Origin: Longimicrobiales bacterium
GTDB lineage: Bacteria; Gemmatimonadota; Gemmatimonadetes; Longimicrobiales; Gaopeijiaceae
NCBI GenBank assembly: GCA_965248195.1
Contig: CBDFIQ010000002.1
Coordinates: 384,001-448,000, forward strand
Direction: 5' to 3'
DNA length: 64,000 nucleotides
This document shows, piece by piece, positions 1-64,000 of the stretch (positions within the stretch are counted from its first letter, which is position 1; each line of letters opens with the position of its first letter). The notes under the pieces were generated by a model. That model was not told the origin of the DNA and did no database searches. It saw nothing but the letters and a program-made list of their open reading frames with translations. A program made the translations under genes and the position numbers.

Positions 1-3000
1 AACCTCCAGCGCCTGCCGGACCTCAGGGGGTTCGCTTACCCGTACCCGGACCCGTCCCCGGCTCCCGGAGCCTATGCGGGGAAGCGCCTCGTCCCTGAAC
101 GCGTCCCGAAACGTGTCCACCTCCCAGGGGAAGTCCAGGTTCTGCTGGAAGATGGTATCGCCGACACCGAACCCGGTCGCGTAGGTCGCTACCGAAGCCT
201 CCGCTTCGGGGAAACGCTCTTCTATGATTTCCCGCACGAACCGGTCGAATCCCTCGGGCATCTGTTCGGCGGAGATCTCCAGGGCGATGGACTCGACCGG
301 GGGACTCGTAACAGCGGTCGTGGCCACTGCCGGGGGGCCGTCCGCCGGGGGGCCGTCCCCCGGGGGACCCTCCGCCGCGGACGCATCCAACCGGTCCAGC
401 CACGTCCGGAGCTTATGGGTTGCAAGGCTGAGCTGGCCTGCTGCACCCCGTCCCTGAAAGAATCGCCGGACCTCGTTTTCGACATCCTCGAGCCTGTACT
501 CACCCTTGCCATGCTCCCAGAGGTAGGGGAGTCGCCGCGCAACGTAGTCGGAGACCGCGCCGAGTCCTGCTGCGTCCGATCCGGAGATGACAAGGGTGTG
601 CTCGTCTCCAAACGCCTCGGGGACCATCTCGACGAAACCCTCGGTCGGCCCTCCGCCCTCCGTCTCGCCGCCCTCGGTCTCGCCGCCCTCCGTCGGCCCG
701 CCGCCCGCTGTATGCAGCCGGCCTTCATCCCGAAGCCTCTCGGTTTGGTAATGGCCGACTCCGTACAGAATCGGGAACCCCAGCGTCTCGGGGTAGTCGT
801 CCTGGCCCGCCGTCCGGACCAGGGGAAGCCGGATCCCCGCCGATTCCAACCCGATGCGCGCCGCAAGATCGACCGGCCCCGAAGGCGCGTCGGCGCCGTG
901 GAGGGAGATGTAGGCATCCACCCGGTCGGCTACGAGGTCCTCGTTCGTGTCGCTGAAGAGACCCTGGATCGTATAGAGGCCGGAGAGGGTGAAGTCGGAC
1001 ACCTCAGGCGCAGAATACGCGGCCCCGGGCACGGTTTCGCTCACCTCGTCGGGGAGCAGGCGAATCGTCCGAGCCGCCTCGGGTCCCGATACACGAATAT
1101 CGATCCGATGGAGGTCGGCGAAATTGAGGTCGCTCCGGGCGAGGCGGTCCTGATCATCACCGCCGCTCTGAGGCGCGGGGTCGGGTGGGGAATCGGGCGG
1201 GGCGTCCGTCGGAGCGTCCGCCGCGTCCGAGACCGAATCCGGCGGCTCGAGCGCCGCCTGCGCTCGGGCGAAGGACGCGCTGTCGGGGACGCTGACGGTG
1301 GCGACGAGACGGCTCACGCCGAGCCGAGTCGCGTCTACCACGATCCGGTCGAGGGTGAGCCGATCGACCTCAACGTCCTGTTGTTCCAAAAAGGAGGAGA
1401 TCCGGTCGGCCACATCACTGAAGCTGTCGCCCTCGAGTCCCCAGACGCTGGGGTAACGGCCGGAGGCGTAATCGGCGGCCGCGATCAGTCCCGTGGCGTC
1501 GTATCCGGTGATGTGGATGCCACCCCGAGTGAAGCGCTCGTTCTCCGGCACGAAGGAAATCGCTCCCTGGCCGGGTGCCAGGCCCGCCGTGCGGTCGCCC
1601 GGCGCCTCATCAAGGCCGCCGGCGCCCTCGCCGATCAGGATGACCGGAACGTCGAAGCGGCTCGAGCTCGAAGCATCCGTCTCGGTCAACCCCAGGTTCA
1701 TCGCCGATGTCTCGTAACCCAGACGGGCTGCCAGGTTGGCCGCTGCCGTCACATGGGCTTCCCCTGGTGTGGCCGGAAGGACGATGCGGGCGTTCACGAA
1801 GTCCACGACCTGGTCACTGTTCCGATCCTCGAGTATATAGCCCGTCGCGAAGACGTCTCGGATGTCGCTGGGTGGGACCACGGAGTCCGGCGCGTTTTGC
1901 GCGGACGCACCGGAGCGTTGCCGGCGCAGTTCGTCCATCTCAATGGCTGCCCACAGCGCCATGGCGCCACCGCGGTCGTCGGGGCCGAAAATCGCCGTCC
2001 GATCGAGGTAATACTGCTTCGTTTCCCCGGCCCCCGTCGAGGTGGAGGCGTCGACCACGGCACCGTCCTCCGCGATACGTGCCGCGATGCCAAGCCAGGC
2101 CCGCTCGATTGCCGGCTCGTAAGCGTCCTCGAGCCAACCGAGCCGCACACCACGGGCCAGAGCCACGAGTGTCATGGACGTTACGGTCAGCTCTCGATAG
2201 CTGCCGGGCTCGTCCACGACCTGGTGCCACATGCCTGCGGGCCCCTGATGACCGATGAGTGCCTCGGCATGCCGACGGTAGATGTCGAGAACACGAGCGC
2301 GCTCGGCCCAATCGTCCGGAAGAAACGTCAGGGCCTCCGTCAGGCCGAGGATGGCGAATCCGTTCCCGCGGCCCCACGGGTGTGGCCCGCTCGTAGAGTG
2401 GACGAACAGGCCGTCCGGCCGTTGGAGGGTCTCTGCATAGGTTGTCAGGAGACGACCTATGATGGCTCCGTATCGGGCGTCCCCGGTACGGGCTCCGAGC
2501 CGCGACAGGAGGCTGCTTACCATGAACATGTCGTCGGTCCAGCCGGTCGGGGATCGAAGGATGGCGTCGGGCGCTTGCGGACCGTCGGGGAACGGAGGGA
2601 ACATGAACTCGGCGCCGGCGATGGCGACGGCCAGCGCTTCGTCGCTCTGCCCAGGCTCCGAGAAGTCCAGGAAAGCGAAGAGACCGGCCAGGCTGGTGAG
2701 CCGGTACGGCTCGGTCACCGCCGGTGTCTCGCCAGCTAGAAACGGGGCCATCTGGTCTCGGACCTGCTCGACCAGCGCGCCATCGCCGAGTCGAGCCGCC
2801 AGACGCAGCGTATTCGACCACGCCACTGCGGAGATGTAACTCATGGCCGGCGAGGCCGGGTGGTGGTTGGCCAGGATCTTGGCGATCTCGACCGGCGTTC
2901 GGCTGATTCTCGCGAGGATCGCGTCGTGTAACGGCGACCGGCGAAGTGATGCCGCAGCGTCGAGCAGTGATCGTAACATTTGGGGCGCGTCAACCACGCT

Positions 3001-3675
3001 TGTCGAGGCGCGAACCGCGGCGACCGGACCCAGTCCAGAGGGTGCACCCACCGACACCGCCGCGGCGAGCGTTCCGTCCGGGGGAGGGGGACCGTCGAGG
3101 GGAAGGGCAATCGCACTCCCCGAGATCTCCCAGGAGAGGGTCTGGCCCGATCGAACCTCCAAGACGAGGTCGGGTGATTGAAACGCCACCCAGCGCCACA
3201 AGTACCGTGATTCGGGGGCGGTCTCGTGGTTGTAGAAGCCGCCCTCCGGAGGAAAATTCGGCGTGTTCACCAGCGCACGAGCCCTGGCTGTGGACCCGGT
3301 CAGACATTGCTCGGGGTAGGCACACGGCACCGCAGTGATGGACCAGGCGCGTCGGACCTCCGCCGGGGCCTCTGTCTTGAACCACCGGAGCGCCTCGAGC
3401 ACTGCCCGCGCGCTCTCGGCCTTTCCGTCGAGTCCTCCCACGATCACAAGACGCTTTGCCGGATCCGGGATCCCACCGGTTGGCTCGAGAGTGAGGATGC
3501 GTTGGCCGGCCGGCGTCAAACCGGCCGCCGAGACGGTCGACGGAGCTCCCGGTAATGCGGCGACCCCTTCGACGGCGCCAAGCAGTGGGTCGCCTGTGGT
3601 CTGACCAGAGACCGCTTGCGCCGACATGAGCATCAAAGCGGCGGCAACCCCGAATCGTGCCAGGTTCTTTCTCAT
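1..3675 (-). CDS. Large secreted multidomain protein (>1225 aa, 3' end outside window): signal peptide, M14/deacylase-like N-domain, GH88/GH105 unsaturated glycoside hydrolase domain, and a further large domain with acidic/Pro linkers
   Basis: Hand translation of sampled segments from ATG 3675 (MRKNLARFGVAAALMLMSAQAVSGQ) stays in one frame down to base 1. GH105-like motifs WTDDMFM, WGRGNGF and GMWHQVVDEPGSYRELT lie at about 2550-2180. Probably absent from the ORF track because it has no stop in the window; ORF 415..2739(+) is its antisense shadow. Confidence 0.85.
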   Translation of the reverse strand, partial: MRKNLARFGVAAALMLMSAQAVSGQTTGDPLLGAVEGVAALPGAPSTVSAAGLTPAGQRILTLEPTGGIPDPAKRLVIVGGLDGKAESARAVLEALRWFKTEAPAEVRRAWSITAVPCAYPEQCLTGSTARARALVNTPNFPPEGGFYNHETAPESRYLWRWVAFQSPDLVLEVRSGQTLSWEISGSAIALPLDGPPPPDGTLAAAVSVGAPSGLGPVAAVRASTSVVDAPQMLRSLLDAAASLRRSPLHDAILARISRTPVEIAKILANHHPASPAMSYISAVAWSNTLRLAARLGDGALVEQVRDQMAPFLAGETPAVTEPYRLTSLAGLFAFLDFSEPGQSDEALAVAIAGAEFMFPPFPDGPQAPDAILRSPTGWTDDMFMVSSLLSRLGARTGDARYGAIIGRLLTTYAETLQRPDGLFVHSTSGPHPWGRGNGFAILGLTEALTFLPDDWAERARVLDIYRRHAEALIGHQGPAGMWHQVVDEPGSYRELTVTSMTLVALARGVRLGWLEDAYEPAIERAWLGIAARIAEDGAVVDASTSTGAGETKQYYLDRTAIFGPDDRGGAMALWAAIEMDELRRQRSGASAQNAPDSVVPPSDIRDVFATGYILEDRNSDQVVDFVNARIVLPATPGEAHVTAAANLAARLGYETSAMNLGLTETDASSSSRFDVPVILIGEGAGGLDEAPGDRTAGLAPGQGAISFVPENERFTRGGIHITGYDATGLIAAADYASGRYPSVWGLEGDSFSDVADRISSFLEQQDVEVDRLTLDRIVVDATRLGVSRLVATVSVPDSASFARAQAALEPPDSVSDAADAPTDAPPDSPPDPAPQSGGDDQDRLARSDLNFADLHRIDIRVSGPEAARTIRLLPDEVSETVPGAAYSAPEVSDFTLSGLYTIQGLFSDTNEDLVADRVDAYISLHGADAPSGPVDLAARIGLESAGIRLPLVRTAGQDDYPETLGFPILYGVGHYQTERLRDEGRLHTAGGGPTEGGETEGGETEGGGPTEGFVEMVPEAFGDEHTLVISGSDAAGLGAVSDYVARRLPYLWEHGKGEYRLEDVENEVRRFFQGRGAAGQLSLATHKLRTWLDRLDASAAEGPPGDGPPADGPPAVATTAVTSPPVESIALEISAEQMPEGFDRFVREIIEERFPEAEASVATYATGFGVGDTIFQQNLDFPWEVDTFRDAFRDEALPRIGSGSRGRVRVRVSEPPEVRQALEV

Positions 3676-3819
3676 CACTGCCCCCCGGTGGGAAGCCCCA
3701 CGGTACCACCGGTTTTGCGAGGTTGCCAGGGAGGGGAGAGGATCAGCAGAAGGGCGGCGCGGGCTTCGGCTTTAAGTCGAGCCCACGCCGCCCGCTGTGT
3801 AAGCGGATCGATCTGCGGT

Positions 3820-4368
3820 TCAACCGACGATCCAACCGATCAGAGCCGTCATTCGCGGCCCCCCTTCGGCCACACTCAACGCGAAGTTGATGGGTATGAA
3901 CAGGTCTCCGAAGGGAAGCGTCGCGCCAGCCGCAAAAAGCATCGACGACGTTGTTTCCCTCGAGTCCTTGCTATAGCTGAAGTTTGGGCCGACCCCGAAC
4001 TCGACGCCGTTGTCGAGCCGGTAGCCGGCGAGCCAACCGAGGGAGAGATTGAACTCGTCCTGCTCCATGCCGCCGACCAGGAGCACCCACTCCATGAGCG
4101 CCTGACTCCCATTCGGCGTGGCGATCAGCTGCGTCTCCCACTGCCATCCGAATTGGGTCATGATGGGCTCCAGGTCGGCCTGGTCCCTCTTGTCCGCCAC
4201 GTCTCCGGTGAAGACGGTAAAGCCGAAGCGAGGACCGTTCAGGTGCCGGCGGGGGACCTCCCGCGCCATTTGCGTCTCCGGTGTCGTGGGGCCTTGGGTC
4301 TGTGCCGAGGCCGCGTCGGTACTCAGGGCCAACGCGACGAACATTAAGGTGAAAATCATGCGTGACAT
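3820..4368 (-). CDS. Exported hypothetical protein, possible small outer-membrane beta-strand protein
   Basis: Signal peptide ending ASA-Q, GGAGG RBS, amphipathic beta-strand pattern. Confidence 0.7.
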   Translation of the reverse strand: MSRMIFTLMFVALALSTDAASAQTQGPTTPETQMAREVPRRHLNGPRFGFTVFTGDVADKRDQADLEPIMTQFGWQWETQLIATPNGSQALMEWVLLVGGMEQDEFNLSLGWLAGYRLDNGVEFGVGPNFSYSKDSRETTSSMLFAAGATLPFGDLFIPINFALSVAEGGPRMTALIGWIVG

Positions 4369-4516
4369 CGTTCTTCCTCCTTGCGGGGGGTCCGTGTGAA
4401 ATGGTTACGGACGAACAATGCCGCTTGGGCCCGACGATACCGATACGTCAAGCTACGTAGGCGTCAGCCGGGGATTACGTAGTGCATTACGTAGGTGGAG
4501 AGGCTCCGGGCGGGTC

Positions 4517-6361
4517 CTAAAACAACTCCGAAGGATCCGGCTCGTGCGCGTCCGCCTGGTCGTAACGGTTGGGGATGAACTCCCCCGTGATCATGTCCTT
4601 GTAGGAAAGGCCGGGGCCCACCATGGGATAGACGTGGGCTTGGGGGTCGATGATGACCTCGAGGAAGGCCGGGCCGTCGAAGCTCAGGAATTCCTCCAGA
4701 ACGGTGGGCACGTCCTCCTTGCGGTCGAGACGCTTCGCGTACTGGAAGCCGTCGGCCTCAGCCGTCTTCACAAAATTCTTCTTCCTGAGCGACTTGTCGC
4801 TCGCTGAGAGGCGGCCCTTGAAGAAGAGCCGCTGCCACTGCATGACCATCCCGTCACCGAAGTTGTTCAGCACGATGATCTTGATCGGCAGGTCGTAGGT
4901 GGTGACGGTCTCGAACTCACCGAGGTTCATACGGATGCTCGCGTCGCCATCCACGTCGATGACCAGTTTGTCCGGGCGAGCGAATTGCGCTCCGATGGCG
5001 GCCGGCAGACCAAATCCCATCGTCCCCATGCTCCCGGAGGTAAGCCAAAGGCGGGGCTCCCGGAAGTCGGAGTACTGCGCGGCCCACATCTGGTGCTGGC
5101 CGACTCCAGTCGAGATGATCGCCTCGCCTTTTGTGATGCGGTTCATCGTCTCGATCACGTAGTGGGGCTGGATGAGTTCGCTCTCCCGGTCGTAATTCAG
5201 AGCGTACGTGGTCTTGAGCTCCTCGACTTCAGCATGCCAAGTCGAATAATCCGCGTTGAAATCGGTCCGGCGCCCGTACTGCGTCAGGCCATCGAGGGCG
5301 TTATTGAGAATGCCAACGTAGTGCCAGTCGGCTCGCTTGACCTTATGGATCTCTGCGGCGTCGATGTCGAAGTGGAGGACGCGGCGCGCCTTGGGCGCGA
5401 AATTGGGCGGATCACCCGCGACGCGATCATCGAAGCGCGCGCCGACGGCGATGAGTAGGTCACAGTCCTCCACGGCGTAATTCGCGAATGCCGTACCGTG
5501 CATTCCCAACATGTGAAGGCACAACGGATCCTTGGTATCGAGGCCCCCCAGTCCCATGAGCGTCGTGACGCCGGGAATGCCGAACGTTTGCGAAAACGCC
5601 CGTAGCGCCTCCGCGGCGTTGCCGTTGATCACCCCCCCGCCGGCGTAGATCAGCGGGCGTTGGCACTCGGCCAGCATGGAGAAGGCATTTGCACATTGGT
5701 CGTCGCCCAGCGTGTTTGACTCGACCGCTCTGAGCCGGTGGCGATAACCGGGAATGGGTAGAGCCCCCTCACCCTCGAACGGCCCCTCCCAATTCTGCAC
5801 GTCCTTCGGAATGTCAACCACGACCGGCCCGGGCCTCCCGGTCCGGGCGATCTCGAAGGCGGTGCGGACGGTGGACTCGAGACTCTCGGGGTCCGTGACC
5901 AGAAAAACGTGTTTGGCCACCGAACCCATGACCGCAGTGACGGGCGCCTCCTGGAACGCGTCCGTGCCAATGGCTGCCCGCGGTACCTGCCCGCAGATCA
6001 CCACGATCGGCACGGAGTCGGCCATGCAGTCCCGCACCGGCGTCACGCAGTTGGTGGCTCCCGGGCCGGAGGTGACAATCGCGACTCCAACCCCGCCGCT
6101 GGCGCGTGCGTACCCGGCCGCCATGAATCCGGCGCCCTGCTCATTGGCCGGGACGATGAGCGGCATCGGCTCCCTTCCGTCCTCGGTATGGGCCTCGTTG
6201 TATCGGAACACGGCGTCGTACGTCGGTAGAATCGCTCCCCCGCTGTACCCGAAGATCGTCCGCACGCCCTCGTCCGCGAGCACCTGTATGATGATCTCGG
6301 CGCCGCTCATGATCGTGCCCGCCCGGGCGTGTGCCGGCTTCGCTTTAGTTTCCACTTCCAT
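4517..6361 (-). CDS. ilvB: Acetolactate synthase large subunit
   Basis: EQGAGFMAAGYAR, TSGPGATN, GTDAFQE, SGSMGTMGFGLPAAIG, GDAS..MN TPP motif. Confidence 0.95.
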   Translation of the reverse strand: MEVETKAKPAHARAGTIMSGAEIIIQVLADEGVRTIFGYSGGAILPTYDAVFRYNEAHTEDGREPMPLIVPANEQGAGFMAAGYARASGGVGVAIVTSGPGATNCVTPVRDCMADSVPIVVICGQVPRAAIGTDAFQEAPVTAVMGSVAKHVFLVTDPESLESTVRTAFEIARTGRPGPVVVDIPKDVQNWEGPFEGEGALPIPGYRHRLRAVESNTLGDDQCANAFSMLAECQRPLIYAGGGVINGNAAEALRAFSQTFGIPGVTTLMGLGGLDTKDPLCLHMLGMHGTAFANYAVEDCDLLIAVGARFDDRVAGDPPNFAPKARRVLHFDIDAAEIHKVKRADWHYVGILNNALDGLTQYGRRTDFNADYSTWHAEVEELKTTYALNYDRESELIQPHYVIETMNRITKGEAIISTGVGQHQMWAAQYSDFREPRLWLTSGSMGTMGFGLPAAIGAQFARPDKLVIDVDGDASIRMNLGEFETVTTYDLPIKIIVLNNFGDGMVMQWQRLFFKGRLSASDKSLRKKNFVKTAEADGFQYAKRLDRKEDVPTVLEEFLSFDGPAFLEVIIDPQAHVYPMVGPGLSYKDMITGEFIPNRYDQADAHEPDPSELF

Positions 6362-6526
6362 CTTTGATTCTTGACATCCGGAGGTTTACCTGGTCGCCTC
6401 AGGAAGGTGGATAACGGGCCGCGTATTGCAAGAGGGGCCGTTCGCAGCGAAAGTTGCCTGAGCCACGAAACACCCTTCGACTTTGTGCCCTGCGTCAGGA
6501 CACTAACTAGCCTTGGGCGTCATCAC

Positions 6527-7030
6527 ATGCGGCATATCATAACAGTCTTGTTGCAGAACGAGGCGGGGGCGCTCTCCCGCGTCACGAACCTGTTTTCGAC
6601 GAGGGGCTACAACATCGAGAGCCTCAACGTGGCACCCACCGAGGACGAGACGGTCTCGCGGCTCACGGTCGTCTCGACGGGCTCGGACGCCATCATCGAT
6701 CAGATCTCGAAACATCTCGGCAAGCTGGTGGACGTCGTCAAGATCGTGGACATGACCGGTACGGATCACATCGAGCGGGAGCTGGCTCTTTTCAAGCTGC
6801 GACTCCCGAAGGGGGGACCGGAGGAGAAGCAGCTCGCGAGCATTGTCGAGGCGTTCGGAGGCCATGTGCTGGATGACTCCGGTGGACACTTCACGGTCGA
6901 GTTGATCAGCGGAGGGTCGGAGATCGACCGCTTCTTGGTGCAGGTAGCGGAGATTGCCGAGATGGAGACGTTGGCACGCAGTGGTGCCATGGCCGTTACC
7001 AAGGGGGCTCCGATTTCTACGACGGGCTGA
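6527..7030 (+). CDS. ilvN: Acetolactate synthase small (regulatory, ACT) subunit
   Basis: MRHIITVLLQNEAGALSRV..FSTRGYNIESLNV; KLVDVVKI; start moved to ATG 6527. Confidence 0.93.
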   Translation: MRHIITVLLQNEAGALSRVTNLFSTRGYNIESLNVAPTEDETVSRLTVVSTGSDAIIDQISKHLGKLVDVVKIVDMTGTDHIERELALFKLRLPKGGPEEKQLASIVEAFGGHVLDDSGGHFTVELISGGSEIDRFLVQVAEIAEMETLARSGAMAVTKGAPISTTG

Positions 7031-7075
7031 GAGAGGGGCAAACCCTAAACGGCCCCGGCGGTCTCACGCCTTCCA

Positions 7076-9946
7076 CTATAGCGCCCTTATCGCCTCGACC
7101 GGATCGATCCGTGTGGCCCGGAGCGCGGGGATGAGGCTCGCGATCAGCGCGGCGATAAGCAGCAGCGTCAGGGTACCAATGTACGTGGCAGGATCTGAGG
7201 GCGTGACGCCGTAGAGCAGGCTTTCGAGAACACGCGTGGCCACCAGGGCCACTGCCCCTCCGATCATTATGCCGACAACCGTCAGGCCGAGCACCCGGGC
7301 AGCCACCGACCAGATCACGTTCTCCGGTTGGGCTCCCAGCGCGATTCTGATGCCGAGTTCACGGGTCCGACGCGTCACCGCAACGTGGGTGACTCCATAG
7401 ACGCCGACCAGCGTGAGTAGGAGCGCCATCATGGAGAATGAAGCGAGTACGAGCATGAAGAACCATAGCTCGTCGAACGCCTCCCCGTAGAACGTTTGCT
7501 GCGCGGATTCGATCGAGAGTGTAAAGCTAGGATCGATACTCCGAATTGCTTCTCGGATCGCGCCCGCGACGCTGAGGGGGTCACGTGTCGCCGTCCGGAT
7601 GCTGACAAAGGCCCAGCGGTTCGGGTACGTGTCTGGCGTCCCGAGAAACCAGATCCTGGAGATGTCCTCTCCAAACAACCAGGCACTCATGTAGCGCGAT
7701 TCGGGCATAACTCCGACGATGGTTACTGGGTCTCTCCAGCCAAACTCCAGGACGGCGCCGATCGGATCCTCTCCGCCAAAATATTGCCCGACTAGGTTCT
7801 CGTCGACGAGAGCCTCGGTGGCCTCGCCGGGAGGACGCCACGCGTCCGGTGCGGTGCCCCGGAGGAGGGCCGTTCCTGTCGTGCCTACGTAGTCTCCACG
7901 CATGTACAGGGTGTAGGTGCGCGGCACCTCTGGCGCTCGCCTCGGCTGACGATCCTCAGGCCACCCACGGACGGTGAAATTCGTTCGATCGTCCCACGCC
8001 AAAACCATAGCCGACTCGACCTCTGGCATCCGCTCGAAGGTCGCCATCAGTTCTTCGAAAAACAGCTCCCTCTCGGGCAGCGCCTTCAAACCTCGTCCGG
8101 TACTGCCGTCCTGCCATGTGATCGCCGACTGTTCGAAGTACTTGGCCATCGGTAGCCGGAACCTGACGCTAAGCATCTGACCGAGATCCACACCGCTATC
8201 GATCCGCGCTATGCGAACCATTGTATTCGCCATTAAGCCGCTGCCCACCAGGAGTACGACGGCGAGAGCGATCTGCCCCACGATGAACGCGTCTTGAAAC
8301 CAACGATCCCTCCGGTCGCGCAGGACCAGTGAGCCTCCCTTGAGCGCCTGCCCCACCTCCGTCTGCGATGCCAGGATGGCCGGCGCCAGTCCGAAAAGAG
8401 CGACGGTTACCAACGAGACGCCGACGGAGAAGGCGAGTGCCATCCAGTCGAGTGAGAGTTGCTCGAAAGGCCTGCTCGGCTCAGCCGTCAATCCGCTAAA
8501 CTGGAGCACAAGCCTCTCACTGATCATCGGTGCGACCACCTCCAGTCCCCAATGAGCGAACAGAAGTCCGAGGCCACCCCCGAGGGCACCGAGGACCGTC
8601 ACTTCGGCCACCACCTGCCGGAACAGTCGGCTCTTCGATGCGCCCATCGCCGCTCGAACGGAAAATTCCCCCCGTCGTGCTGCCGAGCGAGCCAAGAGGA
8701 GCGTCGCCACGTTCGAGCAGGCGATGAGAAGGATGAGCGCTGCCGTGGCGAGGGGAAGCAGCACAGGTATGCTGTAGGACTCCCGGAGATCGTCACGGAG
8801 GCTTTTGAGCACGACGCGTTGGGCGGCGTTTGCCTGGTCATAAAATGTGGGGTCTTCGTCTTGCTGTTGAAAATGTGGGTACTCCCGGTTGTTGCGGTGC
8901 TGGATAGCAGTCATTTCTTGGTCTGCGCGCTCGACGGTCACTCCGGGCGCCAACCGAGCAATCACCAATAACCCGTGATATTCTCTATTGGTCGGTCCGA
9001 TGATACTTCTGGCACTCTGCCAACTTCCGACGTTCAGGAAGACATCGATTTCTTTGCCATTCGCTGTCCACGATGGTGATCTCAGAAGGTTCGCATTTTC
9101 GGGAAGGACCCCGATCACGGTGTGGTTCAGATCATTCAGCCGAACCGAAGTGCCCAGCACGCCGGGATCTCCACCGAATTGGCGCTGCCAGAATCCGTGG
9201 CCCAATATCGCCACCGGCTGTGCCCCAGGCTCGTCGTCCTCGGGTACGAAGATGCGGCCGATCGACGCATCGGCGCCCAAGAGTGGCAGGAAGGAAGCCG
9301 ACAGAGATTGAACGTTCAACTCCGCCGTGCTCGTTGCGGTTCTGAAATCGCGGGTACTCGTGGTGGTGACCGCCATCCCGTCGAAAAGCTGTTCCTGGCT
9401 CCGCCAGTCCAGATACTCGGCAGCGGCCAGGCCACAGCAGATCTGCTCACCGCTAAGCACCGGATTGCCCTCGTATATGGTGACGAGTCGATCGGAGTCG
9501 GGGTACGGGAGCGGGCGAAGCATCACGGCGTTGGCCGCCGTGAAGAACGTCGTCGCCGCTCCAATGCCGAACGCCAAGGAAGCGATCGCCGCCACACTCA
9601 CGACCGGGTTCGCCCGAAGCAAGCGGACGCCGTACCGCAGATCGGCCAGCACGCCGTCCAAGAACGGTGGCCTCAGAGGCGGCCGCCCGGGACTCGCGTC
9701 CCTCTGTTGCTTCAGATGACCGAGCTTCACGACCGTTCCCATGCGCTCTCGGACACCGCTCCAGGTCGTGTCGAACATCAGCCAGGCCAGGAACCCCACC
9801 CGCGCGAGGAGTGGTCCGGACCCCCGCTCCTCCCATTGGGCCGTGAACACGTCCCGCATGGCGCGCCCGTGGCGCGCCCTGAACTCAGGCGGAAAGCTGC
9901 GCAGCGACCAGCGGAACATCCGCTCGGCTAATCGCATGTCCCTCAT
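7076..9946 (-). CDS. ADOP-type duplicated MacB/FtsX permease
   Basis: DLRYGVRLL..P, LRPLPYPDSDRLV, LLIACSNVA.LLLAR, RRTRELGIRIALGA, RATRIDPVEAIR. Confidence 0.92.
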   Translation of the reverse strand: MRDMRLAERMFRWSLRSFPPEFRARHGRAMRDVFTAQWEERGSGPLLARVGFLAWLMFDTTWSGVRERMGTVVKLGHLKQQRDASPGRPPLRPPFLDGVLADLRYGVRLLRANPVVSVAAIASLAFGIGAATTFFTAANAVMLRPLPYPDSDRLVTIYEGNPVLSGEQICCGLAAAEYLDWRSQEQLFDGMAVTTTSTRDFRTATSTAELNVQSLSASFLPLLGADASIGRIFVPEDDEPGAQPVAILGHGFWQRQFGGDPGVLGTSVRLNDLNHTVIGVLPENANLLRSPSWTANGKEIDVFLNVGSWQSARSIIGPTNREYHGLLVIARLAPGVTVERADQEMTAIQHRNNREYPHFQQQDEDPTFYDQANAAQRVVLKSLRDDLRESYSIPVLLPLATAALILLIACSNVATLLLARSAARRGEFSVRAAMGASKSRLFRQVVAEVTVLGALGGGLGLLFAHWGLEVVAPMISERLVLQFSGLTAEPSRPFEQLSLDWMALAFSVGVSLVTVALFGLAPAILASQTEVGQALKGGSLVLRDRRDRWFQDAFIVGQIALAVVLLVGSGLMANTMVRIARIDSGVDLGQMLSVRFRLPMAKYFEQSAITWQDGSTGRGLKALPERELFFEELMATFERMPEVESAMVLAWDDRTNFTVRGWPEDRQPRRAPEVPRTYTLYMRGDYVGTTGTALLRGTAPDAWRPPGEATEALVDENLVGQYFGGEDPIGAVLEFGWRDPVTIVGVMPESRYMSAWLFGEDISRIWFLGTPDTYPNRWAFVSIRTATRDPLSVAGAIREAIRSIDPSFTLSIESAQQTFYGEAFDELWFFMLVLASFSMMALLLTLVGVYGVTHVAVTRRTRELGIRIALGAQPENVIWSVAARVLGLTVVGIMIGGAVALVATRVLESLLYGVTPSDPATYIGTLTLLLIAALIASLIPALRATRIDPVEAIRAL

Positions 9947-10281
9947 GATACGTTCTCTCCGCCCAGGATCCCGAGCCGGACGCCTGAGTCGAGCAGACCA
10001 CGCATATCCTCGAGCGTTCCGCGCAGCGCTTCTCGTCCCGTTTGCGTGAGCCGGTATTCTCTTCGCCGGTCATCATCGGAATCGCTGGCGCTGATCTCTT
10101 CGATGTAGGCGCGGTCGAGGAGCTGGTGCAGGGCCCGGTAGAGTGAGCCGGGCTTCAGGGCGACCCGGCCGCCGGTCCGCACCTCGATCTCCTTGCTGAT
10201 GGCGTAGCCGTGGAGAGGCCCTTCGGCCACGACGAGGAGAATCTGTACGTGGCGCTGCGTTAGCTTGCGAGACATCGGCAT
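9943..10281 (-). CDS. PadR family transcriptional regulator
   Basis: PLHGYAI..PGSLYRAL..RRREYRLT; overlaps the permease start by 4 nt. Confidence 0.92.
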   Translation of the reverse strand: MPMSRKLTQRHVQILLVVAEGPLHGYAISKEIEVRTGGRVALKPGSLYRALHQLLDRAYIEEISASDSDDDRRREYRLTQTGREALRGTLEDMRGLLDSGVRLGILGGENVS

Positions 10282-10402
10282 CTCCCGGCGCTACACTAGA
10301 CACGACTCGTGTATACACATATCGTGCATGCTGATGCTTCGCAAGGATCTGGTGGCGGTGGGCCTCCGGCTGGTCTGGCCCCATGCTCGGCGAAAACCTC
10401 CC

Positions 10403-10455
10403 CCGCCTTGCCGCCGTTGACTTCCTGATCTTAGGCCGTGGCCCGTGGGGTCATG
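10403..10455. repeat. 53-bp dispersed repeat, copy 1 (copy 2 at 13851-13903)
   Basis: 44/53 identical by manual alignment; both copies lie upstream of a padR gene. Confidence 0.8.
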
Positions 10456-10554
10456 ATCTCCGTGGGATCATGATCTCCGTGGCTCTTGCTGGTCCCGCGG
10501 GGTCTCACGGGATGGCTCGATCCCAGCGTGCGTCTCGGCACTGACCGCCTGTGC

Positions 10555-13395
10555 TTAGAGCGCCCTTATCGCCTCGACCGGATCGATCCGGGTGGCCCGG
10601 AGCGCAGGGATGAGGCTGGCGACCATGGCGGCCACAAGGAGCAGGGCTATCGTACCCACGTACGTGACGGGGTCGGCAGGCGTGACGCCGTAGAGCAGGC
10701 TTTCGAGAACACGAGTGGCGGCTAGCGCGAGGCCGCCTCCGATCGCCACACCCAAGACCGTCAACCCTAGCACCCGGCCGGTCACGGACCAAATTACGTT
10801 TTCCGACTTCGCGCCCAGCGCGATTCTGATGCCGAGCTCCCGGGTCCGGCGCGTCACGGCCATGTGGATGGTTCCGTACACTCCCAGCAGGGTGAGGAAT
10901 AGCGCCATCACCGAAAATGACGTGAGCACCAGCATGACGAAGCGTTGGGAGGCGAGTGGTCCGTATATCCCCTGCTCAACGGTTTTGATTGAGAGAGGCA
11001 GTTCGGGGTCGATGCTCCATACGGCTTGCCGAAGGGCGTCGGCGACGCCCAACGGATCACTTCCGGAGGTGCGGACGAGTAGCCAGGACTGGATGACGGT
11101 GTCCCCATCACCGGTCCCCAGAAAAAGGATGAAGGGGCTCGCCTCTGCTGTGATCCCATTGACCCATGGCGAGTCCGGTATGACGCCAACGACGGTTGCC
11201 AGGTCTCCGTCACCGAATTCCAGCACCGAGCCTACTGGATTCTCTCCGCCGAAATAGTCGTCGACGAACGTGCGATTGACGTACACCACGGAGGGGTCGC
11301 CCGGCAGCCGCCGGACGTTCGGTCCTGACCCAGCCAGGAGGGGCCTGCCGGTCGTACGCGGATAGTCGCCACGCGCGTAGGCGATCACATTACGTGGCCG
11401 CGGCAACACCTGCTCAGGCTGACGCTCGTCGGGCCAGCCTCGGACAGTGAAGTTTCTGATTCCTGAGAATCTAATTGTTACCGCCGACTCGACCTCCGCC
11501 ATGCGGTCGAGTCTCGCGAAGAGCTCTTCGAAAAACAGCTCTCTTGATGGTCGAGGAGCCCATAAGGGGAACCAAGGCTCGTCATTCGGCCCTGGCGTCG
11601 TCCTCTCATAATACTTTTCGCGAGGCAGTTCGAAGTCGAGCTGCAGGAGATTTCGCTCCATTCCGATCTCGATCCGTGCGAAGCGCGCCATCGTATTCAC
11701 CATCAGTGCGCCACCTACCAAGAGCACAAAGACGATCGCGATCTCACCCACCGTAAGGAGATCACGCAATGGTCGGGCAGCCGGCCCGCGGGAGAAAAAG
11801 CCTCCCGTCTTCGTCGAGCCGCCCCAATCCACCCGGGATGCAGTAACCGCCGAGGCCAGCCCGAACAGGACGACGGTCGCGAACGACAGAACGACGGAGA
11901 ACGTGAGCGCCGTCCAATCGAGCGACACCTGCTCGAGCGGCATGCCGAGTTCGGCGGGGACCTCGTTGAAGGTCTCGAGAAGGCCGGGGGGAATCGCCGG
12001 TATGACGGTCGCCACTCCCCATTGAGCGAGGAGAAGTCCCAGACCGCCTCCAAGCACGCCGAGAACCGTCGCTTCAGCCAGAATCTGTCGGAACAACCGG
12101 CTTCGCGATGCTCCCATCGCCGCTCGTACGGCGAATTCACCGCGTCGCGCTTCGGAGCGAGCCAGGAGCAGCATCCCAACATTGGAGCAAGCGATGAGGA
12201 GGAGGAGTCCGGCCGTGCCGAGCGGCAATAACAACGGTGTACGGAAGGAGTCGTGGAGAGCTTCGCGAAGATCCTCGAGTGCGACGCCGTGAGCAGCGCT
12301 CGCTCCCTCGTAATCGAAATCTGCGGCGAAACTTCCGTCGGGGTAGTGTGGATGTTCCTCCGCGATGTTTCGAAAAATGACTGCCATGTCTTGGCGAGCG
12401 CGTTCGATGGGCACCCCCGGGGCCAGCCGACCGATCACCAACAGGATGTGGTTGCTTCTTTCCGTTAGCTCCTGCCTCTTCCCGGGGTTCAACCAGCTTC
12501 CGATGTTAAGAAATACATCGACCTCACCGCTTTCACCCCAACTACCCCCGATCCAGAACGGATTCTTCGGAAGTTGCGTGTTTGGGGGAAGAACCCCGAT
12601 CACCGTGTAGTTGAGCTCCTCCGTCCGGACGAGCCGGAGAGAGGTTCCCAGTACGTTTGGGTCGCCGCCGAAACGGCGTTGCCAATATCCGTAGCTCAGG
12701 ACGACCGTCGGCTCCGATGTCGGCTCGTCGTCCTGTGGCATGAACACACGGCCGATCATGGCGTCAACGCCCAAGAGTGACATGAACGATCCGGACACGG
12801 ACTGGATGTTCAGCCGCTCCGCACTCTCTCCGTCGGCCAGATTTCGGGTGCGGATGCGAGCTGCCGCCACGTCGGAGAAGAGCTGCGTCTGGCTCTTCCA
12901 ATCCAAGTACTCCGCAGGTGCCAACGGAATGTGGTCGGCCCAGAACTCCGGATTGCTCTCGTGGATCGTGACGAGTCGATCCGAGTCGGGGTAGGGTAGC
13001 GGGCGCAGGATGACCTGGTTGGTAGCCGTGAAGAACGTCGTCGCCGCTCCGATGCCGAACGCCAGGGAAGCGATCGCCGCCACACTCACGACCGGGTTGG
13101 CCCGAAGCAAGCGGACGCCGTACCGCAGATCGGTCAGCACGCCGTCCAAGAACGGTGGCCTCAAGGGCGGTCGCCCAGGGCCTCCGCTCCGGATCCGCAC
13201 CCCCTCGCCGAGTACGGAATCGAAGTCTCCCAACCGCTGCTCGGCGTCGCGCTGGGCGTCGTGCTCGCTCATGCCAGCCGCCAGGTTCTCATCCACCCGG
13301 CACGCCAGATGAAAACGCAACTCCTCGGCGACCTCCCGCTCGAGCGGCCAGTCGAGCGAACGCTTACGCCACCACCATGATTTGAATGGCCCCAT
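10555..13395 (-). CDS. ADOP-type duplicated permease with N-terminal permease-prefix domain
   Basis: EVAEELRFHL..GMSEHDAQRDA..RLG prefix plus the same permease motifs as 7076..9946. Confidence 0.92.
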   Translation of the reverse strand: MGPFKSWWWRKRSLDWPLEREVAEELRFHLACRVDENLAAGMSEHDAQRDAEQRLGDFDSVLGEGVRIRSGGPGRPPLRPPFLDGVLTDLRYGVRLLRANPVVSVAAIASLAFGIGAATTFFTATNQVILRPLPYPDSDRLVTIHESNPEFWADHIPLAPAEYLDWKSQTQLFSDVAAARIRTRNLADGESAERLNIQSVSGSFMSLLGVDAMIGRVFMPQDDEPTSEPTVVLSYGYWQRRFGGDPNVLGTSLRLVRTEELNYTVIGVLPPNTQLPKNPFWIGGSWGESGEVDVFLNIGSWLNPGKRQELTERSNHILLVIGRLAPGVPIERARQDMAVIFRNIAEEHPHYPDGSFAADFDYEGASAAHGVALEDLREALHDSFRTPLLLPLGTAGLLLLIACSNVGMLLLARSEARRGEFAVRAAMGASRSRLFRQILAEATVLGVLGGGLGLLLAQWGVATVIPAIPPGLLETFNEVPAELGMPLEQVSLDWTALTFSVVLSFATVVLFGLASAVTASRVDWGGSTKTGGFFSRGPAARPLRDLLTVGEIAIVFVLLVGGALMVNTMARFARIEIGMERNLLQLDFELPREKYYERTTPGPNDEPWFPLWAPRPSRELFFEELFARLDRMAEVESAVTIRFSGIRNFTVRGWPDERQPEQVLPRPRNVIAYARGDYPRTTGRPLLAGSGPNVRRLPGDPSVVYVNRTFVDDYFGGENPVGSVLEFGDGDLATVVGVIPDSPWVNGITAEASPFILFLGTGDGDTVIQSWLLVRTSGSDPLGVADALRQAVWSIDPELPLSIKTVEQGIYGPLASQRFVMLVLTSFSVMALFLTLLGVYGTIHMAVTRRTRELGIRIALGAKSENVIWSVTGRVLGLTVLGVAIGGGLALAATRVLESLLYGVTPADPVTYVGTIALLLVAAMVASLIPALRATRIDPVEAIRAL

Positions 13396-13439
13396 CGTCG
13401 ATCACCCTCACACGGACATGATTACACTTACGCACATCA

Positions 13440-13766
13440 CTACGCCGGCATCACTTTAGCGACGGCCTGGTGAAACCGAGTCCACTCGGTGGTCTGCACG
13501 GTCAACTCCTTGCGTCCGACTGGAGTGAGGTTGTACACACGGGCACGACGGTTCTTATCTGAAATGGTCCACTCGGACTCGATCCACCCACGGCGCTCCA
13601 TCCGGTAGAGCGCGGGATACATGGATCCCTCCTCGATCTGCAGGACCTCGTCGGTCAGCTTTTGGAGCCGTCGCGTGATGGCGTAGCCGTGCAACGGCTG
13701 CTCGACTAGGATCTGAAGCACGATCATGTCCAGCGTGCCTTTGAGCATGATTTGCCGTGATGCCAT
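13440..13766 (-). CDS. PadR family regulator (acidobacterial type)
   Basis: LKGTLDMIVL..LHGYAI..EEGSMYPALYRME..NRRARVY. Confidence 0.95.
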   Translation of the reverse strand: MASRQIMLKGTLDMIVLQILVEQPLHGYAITRRLQKLTDEVLQIEEGSMYPALYRMERRGWIESEWTISDKNRRARVYNLTPVGRKELTVQTTEWTRFHQAVAKVMPA

Positions 13767-13780
13767 AGTTAGATCTTCTC

Positions 13781-13797
13781 ACTTAGAATCTCTGAGT
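13781..13797. promoter_or_regulatory. Candidate PadR operator
   Basis: Imperfect inverted repeat ACTTAGA-N3-TCTGAGT just upstream of the padR start. Confidence 0.5.
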
Positions 13798-13850
13798 ATA
13801 AATACGACGACCGGAGGGTCAAGTCAAATGGTGCCCCGCGACAATGTCAT

Positions 13851-13903
13851 CCGCCTTGCCTGCGTTAACTTCTTGAGCTTAGGCCGCGGACCGTGGGAGC
13901 ATG
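13851..13903. repeat. 53-bp dispersed repeat, copy 2
   Basis: See 10403-10455. Confidence 0.8.
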
Positions 13904-13910
13904 GTCGGGA

Positions 13911-14000
13911 TTCTTGGTAGTGGTGTCGCTCTTGGCCTGCTTCATTCCGGCGCGTCGCGCCACGAAGGTAGACCCGATGGCCACGCTGCGGACTGAATAG
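13911..14000 (+). pseudogene. C-terminal remnant of a third ADOP permease
   Basis: Translates [29 protein letters not shown], the canonical ADOP C-terminus, with no upstream gene body. Confidence 0.85.
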
Positions 14001-14010
14001 TTTCCCGGGC

Positions 14011-14265
14011 CTAGCTGGGCAGCCCCTGATCGTCGTATCCGAGAATCTCCTCCGCCGATCGGCAATCCCGGTCGGGGAGCGCCCCCACGAAGTCCTGGAT
14101 CTCGGCGACCGCCGCCATCAGCCCGCCCGGCTGCGCCTGCGTGCGGAGGCCGGAAAGACGCTCCCGTAGTGCTATGGTGACCGCCTGGGTCAGACTCTCC
14201 CCCGTGCGCTCCGCCAGTTCCTTGGCCAGGCGGTGGGCTTCAGGGTTTTTTATTTTGAGTGCCAT
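14011..14265 (-). CDS. VapB-type antitoxin (Rv0623-like), cognate toxin absent
   Basis: MALKIKNPEAHRLAKELAERTGESLTQAV..AEEILGYDDQGLP. Confidence 0.88.
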   Translation of the reverse strand: MALKIKNPEAHRLAKELAERTGESLTQAVTIALRERLSGLRTQAQPGGLMAAVAEIQDFVGALPDRDCRSAEEILGYDDQGLPS

Positions 14266-14371
14266 AGCGTTCTCCGTGAAGGTAGAACGGTAATGCTGCG
14301 ATTCCACCGTTTTCAAGTAAAGGACCAAGGTTTAGGGCACGACCCTCCATTTCTTCCATAAAGGGGCTTGG

Positions 14372-14404
14372 ATACGTATATTACATAACGTCATACGTAT
14401 ACGT
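14372..14404. promoter_or_regulatory. Candidate toxin-antitoxin autoregulatory operator
   Basis: Repeated ATACGTAT palindromes immediately upstream of the antitoxin start at 14414. Confidence 0.55.
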
Positions 14405-14413
14405 GTAGAGACC

Positions 14414-14635
14414 ATGAAACAGAAACTCACGATCACTGTGGATGGCGAGCTCGTTCCGATGGCGAAGCGATATGCCCGATCCCAGGGTGTTTCGCTTTCG
14501 TCGCTCATCGAGACGGAGCTACGCGACCTGGTCTCGGGGGAGGCTCCGTCATTTACCTCGCGCTGGCGCGGCAAGTTTGAACCGGCCGAGCGCGAAGACC
14601 CCAGATACGAGGCACTTGCTAAGAAGTACCTGTGA
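14414..14635 (+). CDS. Antitoxin, DUF6364-like ribbon-helix-helix protein
   Basis: MKQKLTITVD..AKRYARSQGVSLSSLIE..LAKKYL; GTGA overlap with the PIN gene. Confidence 0.85.
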   Translation: MKQKLTITVDGELVPMAKRYARSQGVSLSSLIETELRDLVSGEAPSFTSRWRGKFEPAEREDPRYEALAKKYL

Positions 14636-15042
14636 TCCTCATCGACACCGATGTACTCATCGACCTGGCGCTCGATCGGGATCCGCACGCTGGTCCGGCC
14701 TCAGAGCTGTTCGACTATCTTGAGATCCGCCGCCGCCGAGCCTTCGTAGCGTGGCACTCACTGTCGAACTTCCACTACCTCGTATCGCCCGTCCATGGAA
14801 AGCAAAGCACCCAAGAGTTCCTCGTCGGTCTGACCCGCTTCCTGACCGTGGCACCATCCGACACCGAGGCACTTCGATTCGCAGCGCAGCTACCTATGAA
14901 CGACTTCGAGGACGCGCTCCAGGTCGCCGCGGCGAGGGCGTGCGGCGCCTCCTTCATCGCCACACGGAACACGAGCGACTATAGCCGTTCTCCAATTCCA
15001 GCCCTGTCGCCCGCGGCCGTGCTTGAAGAACTGAAGGGCTAG
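14632..15042 (+). CDS. PIN-domain (VapC-like) toxin
   Basis: ILIDTDVLID..DFEDALQVAAA..IATRNTSDY. Confidence 0.9.
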   Translation: MILIDTDVLIDLALDRDPHAGPASELFDYLEIRRRRAFVAWHSLSNFHYLVSPVHGKQSTQEFLVGLTRFLTVAPSDTEALRFAAQLPMNDFEDALQVAAARACGASFIATRNTSDYSRSPIPALSPAAVLEELKG

Positions 15043-16316
15043 AGGTCCCCCGCGACGCCCCCCTCAGGATGCAGAACGCTTTGGTCGTCCACCACGGCTT
15101 CGTCATCGGCGGCGAGGCCACTCCCCACCAGCCCCTCGACAGTCACGGCCGCCGCTACGTGTCCGGTGATGTTCGTCGCGCTCCGGAACATGTCCGGAAT
15201 CCGGTCGATCCCGAGCAGAAGCCCCAGGCCAGCCAGCGGTACGCCAGCGGCCTCGAGGATCGGGGCCAGCGTCACGATGCTCGCGGACGGCACCGGAGCC
15301 ACCGACATGGCGACCACGAAGCCCACGAATCCGGCGCTCACGAGGGTGGTGAACGGGAGCGGAACGCCGTAGAGGGCTGCGAGGAACACCACCGCCCCGG
15401 CCTGGAAGAGAGCACTGCCCGCGCGATTGATGGCCGCCCCTAAAGACAGGACCAGCGACGATACGGCCGGCGAGACGCCGAGTGCCTCGGCATCCTCGAA
15501 CATGACCGGGAGGGAGGCCACCGAGCTTGTCGTCGAGAACCCGATCACATAAGTGCCGGTCACTCCCCGAACGAACTCCCCTACCCCCTTCTTTCCCAGG
15601 AGCCGCACGGCCGGTAGGTAGAAGAGGGCCATGAACACGAACAGCCCGACGACCACGGTTCCCACGAACACGGCCAGGCCGGCGAGCAATCCGAACCCCA
15701 TCCGCGCGACGACCGGTGCGGCGAGCCCGAACACCCCGGCGGGCGCGGTCCACAAGATCCAGTGGATGAGCCGGGCGAATATGGAGCTGAGGTCCTCGGC
15801 GAAAGTGATCAGCCGGTGGCGAGCTGCCTCCGCCACGGCGCCCGTCGCGGCGGCCAGGAGAAGCGTGAACACGATCAGCGGGAGAAGGGCCCCGTCCGCC
15901 GCGGCGGCGAACGGGTTGGCCGGGATCAGGCTCAAGACGAGGTCGAGCAGTCCGGGGAGCTCTTGGGCGCTCTCTACTGTTGTCGGTACCTCGACGGCCA
16001 CCGGCCAGATGGTCATCGCGACGGTCATGAACCCCATGCCCATGACGATGGCTGGGATGGTCGTCCCCCAGAAGAAGCCGAACGCGGATCCCCCGAGCTT
16101 TCCCACCGACCTTGGATTTCCGAGGCGGGCGACACCGACGAAGATGGTCGTCACCACGAGCGGAATGACCACCATTCGGATCGCGTTGATGAACAGCGTG
16201 CCCAGAGGCGCCACGCCGGCAGCCAGGCGGTCGAGCACACCGATGTCGGTGGCGCTGGCGAGGAGTCCGAGCGTGAGTCCCAGGATCAGTCCCAGGGCGG
16301 TGGCGCGGTGGTTCAT
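15039..16316 (-). CDS. Dicarboxylate/amino acid:cation symporter (DAACS family)
   Basis: FINAIRMVVIPLV, FSTTSSVASLP, GIDRIPDMFRSATNITG. Confidence 0.93.
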   Translation of the reverse strand: MNHRATALGLILGLTLGLLASATDIGVLDRLAAGVAPLGTLFINAIRMVVIPLVVTTIFVGVARLGNPRSVGKLGGSAFGFFWGTTIPAIVMGMGFMTVAMTIWPVAVEVPTTVESAQELPGLLDLVLSLIPANPFAAAADGALLPLIVFTLLLAAATGAVAEAARHRLITFAEDLSSIFARLIHWILWTAPAGVFGLAAPVVARMGFGLLAGLAVFVGTVVVGLFVFMALFYLPAVRLLGKKGVGEFVRGVTGTYVIGFSTTSSVASLPVMFEDAEALGVSPAVSSLVLSLGAAINRAGSALFQAGAVVFLAALYGVPLPFTTLVSAGFVGFVVAMSVAPVPSASIVTLAPILEAAGVPLAGLGLLLGIDRIPDMFRSATNITGHVAAAVTVEGLVGSGLAADDEAVVDDQSVLHPEGGVAGDL

Positions 16317-16663
16317 GCGTCGGCCTCCCGGAGGATCCGATCGATGTGACCCGACTCAGGGGACCAGCCATCCAGGTCCCAGTCGATCCGTCCACCCTGC
16401 GTGAAGCGCACACCCTCGTCCTCCAGCAAGGCGCGCTGAATCTGCGCCGCATGGTGTATCGAAGATGTGGAGATCCGACCGGAGCTGCTGATGACCCTCC
16501 ACCAGGGGACGTCGAGTTCTTCAGGGAGGGCGGAAAGGGCCCCGCCGACGGCGCGGGGTGCGTAGGGGCGTCCCAGAATAGCGGCGACCATCCCGTAGGA
16601 CAGGACAGAGCCCGAGGGAATGGCGGACACCAGGGCATACACCGATCGAGCAAAGGGCGTCAT
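16313..16663 (-). CDS. Alkyltransferase-like protein (MGMT family, Atl/YbaZ type)
   Basis: SYG.VA..G.P.APRAVG; PWWRV in place of catalytic PCHRV; QRALLEDEGV. Confidence 0.88.
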   Translation of the reverse strand: MTPFARSVYALVSAIPSGSVLSYGMVAAILGRPYAPRAVGGALSALPEELDVPWWRVISSSGRISTSSIHHAAQIQRALLEDEGVRFTQGGRIDWDLDGWSPESGHIDRILREADA

Positions 16664-16871
16664 GGGTGTGGTGGCTGCACTGGCGTCGCTCCCGGGATGG
16701 GTTGACGGACACGAGAGCGGCAGTCGCAGCCATGCGCAACCCCTCACCCTTCGGTGCCCCCGGAGCCTGCCGTGGTTTTGCTCTTGCGAGTGGTCACCGT
16801 TCAGTTTACCCCTTGAAGAGGCGTGCCCCTGCGCCGTTTAATGCTAGCACCGTTGGCCTCGGGAGATACCC

Positions 16872-19400
16872 ATAACGGCTCGCTCTGGACTCGCTTCGCT
16901 CGCTTTGATAACGAGTTTTGCCCTCGGCTGCACGAGCAGCAGCGATCCGGGCGGCGGCGATCCCCCACCCCCGGCGCCGGTGGCGAGCATCACCGTCACG
17001 GCCGCACAGGCGACCGTGGTGGTTGGAGCGAGTGTGCAGATGTCGGCGAGCACGCTGGATGCGGCGGGCAACGCCCTGGCCGGACGCAGCGTGACCTGGA
17101 GCAGCTCCGACGCGGCCGTCGCCTCGGTCAGCGCTAGCGGGAGCGTGACCGGGCGATCGCCCGGTCCAGTGACGATCACGGCTACGTCCGAGGGACACAC
17201 CGGCTCGGAATCGATCACCATACTGACCGACGTCGCTTCGGTGGCCGTGACCCCTGACCCGGCCGAGGTGATTTCCGCCCTCAGCGTCCAGATCACAGCC
17301 ACCGCCCAGGCGGCCGACGCCAGCCCGTTGACCGGAAAGACGTTCACGTGGGCCACGGCCGATCCCTCCATCGCGACTGTCGACGTAAATGGGGTGGTGA
17401 CCGGGGGGACGCCGGGAGTCACCACCGTATCCGCGACCGCAGAGGGGATTACGGGAGAGGCCACCCTCAACGTGGTCACACCGCCACCGGTCCTGTTGGC
17501 GTCGGTCAACCCGGATCCGTTGATCGAGGGACAGCCGGCCAGCATCACGGGCGTAGGATTCAGCCCGAGCGCCGGTGAAAACACGGTTTTGGTGGACGGC
17601 GTGACGGCCCTCGTGACGCTGGCGACGTCCACGGCACTCAACATCGTGGTACCCGCCTTCGACTGTCGACCGACACGCTCGGTGGGCGTGCAGGTAACGG
17701 TGGCCGGGGAGTCCAGCAACGTCTCGAACGTGACCGCCTCACCTGCGAGCTTCCTGGACATGGCGCTGGGCGATCAGGTGATTCTCGAGAATCCCTCGGG
17801 CTTCTGCATGCAGTTCGATGAGAGCGCCGCGGCCGAGCGCTACATCTTCGGTGTGCAGTCGGTGTCGGAGGTGGCCGCGACGCTCACACCGGTCCGGGTG
17901 TCGTCCACCATTCCAGGGGCCGCCCCTGTGAGTCCTCAGCTGCCGAATCCTGCCCTGGCCATGAGCTCCGTCGGGCCGTCCCTCACCCCAACCGAGCTGC
18001 GGCGGGTGGAGAGGTGGAACCGGCATAGCGAGGCGGAGAGCGCCTTCTTCGATCGCTCGAACAGCGTTCTGAACCCGCTGCTGGCGTCCGGAGCATACCG
18101 ATTCCCGGCATCGGCGCCGGGCGGGCCGGCTCTGATCCCGGGCAACGTGATGGAGGGCACCGCCCTCACTGTAAAGTTCCCGGATTTCGGCAACGACAGT
18201 TGTGCAAACTCCCTCGACCTTCCGGTCATCGTAAGGAAGGTGAGCACCCGGGCTATCATCGTGGAGGACACACTCAACCCAGCCGACGGCTTCGTGGCCG
18301 CCGACTTCGACGCAATGGCGGCCGACTTCGACGGCACCATTTATGACGTAGACGTCGATTTCTTCGGGGAGCCGTCTGATATCGATAGCAACCAGCGCAT
18401 CGTGATCGTCGTCACGAAGGAAGTCAACAAACTGACGTCGCCGCCTCTGGCCTTCGTGTCCCACGCCCAGCTCTTCCCGGTCGCGACCTGCCCGGCCAGC
18501 AACGAGGGCGAGTACTACTGGACACGCGCGCCCGACCCCCTCGGCACGTACAACGCCGGTGAATACCTGCTTGCGGATGCGAGGCTCGACAACCGGGAGC
18601 TGCTCGCGCACGAGTTCGCACACATCATTCAGGGCTCCCGGCGCAAGGCCGTGGGCTCCTTCATGACGGCATTTAATGCCGAGGGCGGGGCGACGGCGGC
18701 TGAGGAGTTCGTCGGCTTCGCGTTCGAGGGCCGCAGCGACGGCATGAACTACGGGGCCGACGCGATCTACGTGAGTCGCGGCGCCGACCCGAACGGCTAC
18801 TACGGCTACATGGGCGACCTGATCGGGTACTTCGGGTACGACTTCACCACCAAAGTTTCGATCTCGGGGGCACCCGAACAGTGTACGTGGCTCGGGGTTG
18901 ACGGCGAGACCGGGCCGTGCGACTTCGCCACCCGTCTCCGCTATGGAGTTCCGTGGTCGCTGGTGCGGCATGGGATCGACCTGTATGGGGCGTCGCTCGG
19001 AGGTAGCCGTGGCGTGCACCGCGCGTTGGTCGACTACTCAGGCGCGGCCGGCTTCGCCGCCATAGAGACTGTCTTCGGCAAAACGATGGGCCAGATGATG
19101 GCGATCTGGGCGGCGATGTTATACGTCGACGACCGCTTCGTGGATCCGGCGCTCGCCATGTTCCAGTTCGCGAACTGGGACCTGAGGAGCCTGGAGGGCG
19201 CTTTTGCAGCGCCCGCTGCCCTGTCGCCGCGGGCTCGCGGCTTCGTGGATTTCCAGGACGACTTCAGCGTGCGGGCCGCCTCCAACGCCTTTTTCGAGAT
19301 CAGTGGTGGTGGGCGACCCGCTACGGCCGTCCGCATCCGGGATCAGAGTGGGAATCTCCTACCCGGTTTCTTCCAGGTCTGGATCGTGAGGGTCGAATGA
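16872..19400 (+). CDS. Lipoprotein with two Ig-like (Big_2) domains, an IPT-like domain and an HEXXH zinc metallopeptidase-like domain
   Basis: Lipobox ALG-C; VTWSSSDAAVASV and TWATADPSIATV repeats; LAHEFAHII..AEGGAT. Start uncertain: ATA 16872 after GGGAGA, or TTG 16905. Confidence 0.85.
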   Translation: MTARSGLASLALITSFALGCTSSSDPGGGDPPPPAPVASITVTAAQATVVVGASVQMSASTLDAAGNALAGRSVTWSSSDAAVASVSASGSVTGRSPGPVTITATSEGHTGSESITILTDVASVAVTPDPAEVISALSVQITATAQAADASPLTGKTFTWATADPSIATVDVNGVVTGGTPGVTTVSATAEGITGEATLNVVTPPPVLLASVNPDPLIEGQPASITGVGFSPSAGENTVLVDGVTALVTLATSTALNIVVPAFDCRPTRSVGVQVTVAGESSNVSNVTASPASFLDMALGDQVILENPSGFCMQFDESAAAERYIFGVQSVSEVAATLTPVRVSSTIPGAAPVSPQLPNPALAMSSVGPSLTPTELRRVERWNRHSEAESAFFDRSNSVLNPLLASGAYRFPASAPGGPALIPGNVMEGTALTVKFPDFGNDSCANSLDLPVIVRKVSTRAIIVEDTLNPADGFVAADFDAMAADFDGTIYDVDVDFFGEPSDIDSNQRIVIVVTKEVNKLTSPPLAFVSHAQLFPVATCPASNEGEYYWTRAPDPLGTYNAGEYLLADARLDNRELLAHEFAHIIQGSRRKAVGSFMTAFNAEGGATAAEEFVGFAFEGRSDGMNYGADAIYVSRGADPNGYYGYMGDLIGYFGYDFTTKVSISGAPEQCTWLGVDGETGPCDFATRLRYGVPWSLVRHGIDLYGASLGGSRGVHRALVDYSGAAGFAAIETVFGKTMGQMMAIWAAMLYVDDRFVDPALAMFQFANWDLRSLEGAFAAPAALSPRARGFVDFQDDFSVRAASNAFFEISGGGRPATAVRIRDQSGNLLPGFFQVWIVRVE

Positions 19401-19996
19401 TGAAGAGCATCTCAAGGCTTGGCGTGTTGGTGCTGGTGTGCGCGATCCTGGCCTCGTGCGGAGGTGCGTCCGAAGACGCAGCGCCGGCCGCGGCCAGTGC
19501 AGACCGAGGTGAAGCCGCAGAACCTGCGGAGGGAGGCACCGACACCGCGACGGAAGGCGGCGGGGAAGCTCCGGAGGGGACTTCCTTGCTCGAGTTCACC
19601 GGACCGGTCACCTCCACGGGCACCGAGGGGATGCGAATGGTGACCCTCCGTGCGGACGATGGGAGCGCCGTAGGACTTGTCGGTGACCTGGCCGCCGAGC
19701 TCGCGAGGCTCTCGGGTGCGGTGGTGACGGTTCGTGGAAACGACGCCCCCGCGCCCGCAGACCGCGGGTTGGAGGTCACGGAATACGAGGTGGTCAGTGT
19801 GAACGGCGAGACGCCGAGCGTAGGTGTGCTCGAGAGACGTGACGGTGTGTACTGGCTCGGAGGCGATCCGGGCATCCACCTCATGGGCGTCCCGGACGCG
19901 TTGGCGCAGGCGGTCGGGGCCAAGGTCTGGGTGACCGGGTCCTCGGGCCCCGACGGTTTGACGGTTCAGTCTTACGGGATCATCCGGCCGAACTGA
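19397..19996 (+). CDS. Hypothetical lipoprotein
   Basis: Lipobox LAS-C; ATGA overlap with the upstream gene. Confidence 0.75.
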   Translation: MMKSISRLGVLVLVCAILASCGGASEDAAPAAASADRGEAAEPAEGGTDTATEGGGEAPEGTSLLEFTGPVTSTGTEGMRMVTLRADDGSAVGLVGDLAAELARLSGAVVTVRGNDAPAPADRGLEVTEYEVVSVNGETPSVGVLERRDGVYWLGGDPGIHLMGVPDALAQAVGAKVWVTGSSGPDGLTVQSYGIIRPN

Positions 19997-20090
19997 GCCT
20001 CCCGTACCACGGGCAGCGCGGAAGAGCCGCTCAGAGCTTACGAAGCCGGGTTTGCCGGAGGCGGAGCCCGGAAACGGAGAAATCTGAACG

Positions 20091-21047
20091 ATGGCGCACC
20101 TGCACAGATCGGTATTTGGCCAGGGCCGCACCGATAGGCGAGGGCCCGCGGCCTATGGGCCCCCGGATGCGGGTGTCGCGCTTGACCGTCGTGCCCAATC
20201 GAAACGCCTGTGGATCGTACTGGGCCTCACCGCTGCGTTCATGGTGGCGGAGGTGGTCGGTGGCATTCTCTCGAACTCGCTGGCGCTTCTGGCCGACTCG
20301 GGGCACATGCTCGCCGATGTGGGGGCGCTGGCTCTCTCCCTGATCGCGATGCGGCTGGCGCTGCATCCGCCCAGCGCCGAGCGTACGTTCGGGTACGTCC
20401 GTATGGAGATTCTGGCGGCGCTGGTGAACGGGGCGACGCTCCTTCTCATTAGCGGGTGGATCGTCTGGGAGGCCTGGGGACGGCTCAGCGCCCCACAGGA
20501 GGTCGACGGGCCACTCATGATGGCGGTGGCGGGAGTAGGGTTGATCGTCAATGTGGTCGGGGCTGGACTGCTGCATTCGCACGCCGACGAAAACCTCAAC
20601 GTGCGGGGCGCCTATCTGCATGTCCTGGGCGATCTACTCGGGTCCATCGGCGCCTTGGGAGCGGGCACGCTGATCCTCCTGACGGGTTGGACGCCCGCCG
20701 ACGCGATCGTTTCCATCCTCATTGCCGGCCTGATCCTGCTGGGTGCCTGGCGTTTGGTGAAGGAGGCGACGGGCGTGCTCCTCGAGATGGTGCCGCCCCA
20801 CGTGGACATGGAGGGCGTACTCGAGGACCTCCAGTCCATCCCCAACGTGCACAACGTTCATGATCTACACGTGTGGACGCTCACGAGCGGCTTCGTAGCG
20901 CTCAGCGGGCACGGCGTTTTGGACGACCCGACCCATCACCAGCGGGTTCTCGATGAGATCCGAGCCCGGATGGGGCTGCGCGGCATCGGGCATGTCACGT
21001 TCCAACTGGAACCCGAGCGATTGCACCAGATCGTGCGTCCAGATTGA
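20091..21047 (+). CDS. Cation diffusion facilitator (CzcD/ZitB-like) metal exporter
   Basis: SLALLADSGHMLAD, NLNVRGAYLHVLGD, VHDLHVW. Confidence 0.95.
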   Translation: MAHLHRSVFGQGRTDRRGPAAYGPPDAGVALDRRAQSKRLWIVLGLTAAFMVAEVVGGILSNSLALLADSGHMLADVGALALSLIAMRLALHPPSAERTFGYVRMEILAALVNGATLLLISGWIVWEAWGRLSAPQEVDGPLMMAVAGVGLIVNVVGAGLLHSHADENLNVRGAYLHVLGDLLGSIGALGAGTLILLTGWTPADAIVSILIAGLILLGAWRLVKEATGVLLEMVPPHVDMEGVLEDLQSIPNVHNVHDLHVWTLTSGFVALSGHGVLDDPTHHQRVLDEIRARMGLRGIGHVTFQLEPERLHQIVRPD

Positions 21048-21276
21048 GCTCCGGTTGCCTGCGGCAATCCTCGCTCGGCTCGGCGGTCAACACGCTCGCC
21101 CGCTCTGCGGAAATCGTCCAGGCGCCTCGGCTAGACGGGGGACGGAGTCAGATGAGGGTTCCGGGCATCACGCGAAATACCTGGAAGTCGTGTCAAGCAT
21201 TGGAATCGCGGCTCGATCTCACCTGAACATAGGGTCCCGGTTACACCAATTCTAGAATGAGTCGCGGTACGCTTGT

Positions 21277-21849
21277 ATGTTCTCTCATGTACTTCGCCCA
21301 TCGGCGGCGGTCCAGCCTCTTGGGGACGCACCACCATGGCAGGAGACGTTCGTGCAAGACGTTGATCGGCTCGTAGATCCGGCGACAGGCCTCTCCAGTG
21401 AATGGCATTTCGAGATCATCCTGGATTTCGTTTTTCCCATCGCCCACCGGGGGGTGACGCTGACCCTGGTCTTGTTCCGGATCGATGAAGGGAAATGGGC
21501 TGTCGACCACCCGAAGCCGGACCAGGTCATAACTGATTTGGGCTCCTCGCTCAGAGGCGTTACGCGGAGCAGCGACCTCATCGCCCGCTTCGGCGAAGAC
21601 ATGTTTGTTTGCCTGCTTCCGCTGTGTAACCTCCAGGGAGGACTGGTTTTCGCGGATCGCATGCGGGATGCGCTGGAAGACTTCACCGAGCGCACGGGGA
21701 CGACCGTGAGCGCCGCGGTTGCCACTCATCGGGGGGACGCCGAAGGGACGACACGTGACATGCTGATGGTGCTCAAGGGAGCCCTGGTGGCGGCCCAGTC
21801 CGGAGGCGGTGACCGAGTCGAAATCCCCGTCGATGGTTGGAACGTCTGA
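21277..21849 (+). CDS. Degenerate GGDEF-domain protein
   Basis: VDPATGL..RSSDLIARFGEDMF..ADRMR; signature is GEDMF, so probably inactive. Confidence 0.8.
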   Translation: MFSHVLRPSAAVQPLGDAPPWQETFVQDVDRLVDPATGLSSEWHFEIILDFVFPIAHRGVTLTLVLFRIDEGKWAVDHPKPDQVITDLGSSLRGVTRSSDLIARFGEDMFVCLLPLCNLQGGLVFADRMRDALEDFTERTGTTVSAAVATHRGDAEGTTRDMLMVLKGALVAAQSGGGDRVEIPVDGWNV

Positions 21850-21862
21850 GAAGTCCCCACGC

Positions 21863-23071
21863 ATGAGTCCCTTCCGCGCGGCGCTCATCGGTGTGATCGG
21901 CATGAGCGCGACTGGATCCCCGCCTTTGGCTGCGCAGGCCGTGGGCGACCCATTCGATGGGGCTTACGAGCGGCTCCGCCGTGGCCCGGACCATTTGGCG
22001 GATGTCGCCACGGGCCGGCTGGAGCTCACACGTACGAATCAGGACGGATTGGTCCACAGATATGTGGTGATCGTCCCCGAGAGCTACGATGCCTCCCGTC
22101 GTTATCCGGTGGCGTTCTACCTTCATGGGGGCGTGGGGCGGCCGGATCCTGGGCCCGGGGGCGGGTGGTGGCGGAATTATGACGTCGTGACGGGTCATGA
22201 CCGCATTGCGGTGCTTCCGCTCTCGTGGCCCGAATCGTTATGGTGGCAGGCGAGCCAGGTAGAGAATCTTCGAGGCATCCTTTCGGACCTGAAAGGCACC
22301 TATAACGTGGACGAGAACCGGGTCTACTTGTTCGGGAGCTCGGACGGCGGCACCGGTGTGTACTTTTTGGGCTTCCGGGACGTGACGCCCTGGGCCGCCT
22401 TCCTTCCCTTCATCGGCTATCCCGGCGTGTTATTGAGTACCCAAACCGGGACGGACGGACAGATGCACCTGGCGAACCTCACCAACAAACCCCTCTTCAT
22501 CGTGAGTGGGGAGACGGATCGGCTGTACCCGGCCCGTCTCATGGAGCCTTTTCTCGCGGCTTTCCGGAGCGCAGGCGTAGATTTCGTCTTCACCACGAAG
22601 CCCGGGGGCCACAACACGAGATGGTGGCCCGAAGAGACGGAGAACATAGAGCGCTTCATCGAAGCCCATCCTCGCGATCCGCACCCGGATCGGGTCCTCT
22701 GGGCGACCGAGCGTACGGATCGCTACAACCGCGCGCACTGGGTGGTGATCGATGAGTTGGGCCCCATCTCAGGAGACGATGGACGCCGGGCTCTGGCGGC
22801 GCTTACGTCCGACGGACTCGCCGGCGCCGTGGACGCTGTCCGAGACGGTAATACGGTGACCGTGGATGCGTATCATGTCCGGCGGTTTACCGTGTTGATC
22901 TCGCCTGATGCTTTCGACATGCGAAGTCCGATCCGCGTGATCGCCAACGGTGAGGTGGCGTTCGAGGGATTGGTACGGCCCAGCGTGGAGACGTTGAGGA
23001 AATGGGCCGCGAGCGATCAAGACCGAAGCATGCTATACGCCGCTGAAGTCACCGTCGAACTGGAGCCCTGA
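21863..23071 (+). CDS. Secreted alpha/beta-hydrolase (esterase/peptidase)
   Basis: [27 protein letters not shown]; signal peptide. Confidence 0.82.
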
Positions 23072-23073
23072 CA

Positions 23074-24063
23074 ATGAGCTTTCCGAGGGTCCGACTCCGG
23101 CGGTTTCGTAGGGGTGAGACGTGGCGTCGCGCCGTTCGGGAGACCTCCCTCGCCGCGGACGACCTGGTCTATCCGCTCTTCGTCGTCGGGGGTGAGGGAG
23201 TCCGGAATCCGGTGGCCAGCATGCCCGGCGTATTTCAGTTGTCCGTGGATCTCATCGTGGAAGAGGCGCGGGAGGTCCACACCCTGGGCATCCCGGCGGT
23301 GATCATGTTCGGTGTCCTGGATGAGGGTGAAAAGGATGCGGAGGGCTCGGCCGGGTACGACCCGGATGGTTTGGTGCCTACCGCGATCCGGGCGATCAAG
23401 AAGGCCGTTCCGGACCTCCTGGTGTGGGCGGATGTGTGCCTGTGCGAGTACACGGATCACGGGCATTGTGGTCTGCTCGCCGAAGACGGGGAGGTGGATG
23501 GCGACGCGAGTCTTCCACTCCTGGCCCGGGCCGCCGTGGCGTACGCCGAGGCAGGGGCCGACGCGGTCGCGCCCAGCGATATGATGGACGGACGGGTGGG
23601 GGCGATCCGGACGGCTTTGGACGATGCCGATCTCGGAGACGTGCCCATCGTCTCGTATGCCGCCAAGTATGCTTCGGCCTTCTACGGCCCCTTCCGCGAC
23701 GTAGCCCACTCGGCTCCGGCCTCCGGAGACCGCAAGGGATACCAAATGGACCCGGCCAACGCCGACGAGGCGCTGCGTGAGGTGGAGTTGGACATAGAAG
23801 AGGGAGCGGACATGGTCATGGTGAAGCCCGCGGGGCCTTATCTCGATGTCATTTTCCGGGTGAAAGAAACGTTCGGGATGCCTACGGCTGCCTACCAGGT
23901 CTCCGGCGAGTACGCGCTGATGAAGGCGGCTGCCGACAAGGGTTGGGTGGACGAGGAGCGCGTCATGATGGAGAGTTTGATCGCCATCAAGAGGGCCGGC
24001 GCCGACCTCATTCTCACCTACTACGCGAAGGACGCGGCGCGGGTGCTCGGAGGGACGTCCTGA
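23074..24063 (+). CDS. hemB: Porphobilinogen synthase
   Basis: [34 protein letters not shown]. Confidence 0.97.
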
Positions 24064-24084
24064 GCGTGAGGGGAAGGCCGCAGC

Positions 24085-25167
24085 GTGAGCGGTGAGGTCG
24101 CCGGGGCTCGGCCCGCCGAGACGGATCCGTCGGCCGCGTCCACTGCGTCCCCGTTCCTGGCGGCATGCCGGTGTGAACCGGTCGCGCGCACTCCGGTGTG
24201 GATCATGCGCCAGGCAGGGCGTTATCTACCGGAGTATAGGAAAATAAGGGCAAAGGTGGATTTCCTGACCCTCACGAAAACGCCGGAGTTGGCCGTAGAG
24301 GTCACACTTCAACCCGTCCGTCGCTTCGGGATGGACGCGGCGATTCTCTTCAGCGATATCATGACCCCGGTGGAGGGCATGGGCGTCAAGCTGGATTTCT
24401 CGCCCGGACCGGTCATCGAGACTCCTATCCGGAGCCTCGATCAGGTGGAGGCGCTTCGCATCCCCGATCCGGAAGAAAGCGTGCCCTTCGTGCTGGAGAC
24501 GGTGCGTTTGCTAAGCGAGGAGCTTCCGGCCTCGGCCCCTCTCATCGGTTTTGCCGGGGCGCCGTTCACACTCTTCTGCTATCTGGTGCAAGGAGGGGGG
24601 TCGAAGACCTTCTCGGAAGCCAAGGCCTTTCTGTTCGCAGAGCCCGAGGCGTCGCACAAGCTCCTGGAAAAGCTGGCCGCCACCATGGCTCGGTATCTCG
24701 AGGCGCAGGCCCGTGCGGGTGCCAAGGCGCTGATGATATTCGATTCGTGGGCGGGCCTGCTCGGGCCGGAGCAGTACCGGGAGTTCGCCTTCCCGGCGGT
24801 CCGGCGGGTGATCGAGGCGCTCCGTCCCCTGGACGTGCCGCTCATCTACTTTCCGAACCAGGGGGCGACGCTACTGGGCACCGTAGCGGAGTGCAGTGCC
24901 GACGTGGTGGGGATCGACTGGCGGCTCCCGCTCTCCGACGCCCGCCGGATCCTGGGACCCGACACCGCCGTGCAGGGCAACCTGGATCCGACGGCGCTAT
25001 TCGCGCCACGGGACGAGCTCGGCCGTCAGATCGATCGAGTGCTGGAGGACGCGGGCTCGGCGCCGGGCCACATCTTCAACTTGGGCCATGGGATCGAGAG
25101 AGCGACGGATCCCGATGCGGTTGCATTTCTGGTCGATCGAGTGCGGGAGGCGTCGGGGCGGGGCTGA
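24085..25167 (+). CDS. hemE: Uroporphyrinogen decarboxylase
   Basis: PVWIMRQAGRYLPEY, AILFSDI, IFNLGHG. Confidence 0.97.
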   Translation: MSGEVAGARPAETDPSAASTASPFLAACRCEPVARTPVWIMRQAGRYLPEYRKIRAKVDFLTLTKTPELAVEVTLQPVRRFGMDAAILFSDIMTPVEGMGVKLDFSPGPVIETPIRSLDQVEALRIPDPEESVPFVLETVRLLSEELPASAPLIGFAGAPFTLFCYLVQGGGSKTFSEAKAFLFAEPEASHKLLEKLAATMARYLEAQARAGAKALMIFDSWAGLLGPEQYREFAFPAVRRVIEALRPLDVPLIYFPNQGATLLGTVAECSADVVGIDWRLPLSDARRILGPDTAVQGNLDPTALFAPRDELGRQIDRVLEDAGSAPGHIFNLGHGIERATDPDAVAFLVDRVREASGRG

Positions 25168-25284
25168 CGGAACCCCACCTGAAACCTCTGACTTACATGG
25201 GGTATGGAGTTGCTCGGCTGCCCGGTCGAGGGGGGAGCGCCGACTAATGACGGACCGGGCGGCGAAGGCGAGAACGGAGGACGG

Positions 25285-26616
25285 ATGCCGGATCATCGAC
25301 TGAGAATTTATGACTCGATGGAGGATCTGCTCCCCGATGTGGATAATCCGACACCGCTCGTTCGGATCAATCGGGTGGTTCCGTTTCAGCATGCGCGCGT
25401 CTACGGGAAGCTCGAGTGGTACAACCCGTTCGGCGCCGTCAAGGATCGGATCGCGGCGAATCTGATTGCCGAGGCCGAGGAGCGGGGTGTGCTCGAGGAT
25501 GGCCAGAAGTTGGTCGAGCCCACTTCCGGGAACACCGGGATGGGCTTGGCCATGATCGCCAACGTGAAGGGGTACTCGCTGACCACCCCCCTGTCCTCGG
25601 CGATCCCCCTCGAGAAGCGGATCATGTTGCGGTTCTTCGGCGCCGAGGTTCTCGAACTGGACGACGACCTGTGCCCCGCGCCGGGCGCACCCGAGGGGGC
25701 CATCGCCAAGGCACACGAACTCGGTGACCAGCCCGATTTCCACATGCTCGACCAGTACACGAACCAGGCGAATCCTGGGGCGCACTACAAGACCACGGGC
25801 CCGGAAATCTGGAAACAGACAGAGGGGAAGGTCACACACTTCGTCGCCGGGCTGGGCACGTGTGGTACCATCACGGGCACGGGGCGCTTCCTCAAGGAGC
25901 AAGACCCCGAGATCAAGGTGCTGGGGGTGCATCCGCAAGAGGGACACGACATTCCCGGCGTGCGGAGTATTCGCCAACTTCAGCAGACAGCCCTGTTTCG
26001 CCCAGACGAGTATGACGATTTGGTCGAGGTCGACGACGACGAGGCCTTCAGCCTGTGCCGCCGACTCAATCGAGAGGACAGCATCATCGCGGGGCCGAGC
26101 TCGGCCATGGCGCTGGCCGGTGCGCTTCGCCTGGTGCCGGACGAAGCCGGCGTGATCGCGGTGGTGATTTTCCCCGACAACGCCTTCAAGTACGCCTCGT
26201 CGATGGTCAGGCACATTCCGGATCTTCGGTCGACGGGGGGGGAGAGCCCCCGTGAACGCATGATGGACGCGCTCGTCGAAAACGTGCGGGGCACGCCGGC
26301 GCTCACCATCGACGTCGAGCCGGCCCACGAAATGATCGAGGCTGGAAGCCCCTTTGTCGTAGACGTGCGTGAGTACGATGAGTTTACAGGTGGCCATATT
26401 CCCGAGGCAGTGAATATGCCCCTTCAGGAAATGAGCGACTACGCAGCTCATCTCCCCGAAGACCACGAAGCTCCAATTTTAGTCGTCTGTGAGACCGGAA
26501 ACCGGTCGCTGTCGGGCGCGCTCTTCCTGGCCTCCCTCGGGTACGGCGATGTGCGCAGTATCAACGGCGGAACCTCGGGCTGGCGGGGCATGGGCTTCGA
26601 CGTTTCGGACGATTGA
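25285..26616 (+). CDS. PLP-dependent cysteine synthase family protein fused to a C-terminal rhodanese
   Basis: KLEWYNPFGAVKDR, EPTSGNTG, GLGTCGT; rhodanese DVRE..GHIPEA..CETGNRS; GGAGG RBS before ATG 25285. Confidence 0.92.
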   Translation: MPDHRLRIYDSMEDLLPDVDNPTPLVRINRVVPFQHARVYGKLEWYNPFGAVKDRIAANLIAEAEERGVLEDGQKLVEPTSGNTGMGLAMIANVKGYSLTTPLSSAIPLEKRIMLRFFGAEVLELDDDLCPAPGAPEGAIAKAHELGDQPDFHMLDQYTNQANPGAHYKTTGPEIWKQTEGKVTHFVAGLGTCGTITGTGRFLKEQDPEIKVLGVHPQEGHDIPGVRSIRQLQQTALFRPDEYDDLVEVDDDEAFSLCRRLNREDSIIAGPSSAMALAGALRLVPDEAGVIAVVIFPDNAFKYASSMVRHIPDLRSTGGESPRERMMDALVENVRGTPALTIDVEPAHEMIEAGSPFVVDVREYDEFTGGHIPEAVNMPLQEMSDYAAHLPEDHEAPILVVCETGNRSLSGALFLASLGYGDVRSINGGTSGWRGMGFDVSDD

Positions 26617-26691
26617 TACCTGATTGGAGGCTACGCGGCCTGCCGGTGGCGGTCGGTGCCGCGCCGACACTCAACGAATCGAGGGGCAACG

Positions 26692-27435
26692 ATGCTTTTT
26701 CGCCAATATCTGGATAGAGAACCTGTGATCGCCGTTTCCTATCTTCTCGGATGTCCGACGAAGGGAATCGGGGCAGTGGTCGATCCCATCGGAGACATCG
26801 GGCGTTATCTCAAGGAGTCCGAGGAGGGGAAGGTGCCGATCCGCTACGTGATCGACACTCATATACACGCCGATCATATCTCGAACGGCCGTGAGCTCGC
26901 CGAGGCGGCTGGAGCCGAATATGTAGTCCTCGCCGGTACGGAGACGAGCTATTCGTTCAGGGGCGTCGAGGAGGGTGAAGTCCTGGAAATGGGGAACACT
27001 CACCTGGAGGTGCTCCATACGCCCGGGCATACACCGGAGCACATCTCCTTGGTGGTGACGGACCATGCGCGAGCGGACGAGCCATGGCTGGTATTGACGG
27101 GCCACACCCTCATGGTGAGTGACATGGGTCGCACAGAGTTGGCGAGCTCGGCCGAGGAGGGGGCGAGGGCCCTTTTCCGAAGCGCGGAGAAGCTACGGAG
27201 ACTGCCCACCCATCTCGGGGTGTTCCCCGGGGCGTTCTCTGGGTCGGTGTGCGGTCGCGGGCTCAGCGGGAACCCGAGTTCGACCATCGGCTTCGAGCGC
27301 CGTCACAACCGGGCGTTCGCGCTCGAGAACGAGGAAGACTTCGTCCGGTTCATGCTCGAGGAGATCCCCGTTCCGCCGCTCGACGCCGCGCGAATACGGG
27401 CGACGAACCTCGGACTCGAGCCTGCTGGAGTGTGA
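26692..27435 (+). CDS. MBL-fold metallo-hydrolase, persulfide dioxygenase-like
   Basis: DTHIHADH, HTPGHTPEH, GSVCG, STIGFER. Confidence 0.88.
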   Translation: MLFRQYLDREPVIAVSYLLGCPTKGIGAVVDPIGDIGRYLKESEEGKVPIRYVIDTHIHADHISNGRELAEAAGAEYVVLAGTETSYSFRGVEEGEVLEMGNTHLEVLHTPGHTPEHISLVVTDHARADEPWLVLTGHTLMVSDMGRTELASSAEEGARALFRSAEKLRRLPTHLGVFPGAFSGSVCGRGLSGNPSSTIGFERRHNRAFALENEEDFVRFMLEEIPVPPLDAARIRATNLGLEPAGV

Positions 27436-27514
27436 GGGGTCCCAAGCATCTCCCGCCCGTCTCCGGCTTCCCCGCGGGTATGACGCACCTCTGGGTGGAT
27501 CGCGCACGCGCCTA

Positions 27515-28786
27515 GTGAGGAGCGACCTCGAGGGTGGGTCATCGCCGGCTCCATCGGGTGCCATCAAACTCGGGTTGAGCGCGAACCGGAACCAGTTCTG
27601 GCTCCTCGTACTCATCAACGCCTTCGTGGGTGCCATGCTGGGACTGGAGCGCACCGTTCTGCCGTTGTTGGCGGAGCAGGAGTTCGGGCTCGCGTCCAGC
27701 GGTGTGGCGCTCTCCTTCCTGATCTCGTTTGGGGTCGTGAAGGCCGCCATGAATTTCTTCGCTGGGCGATTGGGAGATCTCTACGGTCGTAAGCCCATCC
27801 TGATCCTTGGCTGGCTTGTAGGAATTCCCGTTCCTTTCATGATCATGTTCGCGCCGTCCTGGGGCTGGATCATTGGGGCCAATGTATTGCTGGGCGCCAA
27901 CCAAGGACTCGCTTGGTCCACCACCGTCATCATGATGATCGATCTCGCGGGCCCCCGGCAACGGGGCCTGGCGATGGGCGTCAACGAGTTTGCAGGGTAT
28001 TTCGCGGTCGCGCTGTCGGCGCTCGGTACGGGATACATCGCGCAGGCGTTCGGGCTCCGGCCTGAGCCCTTCTACATGGGCATCGCGTTTGCGGCGGTCG
28101 GGCTGGGGCTGTCCGCGGCTTTTCTACGAGAAACACGCGGACATGCACGTGCCGAGGCCGACCCGCACGCGTCCGCCGGGGCGTCGGTCCTGAGCACTCG
28201 CGAACTTGTTGGGCTCACGCTCTGGAGGCACCCCGCACTCTCCAGTGCCAGTCAGGCCGGGCTGGTCAACAACCTGAACGACGGAGTGGCCTGGGGGCTC
28301 TTCCCGTTGTTTTTTGCGGCGTCCGGACTCGGCTTAGCCGACATCGGTTTACTGAGCTTCATTTACCCCTTCACGTGGGGGGTTCTCCAGTTGTGGACCG
28401 GTGCCTGGTCCGACCGTGTGGGGCGCAAGCGCCTGATCGCCGGAGGCATGCTGATCCAGGCGCTCGCACTGGGGGTCATCGCAATGACAAACGGGTTCGC
28501 CGGGTGGCTCGGCGCCGGCGCTCTGTTGGGGGTCGGCACGGCGATGGTATACCCCACTCTCCTAGCCGCCGTCGGAGATGTCGCCGATCCGAGCTGGCGG
28601 GGCTCGGCCGTCGGGGTCTATCGGCTGTGGCGGGACAGCGGCTATGCGGTGGGCGGTGTCATGGCCGGTACGCTCGCCGATGCCTTCGGAATGCGCACGG
28701 CGATCGGCGCGGTAGCGATTCTGACCGCGCTCTCCGGCCTTGTTGTGGCGTGGCGCATGCCGGAGACGTTGAAGCGAGTGGATTAG
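27515..28786 (+). CDS. MFS transporter
   Basis: G.LGD.YGRK and WSDRVGRK loop motifs, about 12 hydrophobic segments; start approximate. Confidence 0.9.
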   Translation: MRSDLEGGSSPAPSGAIKLGLSANRNQFWLLVLINAFVGAMLGLERTVLPLLAEQEFGLASSGVALSFLISFGVVKAAMNFFAGRLGDLYGRKPILILGWLVGIPVPFMIMFAPSWGWIIGANVLLGANQGLAWSTTVIMMIDLAGPRQRGLAMGVNEFAGYFAVALSALGTGYIAQAFGLRPEPFYMGIAFAAVGLGLSAAFLRETRGHARAEADPHASAGASVLSTRELVGLTLWRHPALSSASQAGLVNNLNDGVAWGLFPLFFAASGLGLADIGLLSFIYPFTWGVLQLWTGAWSDRVGRKRLIAGGMLIQALALGVIAMTNGFAGWLGAGALLGVGTAMVYPTLLAAVGDVADPSWRGSAVGVYRLWRDSGYAVGGVMAGTLADAFGMRTAIGAVAILTALSGLVVAWRMPETLKRVD

Positions 28787-28813
28787 AACGCGCGGGGACC
28801 CTTTCTGCAAACG

Positions 28814-28830
28814 TTCTTGCACACAACATT
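28814..28830. repeat. 17-bp direct repeat TTCTTGCACACAACATT, copy 1 (copy 2 at 35299-35315)
   Basis: Exact match seen in sequence. Confidence 0.85.
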
Positions 28831-28877
28831 GCTTCGTGACCGGTTTCATGACTGACCCCATCGGTCTGGGAGCAACA

Positions 28878-29858
28878 ATGACACTTCAGCGATTGATCGC
28901 TCCGCTTCTATGCTGCGTGCTCGTACTCGTCGTCGGCCGGCAAGCGAGTGCGCAGGTCGTCGACTACACCGAAGTGCCTGACTGGCCCAACCCGGCCACA
29001 TCGGCGGCCGGCACTCCTGCGGCGTGGAACTTTGGTCAGGTATCGGGAGTGGCAACCAGCGCGAACGGGTACATCCTGGTCCTGCATCGCGGCGCCCAGC
29101 CGATCATGTTGTTTGACAACGGCGGGCGGTTCGTCCGGACGTGGGGAGACGGCCTATTCAGCAACGGCAAGGTTGCGGGCATCGCGCCGGCCGATCGTGT
29201 GGCAGGGCAGTCGGGCTACACGGCCGTCTACGGGGCGGCCGGGTGCCACGCGTGCGGCGCGCACTCGGTGCGTGTCGATCCGGATGGCAACATCTGGGTG
29301 GTCGACGCGCCTGGCCACGTCGTCTATAAGATGAACCCCCAAGGGCATGTGCTGATGGAGCTTGGCTCGAAGGGTGTCGCCGGCATGAGCCGGAACACGT
29401 TCAACCTGCCGACCGACGTCGCCTTCGGCCCCAACGGCGACGTGTACGTGAGCGACGGCTACGGCAACGCCCGCGTGGTGAAATACACGGCCGACGGACA
29501 GTACACGCTCGAGTGGGGCAGCCGCGGCACCGGGCCGGGCGAGTTCGGCCTTCCACACAATCTGGTGGTTGACCGGGACGGTCGTGTCTATGTGACCGAT
29601 CGTGACAACCAGCGAGTGCAGGTGTTCGGACAAGAGGGCGAGTTCTTGACAGAGTGGCCCAATATCGGCGGAGTCTCCGCCCTGTTCATGACCGGCGAAC
29701 AGCAGATCTGGACCGGCGGCACGCTTCGGAACCTCGAGGGGGTGGCGCTGGGGAGATTGCCGGGAGGCGACGGCGGGCATGGCATGACCATGACCGACGC
29801 CGGAGAGGTGTTCGTGGCGCAGCTGGCAGGGCGCGTGCGGAAGTTTGGCCTTCCCTGA
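28878..29858 (+). CDS. Secreted NHL-repeat protein (PAL-like beta-propeller)
   Basis: FNLPTDVAF, VSDGYGNARV, FGLPH, VTDRDNQRVQVF. Confidence 0.9.
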   Translation: MTLQRLIAPLLCCVLVLVVGRQASAQVVDYTEVPDWPNPATSAAGTPAAWNFGQVSGVATSANGYILVLHRGAQPIMLFDNGGRFVRTWGDGLFSNGKVAGIAPADRVAGQSGYTAVYGAAGCHACGAHSVRVDPDGNIWVVDAPGHVVYKMNPQGHVLMELGSKGVAGMSRNTFNLPTDVAFGPNGDVYVSDGYGNARVVKYTADGQYTLEWGSRGTGPGEFGLPHNLVVDRDGRVYVTDRDNQRVQVFGQEGEFLTEWPNIGGVSALFMTGEQQIWTGGTLRNLEGVALGRLPGGDGGHGMTMTDAGEVFVAQLAGRVRKFGLP

Positions 29859-30068
29859 AGTCCCCGGGGGGGGCTAATCACGGTTTTCTTGCCTCCCCAC
29901 GTTGATCCGATCCTGGACTGTACCTGAACACAGAAGCAGGACATGACCACGCCGGCGGAGCCCATCTCCGCTACGGCGTTCGATCGGGCGGCTGAGTTGC
30001 GGTTCTGAGCGGGGCAGGGCACCATTACACGACCCGCCGGAGATCTACGACGAAAAGGGAGTCGAGTC

Positions 30069-30920
30069 ATGGGGATGGGAACGGGAAAGCCTGTTTCACG
30101 ACGGAGTGCCCTAGGTGGTATGGGAGCGGCGATGGCGCTGCCGCTGGTCGGTTCCGCCTCCCCTGTATCCTCAGCCAGGGTGGAGGGAAAGGTCGCCATA
30201 GTCACGGGCTCGGGCCGCAACCTTGGACGCGCTGGGGTGCTCGAGCTGGCCCGCCGGGGCGCGGATGTCGTCGTAAATGCGCGCACCAATAGACAGGAGG
30301 CCGAGGCCGTTGCCCGCGAAGCCGAAGCCCTGGGCGTGAGGGCACTGGCGCTGCTAGCCGACGTAGGCAATGAAGAGCAGGTCAACAGGATGGTAGACGA
30401 GGTGCTTACCCAGTTCGGCCGGGTTGACATCCTCATCAACAACGTGGGCTTTCGTCCGCTTTATCCCTTCACGGAGATAAGCACCGCCCAATGGCGAGCC
30501 GTAATGGCCGCCAACCTGGACGGACCCTTCTTCTGCGCAAAGGCCTGCGTTCCAAGCATGATCTCCAACGGAGGCGGGAGCATCGTCAACTTGTCGGGCG
30601 TTGGTTCTTTCTCGGGAGCGGCAAGGAGGTCTGCCGTGTGTGCCTCCAAGATGGGCGCTCTGGGCCTGACTCGTGCTCTTGCTGTGGAGCTCGGGCCGCA
30701 CAATATCCGGGTCAACTTAGTCGTGCCGGGAGGTTGGGATGAAGCGGCCACGAGCCTCGAGGATATGGAGCCTGAATCCCGGGGTTTGACGCGTATACCG
30801 CTGGGGCGTCTGGGGATACCGCAGGAACTCGCCAATCTATATGCGTTCCTGGCGTCCGAGGACTCCAGCTACATCACTGGCCAGACCTTCCACATCAACG
30901 GCGGTTCGGCCCGATACTAG
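30069..30920 (+). CDS. SDR family oxidoreductase with Tat-like leader
   Basis: TGSGRNLG, DILINNVG, IRVN, YITGQ; N-terminal SRRSALG. Confidence 0.9.
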   Translation: MGMGTGKPVSRRSALGGMGAAMALPLVGSASPVSSARVEGKVAIVTGSGRNLGRAGVLELARRGADVVVNARTNRQEAEAVAREAEALGVRALALLADVGNEEQVNRMVDEVLTQFGRVDILINNVGFRPLYPFTEISTAQWRAVMAANLDGPFFCAKACVPSMISNGGGSIVNLSGVGSFSGAARRSAVCASKMGALGLTRALAVELGPHNIRVNLVVPGGWDEAATSLEDMEPESRGLTRIPLGRLGIPQELANLYAFLASEDSSYITGQTFHINGGSARY

Positions 30921-31012
30921 ATTTGCTCGCATGTGCTGGCGCACCTGCGAATCCGAATCACCGCGTGCTGAGCTCGGAGCGGCTGGGTTGTGATTGGCGT
31001 TCGCTGCGTCTT

Positions 31013-31765
31013 CTATGGCTGCGGTTGTATGACGACGCGGGCGAGACTCTGCGGGTCGGGTTGGAGTTCGTCATCTCCCGCCGGCATCCCGCCGACCGTG
31101 AGCATGTAGGCGATGACATCGGCATACTCCTGCTCAGTCAGAGAGTTCGGATTGTCTTCCGGCATCGTCGCCCGCGTGTATTCGAACAGGGTGGCAAGCG
31201 ATCTTCCCTCCCAGACGCGGAGGAACCTTGCCCGCGCCAGAGGGGGTGTGGACCGCATATCCGGATCCTCCGGAGCGCCATTCAATCTGCGGCCATGACA
31301 AATACCACAGGCGCCCGGGTACACCGCCTGGCCGCGGGTCGCCTGGGCCTCAGTGAATACACCATCCCAGACCGATACTATTGGGCCGGCCTCCTCGAGT
31401 TCCTCTAGCACCGCGGCTACTTCTTCGGTGCTCACACTGCCAAAGTCGTTCGCCCACGCGTTGCGAACGTAATTTGCCAAAAAGGAGATTTCCTCCGCGG
31501 TCAAATCAGGGAATGCAGGCATGCGCCTCCTGCCCTGGTGGATGCTGCTGACGACCCGGACAGGGTCCCCGAGCCGGTCATTGCCGCTCAAGGCTGGAAA
31601 CGTCGGTGGATCGCCGACGCCTGAGTCCTGATGGCAAAACGCGCAGTTCCCCTGGTAGAGTTGCTGCCCTTGCTCGGATAGGACCGTGTCGATTCCTTGT
31701 GGCGCAACGGCAACCGGGGCGATGACGAACGCCAGACCCACAACACCGACCACGAGCTTCAACAT
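31013..31765 (-). CDS. Di-heme c-type cytochrome
   Basis: CAFCH and CGICH motifs, signal peptide. Confidence 0.9.
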   Translation of the reverse strand: MLKLVVGVVGLAFVIAPVAVAPQGIDTVLSEQGQQLYQGNCAFCHQDSGVGDPPTFPALSGNDRLGDPVRVVSSIHQGRRRMPAFPDLTAEEISFLANYVRNAWANDFGSVSTEEVAAVLEELEEAGPIVSVWDGVFTEAQATRGQAVYPGACGICHGRRLNGAPEDPDMRSTPPLARARFLRVWEGRSLATLFEYTRATMPEDNPNSLTEQEYADVIAYMLTVGGMPAGDDELQPDPQSLARVVIQPQP

Positions 31766-31801
31766 CAGAGGTTCTCTCCCATCTCGTGGAGGGGTCTTAA
31801 G

Positions 31802-32758
31802 TCAGGACCAGACATCGGCATCGGAGAGTTCCAGGTCCAAAGCGAGCTCCGCCCTTATCGTAACGTCCGTCTTCATGTCGCCGTCGCTGCGAAAGGGGAA
31901 ATATTTCTTTCCAGAAACAAAGAGCCTGTACTCGCCTTTCGGAACCCTCACCTCCGCCACGCCGCGCTCGTCTGTGAAGGTTTTGTAGGGGTGAACCACA
32001 ACCTTGGCACCTTGGACGGGGGTCTGACTCTCCCTGTCTATGGCGACGACCGTCAAGAGACACTCGGGAGTGGGAACGGCTCTCACGCCAAACGGGGTGA
32101 TACACGGGGCGTGCGGGGTATCCGGACCGTCCGCGGGACCGTCCGCCAGGACCTTGGCTTCCCATTCATGAAGCCCCTCCGTGTCGGGGGCGTTCAGGTC
32201 CACCTCCGTATGATAAAGCGCGGCGGTGCCGGGCCATGGCTCGCCGCTGAGTGTGGCCGTCGCCCGCTTTTTCCCGTCCTGGTCGCGGACCTCGACCGTC
32301 CAACCGTCGGGCCGGCACTCGGAGGAGCACTTGACCCCCAGCTTGAGGCTGAACTTCTCGCCGCATTCGATGGTCGACGGCACGTCCCATACGACGACAC
32401 GCGTTTCGTGTGGTTTGACGGTGAATGAGAACGGCGCCGAAGTTTCCTCACGCGAAATGCCTGCCGTCGTGCAAGCCGGGAACACGGCCAGCCAAGTGTA
32501 GGCCCCCGGCCCGACCGGCGCCTTCACCACGAACTCAGTCGTCTCGTTGGCCTCACCGTCGAATTCGGTAAGCTCAACGCTCTCTGCCAAAGCGCCGTCT
32601 TGGTCCATGATCAGGAGGGTCTTCCCCCTCAGGTCTCCGGCTGGGGAGCAGGAAACCTTGCCCCTCAGAGTCATGTCGGAGCCGGCGTCGACCTCACTGG
32701 GCGACGCCTCGACGCTACACGCGCTGATCTTGCCCGTCATATCGTCGTCGTCGGCCAT
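31802..32758 (-). CDS. Hypothetical beta-sandwich protein with a C-terminal carboxypeptidase-regulatory-like domain
   Basis: Internal duplication; GAKV..TDERGVAEV; lies between the flavoprotein and cytochrome genes. Confidence 0.7.
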   Translation of the reverse strand: MADDDDMTGKISACSVEASPSEVDAGSDMTLRGKVSCSPAGDLRGKTLLIMDQDGALAESVELTEFDGEANETTEFVVKAPVGPGAYTWLAVFPACTTAGISREETSAPFSFTVKPHETRVVVWDVPSTIECGEKFSLKLGVKCSSECRPDGWTVEVRDQDGKKRATATLSGEPWPGTAALYHTEVDLNAPDTEGLHEWEAKVLADGPADGPDTPHAPCITPFGVRAVPTPECLLTVVAIDRESQTPVQGAKVVVHPYKTFTDERGVAEVRVPKGEYRLFVSGKKYFPFRSDGDMKTDVTIRAELALDLELSDADVWS

Positions 32759-32812
32759 GCACGCTGAGCCCTTCCGGTGGGCTAGGATCCCCACCGGACA
32801 TCAAGGTGACGA

Positions 32813-34897
32813 CTAGATGGACGGCTCTTCGACCGCATGCGTGCCGGCGATGTAGCCGTGGACGTGGCCCTTGCCCAGGCCATGCTTGTTGAACCCCCCC
32901 ACGGCCTCGCCCCCCGCATAGAGACCGGGAATGACCTGGCCCCGCATGTCCACGACCTGCTGCCGGCCGTTGACCCGCAGGCCGCCATAGGAATCGTGCC
33001 AGATCACCATGATCGAGAGCGCATAGAAGGGCGGGGTCGCGATGTGATTCATGGGGGCATCCGCCTCGCGCTCGAATTCGGGATCGGCGCCGGCGTCCAC
33101 ATAGCTGTTCCAGGTGGCCACCGTCTCGGCCAGGTAACTCAGTGGCACCCGCTGGAACTCATGGCCCGCAGCGATCTTCTCGGCCAAGTCCTCAATGGTA
33201 TCGGCCTTGAAGAAGTAGCCGTTGTCGGACACATAGGGATAGCGTAGCTCCCACCCCGTACGCTCGACGGCATCCTGATCGAAGACGGCCCAAAGCGGCC
33301 CTGAGTAGTAGTCGGGAGGCTGCGACCCCTCGTTTAGTGCCAGTGCGGCATCGAGGCCGTGGTCATAATTGTACATCTCCCGGACCCACTCCTTCCGGCA
33401 ATTGCGCCAGTCGAGCGGCGTGTGCGCAATCCCTTGGCCTGGGGCTCCACCGTCGCCCGGGTATCGGCTTAAACCAGGCCTAGCGGGCAGACGGACCTCG
33501 CTGAAGAAACGCTTCCCGACCTGGTTCACGGCGATGAGCTCTTCGAAGCCGGCGTTGCCGACGTTGATCCCAGCGGAGGCGCGGTAACCGAAAGTCGGGT
33601 GACCGGGCATCATGGTGGTATACGCATCCCGGGTGCCCAGGCGCGTCGCGATGTGGAACGTCGTTTGATACGAGACGTTCTGTTGCATCCCCGCCAGGTT
33701 GGCGCCAACCCTCAATCCGGCAATGAGCGCTGATGCGTCCTGACCCTGGGGGCCTTGCAGGGCAATGCCGCTTGTCGGGAAAGCTGGTTCCCGCAAGGCC
33801 GGGTAGAACATGCTGCGGACCTCGGGATTACCCGCGTGACCGCCGCTGGCGAGGATGACGGCCTGGCGGGCCCTGATGTTCACCGTCTCCCGCCGCTCAT
33901 CGATATTGCCGTTCTGCCAATAACTCTGCAGAAGCTGCCCGGTCTCAGGGTGCTGCCGCGGCGAGTATTGGGCCTTGATCCCCAGCACCTTGCCCGCGAA
34001 GGGTTCCTCACGCACGATCTCGTCAAAACTGCGATGGAGCATGAACTCGACGCCCTTCTCCCGGGCCGAGAACTCCAGCGGCCGGGAGAGGGCCACACCG
34101 TTGCCTACGGCGTTGGGTCCGGCAGTGCGGCTGGTGTCATTCATTTGCACCGGCGCGAAGGAACTCGTGCGCTCGGGATCGGCGACGCCCGCGTCCTCCG
34201 CTGTGATGGTTCCCGCCTTCATGTCCGTCTTGTTGCCCAGCATGAGGAAGCAGCGCGCCGCCCTTGCGCGCGACAAGCCGCCGCCGCCGTGGGTGCCGGT
34301 GATCCGCGCGAACCGGACATAGTTGTCGATCAGGAATTGCCGGGTGGCCGGACAGTTCTCGGCCCAAGCACGCACCAGCTCCCGCTCGTTGTACCTGTAT
34401 GGGCTCTGAGCTTTGGGGTCGACGACCGACCAGTCGGTGATGTCCGTGAACAGGAGGTCGACGTTGTCATCGAGCTCTTCCGGATCCTCGCGTGGAGCTA
34501 CTGTGATGAGCCCCTCAAGGTCACTCTCGCCCTTCATATCTCTGCGCTGTACTGGGTCGCCTCCGCCGAGCGACACGAGGGACCCGCTGTGCAACATCCT
34601 GCCGCCAAGGTCGAAATTCTGATCGACCACCAGCACACTGGCCCCGAGATCCCTCGCGCGAATGGCCGCAGTCAGGCCTGCGCACCCGCCCCCCGCGATA
34701 ACGACATCTACTTCATAGTCCCATACGGTTTGTTCGGCGCCAGTCGCTGGGACTTGCGCCTGCGCCTCGTCTGGCTCCAACAGAGCGCCCGCACCCAGCC
34801 CGGCGGCAACTCCCGTCTTGACGAAATCTCGCCTGTTGAGACCTCCCTCGTTCTCGAGCTTTGGGTCGTTCCCGGGATTGTCGCCTTTCTTTGCCAT
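32813..34897 (-). CDS. Tat-exported FAD-binding oxidoreductase (flavocytochrome c flavin subunit / FAD_binding_2 family)
   Basis: NRRDFVK Tat motif, DVVIAGGGCAG, ILASGG, GGLRVN, IPGLYAGGE; GGAGGA RBS. Confidence 0.9.
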   Translation of the reverse strand: MAKKGDNPGNDPKLENEGGLNRRDFVKTGVAAGLGAGALLEPDEAQAQVPATGAEQTVWDYEVDVVIAGGGCAGLTAAIRARDLGASVLVVDQNFDLGGRMLHSGSLVSLGGGDPVQRRDMKGESDLEGLITVAPREDPEELDDNVDLLFTDITDWSVVDPKAQSPYRYNERELVRAWAENCPATRQFLIDNYVRFARITGTHGGGGLSRARAARCFLMLGNKTDMKAGTITAEDAGVADPERTSSFAPVQMNDTSRTAGPNAVGNGVALSRPLEFSAREKGVEFMLHRSFDEIVREEPFAGKVLGIKAQYSPRQHPETGQLLQSYWQNGNIDERRETVNIRARQAVILASGGHAGNPEVRSMFYPALREPAFPTSGIALQGPQGQDASALIAGLRVGANLAGMQQNVSYQTTFHIATRLGTRDAYTTMMPGHPTFGYRASAGINVGNAGFEELIAVNQVGKRFFSEVRLPARPGLSRYPGDGGAPGQGIAHTPLDWRNCRKEWVREMYNYDHGLDAALALNEGSQPPDYYSGPLWAVFDQDAVERTGWELRYPYVSDNGYFFKADTIEDLAEKIAAGHEFQRVPLSYLAETVATWNSYVDAGADPEFEREADAPMNHIATPPFYALSIMVIWHDSYGGLRVNGRQQVVDMRGQVIPGLYAGGEAVGGFNKHGLGKGHVHGYIAGTHAVEEPSI

Positions 34898-35298
34898 GTC
34901 TAGTCCTCCCCAAATGGCCGCCACGAGTAACCGTGCTCGCTGGTCGGTGACCCAGAGCCACCTAACACGACCCTGGAACCAAGCCTGACCGATTCAGAAG
35001 AGGATCCAAAGGCCGTTGCGCTCGACCACGGTAGCAGGGGACGCAGTGCTCCTGCAAGCGGTCCGCAGCGGCAGCTTCGACAAAGTGACCGTCGTGAAGC
35101 GGGCAGCTGACTTTGAGACCGTCAGCGCAGCTACCTCAGTGATCTTCTCGATATCGTCGGTGGGACGGGGCTGCCGCTGGAGGCTGGAAGGACACCGTGA
35201 GCCTCAAACGTGCCTACCAGCAGGCCGACGCCGAGACTATCTTATCTGTCGTTCTCAACGGCGGTGAGTTGAGGGAGGAGCCGGCTGAGACGGTTCCC

Positions 35299-35315
35299 TT
35301 CTTGCACACAACATT
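35299..35315. repeat. 17-bp direct repeat, copy 2
   Basis: Exact match to 28814-28830. Confidence 0.85.
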
Positions 35316-35341
35316 ACACACCGCATCCGTAAGTTGTTGCA

Positions 35342-35415
<74 letters not shown>

Positions 35416-35428
35416 TTGACGGAAGTAC

Positions 35429-35466
35429 AAGCCCCGCTTGGTCTTAGGTGACCGGGCGGGGCTTTT
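35429..35466 (+). terminator. Hairpin plus T-tract after the tRNA; part of the repeated element left end
   Basis: AAGCCCCGC...GCGGGGCTTTT; near-identical copy at 45069-45101. Confidence 0.75.
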
Positions 35467-35779
35467 GGGTTCCAGTCCAGGTGGAGTTCCCGCTGTTCAT
35501 TCCCGCTGTTCAGTTACGGGACGCCCTAGAGACTCGCCGCAGGGGGGCAGGCGGAAGTGGCGTGAGAAGCATTCTTCCGGCTGAAGGCTCACTCACGCCT
35601 CCCCAACGACAAGACGGCCACCTCCGAACGATTTGGGGTCCTGTAGGTTGGGTCCCGCGCCCGTTGAACGAGAAGACGGACAACTCCGAACGAGGGGGGT
35701 GGAGGTCGCTCCGGCACACCGCTTGCATCTGGTAAAATCACCGCTTGGGCTACCAAACGTAGCAAAAGGAGGGTGCAAA

Positions 35780-35947
35780 GTGGCCAATGAGGACTTGGAC
35801 CTTGACGAGATCCTGCTAGGGGAAAGTAGGCTCAGCGGGGACGACGGCGACCTTTTCCAGGAGGGAGAAGGCTTCGTCGTTGGCGAGCAGCTTGGAGACT
35901 TCGAGGGCTTCGAGGGCTTGACGAGATCGCGGCCCTTCCCTGATTGA
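35780..35947 (+). CDS. Putative 55-aa acidic microprotein
   Basis: AAGGAGG RBS before GTG, TGGTAAAAT extended -10 at about 35730; no family recognised. Confidence 0.4.
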   Translation: MANEDLDLDEILLGESRLSGDDGDLFQEGEGFVVGEQLGDFEGFEGLTRSRPFPD

Positions 35948-36187
35948 CACGGTCCTAACTTCGTTCGGGCGTTGGAGCCACCATCAAGTCCCATCAAGCC
36001 GAGCTGGAACCGCCGTCGAGGTCCCACGAGTAGATGCCCATGCGTTGAAGCTACGGGCGACGATTAGGCGGTGCGATGGCCGGGTGGGACTACGACTCAG
36101 CCCCCGCTGGCTTCACCTCTAACTTGCGGCTCTGGTTTCTCAGGTATCGCGTATAATCGACTGCGCTCACTACTAGGAAGACAGCCC

Positions 36188-37255
36188 ATGGGTAGGGACG
36201 TCGAGGTTGCAATCCTGTTCGCCGACGTGGTGGGCAGCACGCAGCTCTACGAACAACTAGGCGACGCACAGGCCCGCGAAATGGTCGCTCGGTGTCTCGA
36301 GATCATGCGGGATGCGACCGAGGCTTGTGCCGGCACGGTCATCAAGACGATGGGCGACGAAGTCATGTCGACCTTTCCTACCGCCGATGACGCGATGAAT
36401 GCCGCGAAACGCATGCAGGAAACCATTGCCGCCGAAGACTCGCTCGCCCACGACAATGGCCACGTCGCGATTCGTATTGGCTGTCATTTCGGGCCAGTCG
36501 TGCAGGAGAACAGGGACATCTTCGGCTCGGCGGTTCATACCGCTAACCGGATGACGAGCCAGGCTAAGGCGAAGCAGGTCATTACGACTTCCGGGACGGT
36601 GGATCAACTCTCCACTGAGTGGCGGAGTATGGTGCGCCAGATCGACGTGGCAACCGTGCGCGGCCGGGCCGACGACGTCACCCTGTTCGAAGTGCTCTGG
36701 CAACCCGAGGAAGCAACCAGCATGCTGCCGGCGGTCGGATTCGGCACATCGAAGAGCAGAACGAAGAAGAGCAGAACGAAAAAGTTGAGTCTGACCTACC
36801 AGGATCAGGAGATCACCGTCGGCGAGGGCCGCAAGAGTGCGACGCTCGGCCGGGCCGACGACAACGATGTGGTCGTCAAAGGGAATCTCATCTCGCGACT
36901 ACACGTGCGAGTCGAGACCAGCAAAAATCGCTTCACGCTGGTGGACGAGAGCACTAACGGTACGTTCGTCCAGACGCTTGCCGGTGAGGAGATCTTCGTG
37001 CGCCGGGATTCGACCGCGCTCGTCGGTGAAGGCACGATCGGGCTCGGACGTGTCGCCCAGCCGGGCACGGCGCTCGCCGTGCACTACATTGTCGAAGACT
37101 TACCGCTTAAATCGAGACTCTGGAGAGCGCCTCGAGTTCCTCCTCGAAGTAGGACGACCGATTCTCAGGTCCCCTCACGCAGTGACGGCCGACCGGCAAT
37201 ACGTGACCCGTTCGACGTATCCTCCGAAGCCGAATGTTCGCACCAGACGCATTGA
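36188..37255 (+). CDS. Class III adenylate/guanylate cyclase with C-terminal FHA domain
   Basis: ILFADVVGST, KTMGDEVM, DIFGSAVHTANRM; FHA GR..ISRLH..STNGT; tail after HYIVED looks like read-through. Confidence 0.9.
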   Translation: MGRDVEVAILFADVVGSTQLYEQLGDAQAREMVARCLEIMRDATEACAGTVIKTMGDEVMSTFPTADDAMNAAKRMQETIAAEDSLAHDNGHVAIRIGCHFGPVVQENRDIFGSAVHTANRMTSQAKAKQVITTSGTVDQLSTEWRSMVRQIDVATVRGRADDVTLFEVLWQPEEATSMLPAVGFGTSKSRTKKSRTKKLSLTYQDQEITVGEGRKSATLGRADDNDVVVKGNLISRLHVRVETSKNRFTLVDESTNGTFVQTLAGEEIFVRRDSTALVGEGTIGLGRVAQPGTALAVHYIVEDLPLKSRLWRAPRVPPRSRTTDSQVPSRSDGRPAIRDPFDVSSEAECSHQTH

Positions 37256-39526
37256 TAGAGTCTGTACACGGTTCGTAGCAGCCTGTTCGGGACTCGTACG
37301 CCACTGCGCAAGCCGGTTGCGCTGATGCTCGATCCACAAATCGATGTCCGGAAGGTCGTGCGCGGTGAATTGGGCGGCGGCCAGCCAGTCGTCTCGGATC
37401 CCGGCCACGCCGAGTAGGATTTCGACCGGGTTGGTGCAGAAGCCGGTGACCAACCCTGCCACCGACCACCACCGGATGGGTGCCGCGAGGGTCGTATCGG
37501 CAATGATACTCAACGGGTCGAAGCCGGTGCCGGCCACGCCTGCTAGGGCGACGACCGCATCGGCGGGCGGCTGACCGATCGGGTCGATCTCGAGCGGGGG
37601 CAGCGCAGTAGCGTCCAGACGCCGTATGCTTTCGGCGACGGGCGCGGGAATCGCCGACGCGACTTCTTGCGTCCAAAGTTGACTCACCGACGTTGCGGTC
37701 CTGGTCATCGCCAGGACGGTGAACAGGAGCGCCAGCACGGCGAGCCCGATCGCGCCTGCGCCGAGCGGGATGCCCACGGTAAACCAACGAGGCCGAGGCT
37801 TGGCCGGAGAGTGCGTGCGTCCGACGGTCGAAAGCCAATGCTCGACCGAGCTGCCGGGGGCGGGCCTTGTCGATCGGAAAACACTCCGGAACAGGTGGCC
37901 GAACCTGAACCGATGCCGAATCAGCCCCTGGGGAACGGCGAGCACACCGGCCACGATGAGACACACCAGGGGTGGAAGGAGATATCGCACGATGTCCCGC
38001 AGCCCGACTGGCGTAAAGAAATCGGGTGCGAGCCTGGATCCCGTCATCCACCAGATCGGGCTTACGACGACATAACCCAGGGCGAGCAGCAGGAGGCCGC
38101 ACGTGATCCGCCTGAGAATGAGGAGCCGCTGCCGGTTCGCCTCGCTCAGTAACGCGTATGGGCCGTATCCGTTGACCACCGCCGGCGTGTCGGGTACGTG
38201 GTCCAAGGCCACGTCGAGCACGACTCCGAACGGATAGCCGAGACTTCGGGCCGCAAGAAAATGTCGAAAGAGATTCCAGGTCCGGCCCACGGTAGCCGCA
38301 GCCGCGAGCAAGCCGAAAGCGAGCAGGACCGTCAGATTAGTGGTCCAGACCGACTCTACGCCCGTCCCGGGGGCGAGCGCGGCAGACGTGGGAAGCCACA
38401 TCGCGACGGCGGAGCCCAGGGCAGCCGCTGCCACGGCTCCCAACGAAGTGAGGACACGCCACCCCGTGGAGCGAAGCGTGCGTAACCCCGGTGGGGGCCA
38501 CCCGACCGACTCGCGGGTTCTGCGTAGTACCGCGCTGGCCACGGCGGCGGCCGACGGACGGGCGGCGTGATCCTTGGCCAAACAACGGCCCACGACCCCG
38601 GCGAGGAAGGGGTCGATGTCGGGCCGCACTCTGGCGAGGTCGGGCGGGACATCTTTGATATGCGCGGCCAAATACGCCTCGGGCGCCTCCGCGATGAACG
38701 GTTTTCGACCGGCCAGCAGCTCGAACGCCACCACCCCGAGGCTGTACACGTCGCTCCGGTCAGTGAGTTCTCCAACACTCGCCTGCTCGGGACTCATGTA
38801 CGCGGGCGTACCGACCGCCACGCCCTGGAGGGTGAGCTCCTCGTCGCCGGCGAGCGCGTCCGGCTTGAGGGCGGCGCTGATGCCGAAGTCGAGCACCGTG
38901 GCCTCGCCGGTTTCTCGATCAATTACAATGTTTGAGGGTTTGATGTCGCGATGCAAGACTCCGCGGTCATGCGCGGCCGCGAGTGCAGACGCGACTTCGC
39001 CGATCACGGCGCGAGCGGTCGTTTCGGGGATCTGCGTCTCCGAGCGCATGAGATGCGCGACGGTCGGGCCATTCACGAACTGCATGACGATATACGGCTT
39101 TTTCGTGCGCGGGAGCGCACCCACCTGATAGATGTCGATCACGTGAGGATCGACGATACCGGCCGCGGCTTCGGCCTCGCGGGTGAAACGGGCGCGAGCG
39201 AGCGGGTCACCGGCGAGTTCGGCGGAGAGCACTTTGATGGCCACCATCCGGCGGAGCGCAAGGTCGCGACCCAGATACACCGTGCTCATGCCGCCCGCGC
39301 CGAGCCCGCGCACCAGCTCGATACCGGGCTCTAGGGCCTTCCGCAGCGCGGCGGCCGTCTTGTCATTCCGAGGGATGCTCGACGCCTGGCCCGCGGATCC
39401 GTCGATCTTGGTTACGTCGCTCCCGGCGGCCGCGCGGAGATCCTTTCCGCACTCGCCGCAGGTCTCGTCGTCCGGAGCCGTTGCAGCACCGCAGGCGGCG
39501 CAAGCCGGGGCCTCGGTCAAGGGCAT
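37175..39526 (-). CDS. Membrane Ser/Thr protein kinase with N-terminal zinc ribbon
   Basis: CxxC..CxxC, LGAGGMSTVY, VAIK, HRDIKPSN, DFG, GTPAYMSPEQ, several TM segments. Confidence 0.93.
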   Translation of the reverse strand: MPLTEAPACAACGAATAPDDETCGECGKDLRAAAGSDVTKIDGSAGQASSIPRNDKTAAALRKALEPGIELVRGLGAGGMSTVYLGRDLALRRMVAIKVLSAELAGDPLARARFTREAEAAAGIVDPHVIDIYQVGALPRTKKPYIVMQFVNGPTVAHLMRSETQIPETTARAVIGEVASALAAAHDRGVLHRDIKPSNIVIDRETGEATVLDFGISAALKPDALAGDEELTLQGVAVGTPAYMSPEQASVGELTDRSDVYSLGVVAFELLAGRKPFIAEAPEAYLAAHIKDVPPDLARVRPDIDPFLAGVVGRCLAKDHAARPSAAAVASAVLRRTRESVGWPPPGLRTLRSTGWRVLTSLGAVAAAALGSAVAMWLPTSAALAPGTGVESVWTTNLTVLLAFGLLAAAATVGRTWNLFRHFLAARSLGYPFGVVLDVALDHVPDTPAVVNGYGPYALLSEANRQRLLILRRITCGLLLLALGYVVVSPIWWMTGSRLAPDFFTPVGLRDIVRYLLPPLVCLIVAGVLAVPQGLIRHRFRFGHLFRSVFRSTRPAPGSSVEHWLSTVGRTHSPAKPRPRWFTVGIPLGAGAIGLAVLALLFTVLAMTRTATSVSQLWTQEVASAIPAPVAESIRRLDATALPPLEIDPIGQPPADAVVALAGVAGTGFDPLSIIADTTLAAPIRWWSVAGLVTGFCTNPVEILLGVAGIRDDWLAAAQFTAHDLPDIDLWIEHQRNRLAQWRTSPEQAATNRVQTLSMRLVRTFGFGGYVERVTYCRSAVTA

Positions 39527-39811
39527 ACCTCGTGGGTTTCAGGACGGGGGATGTACACCTTCAAAAGTCGAACTCTTTGGTGTACGTCAGCAAGTTCGAT
39601 CTCCAGTCACGATGACCGAGGTCAACATCCTGCAACGCCGGTGCTCTGATTCCCTTGAACGCACTTGCCGTCGAGGTGTGTGGCTCCACTCCTATATACT
39701 AGAACCGATGAGCCAATCGCGATAACGGAGGACCGATCTCTCTACCCAGGGAGGCTCGGTGGCAGATGCTTCAGGCCGATTGGCGCGGCCTAAGGAGTGC
39801 CTTGAACCGGA

Positions 39812-39860
39812 GCTGTAACAAGAAAAGCCTGAGGGCAATAACACTGGCAGTTACACTGGC
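39812..39860 (+). repeat. Orphan element left-arm motif
   Basis: GCTGTAACAAGAAAAGCCTGAGGGC then AATAACACTGGCAGTTACACTGGC; matches 48230, 62560 and 63291. Confidence 0.75.
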
Positions 39861-41415
39861 GCGACTGGATGGTGACCTTTCCAGCGCGACGGCTAGATCG
39901 GCTTGCGTTCAAGTACGTCACGCCAATGAGGCTGAGATCGGTTTTGCAGTTTTTTGGACCCGTTGGTCAGGACGTGCGCATAGGTGAGTGTTAGGATGGC
40001 TGCGACGGTGAAGTCCTCGTGCCGTCCTCATGCAGGGACCGAGCCACCTGACACCTTCGCGATGGTCTTGATCCGGTCCGTTAAGCTCGTCGTGGAGCAA
40101 CTACGAGTCGGAGTCCAAGGGTCACGCTCCAGGCCCGCCGCACCAGTTGATGCGCACGCACCGCGGGATCGAGGGCGCAGAGTAGTGATCCCGAGCGCCC
40201 CAATGTGCACCTCTCGCTCGAGGCATCCTTTGACTCCACTCAGTCTAACAGAAGCCAATTCCGCAGATTTTTCGGGGCTGGCTACGCCGGAGTGGTAGAA
40301 ACACGGCTTGTCGAGCGCTTAAAAAGTGAACTGGAACAGAGGGCGGAGCGAGGTGGCTTCATCGAGCTCCAGGTCACGCCCCAGAGCGCCACACCAGACA
40401 CGTCCGTTACCCACAGGCTCCAGGCGATCGCACGCATTAACGGCGACGAGGAGATCTTATTCGAGGCGACCCTACGCAGCAATGATGGCGTCCAAGTCCG
40501 GCACTTCCAGGCGCCCGTGTTACTCCCACAGGACTTCGGCCTTCAGTGGTCCGATCTTGAGAAGGAAGCAACGCGGCCAGGAGCGGGCGGCGACCCGAGT
40601 GCCCCCGTGGCACAGCTGTTCTCCGAGGAGCTTGTAGGCCTGGTCGCCGAGAACCTCTACCGCTGGCTTTTTGCCTCGACTGTCCGATTCCGGGTGGGCG
40701 TGGCCCCTTTTATCAATCTGGGCCCGGATACCCTAGACTACGGGTACCTCACTCAGTCCCTGGCGACGTACGTACGAACCGAACTCGCGGGTTCTCTCGC
40801 CCTGTCCGTGTTGGGTGCAACCGCACAGGGGGACCAACACTATACAATCCAAGGTGAATTCTCCGTCGTCGACGGCGGGATGCGGATCGATATCTCGTGC
40901 ATCAAGCAACCGGACGGACGCGTTCTGACCAGTAGTTTCATCCTAGTGGACAGGTTGGACCTCCCCACTCTGTCCGAGGCGGTCAGCCGACTGACCCGCC
41001 GAATGAGCTGGGCTATGGAGAGCGACTTCCGGCTCGAGACCAAGAGTCTAGTTGTCGCGGGTGTCGTGGATTCTCGCGCGAGGTCCGGGGGGGTCATATC
41101 AGACGAAGACCTCTCGATGGCCACGGAAGTCGTTCGCGCGGTCAGCCGAAAATTCGGCCTACTTACACTCGGGAACGGGCCCGACGATCGCGTAGTCAAT
41201 CTCGCGGTCCGATCCGCCGAGTCGCAGGTGCAGCCTGCGTCAGACTTCGACCCACTCTCTACACTGATGGCGAATGAGGCGGACTATCTCGTCCTCGTCG
41301 GCTATGGCGACCTTGGTGATCGTGTCCGTCTGAGTGCCCAACTCTTCTTCTTCGATCCGGACCATCCAGGTAGCGCGGAACCTGTCAACGACAATGGGAC
41401 ACTCTACGGGATTAA

Positions 41416-42423
41416 TTAGAGAGCAATATCCTGTGTGGTGAGGGAAGGGATGGGAGGATTGATGTAGACGGCCTCCGGGAGCGGTTTGGGCTTCGGCACA
41501 CCTGTGACGAAGCGTTCGGGATGAGCGGCCCATGCTTCGCGGAGCACGGATTTCCTGCCGGCAATGACCTGATCGGCGTTCCCGAAGTGGACCTGCTCGG
41601 GGGTTAGCATCGAGATACCGCCATGGCGGTGCTCGGCATTGTACCAGCGGAAGAACGATCGACACAACGTCTTGGCCTGGCCCTGATCCCCGAACCGCCC
41701 GGGAAACGAGGGATGGTACTTCAAGGTTTTGAACTGAGCCTCGGAAAACGGGTTGTCATCCGACACCTGAGGCCGGCTCAACGAGCGAGTCACGCCGAGG
41801 TCAGCGAGAAGTTGAGCGGTGCATTGGCTCGTCATTGGAGCTCCCCGATCCGAGTGCAGGGTCAGGACCCGGGGCTGGACGCCATGCTTCAGGCAGCTCT
41901 GCTGGATCAACCGGCCGGCCAGGGCCGAGTTCTCCCGGTCCGCCACCATCCAGCCCACGACGTAGCGGCTGTAGATATCCATGATGACGTAGAGGTAGTA
42001 ATAGCTCCACTTCTTCGGCCCGAGTAGCCGCGTGATATCCCAGGACCACACCTGGTTCGGCGCCGTGGCCATCAACTCGGGCTTCTTGTACTCGGGATGG
42101 GTGCGCTGCGCCCGGCGTTCCTGAACCGGCACCTCGGAGGCCAGAACACGATACATCGTGCGTTCGCTGCACAGGTAGACCTCTTCGTCGAGCAGCGTGG
42201 CCACCACCTCGGCGGGTGAGCGGTCCACGAACCGCTCCGAACACAGCGTGTCGAAGACCTCGCCTCGTTCCGTCTCGCTCAATGCCCGGGCGGGCGTCGG
42301 GCGGGGCTGCCGTTGCCCGGTCGATGGGCCTCGACGACGGTAGAACGTCGATCGGGAGACCTCGAGAGCCGCGCACGCCGGTTTTACACCGACGTGCTTA
42401 GCCAGCTCATCGGCCGCCTTCAA
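41416..42423 (-). CDS. DDE transposase OrfB (rve domain)
   Basis: PNQVWSWDIT, LHSDRG, DNPFSEAQFKTLK. Confidence 0.95.
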   Translation of the reverse strand: MKAADELAKHVGVKPACAALEVSRSTFYRRRGPSTGQRQPRPTPARALSETERGEVFDTLCSERFVDRSPAEVVATLLDEEVYLCSERTMYRVLASEVPVQERRAQRTHPEYKKPELMATAPNQVWSWDITRLLGPKKWSYYYLYVIMDIYSRYVVGWMVADRENSALAGRLIQQSCLKHGVQPRVLTLHSDRGAPMTSQCTAQLLADLGVTRSLSRPQVSDDNPFSEAQFKTLKYHPSFPGRFGDQGQAKTLCRSFFRWYNAEHRHGGISMLTPEQVHFGNADQVIAGRKSVLREAWAAHPERFVTGVPKPKPLPEAVYINPPIPSLTTQDIAL

Positions 42424-42869
42424 GAGTTCGTCCCGTCGTCGAGGCTTATCCCCAGCAGCCCCGCAACTTTTCCCTGCACGTCGATGATCAGGTGTGCCTT
42501 CCTGAGCTCATTCTCGAGCCGTGCGTTTTGCCGCTCCAGCTTGCGTACCTTCTCATCCAGCGGATTCCGCTCCGGCTTGCGGCCGCGTTTCTTCGACAGG
42601 GCCTTCAGCGACCCGCTATGCGCCGCCTTGCGCCACGTCGTCAGGTGCGACGAGTACAGGCCCTCGCGCCGCAGGAGCTGACCCACCTCGCCGGGCTCGG
42701 TGCACCGGTCCGCTTCTTCGACGATCCGCAGCTTGTACGATGGACTGAACCGCCGGCGTAGCGGCCTATCTACTACCTCCGGGTCCGCAGGAGCTGCCGC
42801 GCTTCGCTTGGCCTCCCCGATTCCAGGGGCACTACCATTCTCTTCCATTCTCTCTCGCAGTCCCAACAT
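42420..42869 (-). CDS. Transposase OrfA (HTH plus coiled coil)
   Basis: RRRFSPSYKLRIV..LLRREGLYSSHLTTWR. Confidence 0.9.
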   Translation of the reverse strand: MLGLRERMEENGSAPGIGEAKRSAAAPADPEVVDRPLRRRFSPSYKLRIVEEADRCTEPGEVGQLLRREGLYSSHLTTWRKAAHSGSLKALSKKRGRKPERNPLDEKVRKLERQNARLENELRKAHLIIDVQGKVAGLLGISLDDGTNS

Positions 42870-43802
42870 GTTCGTTTTCTCTGCCTTCGCCCTACTCTAA
42901 TTCTTTGCGTGCTCCGTGTCTCACGTACGTTGGCAGAGAGGGGCGCGGCCACGGTCTACGAACAAGATGTCGACGTCACGGACATAAACGCCGCGGTCGA
43001 CAGCAGTGTAGTCGCCGTCGTACAGGCGCTAGCGAACATAGGTGCCGGGGTGCGGCTCCCAGACGACGGCATCGCTACGGCAATCCGATCTGTGCGAGCG
43101 AACACGAGGCAGCGGGGACGGGAGCTCGGTGTTCGGTTGGGTCCCGTGATGTACCGTAACGACAGTAACCTCGTCTTTGGAAGCAGCGCTGGGACCTACG
43201 TCGAAGCCTACCTTGCGGTCATGCCCGAATTCCTGTCTTTGGGCCAGCCGGGCGGGAAATATGATGTGGGCTTTGAGTTTCTATACGGTGGCGACATGGG
43301 GGAGGATTACTCCTTTCGCACCGCCTCGATACACTCGTTTTCGGTGAATCTCAAGATGTACATGACACCATGGCGCTACTCTCGGGCAGCCATAAACTTC
43401 GCGCTGGGTGCGGGCGCGGGATTCACCGCTCTGAGATACTCGTTCCAACCGGGCGACCGTCGGTTCATCGGTGACGAGAATTTCCACGACGCGGCGGCCC
43501 GTTTGGCGGTCAACTTCTTTGCAATCGCTTCGATTCCCCTGTTCAAAGCGATAGAAGGGGACGCAGTTGTCCGATGGGCTCCTCCACTGGGTGACCTGCG
43601 ACGGTTCGCTAACGTCCAGGACGAAGGAATCGTGTGGGATACACCACTGGTGGGTCCTCTCGGCGGTGTCTACTTCGCCTTCGGCCTGAAGTATCGATTT
43701 TGAGTAGTCCGCCTTCCCGCTAGTTCCGCCGATCAAATCGATACTGGACTCGTCGCTTAATCGGCTGCTGGAGCAGGTCTAGAAGTTCTCAAGGAGTCTG
43801 AC

Positions 43803-44912
43803 ATGATCGAAGTGACCGCGCCGGAGCGGCGCCCAGGCTCCGTAGGCAAGGTGGTGGCAGTCGTCACGCTACTGGCTCTGGCTCTTTATGTAGTTGCCGG
43901 CTTGTTCTATTTGATCTCCAACAACGACCTCATCGGGAGGGTTGAGGCAGTCGGTGCTTTTGTCGGCGGCGGCGGCGGCCCATTGGCCCTGTTATGGACA
44001 CGCTTGCGTCGCCGACTAGAGCAAGGTCTCGCAGACGAGCGTCGGACAACTTCGGACGCTTTGATGGGACTCCTGGCTACGGAACCGCTGGTGATCGGGT
44101 TCGTGTGGATTTTCCTCTTGGTCGGGGGATCGGTGGCCGCCGTCTACGCGCCGGTTCGGATCATCGTAAACGTGGACACTTCCAACTTACCCGTTGACGA
44201 CAGCCTGGTCCGGGTCGTGACTGAGCCTGGACGGGATGTCTTCGAGCGCATCGATTCTCTACGGTTCCGCAGCCGGGGACGCTATCCACGCGGCGACTCG
44301 ATCGTGCTGCGCGCCTACGCCGGACCGTACGAGGACAGCAGCATCGTGACCATCGAGGGTCTCCAGCTGTTCGCCACTTTCTCAGGACAGGTGGTCGCTC
44401 TCCGGCTGCGCGGTGAGCTTTATCGCCTTACCGTAGAGGCGCCGGCAGCGGCCGTGGTCGTGTTCGACTCTGGTGGAATCACACACCGAAGTCCTCCTCC
44501 TAGCCTTGATGTGGTCGGCGGCACCGTCGTGAGGGTCCGAGTTGAGCAGCCAGGACACGCGACCCGAGACACGGCCATCACCGTGGGTCGAGCCGACACG
44601 AGTGTAACCGTCGAGATGGTGCCACTCGAGGGCGCCATCCGCATTCGATTCGCGGGAAACGCTGCAAGGCAACGGCGAGAAGGTCTTAGTGTGTACGTGC
44701 GTCGCGCGGGATCCGACGCCGCCTTCGACAGAGTCGGGCAGGTGGGTGAGTCAATTCCTTTGGATGCGGGCCGATGGAATGTTCGAGCCTGTCGGTTGAG
44801 GCAGGATGGTTCTCTCTACCGCGGTGAATTAACGGTGCTGGTTGGCCCTGGCGTGGAGTTGGTCATCGATACGATTACGACAAGATCTGAGCGCGGCAGC
44901 TGTGAGGATTAG
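43803..44912 (+). CDS. Membrane-anchored hypothetical protein with PEGA-like beta domains
   Basis: AAGGAG RBS, three TM segments, VRVEQPGH motif. Confidence 0.7.
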   Translation: MIEVTAPERRPGSVGKVVAVVTLLALALYVVAGLFYLISNNDLIGRVEAVGAFVGGGGGPLALLWTRLRRRLEQGLADERRTTSDALMGLLATEPLVIGFVWIFLLVGGSVAAVYAPVRIIVNVDTSNLPVDDSLVRVVTEPGRDVFERIDSLRFRSRGRYPRGDSIVLRAYAGPYEDSSIVTIEGLQLFATFSGQVVALRLRGELYRLTVEAPAAAVVVFDSGGITHRSPPPSLDVVGGTVVRVRVEQPGHATRDTAITVGRADTSVTVEMVPLEGAIRIRFAGNAARQRREGLSVYVRRAGSDAAFDRVGQVGESIPLDAGRWNVRACRLRQDGSLYRGELTVLVGPGVELVIDTITTRSERGSCED

Positions 44913-44961
44913 GAGCGCCGAGTAGAGGTCGGTAATACGGGACTGCTCGGGAGTGGATCAG

Positions 44962-45101
44962 AAACCTGTAACACAAAACCTGTAACAGCGCCCACGAGCG
45001 CCCGACTCATATCTGATAAGCGTGAGGTCGTAGTTCGAGTCTACCCACGCCCACTTGGTGAAGCGACTGCCCCGCTTGGTCTTACGTGACCGGGCGGGGT
45101 T
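44962..45101 (+). repeat. att junction 1: right arm, tRNA 3'-half copy, hairpin
   Basis: AACCTGTAACA x2, GCGCCCACGAGCG, GACTCATAT, core 45013-45053 (one deletion, one substitution versus the tRNA), hairpin 45069-45101. Confidence 0.92.
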
Positions 45102-45118
45102 CTTACTTGATTGCTGCG

Positions 45119-45952
45119 CTAGCTCACGAGCACGGCGAGAACCACGCCGAGAACGGCCAAGGCGATCATCTCAGCGATGCCGCGCTTCTTCTTCGGAACG
45201 AACGGGAGGAGTTTTGCTCCCAGCGCCGCAGCTACCATCGGTGGCGCGGTTTTTACCATATCGGAGTAGGCCCCGGCTCCCGCGCGGACCACTGCATCAT
45301 GCATGAATCCGACCGAGTTGAGTACCGGCAACAGGCTCTGGCTGCTCTTTCTTGTCAATTGCTCCCCGGCCGCAACGGCTGCGATCGCCTTCTCCACGCC
45401 GGCATCTCCTGCAAAGAGTGCGCGATAGAGGATCTCACCGTCCGCACCGATGATGTGAAGTGAGTTGGGCTCGGTGCCGAGCAGACGGTGCAGCGTTCCT
45501 TCGATGTCGTCGACCAGAACCGGCCATCGCACGGAATACACTTCTCGCATGAGTTGGGCATGTTGGACCTTGTCTCGCGAAGTGCGGGGCTGGTCGATCT
45601 CAGCACCCGGATGTGCCTCCCGTACCTGGAGCAGCACAAACTGAACGTCGTCACCGTAGCGTTCCTCGAGTCGGTTCAGATCGGGCATCGAGCTGGCCGT
45701 CGCGGGACAGGTCGTCGAGCCGGTCACCAAAGCGATCGGGCGCCCAGCGGCCAAGGATCGCAGTGAGACTTCTCGTCCGTCGAGATTCAGTAGCGTCGTG
45801 TCCAGCAGCCGGTCACCGGGCGCCAGGGCGGTGCGACTGAACCGCATATCTTGTAGCAAGAGGCCGAGATTGAGATGCTCGAATCGGTAGTCGTTGGCTT
45901 CTCGTGGGGCTTCGCTTGACGCCTCGTGCGAGGCGATGTTGAGGGCGGTCAT
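45119..45952 (-). CDS. Deiodinase-like thioredoxin-fold protein (Cys form)
   Basis: LVTGSTTCP..FVLLQVREAHPG..VLVDDIEG; C-terminal membrane anchor. Confidence 0.8.
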   Translation of the reverse strand: MTALNIASHEASSEAPREANDYRFEHLNLGLLLQDMRFSRTALAPGDRLLDTTLLNLDGREVSLRSLAAGRPIALVTGSTTCPATASSMPDLNRLEERYGDDVQFVLLQVREAHPGAEIDQPRTSRDKVQHAQLMREVYSVRWPVLVDDIEGTLHRLLGTEPNSLHIIGADGEILYRALFAGDAGVEKAIAAVAAGEQLTRKSSQSLLPVLNSVGFMHDAVVRAGAGAYSDMVKTAPPMVAAALGAKLLPFVPKKKRGIAEMIALAVLGVVLAVLVS

Positions 45953-46070
45953 AGGTCTCTCCTTTCCCAGGGTTGCGGTGACTACTCGGTGTGAGATATG
46001 CGTTTTGCTTCGGAAAAACCTCAGCTTCGTCCAACGCGGCTATCCCCATGCCCTCTCTTCAGGCCGGCGA

Positions 46071-47006
46071 TTAGGCCGCCTCGTCCAGGAACTTGGTCAC
46101 CACCTGCACCAGCTCCTGCGGTTTGTCCATGTGCACGTAGTGGCCGGACTTGTCGATTACCTCCAGCTTGGCGTTTGGCAGCTTTTCCGCAATCTCGTGC
46201 CCCAGCTTGCTGCTGATGAAACGATCGTACTTGCCCCACACCACCAGCACGGGTGTTTGAAGCTCTTGTGCGTGCGGCTCGAAGTACTCCTGGCCCGTGC
46301 GGAAGTTTTGGAAGTACGAAAGAAACGCCTCTTGGGTGCTCTTACTCACACCATCGGATAAGAATTCTCGTCGCACCTCAGCCGGGATGGAGTGCCCCCT
46401 GTAAAATCCTTTGAAGTACGAAATTTTGGCTGTGATGCGCGGAAACCAGCGCACCAGGGCCTTGCCGATGATCGAGCCTTTTTTGGCAAAACTCTTGAGC
46501 TCCCAGGAGGAGTATTGTGGCCGCGGAAACGGAATGCCGTCCATCACCGCCAGCTTGGAGACACGGCTCGGGTGCTCGAGGCCGACCAGTAGCGAAGGGA
46601 GGAGGGCAATGTCGGTGGCCACCAGGCTCGCCTGACGGATCTGAAGCGAGTCCATGAAGTCTACAATCACCTCAGCAAAGCGGCGTGAAGTGTAGTCCTC
46701 GGGCGACGCCAACGGCTCGCTTCCGCCAAAACCAGGCCAATCGACCGCCAGCACGTGGTACTTCTCGGACAGGAGCGGCGCCACAGCGTACCAGCCCTGC
46801 AGATTCTCGGGCACGCCGTGAAGCAGTAGAACCGTCGGGTTTGCCGGGTCCCCCAACTCGGCATAGCGGATGTTGAGATCTTCCTTTTCCAACCGCACGG
46901 TCTTGGTAGCCAGCAGACGGTTCGGTTTTGCAATCGTGTCGCGGCTGTCGGTGTTCAATGGTGTTTTTTCCGATCGAGCTAAGAGTCCGGCGTCACTCGT
47001 GTTCAT
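46071..47006 (-). CDS. Alpha/beta hydrolase (epoxide hydrolase/dehalogenase-like)
   Basis: LLHGVPE, DWPGFGGS, nucleophile-position Asp in ATDIA, SGHYVH. Confidence 0.88.
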   Translation of the reverse strand: MNTSDAGLLARSEKTPLNTDSRDTIAKPNRLLATKTVRLEKEDLNIRYAELGDPANPTVLLLHGVPENLQGWYAVAPLLSEKYHVLAVDWPGFGGSEPLASPEDYTSRRFAEVIVDFMDSLQIRQASLVATDIALLPSLLVGLEHPSRVSKLAVMDGIPFPRPQYSSWELKSFAKKGSIIGKALVRWFPRITAKISYFKGFYRGHSIPAEVRREFLSDGVSKSTQEAFLSYFQNFRTGQEYFEPHAQELQTPVLVVWGKYDRFISSKLGHEIAEKLPNAKLEVIDKSGHYVHMDKPQELVQVVTKFLDEAA

Positions 47007-47048
47007 GTTTCCTCTCCTTGGTTTAGGTACTGAGAATTCGAGTACGAT

Positions 47049-47579
47049 TTAGGACGCGAAGATCTCTACCGCACGCCGATAAGAGACAGCTTGCGAGAGA
47101 AATCCAAACAGTACCGGCAAGGCGTAAACCTGAGCTAGCAGCGCCGTGGGTGCCGCACCGATGTCACCGGTACTCAATGACGCCTCAGCCAGGATAAGGG
47201 CCGAATTGATGGTTCCGATAATCAATCCAATCGTCACAGCCCTCGCCGGAATCCCATGTAGAAAGGCGGTCGCGACAAGGCTCTCCGGTGTCCCAGGTAT
47301 GTGCTCTTTTTTGGCATCCACCCAGGCCCGCCGGATAGCCGTGAGTTGCGAGATTGCAATGACTGCGAAAGGGGTCACATAGGCCAAAAGCAGAGGCAAA
47401 ATCTGAATCGTGTCGGATCCGAAGAGCGCGTCGAATTGATTGATCCAGGTCAGTGCACTGCCAATGATCAGAGCGAGGATCGCTGAGCGGCGTAGCACGC
47501 CGCCTGTCAATGGTGCCGACTCAAGGAGACCCCAGCGTTGCCGATTTCCCGAACGCCATGTGCTAATTCCTGCTTTCAT
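47049..47579 (-). CDS. Small membrane protein with a duplicated NrtS-like motif
   Basis: ALIIGSALTWINQ..YVTPF and GLIIGTINSAL..YALP halves. Confidence 0.65.
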   Translation of the reverse strand: MKAGISTWRSGNRQRWGLLESAPLTGGVLRRSAILALIIGSALTWINQFDALFGSDTIQILPLLLAYVTPFAVIAISQLTAIRRAWVDAKKEHIPGTPESLVATAFLHGIPARAVTIGLIIGTINSALILAEASLSTGDIGAAPTALLAQVYALPVLFGFLSQAVSYRRAVEIFAS

Positions 47580-47600
47580 CTTTCGATATGCTCCAGTAAG

Positions 47601-47612
47601 GTGTATATACAC
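47601..47612. promoter_or_regulatory. Candidate MarR operator GTGTATATACAC
   Basis: Perfect 12-bp palindrome, identical to 48097-48108. Confidence 0.75.
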
Positions 47613-47630
47613 TTAATCGTCAAAAAAAAC

Positions 47631-48092
47631 TCACCCGTTTTGCACCACGCCAATCGTTTTCTCTAGATCATCCAGAAAGGCTGACCAACGCTTCTGACCA
47701 AGACCGTCGACTAGCCGGGACTGCGCCTCTCGCCAGTAGGGAAGGGCATCTTCGAGCACCGTCTTCCCCTCGTCCGTTAGGCTGACGATGCGTACCCGTT
47801 GATCCTCGTCCTGTTCAATGCGGACCAGTCGCTTCTCAACGAGCGGCTTGAGATTTCGCGTTAACGTCGTACGGTCCATAACAAGGGCGTCTGCCAACCG
47901 CGTCAGTGGTGTATCTCCCAGTCTCGCCAGTGCCGAGATCACGGTGAATTGGGTTACCTGCAGGCCAACCGGCCGCAAGCCGGCGTTATAGACTTGCGTC
48001 ACCGCTCGCGTTGCTTTGCGCAAGTTTGCGATTGTGCAATTCGCTCGATCCAGGGCATTGCGACTCTGATTTAAAGGTTTCTTGGCGGTCAT
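47631..48092 (-). CDS. MarR family regulator
   Basis: C...NLRKATRAVTQVY..MDRTTLTRNLKPL..DQRVR..LTDEG. Confidence 0.93.
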   Translation of the reverse strand: MTAKKPLNQSRNALDRANCTIANLRKATRAVTQVYNAGLRPVGLQVTQFTVISALARLGDTPLTRLADALVMDRTTLTRNLKPLVEKRLVRIEQDEDQRVRIVSLTDEGKTVLEDALPYWREAQSRLVDGLGQKRWSAFLDDLEKTIGVVQNG

Positions 48093-48096
48093 GTAC

Positions 48097-48108
48097 GTGT
48101 ATATACAC
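48097..48108. promoter_or_regulatory. Candidate MarR autoregulatory operator GTGTATATACAC
   Basis: Perfect palindrome 4 nt upstream of the marR start. Confidence 0.75.
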
Positions 48109-48194
48109 TCTTATGCGTCGCCTGTCAAGAGGAGGCTGTGGAGGGGAAGCACCACGATCGTCGGGATCGTCCCCTGACCCTTCGCCACTATCAT

Positions 48195-48254
48195 AAGCCC
48201 CGCAAGGTTTTGTGCCCTGCGGGGCTTTTGCTGTAACAAGAAGGGCGTGAGGGC
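48195..48254 (+). repeat. Orphan element left end (hairpin plus arm motif)
   Basis: AAGCCCCGCAAGG..CCTGCGGGGCTTTT-GCTGTAACAAGAAGGGCGTGAGGGC, homologous to 62527-62584. Confidence 0.85.
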
Positions 48255-48340
48255 CGCCTGACGAATCGTGCCTCTGCTACGCGACCAATCTGCACACCGC
48301 ACGTGCACTGCGCACCTGCCGGCCTACTGCCACAGCCTTG

Positions 48341-48631
48341 CTACGGATCGCGCCGGTCGGAATGACCGAGGTCCCTCTCTGGGGCGATACGGTCGCGGAT
48401 GAGCTGCTTGAGTTCCTTCAGCTCGGGGAAGCGGCCGCGCTCCTTGCGCGACCATAGTACGTCGCCGTCAGCTCGGACCTCAAAGATCCCGCCAGTTCGT
48501 GGGACGAACACGAGTTGGCCGATATCGGCCTCGAATGTGGTGAGGAGTTCCTGTGCGATCCACGCCGCTCGCATGAGCCAGCGACATTGGGTGCAATAGT
48601 GAATCTCGACTCGGCTCTTCACGGATGACAT
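48341..48631 (-). CDS. SelT/SelW/SelH (Rdx) family protein, CxxC form
   Basis: IHYCTQCRWLMRAAWIAQELLTTF..GGIFEV..RDLGHSD. Confidence 0.92.
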   Translation of the reverse strand: MSSVKSRVEIHYCTQCRWLMRAAWIAQELLTTFEADIGQLVFVPRTGGIFEVRADGDVLWSRKERGRFPELKELKQLIRDRIAPERDLGHSDRRDP

Positions 48632-48978
48632 CGCACGGGTTCTCCGGCGCCGCACAAGGGATCGCGATTCTGCTGTCTGACCACTATGCCGACCAGCGGC
48701 GTGAGCTGGCGCGCCAAGTTATCGATTCCTTCGTGTGGGTCCTTTTGCCCTTTCGATCACGAACTCGGCGAGTGCAGTCCAACGGACTAGAGACGGCTTC
48801 AATTCTTCGAGAATCTCGTTGGCAGTCGTCCCCGTGAAAGGCCCCTTGTGCCGCTTCTTCATCTCGTGGTACGCCGCCACAGCACGATGGACGACGGGTT
48901 GCTCCTCAGGCGTCAAGTCCATGACTGTAAACTAACGGTACTCCCCGCTGTCGATGCTGACAGCGACCAGAGTCAAAC

Positions 48979-49623
48979 TCACGTCCACCGGCCCTCGTCA
49001 AGCGAGGCGGAAAAGAAGTCGATCTCACAGCGCATCGCGTAACGGTAGGCCTGTGACACGCTGTGCGTGCCCTCGGCCAGCTGGTCCAGCAGCGACTCGA
49101 GCTCGGCGGCCAGGGCCTCGAACTCTGCGCTCGAGTAGGTCTCGATCCACTCCCGATAAGGATTCTGGGAGTGGTCGCCCAGGGCCAACTCCTGTCCTAA
49201 GTACGCATAGAGCCGCATGCACGGCGTCATTGCTGCCATGATCTCACCTACTTCGGTCGTCCACGCTGTCCGAAGCAAGAAATCGGTATAAGCGCGGGTG
49301 GCTGGATGGGGTCGGACGTTCCCCAGATCGATCGCCAGACTCTCAGCGTAGCCTTCGTGGAGCTTCAGCTCGTCCAGTACGCCGTGCATGAGCCCGTGGA
49401 GCCTCTGTACGACCTGCCGTCTCTCCGCTGCCCGGACGGCGCCCAGGGCGTAGGCGCTGAAAAAGGCCTGCAGGAAGAAAGCGTCCTGGGCCACATAGTG
49501 CTTGAAGACCTCGGGATCCAAGCTGCCGTCTCCCAAGCTGCGGACGAACGGATGGGCCAAACATTCTTCGGCTAGTGCCTGGTTCTCCTGCCATAGGGTC
49601 TTGTGAAGCGGTTCGGCCGACAT
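48979..49623 (-). CDS. tenA: TenA family protein with catalytic Cys (thiaminase II type)
   Basis: HPFV..YVAQDAFFL..MTPCMRLY..WIETYSS..EIDFF. Confidence 0.9.
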   Translation of the reverse strand: MSAEPLHKTLWQENQALAEECLAHPFVRSLGDGSLDPEVFKHYVAQDAFFLQAFFSAYALGAVRAAERRQVVQRLHGLMHGVLDELKLHEGYAESLAIDLGNVRPHPATRAYTDFLLRTAWTTEVGEIMAAMTPCMRLYAYLGQELALGDHSQNPYREWIETYSSAEFEALAAELESLLDQLAEGTHSVSQAYRYAMRCEIDFFSASLDEGRWT

Positions 49624-49630
49624 GAGCAGT

Positions 49631-50233
49631 TCAGCCTTTCCAGGTCATGCGCCAAAAATCCCGCTCATAGCGCATGACCTCGTTGAACATGGCTTGCTGA
49701 CCTGGATGGGGATGCTCGTCGGCGAGCGTCGACAGGACACGCACGTAGGCTCGGAAGTCCTCATGGGTCCACCGGTCGATAAACTCGGCGTACGGCCCCC
49801 GGACCTCGAGACGACTCCACGCGACCGCATAGGCCACCTCGACGCCATAGAAGAGTGCAAGCAGCACCTGGAACGGCTCGGAGTAGCCCGCAGTGATGAG
49901 AAAGTCGACGTAGCGCTGGCACGCTGGGTGGAGCTCGGCGCCTAGATCGAGGGACCTGGCCTCGGCATGCGCCTCGAACCAGTCGAGCTCGTCGTCGAGG
50001 GCCGAGAGGCCCGCGATCAAGACACTCTGCCCCGGCCTGGGCGTTTTCCCGACAGTCAGGGACGCGAAGCCGGCAAACCCTCTCACGAACAGGTAATCCT
50101 GCACGAGCCAGCGGTTGAACGCATCCTCGGGCAGCGAACCGTCGCCGACGGCGTTCAGGAACTCGGCGCGTGTACCCAGATCCCAGAGTTCGCCTGCGCC
50201 CAGGGCAAGACGCGATTCCGTAAACTCTTTCAA
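49631..50233 (-). CDS. TenA family protein lacking the catalytic Cys (TenA_E type)
   Basis: [26 protein letters not shown]. Confidence 0.85.
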
Positions 50234-50342
50234 CTACAGCCTCCTCCGGATGGACAAAAGGTGGAGACCCGGCCCCGTCCGGACAACGGGTCGATCCCGC
50301 GCGCCTTCGTTTGCCCATCGTTAGTTCTAAGGGTATCTTGTT

Positions 50343-50361
50343 GATAACGAGAATCATTCTT
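50343..50361. promoter_or_regulatory. Fur-box-like site upstream of sufB
   Basis: GATAACGAGAATCATTCTT matches 15/19 of GATAATGATAATCATTATC. Confidence 0.65.
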
Positions 50362-50409
50362 GATAGATCCAGCAGGAGCAGGACCAGAAGCAGCAGGAGG
50401 AGGAGGTCC

Positions 50410-51825
50410 ATGCCAGAAAATGAGCTCGTCGAAGGACTCGGTCTCGACGAATACCAGTACGGGTTCGTCGATGAAGAGGCGCACGTCTTCCGGACCAGGC
50501 CCGGCCTGGACGAGGACATCGTCCGACAGATTTCGAAGCACAAGGAAGAGCCCGAGTGGATGCTCGAGTTCCGTCTGAAGGCTCTGAAGGTCTACGAGTC
50601 GAAGCCGATGCCGACGTGGGGTGGGGACCTCTCGGATCTCGAGGCGACGCTCGATGAGATCTACTTCTATGTGAAGCCACAGGACCAGATGGAGCGCTCC
50701 TGGGACGACGTCCCCGAGAACATCAAGAACACGTTCGAGAAGTTGGGCATCCCTGAGGCAGAGCAGAAGCTCCTGGCCGGAGTCGGAGCGCAATACGAGT
50801 CCGAGATGGTATACCACTCCCTCAAGGAGGAGTGGGCTTCCAAGGGCGTGATCTTCGATTCGATCGAAGACGGCCTCAAGAACCATCCAGAGCTCTTCCG
50901 GGAGCATTTCGCGACCGTCATCCCCATTGCGGACAACAAGTTCTCGGCGCTCAACTCGGCGGTCTGGTCGGGGGGGTCGTTCGTCTATGTGCCGAAGGGC
51001 GTAACGCTCGAGACGCCGCTACAGGCGTATTTCCGGGTCAACCAGGAGCGTATGGGACAGTTCGAGCGCACGCTGATCATCATGGATGAGGGCGCTCAGG
51101 CTCACTACATCGAGGGATGCACGGCGCCGGTCTACTCCACCGACTCGTTCCACTCCGGCGTGATCGAGATCGTCCTGAAGAGGGACGCGAGATTCCGGTA
51201 CACGACCATTCAGAACTGGTCGAACAACATGTACAACCTCGTGACTCAACGCGCCGTGGTGAACCAAAACGCGAACATGGAGTGGCTCGACGGCAACCTC
51301 GGCTCGAAGCTCACGATGAAGTATCCGTCGTGCTACCTCGTGGGTGAGGGAGCCCACGGAGAAATCATGTCCATCGCTTATGCCAGCGACGGCCAACACC
51401 AGGACACCGGGGGCAAGGTGGTTCATGTGGCCCCGAACACCACGTCATCGATCATCTCGAAGTCGATCTCGAAGGGCAATGGCCGGTCCACGTATCGCGG
51501 CCTTTGCAAGGTCTACGAGGGTGCGGTCAACGCGCGGTCCAACGTCGAGTGTGATGCGCTTCTCATCAACGATACCTCGCGCACGGATACCTATCCGTAT
51601 ATCGAGATCGAAGAGAAGAACGCGTCGGTGGGACACGAGGCGACCGTCTCCAGGGTGGGCGACGCGCAGCTCTTCTACCTCATGAGCCGCGGGCTGACGC
51701 AAGAGGAGGCCATGGCGCTCATCGTGCGCGGATTCATCGAGCCGATCGCCAAAGAGCTTCCGCTGGAGTACGCCGTCGAGCTCAACCGGCTCATCGAGCT
51801 CGAAATGGAGGGATCGGTCGGCTGA
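50410..51825 (+). CDS. sufB: Fe-S cluster assembly protein SufB
   Basis: [54 protein letters not shown]. Confidence 0.97.
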
Positions 51826-51932
51826 TGTCCAACCCTGCTCAAGCAGTGGAGGCGTCGAGCGCGGAGGAAGAGACTCCGAGCTCCCTGGACCAGGGCACGG
51901 TGGAGAGCTTCAGCCGGGGTGCCCTTATCTGA
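51825..51932 (+). pseudogene. N-terminal stub (35 aa) of the gene after sufB, probably sufD
   Basis: TGATG coupling to suf[20 protein letters not shown] then an abrupt end; identity inferred from usual sufB-sufD order. Confidence 0.55.
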
Positions 51933-51977
51933 TGATCGAAGTTGGTCATTGCTAACGGCCATGAGGCATCTTCGGCA

Positions 51978-53420
51978 ATGAACGTACTCCTCATCTCCTG
52001 CTATGAGCTCGGCCATCAGCCGTTCGGAGTAGCGTCCGCTGCCGCACACTTGATCGCGGAAGGGCGCCATCAAGTGGAATGCCTGGATCTCGCCGTCGAG
52101 GTTATCGACGAGGTCAAGGTCCGCCGGGCCGACTTTGTGGGGATCTCGACTCCCATGCACACGGCGATCCGACTCGGGGTCAAAGCCGGTGAGCTGGTCC
52201 GGGGATTGAATCCGCAGTGCCACATCTGCTACTTCGGGCTTTACGCTTCTCTTAACGAGGACTACCTCCTCAACAGCGTAGCCGATAGTGTGATCGGCGG
52301 TGAATTTGAGACGCCGCTCAGGCAGCACGTCGACTGCTTGGCCCAGAATGGATCGACTGGCCCGGGAGGTGTCTCGCTCTCGGAGCTGCGCGGTCCACCC
52401 AACCTGTCTCGACAGCAGTTTCTCCCGCCGGCGCGACATTTACTACCTCCCCTGGAGAAGTATGCCCGCCTGAGGACCTCCGAAGGCGAGCTCCGGCTGG
52501 TGGGATATGTCGAGGCCAGCCGCGGTTGTGCTCATCGGTGCCGGCACTGTCCGATCCCCGCTGTCTATGAGGGGAGGCTTCGCATAGTTCAACAGGAGGT
52601 CGTGCTCGCAGATATCGACAATCTCGTGCGCATGGGGGCGCAGCACATCGACTTTGGCGACCCGGATTTCCTGAACGGTGTGAAGCACTCGCTCGGGGTC
52701 GTTCGGGAGATGCGTAACCGCCACCCCGAACTGAGCTTCAACTTCACGGCCAAGATCGAGCACCTGATCCAGCATCGTGACGCGGTCATGGAGCTGGCGG
52801 CGCTCGGGTGCATCTTCGTCGTGTCCGCTGTGGAGAGTGTGGACGACCGTATTCTCGGGTATCTCGACAAGGGTCACACCCGAGATGACGTGGTCACTGC
52901 GCTGGAGATCACACGATCCGCCGACGTAGCCCTTCGCCCCTCGCTGTTGCCTTTCACGCCTTGGACGACGCTGTCGGGATATTTGGAGCTGCTCGAGTTC
53001 GTGCAGAAGCACGATTTGGTCTATCACCTCGATCCGGTGCAATACTCCATCAGACTCCTTCTGCCTCCAGGCTCATGGCTCCTCGATATCCCTGAGATCC
53101 AGCCCTCCTTGGGGAGGCTGGTTCAGAAGGACTTCGTGTACACCTGGCAGCATTCGGATCCCAAGGTGGACGCGCTACAACAGCAGGTCTCGCGAGTCGC
53201 TGAAGAAGCAGCCAACTCGGGTGAAGACCCGGCAACGACGTTCTACCGAATCAAGGAGCTTACCGTTGCGACCATTTTTGGCCGGTGGACCGTAGCCCAA
53301 CCCCGATACCGCCGTCGGAGTGTCCGATCACCGCACCTGACTGAAGCGTGGTTCTGCTGAGCTGAGCCGACCGAGAGTCAGTTCGGCTCTGTGGCGACGG
53401 TGACAGGATTGGAAAGCTAG
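51978..53420 (+). CDS. CUAEP-tail B12-binding radical SAM selenoprotein (UGA 53358-53360 read as Sec)
   Basis: LISCYELGHQP, CAHRCRHC, tail LTEAWFC-UGA-AEPTESQF, hairpin directly after the UGA. Confidence 0.9.
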
Positions 53421-53424
53421 CGTC

Positions 53425-53632
53425 ATGGGCCATCATGCTTTTACGGTCGACGAGGCAAACGAGAAGCTTCCTGAGGTGCGGGCCGCCCTCAACCAGATCC
53501 AAAGCCTTCGCGACGTGGCACGCAGCAAGATGGACCAGCTGGCCGTGCTGGACGCTCTTTGGGGCGACCTGGTCTCCCAAAGTGCCAACCCGGATCACGA
53601 GGAGTACGCGCAGCATCGTCATTCTCTCTCGC
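53425..53632 (+). pseudogene. Truncated DUF2203-like gene
   Basis: FTVDEANEKLPEVR N-terminus; collides with the truncated ATP-grasp gene before the expected C-terminal half. Confidence 0.65.
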
Positions 53633-54422
53633 CGAGGATGGCCACGGACCGCCGCACGGAGGAGACGATCTCGCGCTGAACACTCTCGGGGAGACGGGAA
53701 GGCGTCACAAGGATGGTCTCCTCGAAGAACGGCCCCTCCATGAGGTCCGGCTTGTCCAGCACGGCCAGGGTCTGCAGCTCGCCCCCCACCACGATCCCCT
53801 CCACGGCCACTTCGCCCCCCGGCATGTACGCTTCGATCAGGATCTCGGCCACGCCGTGGCCGCTGCGCGTGACTGCGTCGGGCTGCTCGAGGATCGCCCG
53901 AATCCGGCTCCAGGCCCGGCCGAACTCTTCGGGCGTGTCTGCGCGGATCACCCCGCGGCTGGCGGACAACGCGAGCGGCTTGAGAACGCAGGGATAGCGA
54001 GCCCTCGCCGCCGCTGCTTCCGCATCATCCTCGAAGGAGGCGACGTGGAACCAGGGGGACGGGAGTCCGGCCGCCTCGAGCCGCTGCCGCATGACCGCTT
54101 TGTTACGAGCGGACCGGACCGCCTCGGGAGGATGGTGCGTCAGCCCCAGGGCCTCCGATGCTGCCGCGGCCACCGCCGCGAAATCGTCTTCCGCCGCCAC
54201 GATGGCCGTCAGCGGATAGTCCGAGACGAACCGTACGATGCTGGCCACCGATCGGTCGATGTCCCCGACGCCGAGAGTGAGCGCTCCGCCAGGTGTTAGG
54301 TCGGCGAGGGCCTGGCGGTGATTCGAGCCAACCGTGACGTCCAGGTCCAGGCGGCGGGCCGCGGCGACAAAAGCCTCGGCGCGATACGAGGTTCGTGAAA
54401 GGAGGAGAAGGACCCTCGACAC
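53619..54422 (-). pseudogene. ATP-grasp protein, C-terminally truncated
   Basis: RNKAVMR, VLKPLALSASRGVIR, IEAYMPG, FEETILVTPS; ends before the expected HxE..EVAAR segment. Confidence 0.8.
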
Positions 54423-54446
54423 GATAGGCCCTCCGTCGGGTTCCGG

Positions 54447-55058
54447 TTATTTGGACGCGCTGATGTAGGGATTCTCGCCGTCGCCGTGGTTGGTTACGTC
54501 CTCGATGCCCTCGATCTCCGGCACCTGCTCCCGAAGGATCCGCTCGATTCCCTGGCTCAGCGTCACCGAAGCCATCCCGCACCCCTGGCAACCCCCACCC
54601 ATCTGGAGGTAGACGATCTTGTCCCTGACTTCCACCAGCGTCACCTGTCCGCCGTGCTGGGCCACCCCGGGGTTCACGAACTGGTCGATGGCCTGCCGAA
54701 CCCGGTCGGCCAGTGGCCCTTCCAATGGCTTCGAGCCGATGGGCGCCAGGTTCGGGTTCTCCACCTTGAACCCGCTCTCGGTCAGGGTCTCCATCCAGTC
54801 GACGCGAGCGCCATCGAGGAGCTTCGCACTCTCGGGCTCCATCACGACCTCGAAGCCGTAGCCGTCGAACACCAGGTCTTCCGAGCATATTTCACCGGGC
54901 TCGATCATCGTGATCTCGTAGCGCGGATCGAGCGGGCTTGGGCTCGCGACTTGGATTCGGACCGCAAAGTTTGTGTCCTCGTTCGCCTGCAGGAACTGGC
55001 GGACCGTGTCGCGCGCGAGGGCCGTGAATTCGACGGGCGCCTTCGTGGTGTCTCTCAT
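54447..55058 (-). CDS. nfuA: Fe-S carrier NfuA (degenerate A-type domain plus NifU-C)
   Basis: VNPGVAQHGG..MGGGCQGCGMASVTLSQGIE..DVTNH..NPY. Confidence 0.92.
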   Translation of the reverse strand: MRDTTKAPVEFTALARDTVRQFLQANEDTNFAVRIQVASPSPLDPRYEITMIEPGEICSEDLVFDGYGFEVVMEPESAKLLDGARVDWMETLTESGFKVENPNLAPIGSKPLEGPLADRVRQAIDQFVNPGVAQHGGQVTLVEVRDKIVYLQMGGGCQGCGMASVTLSQGIERILREQVPEIEGIEDVTNHGDGENPYISASK

Positions 55059-55528
55059 TGTATAGGTGCCGGCTCTGGGCTGGTCGATGGATGGGCAAGA
55101 CCTAGTCTAGCGGAGTAGATGGCCGCCGCTCGGGCCGCATGTTCTTTCATTTTTAGGGTCATCGAGTAGAAGCCGTTTCTTCGGTTGACCGAGAGATGCT
55201 GCTCCAGCTCCAGCCGCTCGAAGAGTCCTTCTACGTCGGTCGAAAGGATCTCTTCCGGCGTCTTGCCATTGTACATCATGAGAAGCACGCCGATGAGCCC
55301 TTTGACGATGTGCGCGTCGCTGTCGCCCCGAAACACAACTTCGGACGACTCGGAGCCCTCGACGGTCACGAGCCAGACCTGACTCAGACATCCTGGAACC
55401 AGGTGCTCTTGATCCCTGAATTCCTCCGGGTACGGCTCCAGCTTCCGCCCAAGCTGGATGAGGTATCGATAGCGGTCCTCCGAGGAGCGCAACCTATTGA
55501 AGCGCTCGGCGAATTCGTCGGGGGTCAT
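55055..55528 (-). CDS. sufE: Cysteine desulfuration protein SufE
   Basis: RYRYLIQLGRKL..VPGCLSQVW..DSDAHIVKGL..LSVNRRNG. Confidence 0.93.
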   Translation of the reverse strand: MTPDEFAERFNRLRSSEDRYRYLIQLGRKLEPYPEEFRDQEHLVPGCLSQVWLVTVEGSESSEVVFRGDSDAHIVKGLIGVLLMMYNGKTPEEILSTDVEGLFERLELEQHLSVNRRNGFYSMTLKMKEHAARAAAIYSARLGLAHPSTSPEPAPIQ

Positions 55529-55550
55529 GGGTGGCGGTTGTCGTAGAGGG

Positions 55551-55877
55551 TCAAACCGTGAACGAGCTCCCGCACCCACAGCCGCCGCTCGCCTTGGGAT
55601 TCTGGAAGGTGAAGCCCTGACCCATCATGTTCGTGACGTAGTCGATCTCGACACCTTCCAAGTACTGTGCGCTGAACGCGTCCACGAACACCTTCACGCC
55701 GTTGACGTCGAGCACTTCGTCGTCCGCCTCGGGACCGTCCTCGACGTTCAAACCGTACTGAAAGCCGGAGCACCCACCGGGTAGCACCGCAACGCGGAGT
55801 CCAGCGTCACCCTCGACTCCGTGCTCCTGTATGAAGTCCTGGACCTTCTCGACCGCCGAAGTCGTCATCGTGACCAT
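55551..55877 (-). CDS. A-type Fe-S carrier (HesB/IscA/ErpA family)
   Basis: GGCSGFQY, GF.F.NP, CGCGSSF. Confidence 0.95.
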   Translation of the reverse strand: MVTMTTSAVEKVQDFIQEHGVEGDAGLRVAVLPGGCSGFQYGLNVEDGPEADDEVLDVNGVKVFVDAFSAQYLEGVEIDYVTNMMGQGFTFQNPKASGGCGCGSSFTV

Positions 55878-55931
55878 GGCCCTGACGTCCTCCTGGTATC
55901 TCACTCCACCTCGCCTTTTGTTGTCTCAATA

Positions 55932-55992
55932 GTAGTGATACGAAACTATCTTGACCATACTTAGATTAGACGAAGTGGTTTCGTATAGCTAC
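55932..55992. promoter_or_regulatory. Pair of inverted 18-bp candidate operators upstream of the iscA-sufE-nfuA operon
   Basis: GTAGTGATACGAAACTAT (55932-55949) and reverse GTAGCTATACGAAACCAC (55975-55992); third copy at 56721-56738. Confidence 0.7.
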
Positions 55993-56059
55993 TAAATGGC
56001 TGTCGTTCTGATCCTCATTTTGAGCGCATGAGCGAGGGGGAAACCTGCTAGGCCTCTGG

Positions 56060-56626
56060 TCAGGCGTCCCGCATGAAGTGCGAGCAGAACAGCTCCAGTT
56101 CGGCCGGCTCTATAACGGCACCGAAGTAACGGCACCGGAACGTATCGCCGTCCTCGCATCTCTTCAGGTGGCCGCAGGTGGCGCAGGTGCCAAACTCCTT
56201 CCCACCGCGCCGCTCTGCGAGCCTAGCCAACACGCGGAAGAGCCCGCTCGCCACTTCGGCGCGCTCTCGGGGTGACAGCTGACCGACGGCTTCGACGACA
56301 TCGTTCAGCGGATCTTCGCGCAATGCCGCCTGCGCCCTTTCCGTCAGGTCAAGTCGGGTACTTCTACCGTCCAGCGAAGAGCGGCTTCGCCCAAGATACC
56401 CGCTCTTCACGAGCCCCTTCACCGTCTGGGACGCAGTGCCTCGAGTGGTCGCGTGAAAGTCTGCGAAGCCCGAGACTGTTCGTGAAAACGAGTTTGCCCG
56501 TGAGAAATAGCGCAGGACTGACCATTGCGCGGCCGTCAGTCCTGCGGCACCGACCCCGCCGTACGCGTGCCGCCCGAGAAGGCAGATGACCTCGGCAAGA
56601 ACCCGTTCATTGATGTCTTCGTCCAT
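56060..56626 (-). CDS. MarR family regulator with Cys-rich C-terminal domain
   Basis: LTAAQWSVLRY..TRGTASQTV..DGRS..LT; tail CATC..C..C..C. Confidence 0.88.
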   Translation of the reverse strand: MDEDINERVLAEVICLLGRHAYGGVGAAGLTAAQWSVLRYFSRANSFSRTVSGFADFHATTRGTASQTVKGLVKSGYLGRSRSSLDGRSTRLDLTERAQAALREDPLNDVVEAVGQLSPRERAEVASGLFRVLARLAERRGGKEFGTCATCGHLKRCEDGDTFRCRYFGAVIEPAELELFCSHFMRDA

Positions 56627-56720
56627 CGCTAAAATGATAGCGTTTCCCAATCGAATTCACCACGCCCGTGCGGGGACCGGTGACCGACCAACCCGAGTTG
56701 ACACGCGTGCGCTGACAAAA

Positions 56721-56738
56721 GTAGTTTGGAATCGCTAT
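56721..56738. promoter_or_regulatory. Third copy of the candidate operator, between marR and the ferredoxin gene
   Basis: Reverse strand ATAGCGATTCCAAACTAC. Confidence 0.55.
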
Positions 56739-56775
56739 CATATGTTAAAAATGAATGGGTACTTCGCTGGTTTGC

Positions 56776-57009
56776 ATGACTTACATCATTGCTGAGCCCT
56801 GCATCGGTACAAAGGATGCGAGCTGCGTTGAAGTGTGCCCCGTTGACTGCATCTACGAGGGTGAGGATCAATTCTATATCCACCCAGACGAGTGCATCGA
56901 TTGCGGGGCGTGCGAGCCGGAGTGTCCGGTCACGGCGATCTTCCCGGACACCGAGATTCCGGCCGACCAGACCAGTTACCTCGAGAAGAACAGGAGCCAT
57001 TTTGATTGA
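56776..57009 (+). CDS. Dicluster (7Fe-type) ferredoxin
   Basis: [39 protein letters not shown]. Confidence 0.95.
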
Positions 57010-57088
57010 GAGATTCGCAGAGCGCCGTACCCCGGCTGTACGATCATGGTGGTCACTTGAGCTAGGGCCGATCCACTAGGGGGCTGAT

Positions 57089-57598
57089 GTGCCGCGAGTA
57101 CCGTTCGATGCGCTGCCGGGTCATGGCCGCCTCTGGGTCTTTCCGGCGAACCGGACTCTGACCCACGTCGAGGCCCGGGCGTGCCTGGAGGTGGTCGACG
57201 AGTTTTTGGCCTCCTGGGCCGCGCACGGGGTGCCCCTGAAATCGGGTCGGGAACTGCGCGAAGGCCGCTTCCTGCTCGTGGGTGTGGACGTCGATGCGGG
57301 GACGCCCTCGGGTTGCTCGATTGACGCGCTCGTGAATCGCCTGAGGGATTTTGGCGGAGAGCTCGGCGTCACGCTGATCGATCATGCGCCCGTCTCGTTC
57401 CGGGACGCGACCGAGATCCGGACTCTGTCGCGCGCCGAGTTCCGGGCTCTCGCGGCAGACGGAGGAATCGGACCCGACGTGCCCGTGTTCGACACGAGCC
57501 TGACGCGTGTGGAGCAAGCTCGGGCGGGCGCGCTTGAGCGGCCGGCAACCGAGACCTGGCACGGTCAGGCTTTCTTCGGGGACCGGGTCCGGAGCTGA
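57089..57598 (+). CDS. Conserved hypothetical protein
   Basis: RLWVF..WAAHG..PSGCSID..TWH pattern of a known uncharacterised family. Confidence 0.8.
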   Translation: MPRVPFDALPGHGRLWVFPANRTLTHVEARACLEVVDEFLASWAAHGVPLKSGRELREGRFLLVGVDVDAGTPSGCSIDALVNRLRDFGGELGVTLIDHAPVSFRDATEIRTLSRAEFRALAADGGIGPDVPVFDTSLTRVEQARAGALERPATETWHGQAFFGDRVRS

Positions 57599-57710
57599 GC
57601 GTAGGCTTCTCGGTTCGAGGAGCCGAAGCAGGCGGAGTTTTGGAACAGGACGCCGCCGAACCTCATGCGATGACCTTGATGTCCACATACGGATTCAGGC
57701 GTCGGTGAGA

Positions 57711-57887
57711 AAGCTGTAACAAAACCTGTAACAGCGCTGGCGAGCGCCCACGAGCGCAGAATCGGCTAAATCCCCCGATTTCCAGCGCCCACGAGCGCCC
57801 ACGAGCGGTAGTCTCATATCTGATAAGCGTGAGGTCGGTAGTTCGAGTCTACCCAGGCCCATTGATGGAAATTGAAGCCCCGTAAGG
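57711..57887 (+). repeat. att junction 2: longest right arm, perfect tRNA 3'-half copy, half hairpin
   Basis: CTGTAACA x2, three CCCACGAGCG units plus one variant, CTCATAT, core 57820-57861 identical to 35374-35415, then AAGCCCCGTAAGG. Confidence 0.95.
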
Positions 57888-57985
57888 AGATCGAGGGCGA
57901 CGTCATGCATACGGTGAATCTAGCACAGAGGCGCTTGCCCCTACTGGAGGATCTTCGGTCGTACCCGTACGAGGATCCCGAGACT

Positions 57986-58336
57986 CTAGAAGGCGCTCGA
58001 GACTATTGCGAAGAAGTAAAGAGCGACCAGCACCGCGACGACGATCACCCAGCGCAGAGCCGTCGTATGGACCCTGTGCGCGTGCTTCCGGGGCTCGCTG
58101 AAGAGATAATCGGCTTCGCTGAAGGGTCTCCTGGCCGTCGGCCTGACGCTGACGGACGCGAAGCCGGCACCAAGTTCTCTCAGGGTAGCCGAGAGTCGCC
58201 GAGCCTCACGGATTCGCTGCCTAAGGCGTGGGGATAGGAGCAAGGCTGTCCCAAGCGGGATCCGCAGAAACCATGGCAGCTCTCCATCGGCGTATCGCAT
58301 GACGACCTCATCCGTGATTCTGGGCCCGAGCATCAC
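57986..58336 (-). CDS. Hypothetical protein with C-terminal TM helix, possibly a fragment
   Basis: 116-aa ORF with a hydrophobic C-terminus. Confidence 0.45.
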   Translation of the reverse strand: MMLGPRITDEVVMRYADGELPWFLRIPLGTALLLSPRLRQRIREARRLSATLRELGAGFASVSVRPTARRPFSEADYLFSEPRKHAHRVHTTALRWVIVVAVLVALYFFAIVSSAF

Positions 58337-58505
58337 TCATGACTTCTTGTCGAGGGGCGTTCGAGCGTCATCACCGGGCCGCCAAAGCCGTGCGCGCCTC
58401 ACCCCACCGACGTCCTCTCGCGGATTCCGTTGGCCTCCTCCCATCTCCAGCTGAACTCGACCCGGTAATGGCGACTAAGGTCGCTCCTGAGGGGGGAGGC
58501 ACACA

Positions 58506-59759
58506 ATGCGTGAACTTCTAAAATCCGTGGTCATGCTCACCTGGATTATCTGCGGACACGTCGCGTGTGCCCAGACGGCCGCGCCGCCAGAGCAGGGAGC
58601 TTCGGAGCAAGGGACATCCGCCACTATTTTTGAGTATGAGTCGACAGGTGAGCTTCCCTCAGTCGAAGTCGATCCTGATTCTGGCAACCGTCTTCCTCTG
58701 GTCCGCCGAGAAGACCTGGACGAGCAGGGTCAGCAGGCGTACGACGCCGCCGTCAGTGCGGCTGGAGAACTGCGGGGAGCGGCCGCGATACGCCTTCACG
58801 GGTCTGGGGTGAACGTCCGCTGGGAGTCACCGCTCGGCCGCCGGCTGACGGAGCTGGCAATCTTGACCCAGGCGCGCGAGTATCACCAGCCGTATGAATG
58901 GTCGCTTCACGAAATGGAGGCTGTCGCGGTCGGGTTGGAACCTGAGATTATTGACGTCGTCCGCTACCAGCGACCGATGGCGCGTTCCGTCCCAGGACTC
59001 GGCGATAGGGAAGCCGTCATTATCCAGATGGGTCGTGAGCTTTGCGGCGAGTACACACTGAGTCCGGAAACGTACGCGCGCACGCTACAGCTCTTGGGCA
59101 AGAGCAATTTCGTCGATGTCGCTGGCTTGATGGCCCAGTATGCGGGAACGGCTACGCGGCTGACGGCGGTGAACCAGCACATGCCCCCTGGCTGGAAAGA
59201 CTTCCTGCCACTACCGTTCACCCGCCCGGCGGACATACACCCGGACACGCGCAGCCGCCTGCCTCTCGTCTTACGTCCGACCCAGACGCAGCAGGCGGCA
59301 ACGCCGGAGAATCCTGGACTCTACCGCCGCTCGCTGGCCCCCGAAGGTACGGGACCGGGACAAATCGGGCGGCACGGTGCCGGCTTGGCGTCTCTAGAAG
59401 CCAGCGTCGGCCGGCGGCTCATGGGTCTAGCCGTTCTCGTGACGTCTCGTCCCCACAACCAGCAATATCACTGGACCATCAATGAGCGCGCCGCACGCCG
59501 CGACGGCCTGGAGGCTGCCGTCATCGACGTCGTTCGCGATAACCGGCCGGCAACCGGCTTGGATGAACCGGAGGCGGCGTTGATCGCATTCGGCCGGGAA
59601 TTGTTTGGTCAGCGGAACATTAGTGCAGAGACCTACGCGCAGGCCTTGCGGGTCTTCGGCCAAACGGATCTCTCAGATTTCATTACCTTGATGGCTCAGC
59701 ATGCATCGGAGTTACCCTTGTTAATCGCGTTCGATCAGCAGGGGCGGGAAACGGAGTAG
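58506..59759 (+). CDS. Secreted protein with two carboxymuconolactone decarboxylase/AhpD-like domains
   Basis: Internal repeat: SGNRLPLV..LGRRLTELAIL..YEWSLHE and TRSRLPLV..VGRRLMGLAVL..YHWTINE; signal peptide. Confidence 0.8.
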   Translation: MRELLKSVVMLTWIICGHVACAQTAAPPEQGASEQGTSATIFEYESTGELPSVEVDPDSGNRLPLVRREDLDEQGQQAYDAAVSAAGELRGAAAIRLHGSGVNVRWESPLGRRLTELAILTQAREYHQPYEWSLHEMEAVAVGLEPEIIDVVRYQRPMARSVPGLGDREAVIIQMGRELCGEYTLSPETYARTLQLLGKSNFVDVAGLMAQYAGTATRLTAVNQHMPPGWKDFLPLPFTRPADIHPDTRSRLPLVLRPTQTQQAATPENPGLYRRSLAPEGTGPGQIGRHGAGLASLEASVGRRLMGLAVLVTSRPHNQQYHWTINERAARRDGLEAAVIDVVRDNRPATGLDEPEAALIAFGRELFGQRNISAETYAQALRVFGQTDLSDFITLMAQHASELPLLIAFDQQGRETE

Positions 59760-59791
59760 TCGGCAGGCTTCAGCCGTGGGCGTCGGAACTA

Positions 59792-60605
59792 GGGTCTGTT
59801 AACACTAAGGGCAATTTGTAGTATATTGGGGCTATGAAAATCACAGAGTCCCAATATCGTCGGATAGAGGCTTGCTTTCCGCATCAGCGCGGCAATGTGA
59901 GCATCTCCAATCTCGAAGTGCTTAACGCGATCCTGTATGTGGCCGAACACGGCTGCAAATGGCGGGGGTTGCCTCCGCGTTTCGGTAACTGGCATACGAT
60001 CTACACCCGAATGAATCGCTGGGCCAGGGCAGGTGTGCTGGATCGTGTCTTTGCGGCCCTGCAAGACGAGCAAATTATCCGGATCAAGATCCAAGCTCTG
60101 TCGATCGACAGTACCATCGTCAAGGTGCACCCTGATGGCACCGGCGCTCTAAAAAAAAACGGCCCGCAGGCCATCGGCAAGTCGCGTGGAGGCTGGACCA
60201 CCAAGATTCATATGGTTGCCGCAGATGCTCGAACCGCGATAACCTTCTCGCTATCGCCAGGCCACAAGCACGACGCGCCGGAAGGACGGGAACTGCTACG
60301 CACGTTGAAGCCGGTACATTCCACAGTGTCCATGATCATGGACCGGGCGTACGAGGGGGGCGAAACACGGCAATTGGTGTTGGAGCTGGGGTTTACGCCG
60401 GTCGTGCCACCCAAGCAGGGCCGTGTTAACCCGTGGCAGTATGACCGAGTCATGTATCGCCGTCGTAACGAAATAGAGCGGTTATTTCGGCGACTCAAAG
60501 GCTTCAGAAGAATCTTCTCCCGCTTTGACAAGCTCGACGTGATGTTTACCGCCTTCATCCACTTCGCGCTCATCGTCGAAGCCCTCAGATAGTGTTAACA
60601 GGCCC
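59792..60605 (+). mobile_element. IS5-family insertion sequence (814 bp)
   Basis: IRs GGGTCTGTTAACACTA and TAGTGTTAACAGGCCC; TA target duplication. Confidence 0.93.
59834..60592 (+). CDS. IS5 family transposase
   Basis: GCKWRGLP..FGNWHTIY, IDST, SRGGWTTKIH, DRAY, RNEIERLF.RLK. Confidence 0.95.
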   Translation: MKITESQYRRIEACFPHQRGNVSISNLEVLNAILYVAEHGCKWRGLPPRFGNWHTIYTRMNRWARAGVLDRVFAALQDEQIIRIKIQALSIDSTIVKVHPDGTGALKKNGPQAIGKSRGGWTTKIHMVAADARTAITFSLSPGHKHDAPEGRELLRTLKPVHSTVSMIMDRAYEGGETRQLVLELGFTPVVPPKQGRVNPWQYDRVMYRRRNEIERLFRRLKGFRRIFSRFDKLDVMFTAFIHFALIVEALR

Positions 60606-61039
60606 TAATACAACACTCCGTATTTGTGGCCGCCGCCATTGGACTCAGGCTGCCTCTCGACCTGTCCGAACTGCGGGATCTCGGGACCGAGCGGCGAGTC
60701 GCACACGCCGAGCGCGGGGATGATCGCGAACACGGCGATTATCGGTCGCTGCCTTTGCAAAGTTAGGCCTACCCCCTGCAAAGAGGATCTAGGGAGTCGG
60801 CGTTTGGGTCTCCCTAGAATCATCGACTTGATGTCCCGAACGGACCCCACCGGCAAGGCCTGCAGCGATAGTCTTCCTTGGCCCGCGGGTGGCATTTGGC
60901 GCTGCAAGCAGCCCCGGACACTGACCGGACCCAGGGACGTACCCTGGACGTGGGTCGGTCTGGGCAACATTATGACGCTCCAAGCTCTGCACCGCTCATC
61001 GGGGCCGCCGCACGGCCTCATGCCCGATGGAGGAGACTG

Positions 61040-62227
61040 ATGAAAGGCAAGCCCGTTTTCGCGATCACTCTGCTCGCATTCATACTGGCGCTCGCCGTCG
61101 GCCAGATCCTCCTCCAGGAGAGAGTCGAGGCGGTGCAGCAGGCCATGGTCGAAGTGCCCCTGTTCGAGGTCGATCCCTTCTGGCCCAAACCGCTTCCGAA
61201 CCACTGGGTCCTGGGCAACGTGATTGGTGTGGGCATCGATTCGCGTGACCACGTCTTCATCGTCCACCGCCGGGACGCACTGAATCCGGGGAACGAGGGA
61301 AACGTGGGGCCGGATCAGCCGGACGCCATGTGTTGTGAAGCGGCTCCCAACGTGCTGGAGTTCGATGTGGAGGGGAATCTGGTGAATCACTTCGGTGGGC
61401 CGGGCGGCCAGTACACTTGGCCGGTATCGAATCACGGTCTTCAGGTGGACCCCATGGACAACATCTGGATCGGCGGGAACGGCCAGGGCGATTCCCACAT
61501 TCTCAAGTTCACGCGGGACGGCCGTTTCCTGATGCAGGTGGGGGACCCCGGACAGGGAGTCGACTCCAACAGCAGGTCGCACTTCTCTCGGGTGACGAAG
61601 GTCTCCTTCGACCAGAACGGCGACGAGGCCTTCGTCGGGGACGGATACGGAAACAAGCGAGTCGTCGTCTTGGACTCCGACACCGGCGAATTCCTGCGTT
61701 ACTGGGGTGCCTATGGCAATAGGCCGGACGACGCGGATCTGGGCTCCTTCGATCCGGATGCGCGGCCGGCCCAGCAGTTCCGTGGACCGGTCCACTGCGC
61801 GGAGCCCTCCAATGACGGCCTCGTCTACGTCTGCGACCGGACGGCCAATCGTCTCCAGGTCTTCCAGCAGGACGGAACCTTCGTCGAGGAGGTCTTCATC
61901 GAGCCCAGGACGCTAGGCGCCGGCTCCACCTGGGAGATTGCCTTCTCGCCAGACGACGACCAGCGCTTCATGTACCTGGCCGACGGCCAGAACCGGAAGA
62001 TCCACGTGATGGACCGGGAGAGCCTCGAAGTGCTGTACACCTTCGGTGATGGTGGCCGCCAGCCAGGACAGTTTTACGGCGTCCATAGCATCGAGACGGA
62101 CTCGCAAGGCAACCTATACACCACCGAGACCTGGGAGGGGAAGCGCCTCCAAAAGTTCGTCTACCGAGGGATGGGCAGGGTCGAGAGAGGCTCGGATCAG
62201 GGCGTGCTCTGGCCCACGGACCAGTGA
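61040..62227 (+). CDS. Secreted NHL-repeat beta-propeller protein
   Basis: FEVDPFWPKPLPNHW, GDGYGNKRV, CDRTANRLQVF, FYGVHSI; GGAGGA RBS. Confidence 0.9.
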   Translation: MKGKPVFAITLLAFILALAVGQILLQERVEAVQQAMVEVPLFEVDPFWPKPLPNHWVLGNVIGVGIDSRDHVFIVHRRDALNPGNEGNVGPDQPDAMCCEAAPNVLEFDVEGNLVNHFGGPGGQYTWPVSNHGLQVDPMDNIWIGGNGQGDSHILKFTRDGRFLMQVGDPGQGVDSNSRSHFSRVTKVSFDQNGDEAFVGDGYGNKRVVVLDSDTGEFLRYWGAYGNRPDDADLGSFDPDARPAQQFRGPVHCAEPSNDGLVYVCDRTANRLQVFQQDGTFVEEVFIEPRTLGAGSTWEIAFSPDDDQRFMYLADGQNRKIHVMDRESLEVLYTFGDGGRQPGQFYGVHSIETDSQGNLYTTETWEGKRLQKFVYRGMGRVERGSDQGVLWPTDQ

Positions 62228-62252
62228 CGGAAATCGGTTGACGGAAATCGGT
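62225..62252. repeat. 14-bp tandem duplication TGACGGAAATCGGT x2
   Basis: Seen at the NHL gene stop codon. Confidence 0.8.
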
Positions 62253-62447
62253 TTGACCGGAACCGTCATACCTTCGGACTGGACACTTCGATGGCCCAGG
62301 AGGCCTTCGGTGCAGCGCCCGTGCCGTGAGCCAGTCCGTCTCCGTGCGCATCTCGTCGAACCGCAAGGACGACCAAGAGCATCAGCTCGCTTGAATTCGT
62401 GGGTGAGTTCCGGGGCAGTGGCACACGACTCCGTCAAAGTCCGTTAT

Positions 62448-62592
62448 GCGCCCACGAGCGCTCGACTCATATCTGATAAGCGTGAGGTCGGTAGTTCGAG
62501 TCTACCCAGGCCCACTTTTAAGTAATAGCCCCGTAAGGTCTTACGGCCTGCGGGGCTTTGATGTATCAGGAAAGGTCTGAGGGCTGTAGCAG
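62448..62592 (+). repeat. att junction 3: short right arm, perfect tRNA 3'-half copy, hairpin, left arm
   Basis: GCGCCCACGAGCG..GACTCATAT, core 62473-62514, AGCCCCG..CGGGGCTTT, GATGTATCAGGAAAGGTCTGAGGGCTGTAGCAG. Confidence 0.95.
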
Positions 62593-62737
62593 AAACTCCA
62601 CGTCGACAAGTGTCAATCAAGACAACGGGACGGCACGGTTCCCCCGACTGGTCCACGCCCTCCTCCCCCCTCGCCCGAAACGTATCCCCCGCCACATTTT
62701 CCTTCCCAAGCCCGACTTCCCTGGCATAATCTAGACT

Positions 62738-63242
62738 ATGAAGAACGTTCTCCTCACCACGAGTTTGGCCCTGGGCTTAACAGGCTGCGGGGACGGATTG
62801 AAGACGTCAGATTGGAAGACTTACCGGAACGAAGAGTTTGGGTTTACGGCGAAGTATCCGTCAACATGGACAGTAGGAGGCCGGGCGATCGACAATAACA
62901 CAGGTGAGGTCGTCTCCATTTCGTTTCAGGGGCCTCACGAGAACGGGCAACCCAGAGCCTTGGTCCAATTTTCTCTTCAACGGAACGGAAACTCTCAAGG
63001 GCTTTCTATCGGTCAATGGTATGCCGATCAACGCGAAAAAATCGAGTCCGCCGCTGGAGAAGATGTCCCTTCTGGAGAAAATGTCACCGTGGGCGGAAGG
63101 CCAGCGAAATTGATGAGCATTTCAGGACAGGAAAGGTATTTCATTGCCCGAGTCAGATATTCTATCGATTGCCTATGTTTCCCAAGAGTCGTTTGATCCT
63201 ATATACGAGACGATTCTCTCGACAGTGAAATTCATGGAATAA
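62738..63242 (+). pseudogene. PsbP-related lipoprotein, frameshifted near 63148
   Basis: Lipobox LTG-C, DWKTYRNEEFGFTAKYP; the C-terminus SDILSIAY..FDPIYETILSTVKFME* lies in another frame. Confidence 0.75.
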
Positions 63243-63252
63243 CGCGGGGGTC

Positions 63253-63314
63253 GAGCCACTCCGAGGGTCGCTCTGGCCTCGTGGGGCTTCGATGTAACAA
63301 GAAAGGCTGAGGGC
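63253..63314 (+). repeat. Orphan, degenerate element left end
   Basis: GAGCC..CCTCGTGGGGCTTC-GATGTAACAAGAAAGGCTGAGGGC. Confidence 0.8.
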
Positions 63315-63380
63315 GCTCCTCCTCACCTACCTCAATCTTCCCAACCGGCCTCTCCCCTGACCGCCACCCTCGCCCTGCGG

Positions 63381-64000
63381 CTAGTGGTGGTAGACGGCGC
63401 TGAAGCGCTCCCGTTGCTCCGCGCTACCTAGGGCAACGAGCGTCGAGCCCTTAACTAGCCGCTGGTCGGGCGGCAGATTCGTGACCAACTGCCCGTCCTT
63501 CTGGACGCCGATCACGTTCAGGCCGGTGCGCGCGCCGATCCCCGCGTCGGCGAGCGTCTTGTCGGCGAGCGACTGCGGGAGCGGCACGTAGAAGAGATCA
63601 ACGCCCTCACCCAGCACGATGAGCTCGCGTCCCTGCACGATCGAGTACACCGTCTTCACCCCTAAGGACGCGTAGCTCAAGACGAAGTCGGCGCCGGCGC
63701 GCTGGATAGCCTCGACGTTCCGCTCGTGCGTGACCCGGGTCAGGATACGCACGTTGGGATTGAGCCGCCGGCAGTACACCGTCAGGTAGACGTTCATCGC
63801 ATCGTCGTGCGTCGTGAGCAGGATGCACGGCGTCTCGGCGATCCCCGCTTCGTCAAGTATGCGCCGGTCGGCCGCGTCGCCCAGAAACAACCGGTCGGGA
63901 ATGCTCGCGATTTGCGACTCCAGTTCCGGGTTGCGTTCCACCATATGCACTGGGATCTCCCGCCGCTTGAGGGCCATAGCGGCGGCCCGCCCCACCTTGC
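63381..64000 (-). CDS. TrkA-N/TrkA-C (RCK) potassium channel family protein, 5' end outside window
   Basis: KVGRAAA..GDAAD..L..AGI..DDAMN..AGADFV; TrkA-C TGLNVIGV. Confidence 0.9.
   Translation of the reverse strand, partial: KVGRAAAMALKRREIPVHMVERNPELESQIASIPDRLFLGDAADRRILDEAGIAETPCILLTTHDDAMNVYLTVYCRRLNPNVRILTRVTHERNVEAIQRAGADFVLSYASLGVKTVYSIVQGRELIVLGEGVDLFYVPLPQSLADKTLADAGIGARTGLNVIGVQKDGQLVTNLPPDQRLVKGSTLVALGSAEQRERFSAVYHH

Follow-up and report, generated by a model that had tools for sequence, protein, structure and literature searches.

Orphan left-end motifs in a tRNA-Ile island array of a Longimicrobiales bacterium probably represent eroded attachment sites

Integrase-less islands of the ICESt1/IME type (CIMEs) are outlined as the result of serial site-specific insertion at the end of one target gene, with older elements decaying to forms devoid of integration genes, while chimeric att sites persist internally between neighbours; the definition given there retains both attL and attR (PMC5704250). 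Tandem ssrA islands of Dehalococcoides, as described in PMC3146451, display many repeats of the target 3' end within ~100 kb, a conserved motif beside the repeat and boundaries eroding further out, and 15 of these islands lack an integration module. In case of the tycheposon islands of Prochlorococcus (bioRxiv 10.1101/2020.12.28.424599), newer elements are described to displace older ones away from the tRNA, with partial tRNAs and integrase fragments strewn through the island. General support for tandem arrays undergoing deletion is provided by PMC5812530 and PMC7168690. Among the papers searched, none treated integrase genomic islands at tRNA-Ile in Gemmatimonadota.

The window analyzed here (64,000 nt, the whole stretch of DNA) contains a tRNA-Ile(GAT) gene which is the only one called by ARAGORN in the 4.86-Mb source genome (G000) and the sole Rfam match within 35000–64000. 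Behind this intact gene extends a tRNA-targeted island array (35.4–80.8 kb), defined by 42-nt copies of the tRNA 3' core in the same direction at 45013, 57820, 62473, 65213 and 80732, the latter two as well as another core-attached left end at 65300 being located beyond the window. Counting orphan left ends as boundaries (Table 1), the window comprises seven and the whole array eight segments, an upper count of which five are fixed by cores. The integrase remnant just upstream of the tRNA belongs to a clade different from the one tied to the motif studied here, and remnants of its type also precede tRNA-Ile in several relatives; G000 yielded no displaced 5' half of any of tRNA-Ile, -Asn and -Ala that would explain such upstream remnants. 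The hairpin directly downstream of the tRNA, accompanied by a different repeat pair, is likely to be the left end of the newest unit, derived from another element family. Several arm families use the one tRNA-Ile at this locus.

Table 1 Features of the tRNA-Ile island array within the window
Feature	Position	Strand	Evidence
C-terminal tyrosine integrase remnant, just upstream of tRNA	35152..35277	+	tblastn E ~6e-10 to G000 integrase
tRNA-Ile(GAT), integration target	35342..35415	+	ARAGORN, Rfam RF00005
Hairpin and different 13-nt direct-repeat pair (35487-35512)	35430..35512	+	sequence; fold -30.8 kcal/mol
Possible highly degraded tRNA 3' core	39721..39751	+	local alignment score 30
Orphan left end, all three arm-type repeats, no canonical hairpin	39812..39858	+	PWM score 59.9
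Junction: shortened right end (arm pair 44967/44981), core 45013-45053, hairpin without motif	44966..45101	+	
Hydrolase/membrane protein/MarR block	45987..48130	-	93-94 % identity to G011:C3, ending at 48130
Orphan left end: whole hairpin and first arm; core and arms 2-3 missing	48196..48254	+	
Junction: complete right end (arm pair 57715/57727), core 57820-57861, left end stops inside hairpin	57714..57885	+	
Junction: partial right end, core 62473-62514, hairpin 62527-62559, left-end arms 1-2	62448..62592	+	
PsbP-like lipoprotein gene, alone between 62560 and 63291	62738..63242	+	weak Pfam PsbP_2
Tyrosine-integrase fragment, 11 in-frame codons	63244..63277	+	matches integrase remnant G000:C2:2518460
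Orphan left end: hairpin 3' arm and first arm (1-nt deletion); arms 2-3 missing	63274..63315	+	
TrkA-domain gene, 3' part; continues to 65090	63381..64000	-	Pfam

The left end (attL; P' arm) of one tyrosine-integrase element family carries three arm-type repeats, of which the motif is the first; the original designation of the motif as the left end captured part of a longer structure. A complete junction consists of the right end (a CTGTAWCA repeat pair followed by GC-rich boxes), the tRNA 3' half, a spacer of ~12 nt, a hairpin and three repeats of the same kind as those of the right end. The repeat is paired at right ends (the core follows in 22 of 26), and element-specific arms flank the core on both sides in several genus genomes and metagenomes. 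From this position and from the same layout at related integrase loci, the repeats may be presumed to bind the arm domain of the integrase. As originally noted, the left end at 62560 directly follows a hairpin behind a core. Two repeats are retained there, compared to three at 39812 and one each at 48230 and 63291. Further partial junctions comprise coreless right ends in the G000 array (77715) and in relatives, as well as a core tail with hairpin, but without arms, at ~107672 of G000.

All four copies proposed in the original prediction (39812, 48230, 62560 and 63291) are present and share the same orientation (+). Three of them match at 39814, 48232 and 62562 with 1–2 mismatches, compared to none in 100 shuffles, while the one at 63291 lacks one base and surfaces once indels are allowed. 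An indel-tolerant search of G000 yielded these four matches, all within the array, and the reversed-genome control none. Both 63291 and 65300 escaped the ungapped PWM and were recovered by edit-distance and profile searches; one profile was built from the G000 copies and therefore matches these by construction. All searches combined, G000 contains six left-end copies: five in the array and, deviating from strict confinement, one ectopic copy at a junction also bearing a tRNA-Ile 3' half. Removal of 6 duplicates of the same metagenomic sequences from 25 rows left 19 distinct copies outside G000, of which 17 sit 44–47 nt behind tRNA-Ile 3' sequence (5 directly behind an intact tRNA-Ile gene) and one, in the genus genome G011, abuts an integrase remnant. 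Orphans account for 3 of 6 left ends in G000 and 2 of 19 elsewhere (Fisher p = 0.07), the latter set being biased because the metagenome pattern demanded the 3' arm of the hairpin.

The three orphans separate unrelated gene blocks, as had been stated: a kinase and an unknown ORF at 39812, MarR and an Rdx-family gene at 48230, and the PsbP-like lipoprotein and TrkA-domain genes at 63291. Absence of the core holds for the latter two, but 39812 may not be entirely coreless, as suggested (and no more than suggested) by a degraded core-like stretch ahead of it, whose alignment score is reached by 0.52 % of 20,000 random 120-nt genome windows (~0.03 after five tests). Its arms are identical (47/47 nt) to a core-attached left end in G011, where they abut the stop of the C-terminal integrase remnant. 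Among the 12 genus genomes, 35470–41370 has no homologues beyond short repeats and the arm itself, and the blocks on either side of 39812 are without homologue there, an observation not favouring the interpretation given below.

Of the two orphans supposed to keep the hairpin, 48230 does so completely (-25.0 kcal/mol) and alone among the three; 63291 retains just the 3' arm, fused to 11 integrase codons (30/34 nt and 10/11 aa identical to the remnant at C2:2518460) which stop just before the catalytic His-x-x-Arg motif. A sensitive tblastn search for integrase traces before 39812 and 48230 gave nothing credible, its output being noisy owing to the inclusion of non-coding frames as queries. The original prediction had proposed to check whether homologues of the intervening blocks end at the orphan positions in other genomes. 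Upstream of 48230, the MarR block in G011 gives way within ~30 nt to a full right end with its core; downstream, the homologue of the next block begins at 48649 rather than at the motif. The gene between 62560 and 63291 is indeed single, but frameshifted near 63150, and its Pfam matches (PsbP_2, E 0.007; lipoprotein signal, E 0.025) are both below cut-off. A public contig (run X15) is identical to 62490–63368 (0 differences), so that sequencing error was rejected as the origin of the frameshift and of the deviating copy at 63291, though the contig possibly stems from the source sample. Past the TrkA-domain gene that comes next, the array continues with a complete right end and the core at 65213.

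Of the 30 window proteins scanned, none was assigned to integration or transfer, IS transposases aside, nor to conjugation or mobilisation. PF00589 was not detected in C2:419–465 kb. The search of 12 genus genomes, four of them without match and several incomplete, revealed no intact cognate integrase: only the G011 remnant exceeds 90 % identity, while other matches range between 37 and 58 %. This remnant is 98 % identical to P0001, a full-length relative of 408 aa, such full-length relatives being known as sequences without genomic context. The one remnant adjacent to the arm repeats suggests their cognate integrase to be of the P0001 type. About 10 of 25 loci with related integrases, as judged by eye, are arranged alike at other tRNAs, where the tRNA is succeeded by a hairpin, a short repeat pair and the integrase stop.

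The orphans are probably eroded attL sites left by deletions in tandem tRNA-Ile islands. Elements of one tyrosine-integrase family would target the anticodon loop of tRNA-Ile(GAT) for insertion, each newcomer entering the intact tRNA and displacing older elements outward. Integrases would subsequently be lost and deletions strip parts of the junctions; wherever a right end and core were deleted and the next left end partly spared, an orphan motif would remain between unrelated blocks, the two units being fused into one composite. The order of these events may be as given, and short homologies may play a part in the deletions. Up to seven insertions with lost cores, as originally considered, are supported by two cross-genome cases of a lost junction, by the 17 of 19 outside copies standing behind the core, and by the coreless right ends. 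One of these cases is the MarR block; in the other, the DNA upstream of a G011 orphan recurs in G006 ahead of an intact right end plus core, the similarity reaching up to a short stretch also present in the hairpin and first arm. Several details count against such erosion: orphans make up a larger share of the left ends in G000 than elsewhere, with the p value and bias given above, the pristine arms at 39812 behind a badly degraded core-like stretch require two events, the ~60 nt separating the hairpin at 48196 from the MarR block match nothing in the sequences compared, and the copies at 48230 and 63291 stop at an identical base ahead of arm 2.

This common right boundary is in favour of the left end being a second site-specific recombination site, with each cargo entry duplicating the motif, as the original prediction had offered alternatively. 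The presence of three orphans in a single array, the bracketing of one gene by 62560 and 63291 and the resemblance of the second half of the motif to a few bases of the tRNA core point in the same direction. However, the point at which upstream homology begins varies among five orphans (~0, 13, 16, 32 and 35 nt ahead of arm 1), neither a fixed upstream boundary nor a common incoming flank, as for an attI-like site, is apparent, and 63291 is preceded by integrase codons instead of a recombination flank. Nor does cargo outside G000 start at the motif: besides the block following 48230, homologues of the TrkA-domain gene at 4 other loci have differing left neighbours and start 23–53 nt past the motif position without adjoining motif, and in run X3 the bracketed gene has a homologue matching 62711–63262 only. 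None of the 15 joints listed (127 more exist) links two motifs, such contigs showing presence only. A second recombination site is therefore highly improbable and was rejected on the basis of breakpoints and cargo boundaries. Somewhat less improbable, but still doubtful, is off-target insertion into older cargo with later trimming of the tRNA 3' half, by which the orphans would be nested insertions. Off-target insertion seems to occur in this element family, considering an inverted left end in G011 with a degraded tRNA 3' half behind non-tRNA DNA, a comparable one in G010 as well as pieces of junctions at ectopic positions of G000 (C2:1718371 and C2:2448403); also the core-like stretch at 39721, beginning at the anticodon loop, would fit. 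Yet the tRNA 3' half that should be left behind is absent from 48230 and 63291, all window orphans are oriented as the array, and the MarR block in G011 ends in a normal right end and core.

The usual location of the motif after a strong hairpin with T-run, and of two orphans (63291 and the metagenome locus L091) just past a stop codon, is reminiscent of a dispersed REP-like or terminator-associated repeat unrelated to tRNA-Ile. This explanation is practically negligible in view of a genome-wide occurrence restricted to the array and one ectopic tRNA-Ile junction, the empty reversed control and the preference for tRNA-Ile sequence outside G000. Small unrelated gene blocks parted by a repeated, recombination-related sequence are also typical of integron cassette arrays (IntI, attI, attC), which the row of blocks and separators in the array resembles. 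In contrast to attC hairpins, however, the separators are tRNA 3' halves with direct-repeat arms, and no tyrosine recombinase matched between C2:286250 and C2:530852; an integron was accordingly dismissed.

The erosion of tandem islands proposed here, by comparison, matches the known accretion and decay of CIMEs and does not point to new recombination chemistry. Serial insertion, chimeric att sites within the array and the loss of integration genes are shared with the CIMEs of PMC5704250, but most units lack part of one end and several arm families share one tRNA. Integration or transfer genes are reduced to the 11-codon integrase fragment, whereas both ends are not kept throughout: the three orphan-led segments have no core, while the composites 62494–65254 and 65213–80773, each with one partial end, and a 3.1-kb single-gene unit at the metagenome locus L095 roughly retain both. 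With the ssrA islands of PMC3146451, the array shares repeated target 3' ends, an adjoining motif, module-less islands and eroded boundaries, differing in the target (tRNA-Ile anticodon loop versus tmRNA) and in the presumable tyrosine integrase versus a serine integrase module. Outward displacement from the tRNA resembles the tycheposon islands as described, but neither a replication module nor an intact integrase was seen in this marine Gemmatimonadota host, and the arm-repeat ends are traced here at base level.

One may speculate, with due reserve since it is rather unlikely, that integrase-free mini-cassettes, some as small as one gene, are still moved out of and back into tRNA-Ile by an integrase of the P0001 type visiting the cell, with deletions between repeated arm and hairpin sequences locking captured genes and fusing them into larger movable composites. 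In favour are 18 well-kept right ends beside different genes in 6 of 12 genus genomes, the L095 unit carrying both ends, and the failure to find an intact cognate integrase in the genus genomes. On the other hand, no unit with both ends was seen at two different places, and no excision or transfer joint with a helper element was among the 15 joints listed from assembled contigs. Mobility in trans, if true, would be the more significant outcome, because it would explain the arrival of diverse one-gene cargo, and would imply that marine Longimicrobiales possess a capture-and-lock platform resembling an integron but assembled from att sites of phage type. For a marine lineage of Gemmatimonadota that has received little study, the array provides a base-level example of the growth and decay of tRNA-anchored islands and supplies a defined att-site family together with a candidate 408-aa integrase for tRNA-Ile. 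With five core-bounded units versus up to eight segments, counts of tRNA repeats underestimate the number of insertions.

The only tRNA-Ile(GAT) gene called genome-wide by ARAGORN is the target of an array in which copies of its 3' part (the core; see table) define five units from 35.4 to 80.8 kb. DNA past the last core resembles the sequence directly 3' of the tRNA in another genome (G010); the core-bounded array therefore ends near 80.8 kb. With three left ends that have no core (orphans), the count rises to a maximum of eight segments, of which seven begin within the window, in line with the up to seven insertions originally proposed as one option. The cargo is mixed (30 proteins scanned), comprising kinase, hydrolase, MarR, TenA, SufB, radical SAM, NHL and TrkA genes as well as two IS elements, and no PF00589 integrase is encoded between C2:286250 and C2:530852. 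The tRNA is surrounded by island-like genes, and the DNA 5' of it varies among relatives. Tandem tRNA-Ile repeats are common across the genus, and at least two further repeat families use this tRNA, including a pair at 35487-35512.

Features of the tRNA-Ile array and of its surroundings (window positions unless prefixed by contig C1 or C2 of the same genome; the window spans C2:384001-448000)
Feature	Position	Remark
tRNA-Ile(GAT)	35342-35415	array's target gene
Core copies (3' 42 nt of tRNA-Ile from anticodon loop), in window	45013, 57820, 62473	
Core copies, beyond window	65213, 80732	
Motif next to core	62560	
Motif of orphans	39812, 48230, 63291	
IS elements	41375-42942, 59788-60607	recent, multicopy, breaking up cargo; rve-type and DDE_Tnp_1-type transposase
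SufB/radical SAM/ATP-grasp/NifU/SufE block	50311-55579	near-identical pieces at C1:948884, C2:2919396-2924297 and in relatives; G011 version terminates in partial right end cut at core boundary
C-terminal integrase remnants (one clade)	35126-35290, C2:300067-300345, C2:2518943-2519224	just 5' of tRNA-Ile, tRNA-Asn, tRNA-Ala, same strand as tRNA (reverse of usual layout)
Junction pieces far from tRNA-Ile	C2:1718371-1718573, 1725119, 2448297-2448435, 2355395-2355469, 2750541-2750579; C1:1363991-1364014	include other-family right end fused to core plus motif-bearing left end
Tandem duplication	7076-13900	about 3.5 kb, 70-87% identity; two large ORFs of about 950 aa, small ORF upstream of each
tRNA-Ala(CGC) call (ARAGORN)	9756-9843, minus strand	inside 956-aa ORF; probably false

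Right ends, located left of the core, consist of two CTGTAWCA repeats and then GC-rich boxes. Left ends, located right of it, comprise a spacer and a hairpin, after which come three repeats like those of the right end; the motif corresponds to the first left-end repeat plus the spacer up to the second. Tyrosine-integrase att sites carry arm-type binding sites, and from this general knowledge together with the layout at related integrase loci the repeats of both ends are regarded as putative arm-type sites. In the hairpin at 62527-62559 and related ones, CAA-N4-TTA across 5' arm and loop resembles an IHF site.

The motif pattern first described was found at 39814, 48232 and 62562, deviating by one or two bases at each (no match in 100 shuffles); the 63291 copy is one base short. 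An indel-tolerant search of the whole 4.86-Mb genome yielded four matches, all on the plus strand and within the array region, bearing out the presence first described at four positions in one orientation. A position weight matrix trained on 14 copies from outside this genome matched here only at 39810, 48228, 62558 and an ectopic junction (C2:1718457). The reversed genome gave no match, and since the matrix allows no gaps, the copies at 63291 and 65300 escaped it. Applied to the other fetched loci, it returned 25 rows, i.e., 19 distinct copies after removal of six duplicates from the same metagenomic sequences. Seventeen of these 19, 14 of the outside copies having also served to build the matrix, sit 44-47 nt 3' of tRNA-Ile 3' sequence (one badly degraded), and five directly follow an intact tRNA-Ile gene. 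Of 41 genomes, 7 contain a match to a degenerate pattern, every one of these 7 in the window's genus, and the 13 right-end stretches in named records all belong to Longimicrobiales or Gemmatimonadota MAGs.

Well-kept right ends number 18 in 6 of the 12 genus genomes. Of 26 right ends, four have no full core, including the one at 77715 in this array; at about 107672, a core tail is present with a hairpin but no arms. In another genome, G005, four complete right ends with cores are present (3825-3847 kb of its contig C1) and the left-end motif is unmatched: loss seems to be more frequent for left arms than for right ends.

Two explanations had been offered for the orphans: insertions followed by loss of cores, or a left end acting itself as second recombination site where new cargo enters. 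The latter does not hold, since homologues of the intervening blocks do not start at the motif. At four other loci, the TrkA homologues start 23-53 nt past it, with four different left neighbours and, at two of the four, the same right end as here; for the block downstream of 48230, homology starts only at 48649, and the homologue of the gene bracketed by 62560 and 63291 (run X3) is limited to 62711-63262. The cargo thus moves together with right ends rather than with the motif. The bracketed gene (62738-63242, PsbP-like lipoprotein) carries a frameshift near 63150, with the same letters in a public contig. Loss of cores is borne out by junction comparisons across genomes, scattered breakpoints, complementary fragments and integrase debris, and the orphans probably represent scars of lost junctions. 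The hydrolase-MarR block at 45987-48130 has a homologue in G011 (93-94% identity), where a complete right end with its core lies no more than about 30 nt further on; past the same block end, the present genome has about 60 unmatched bases and then the orphan at 48196, and G005 unrelated DNA. An orphan of G011 shares its upstream DNA with an intact right end plus core of G006 up to a short stretch that is also present in the hairpin 3' arm and first repeat, the pattern expected from short-homology deletion. Such a deletion would remove right end and core, leaving an orphan left end. Resemblance to the canonical junction sets in at varying distances before the first repeat: about 0 (39812), 13 (G011), 16 (63291), 32 (metagenomic locus L091) and 35 nt (48230). 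Two of the three window orphans are also cut on the right, repeats 2 and 3 being gone, and core-attached left ends are likewise cut at varied points (62560, 57861 and several in relatives).

Two orphans had been described as keeping the hairpin; 48230 has it whole, and 63291 retains only its 3' arm. Upstream of this arm, and joined to it via a 4-nt overlap, are 11 in-frame tyrosine-integrase codons resembling the remnant beside tRNA-Ala (30 of 34 nt, 10 of 11 residues), debris left directly by an element. A degraded core-like stretch located 60-90 nt before 39812, with a score reached by only about 0.5% of random windows, may hint at an old junction. Counting against scars are the pristine arms of 39812 behind this much older-looking core, the right-hand end at the same base in both 48230 and 63291, and the orphan share of left ends (3 of 6 here vs 2 of 19 elsewhere, p = 0.07), orphans being undercounted outside because the metagenome pattern demanded the hairpin's 3' arm. 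A further point against is that blocks around 39812 have no homologues in the 12 genus genomes.

A P0001-type tyrosine integrase is the likely candidate enzyme of the motif-bearing ends. In G011, a core is followed by a left end identical to 39812 over 47 nt, which abuts the stop codon of an oppositely oriented integrase remnant (103 aa); P0001, among the full-length relatives (408 aa, PF00589 present), shares 98% identity with it. An intact copy of this type was not found in the 12 genus genomes. By visual inspection, about 10 of 25 loci of related integrases from the same bacterial family share this layout of tRNA, hairpin, short repeat pair and integrase stop, the tRNA being tRNA-Gly, -Ala, -Arg, -Lys or -Pro. 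The tRNA-Ile-associated C-terminal remnant recurs in several relatives and metagenomes, and the 11-codon integrase fragment at 63244 is oriented like the remnants upstream of tRNA-Ile, -Asn and -Ala. Displaced tRNA 5' halves were not found in the window's genome.

The motif array is a real feature, and accretion and decay of this type are already known. The array works like accretion at one att site with decay to cis-mobilizable elements (CIMEs; review PMC5704250), like the tandem islands of Dehalococcoides, which lack integration modules and have eroding boundaries (PMC3146451), and like the islands of Prochlorococcus with outward displacement, scattered partial tRNAs and integrase fragments (bioRxiv 10.1101/2020.12.28.424599). 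No paper joining a Gemmatimonadota genomic island, tRNA-Ile and integrase was found in the literature searched. The orphan-led segments differ from CIMEs because they have no complete left att site, whereas some composites here come near to them, as does a 3.1-kb integrase-free unit (L095:350-3456, also in L098) located immediately 3' of tRNA-Ile, with a left end on one side, a complete right end on the other and one MacB/FtsX-type permease gene in between. The well-kept integrase-free units would be of more interest if they still moved in trans.
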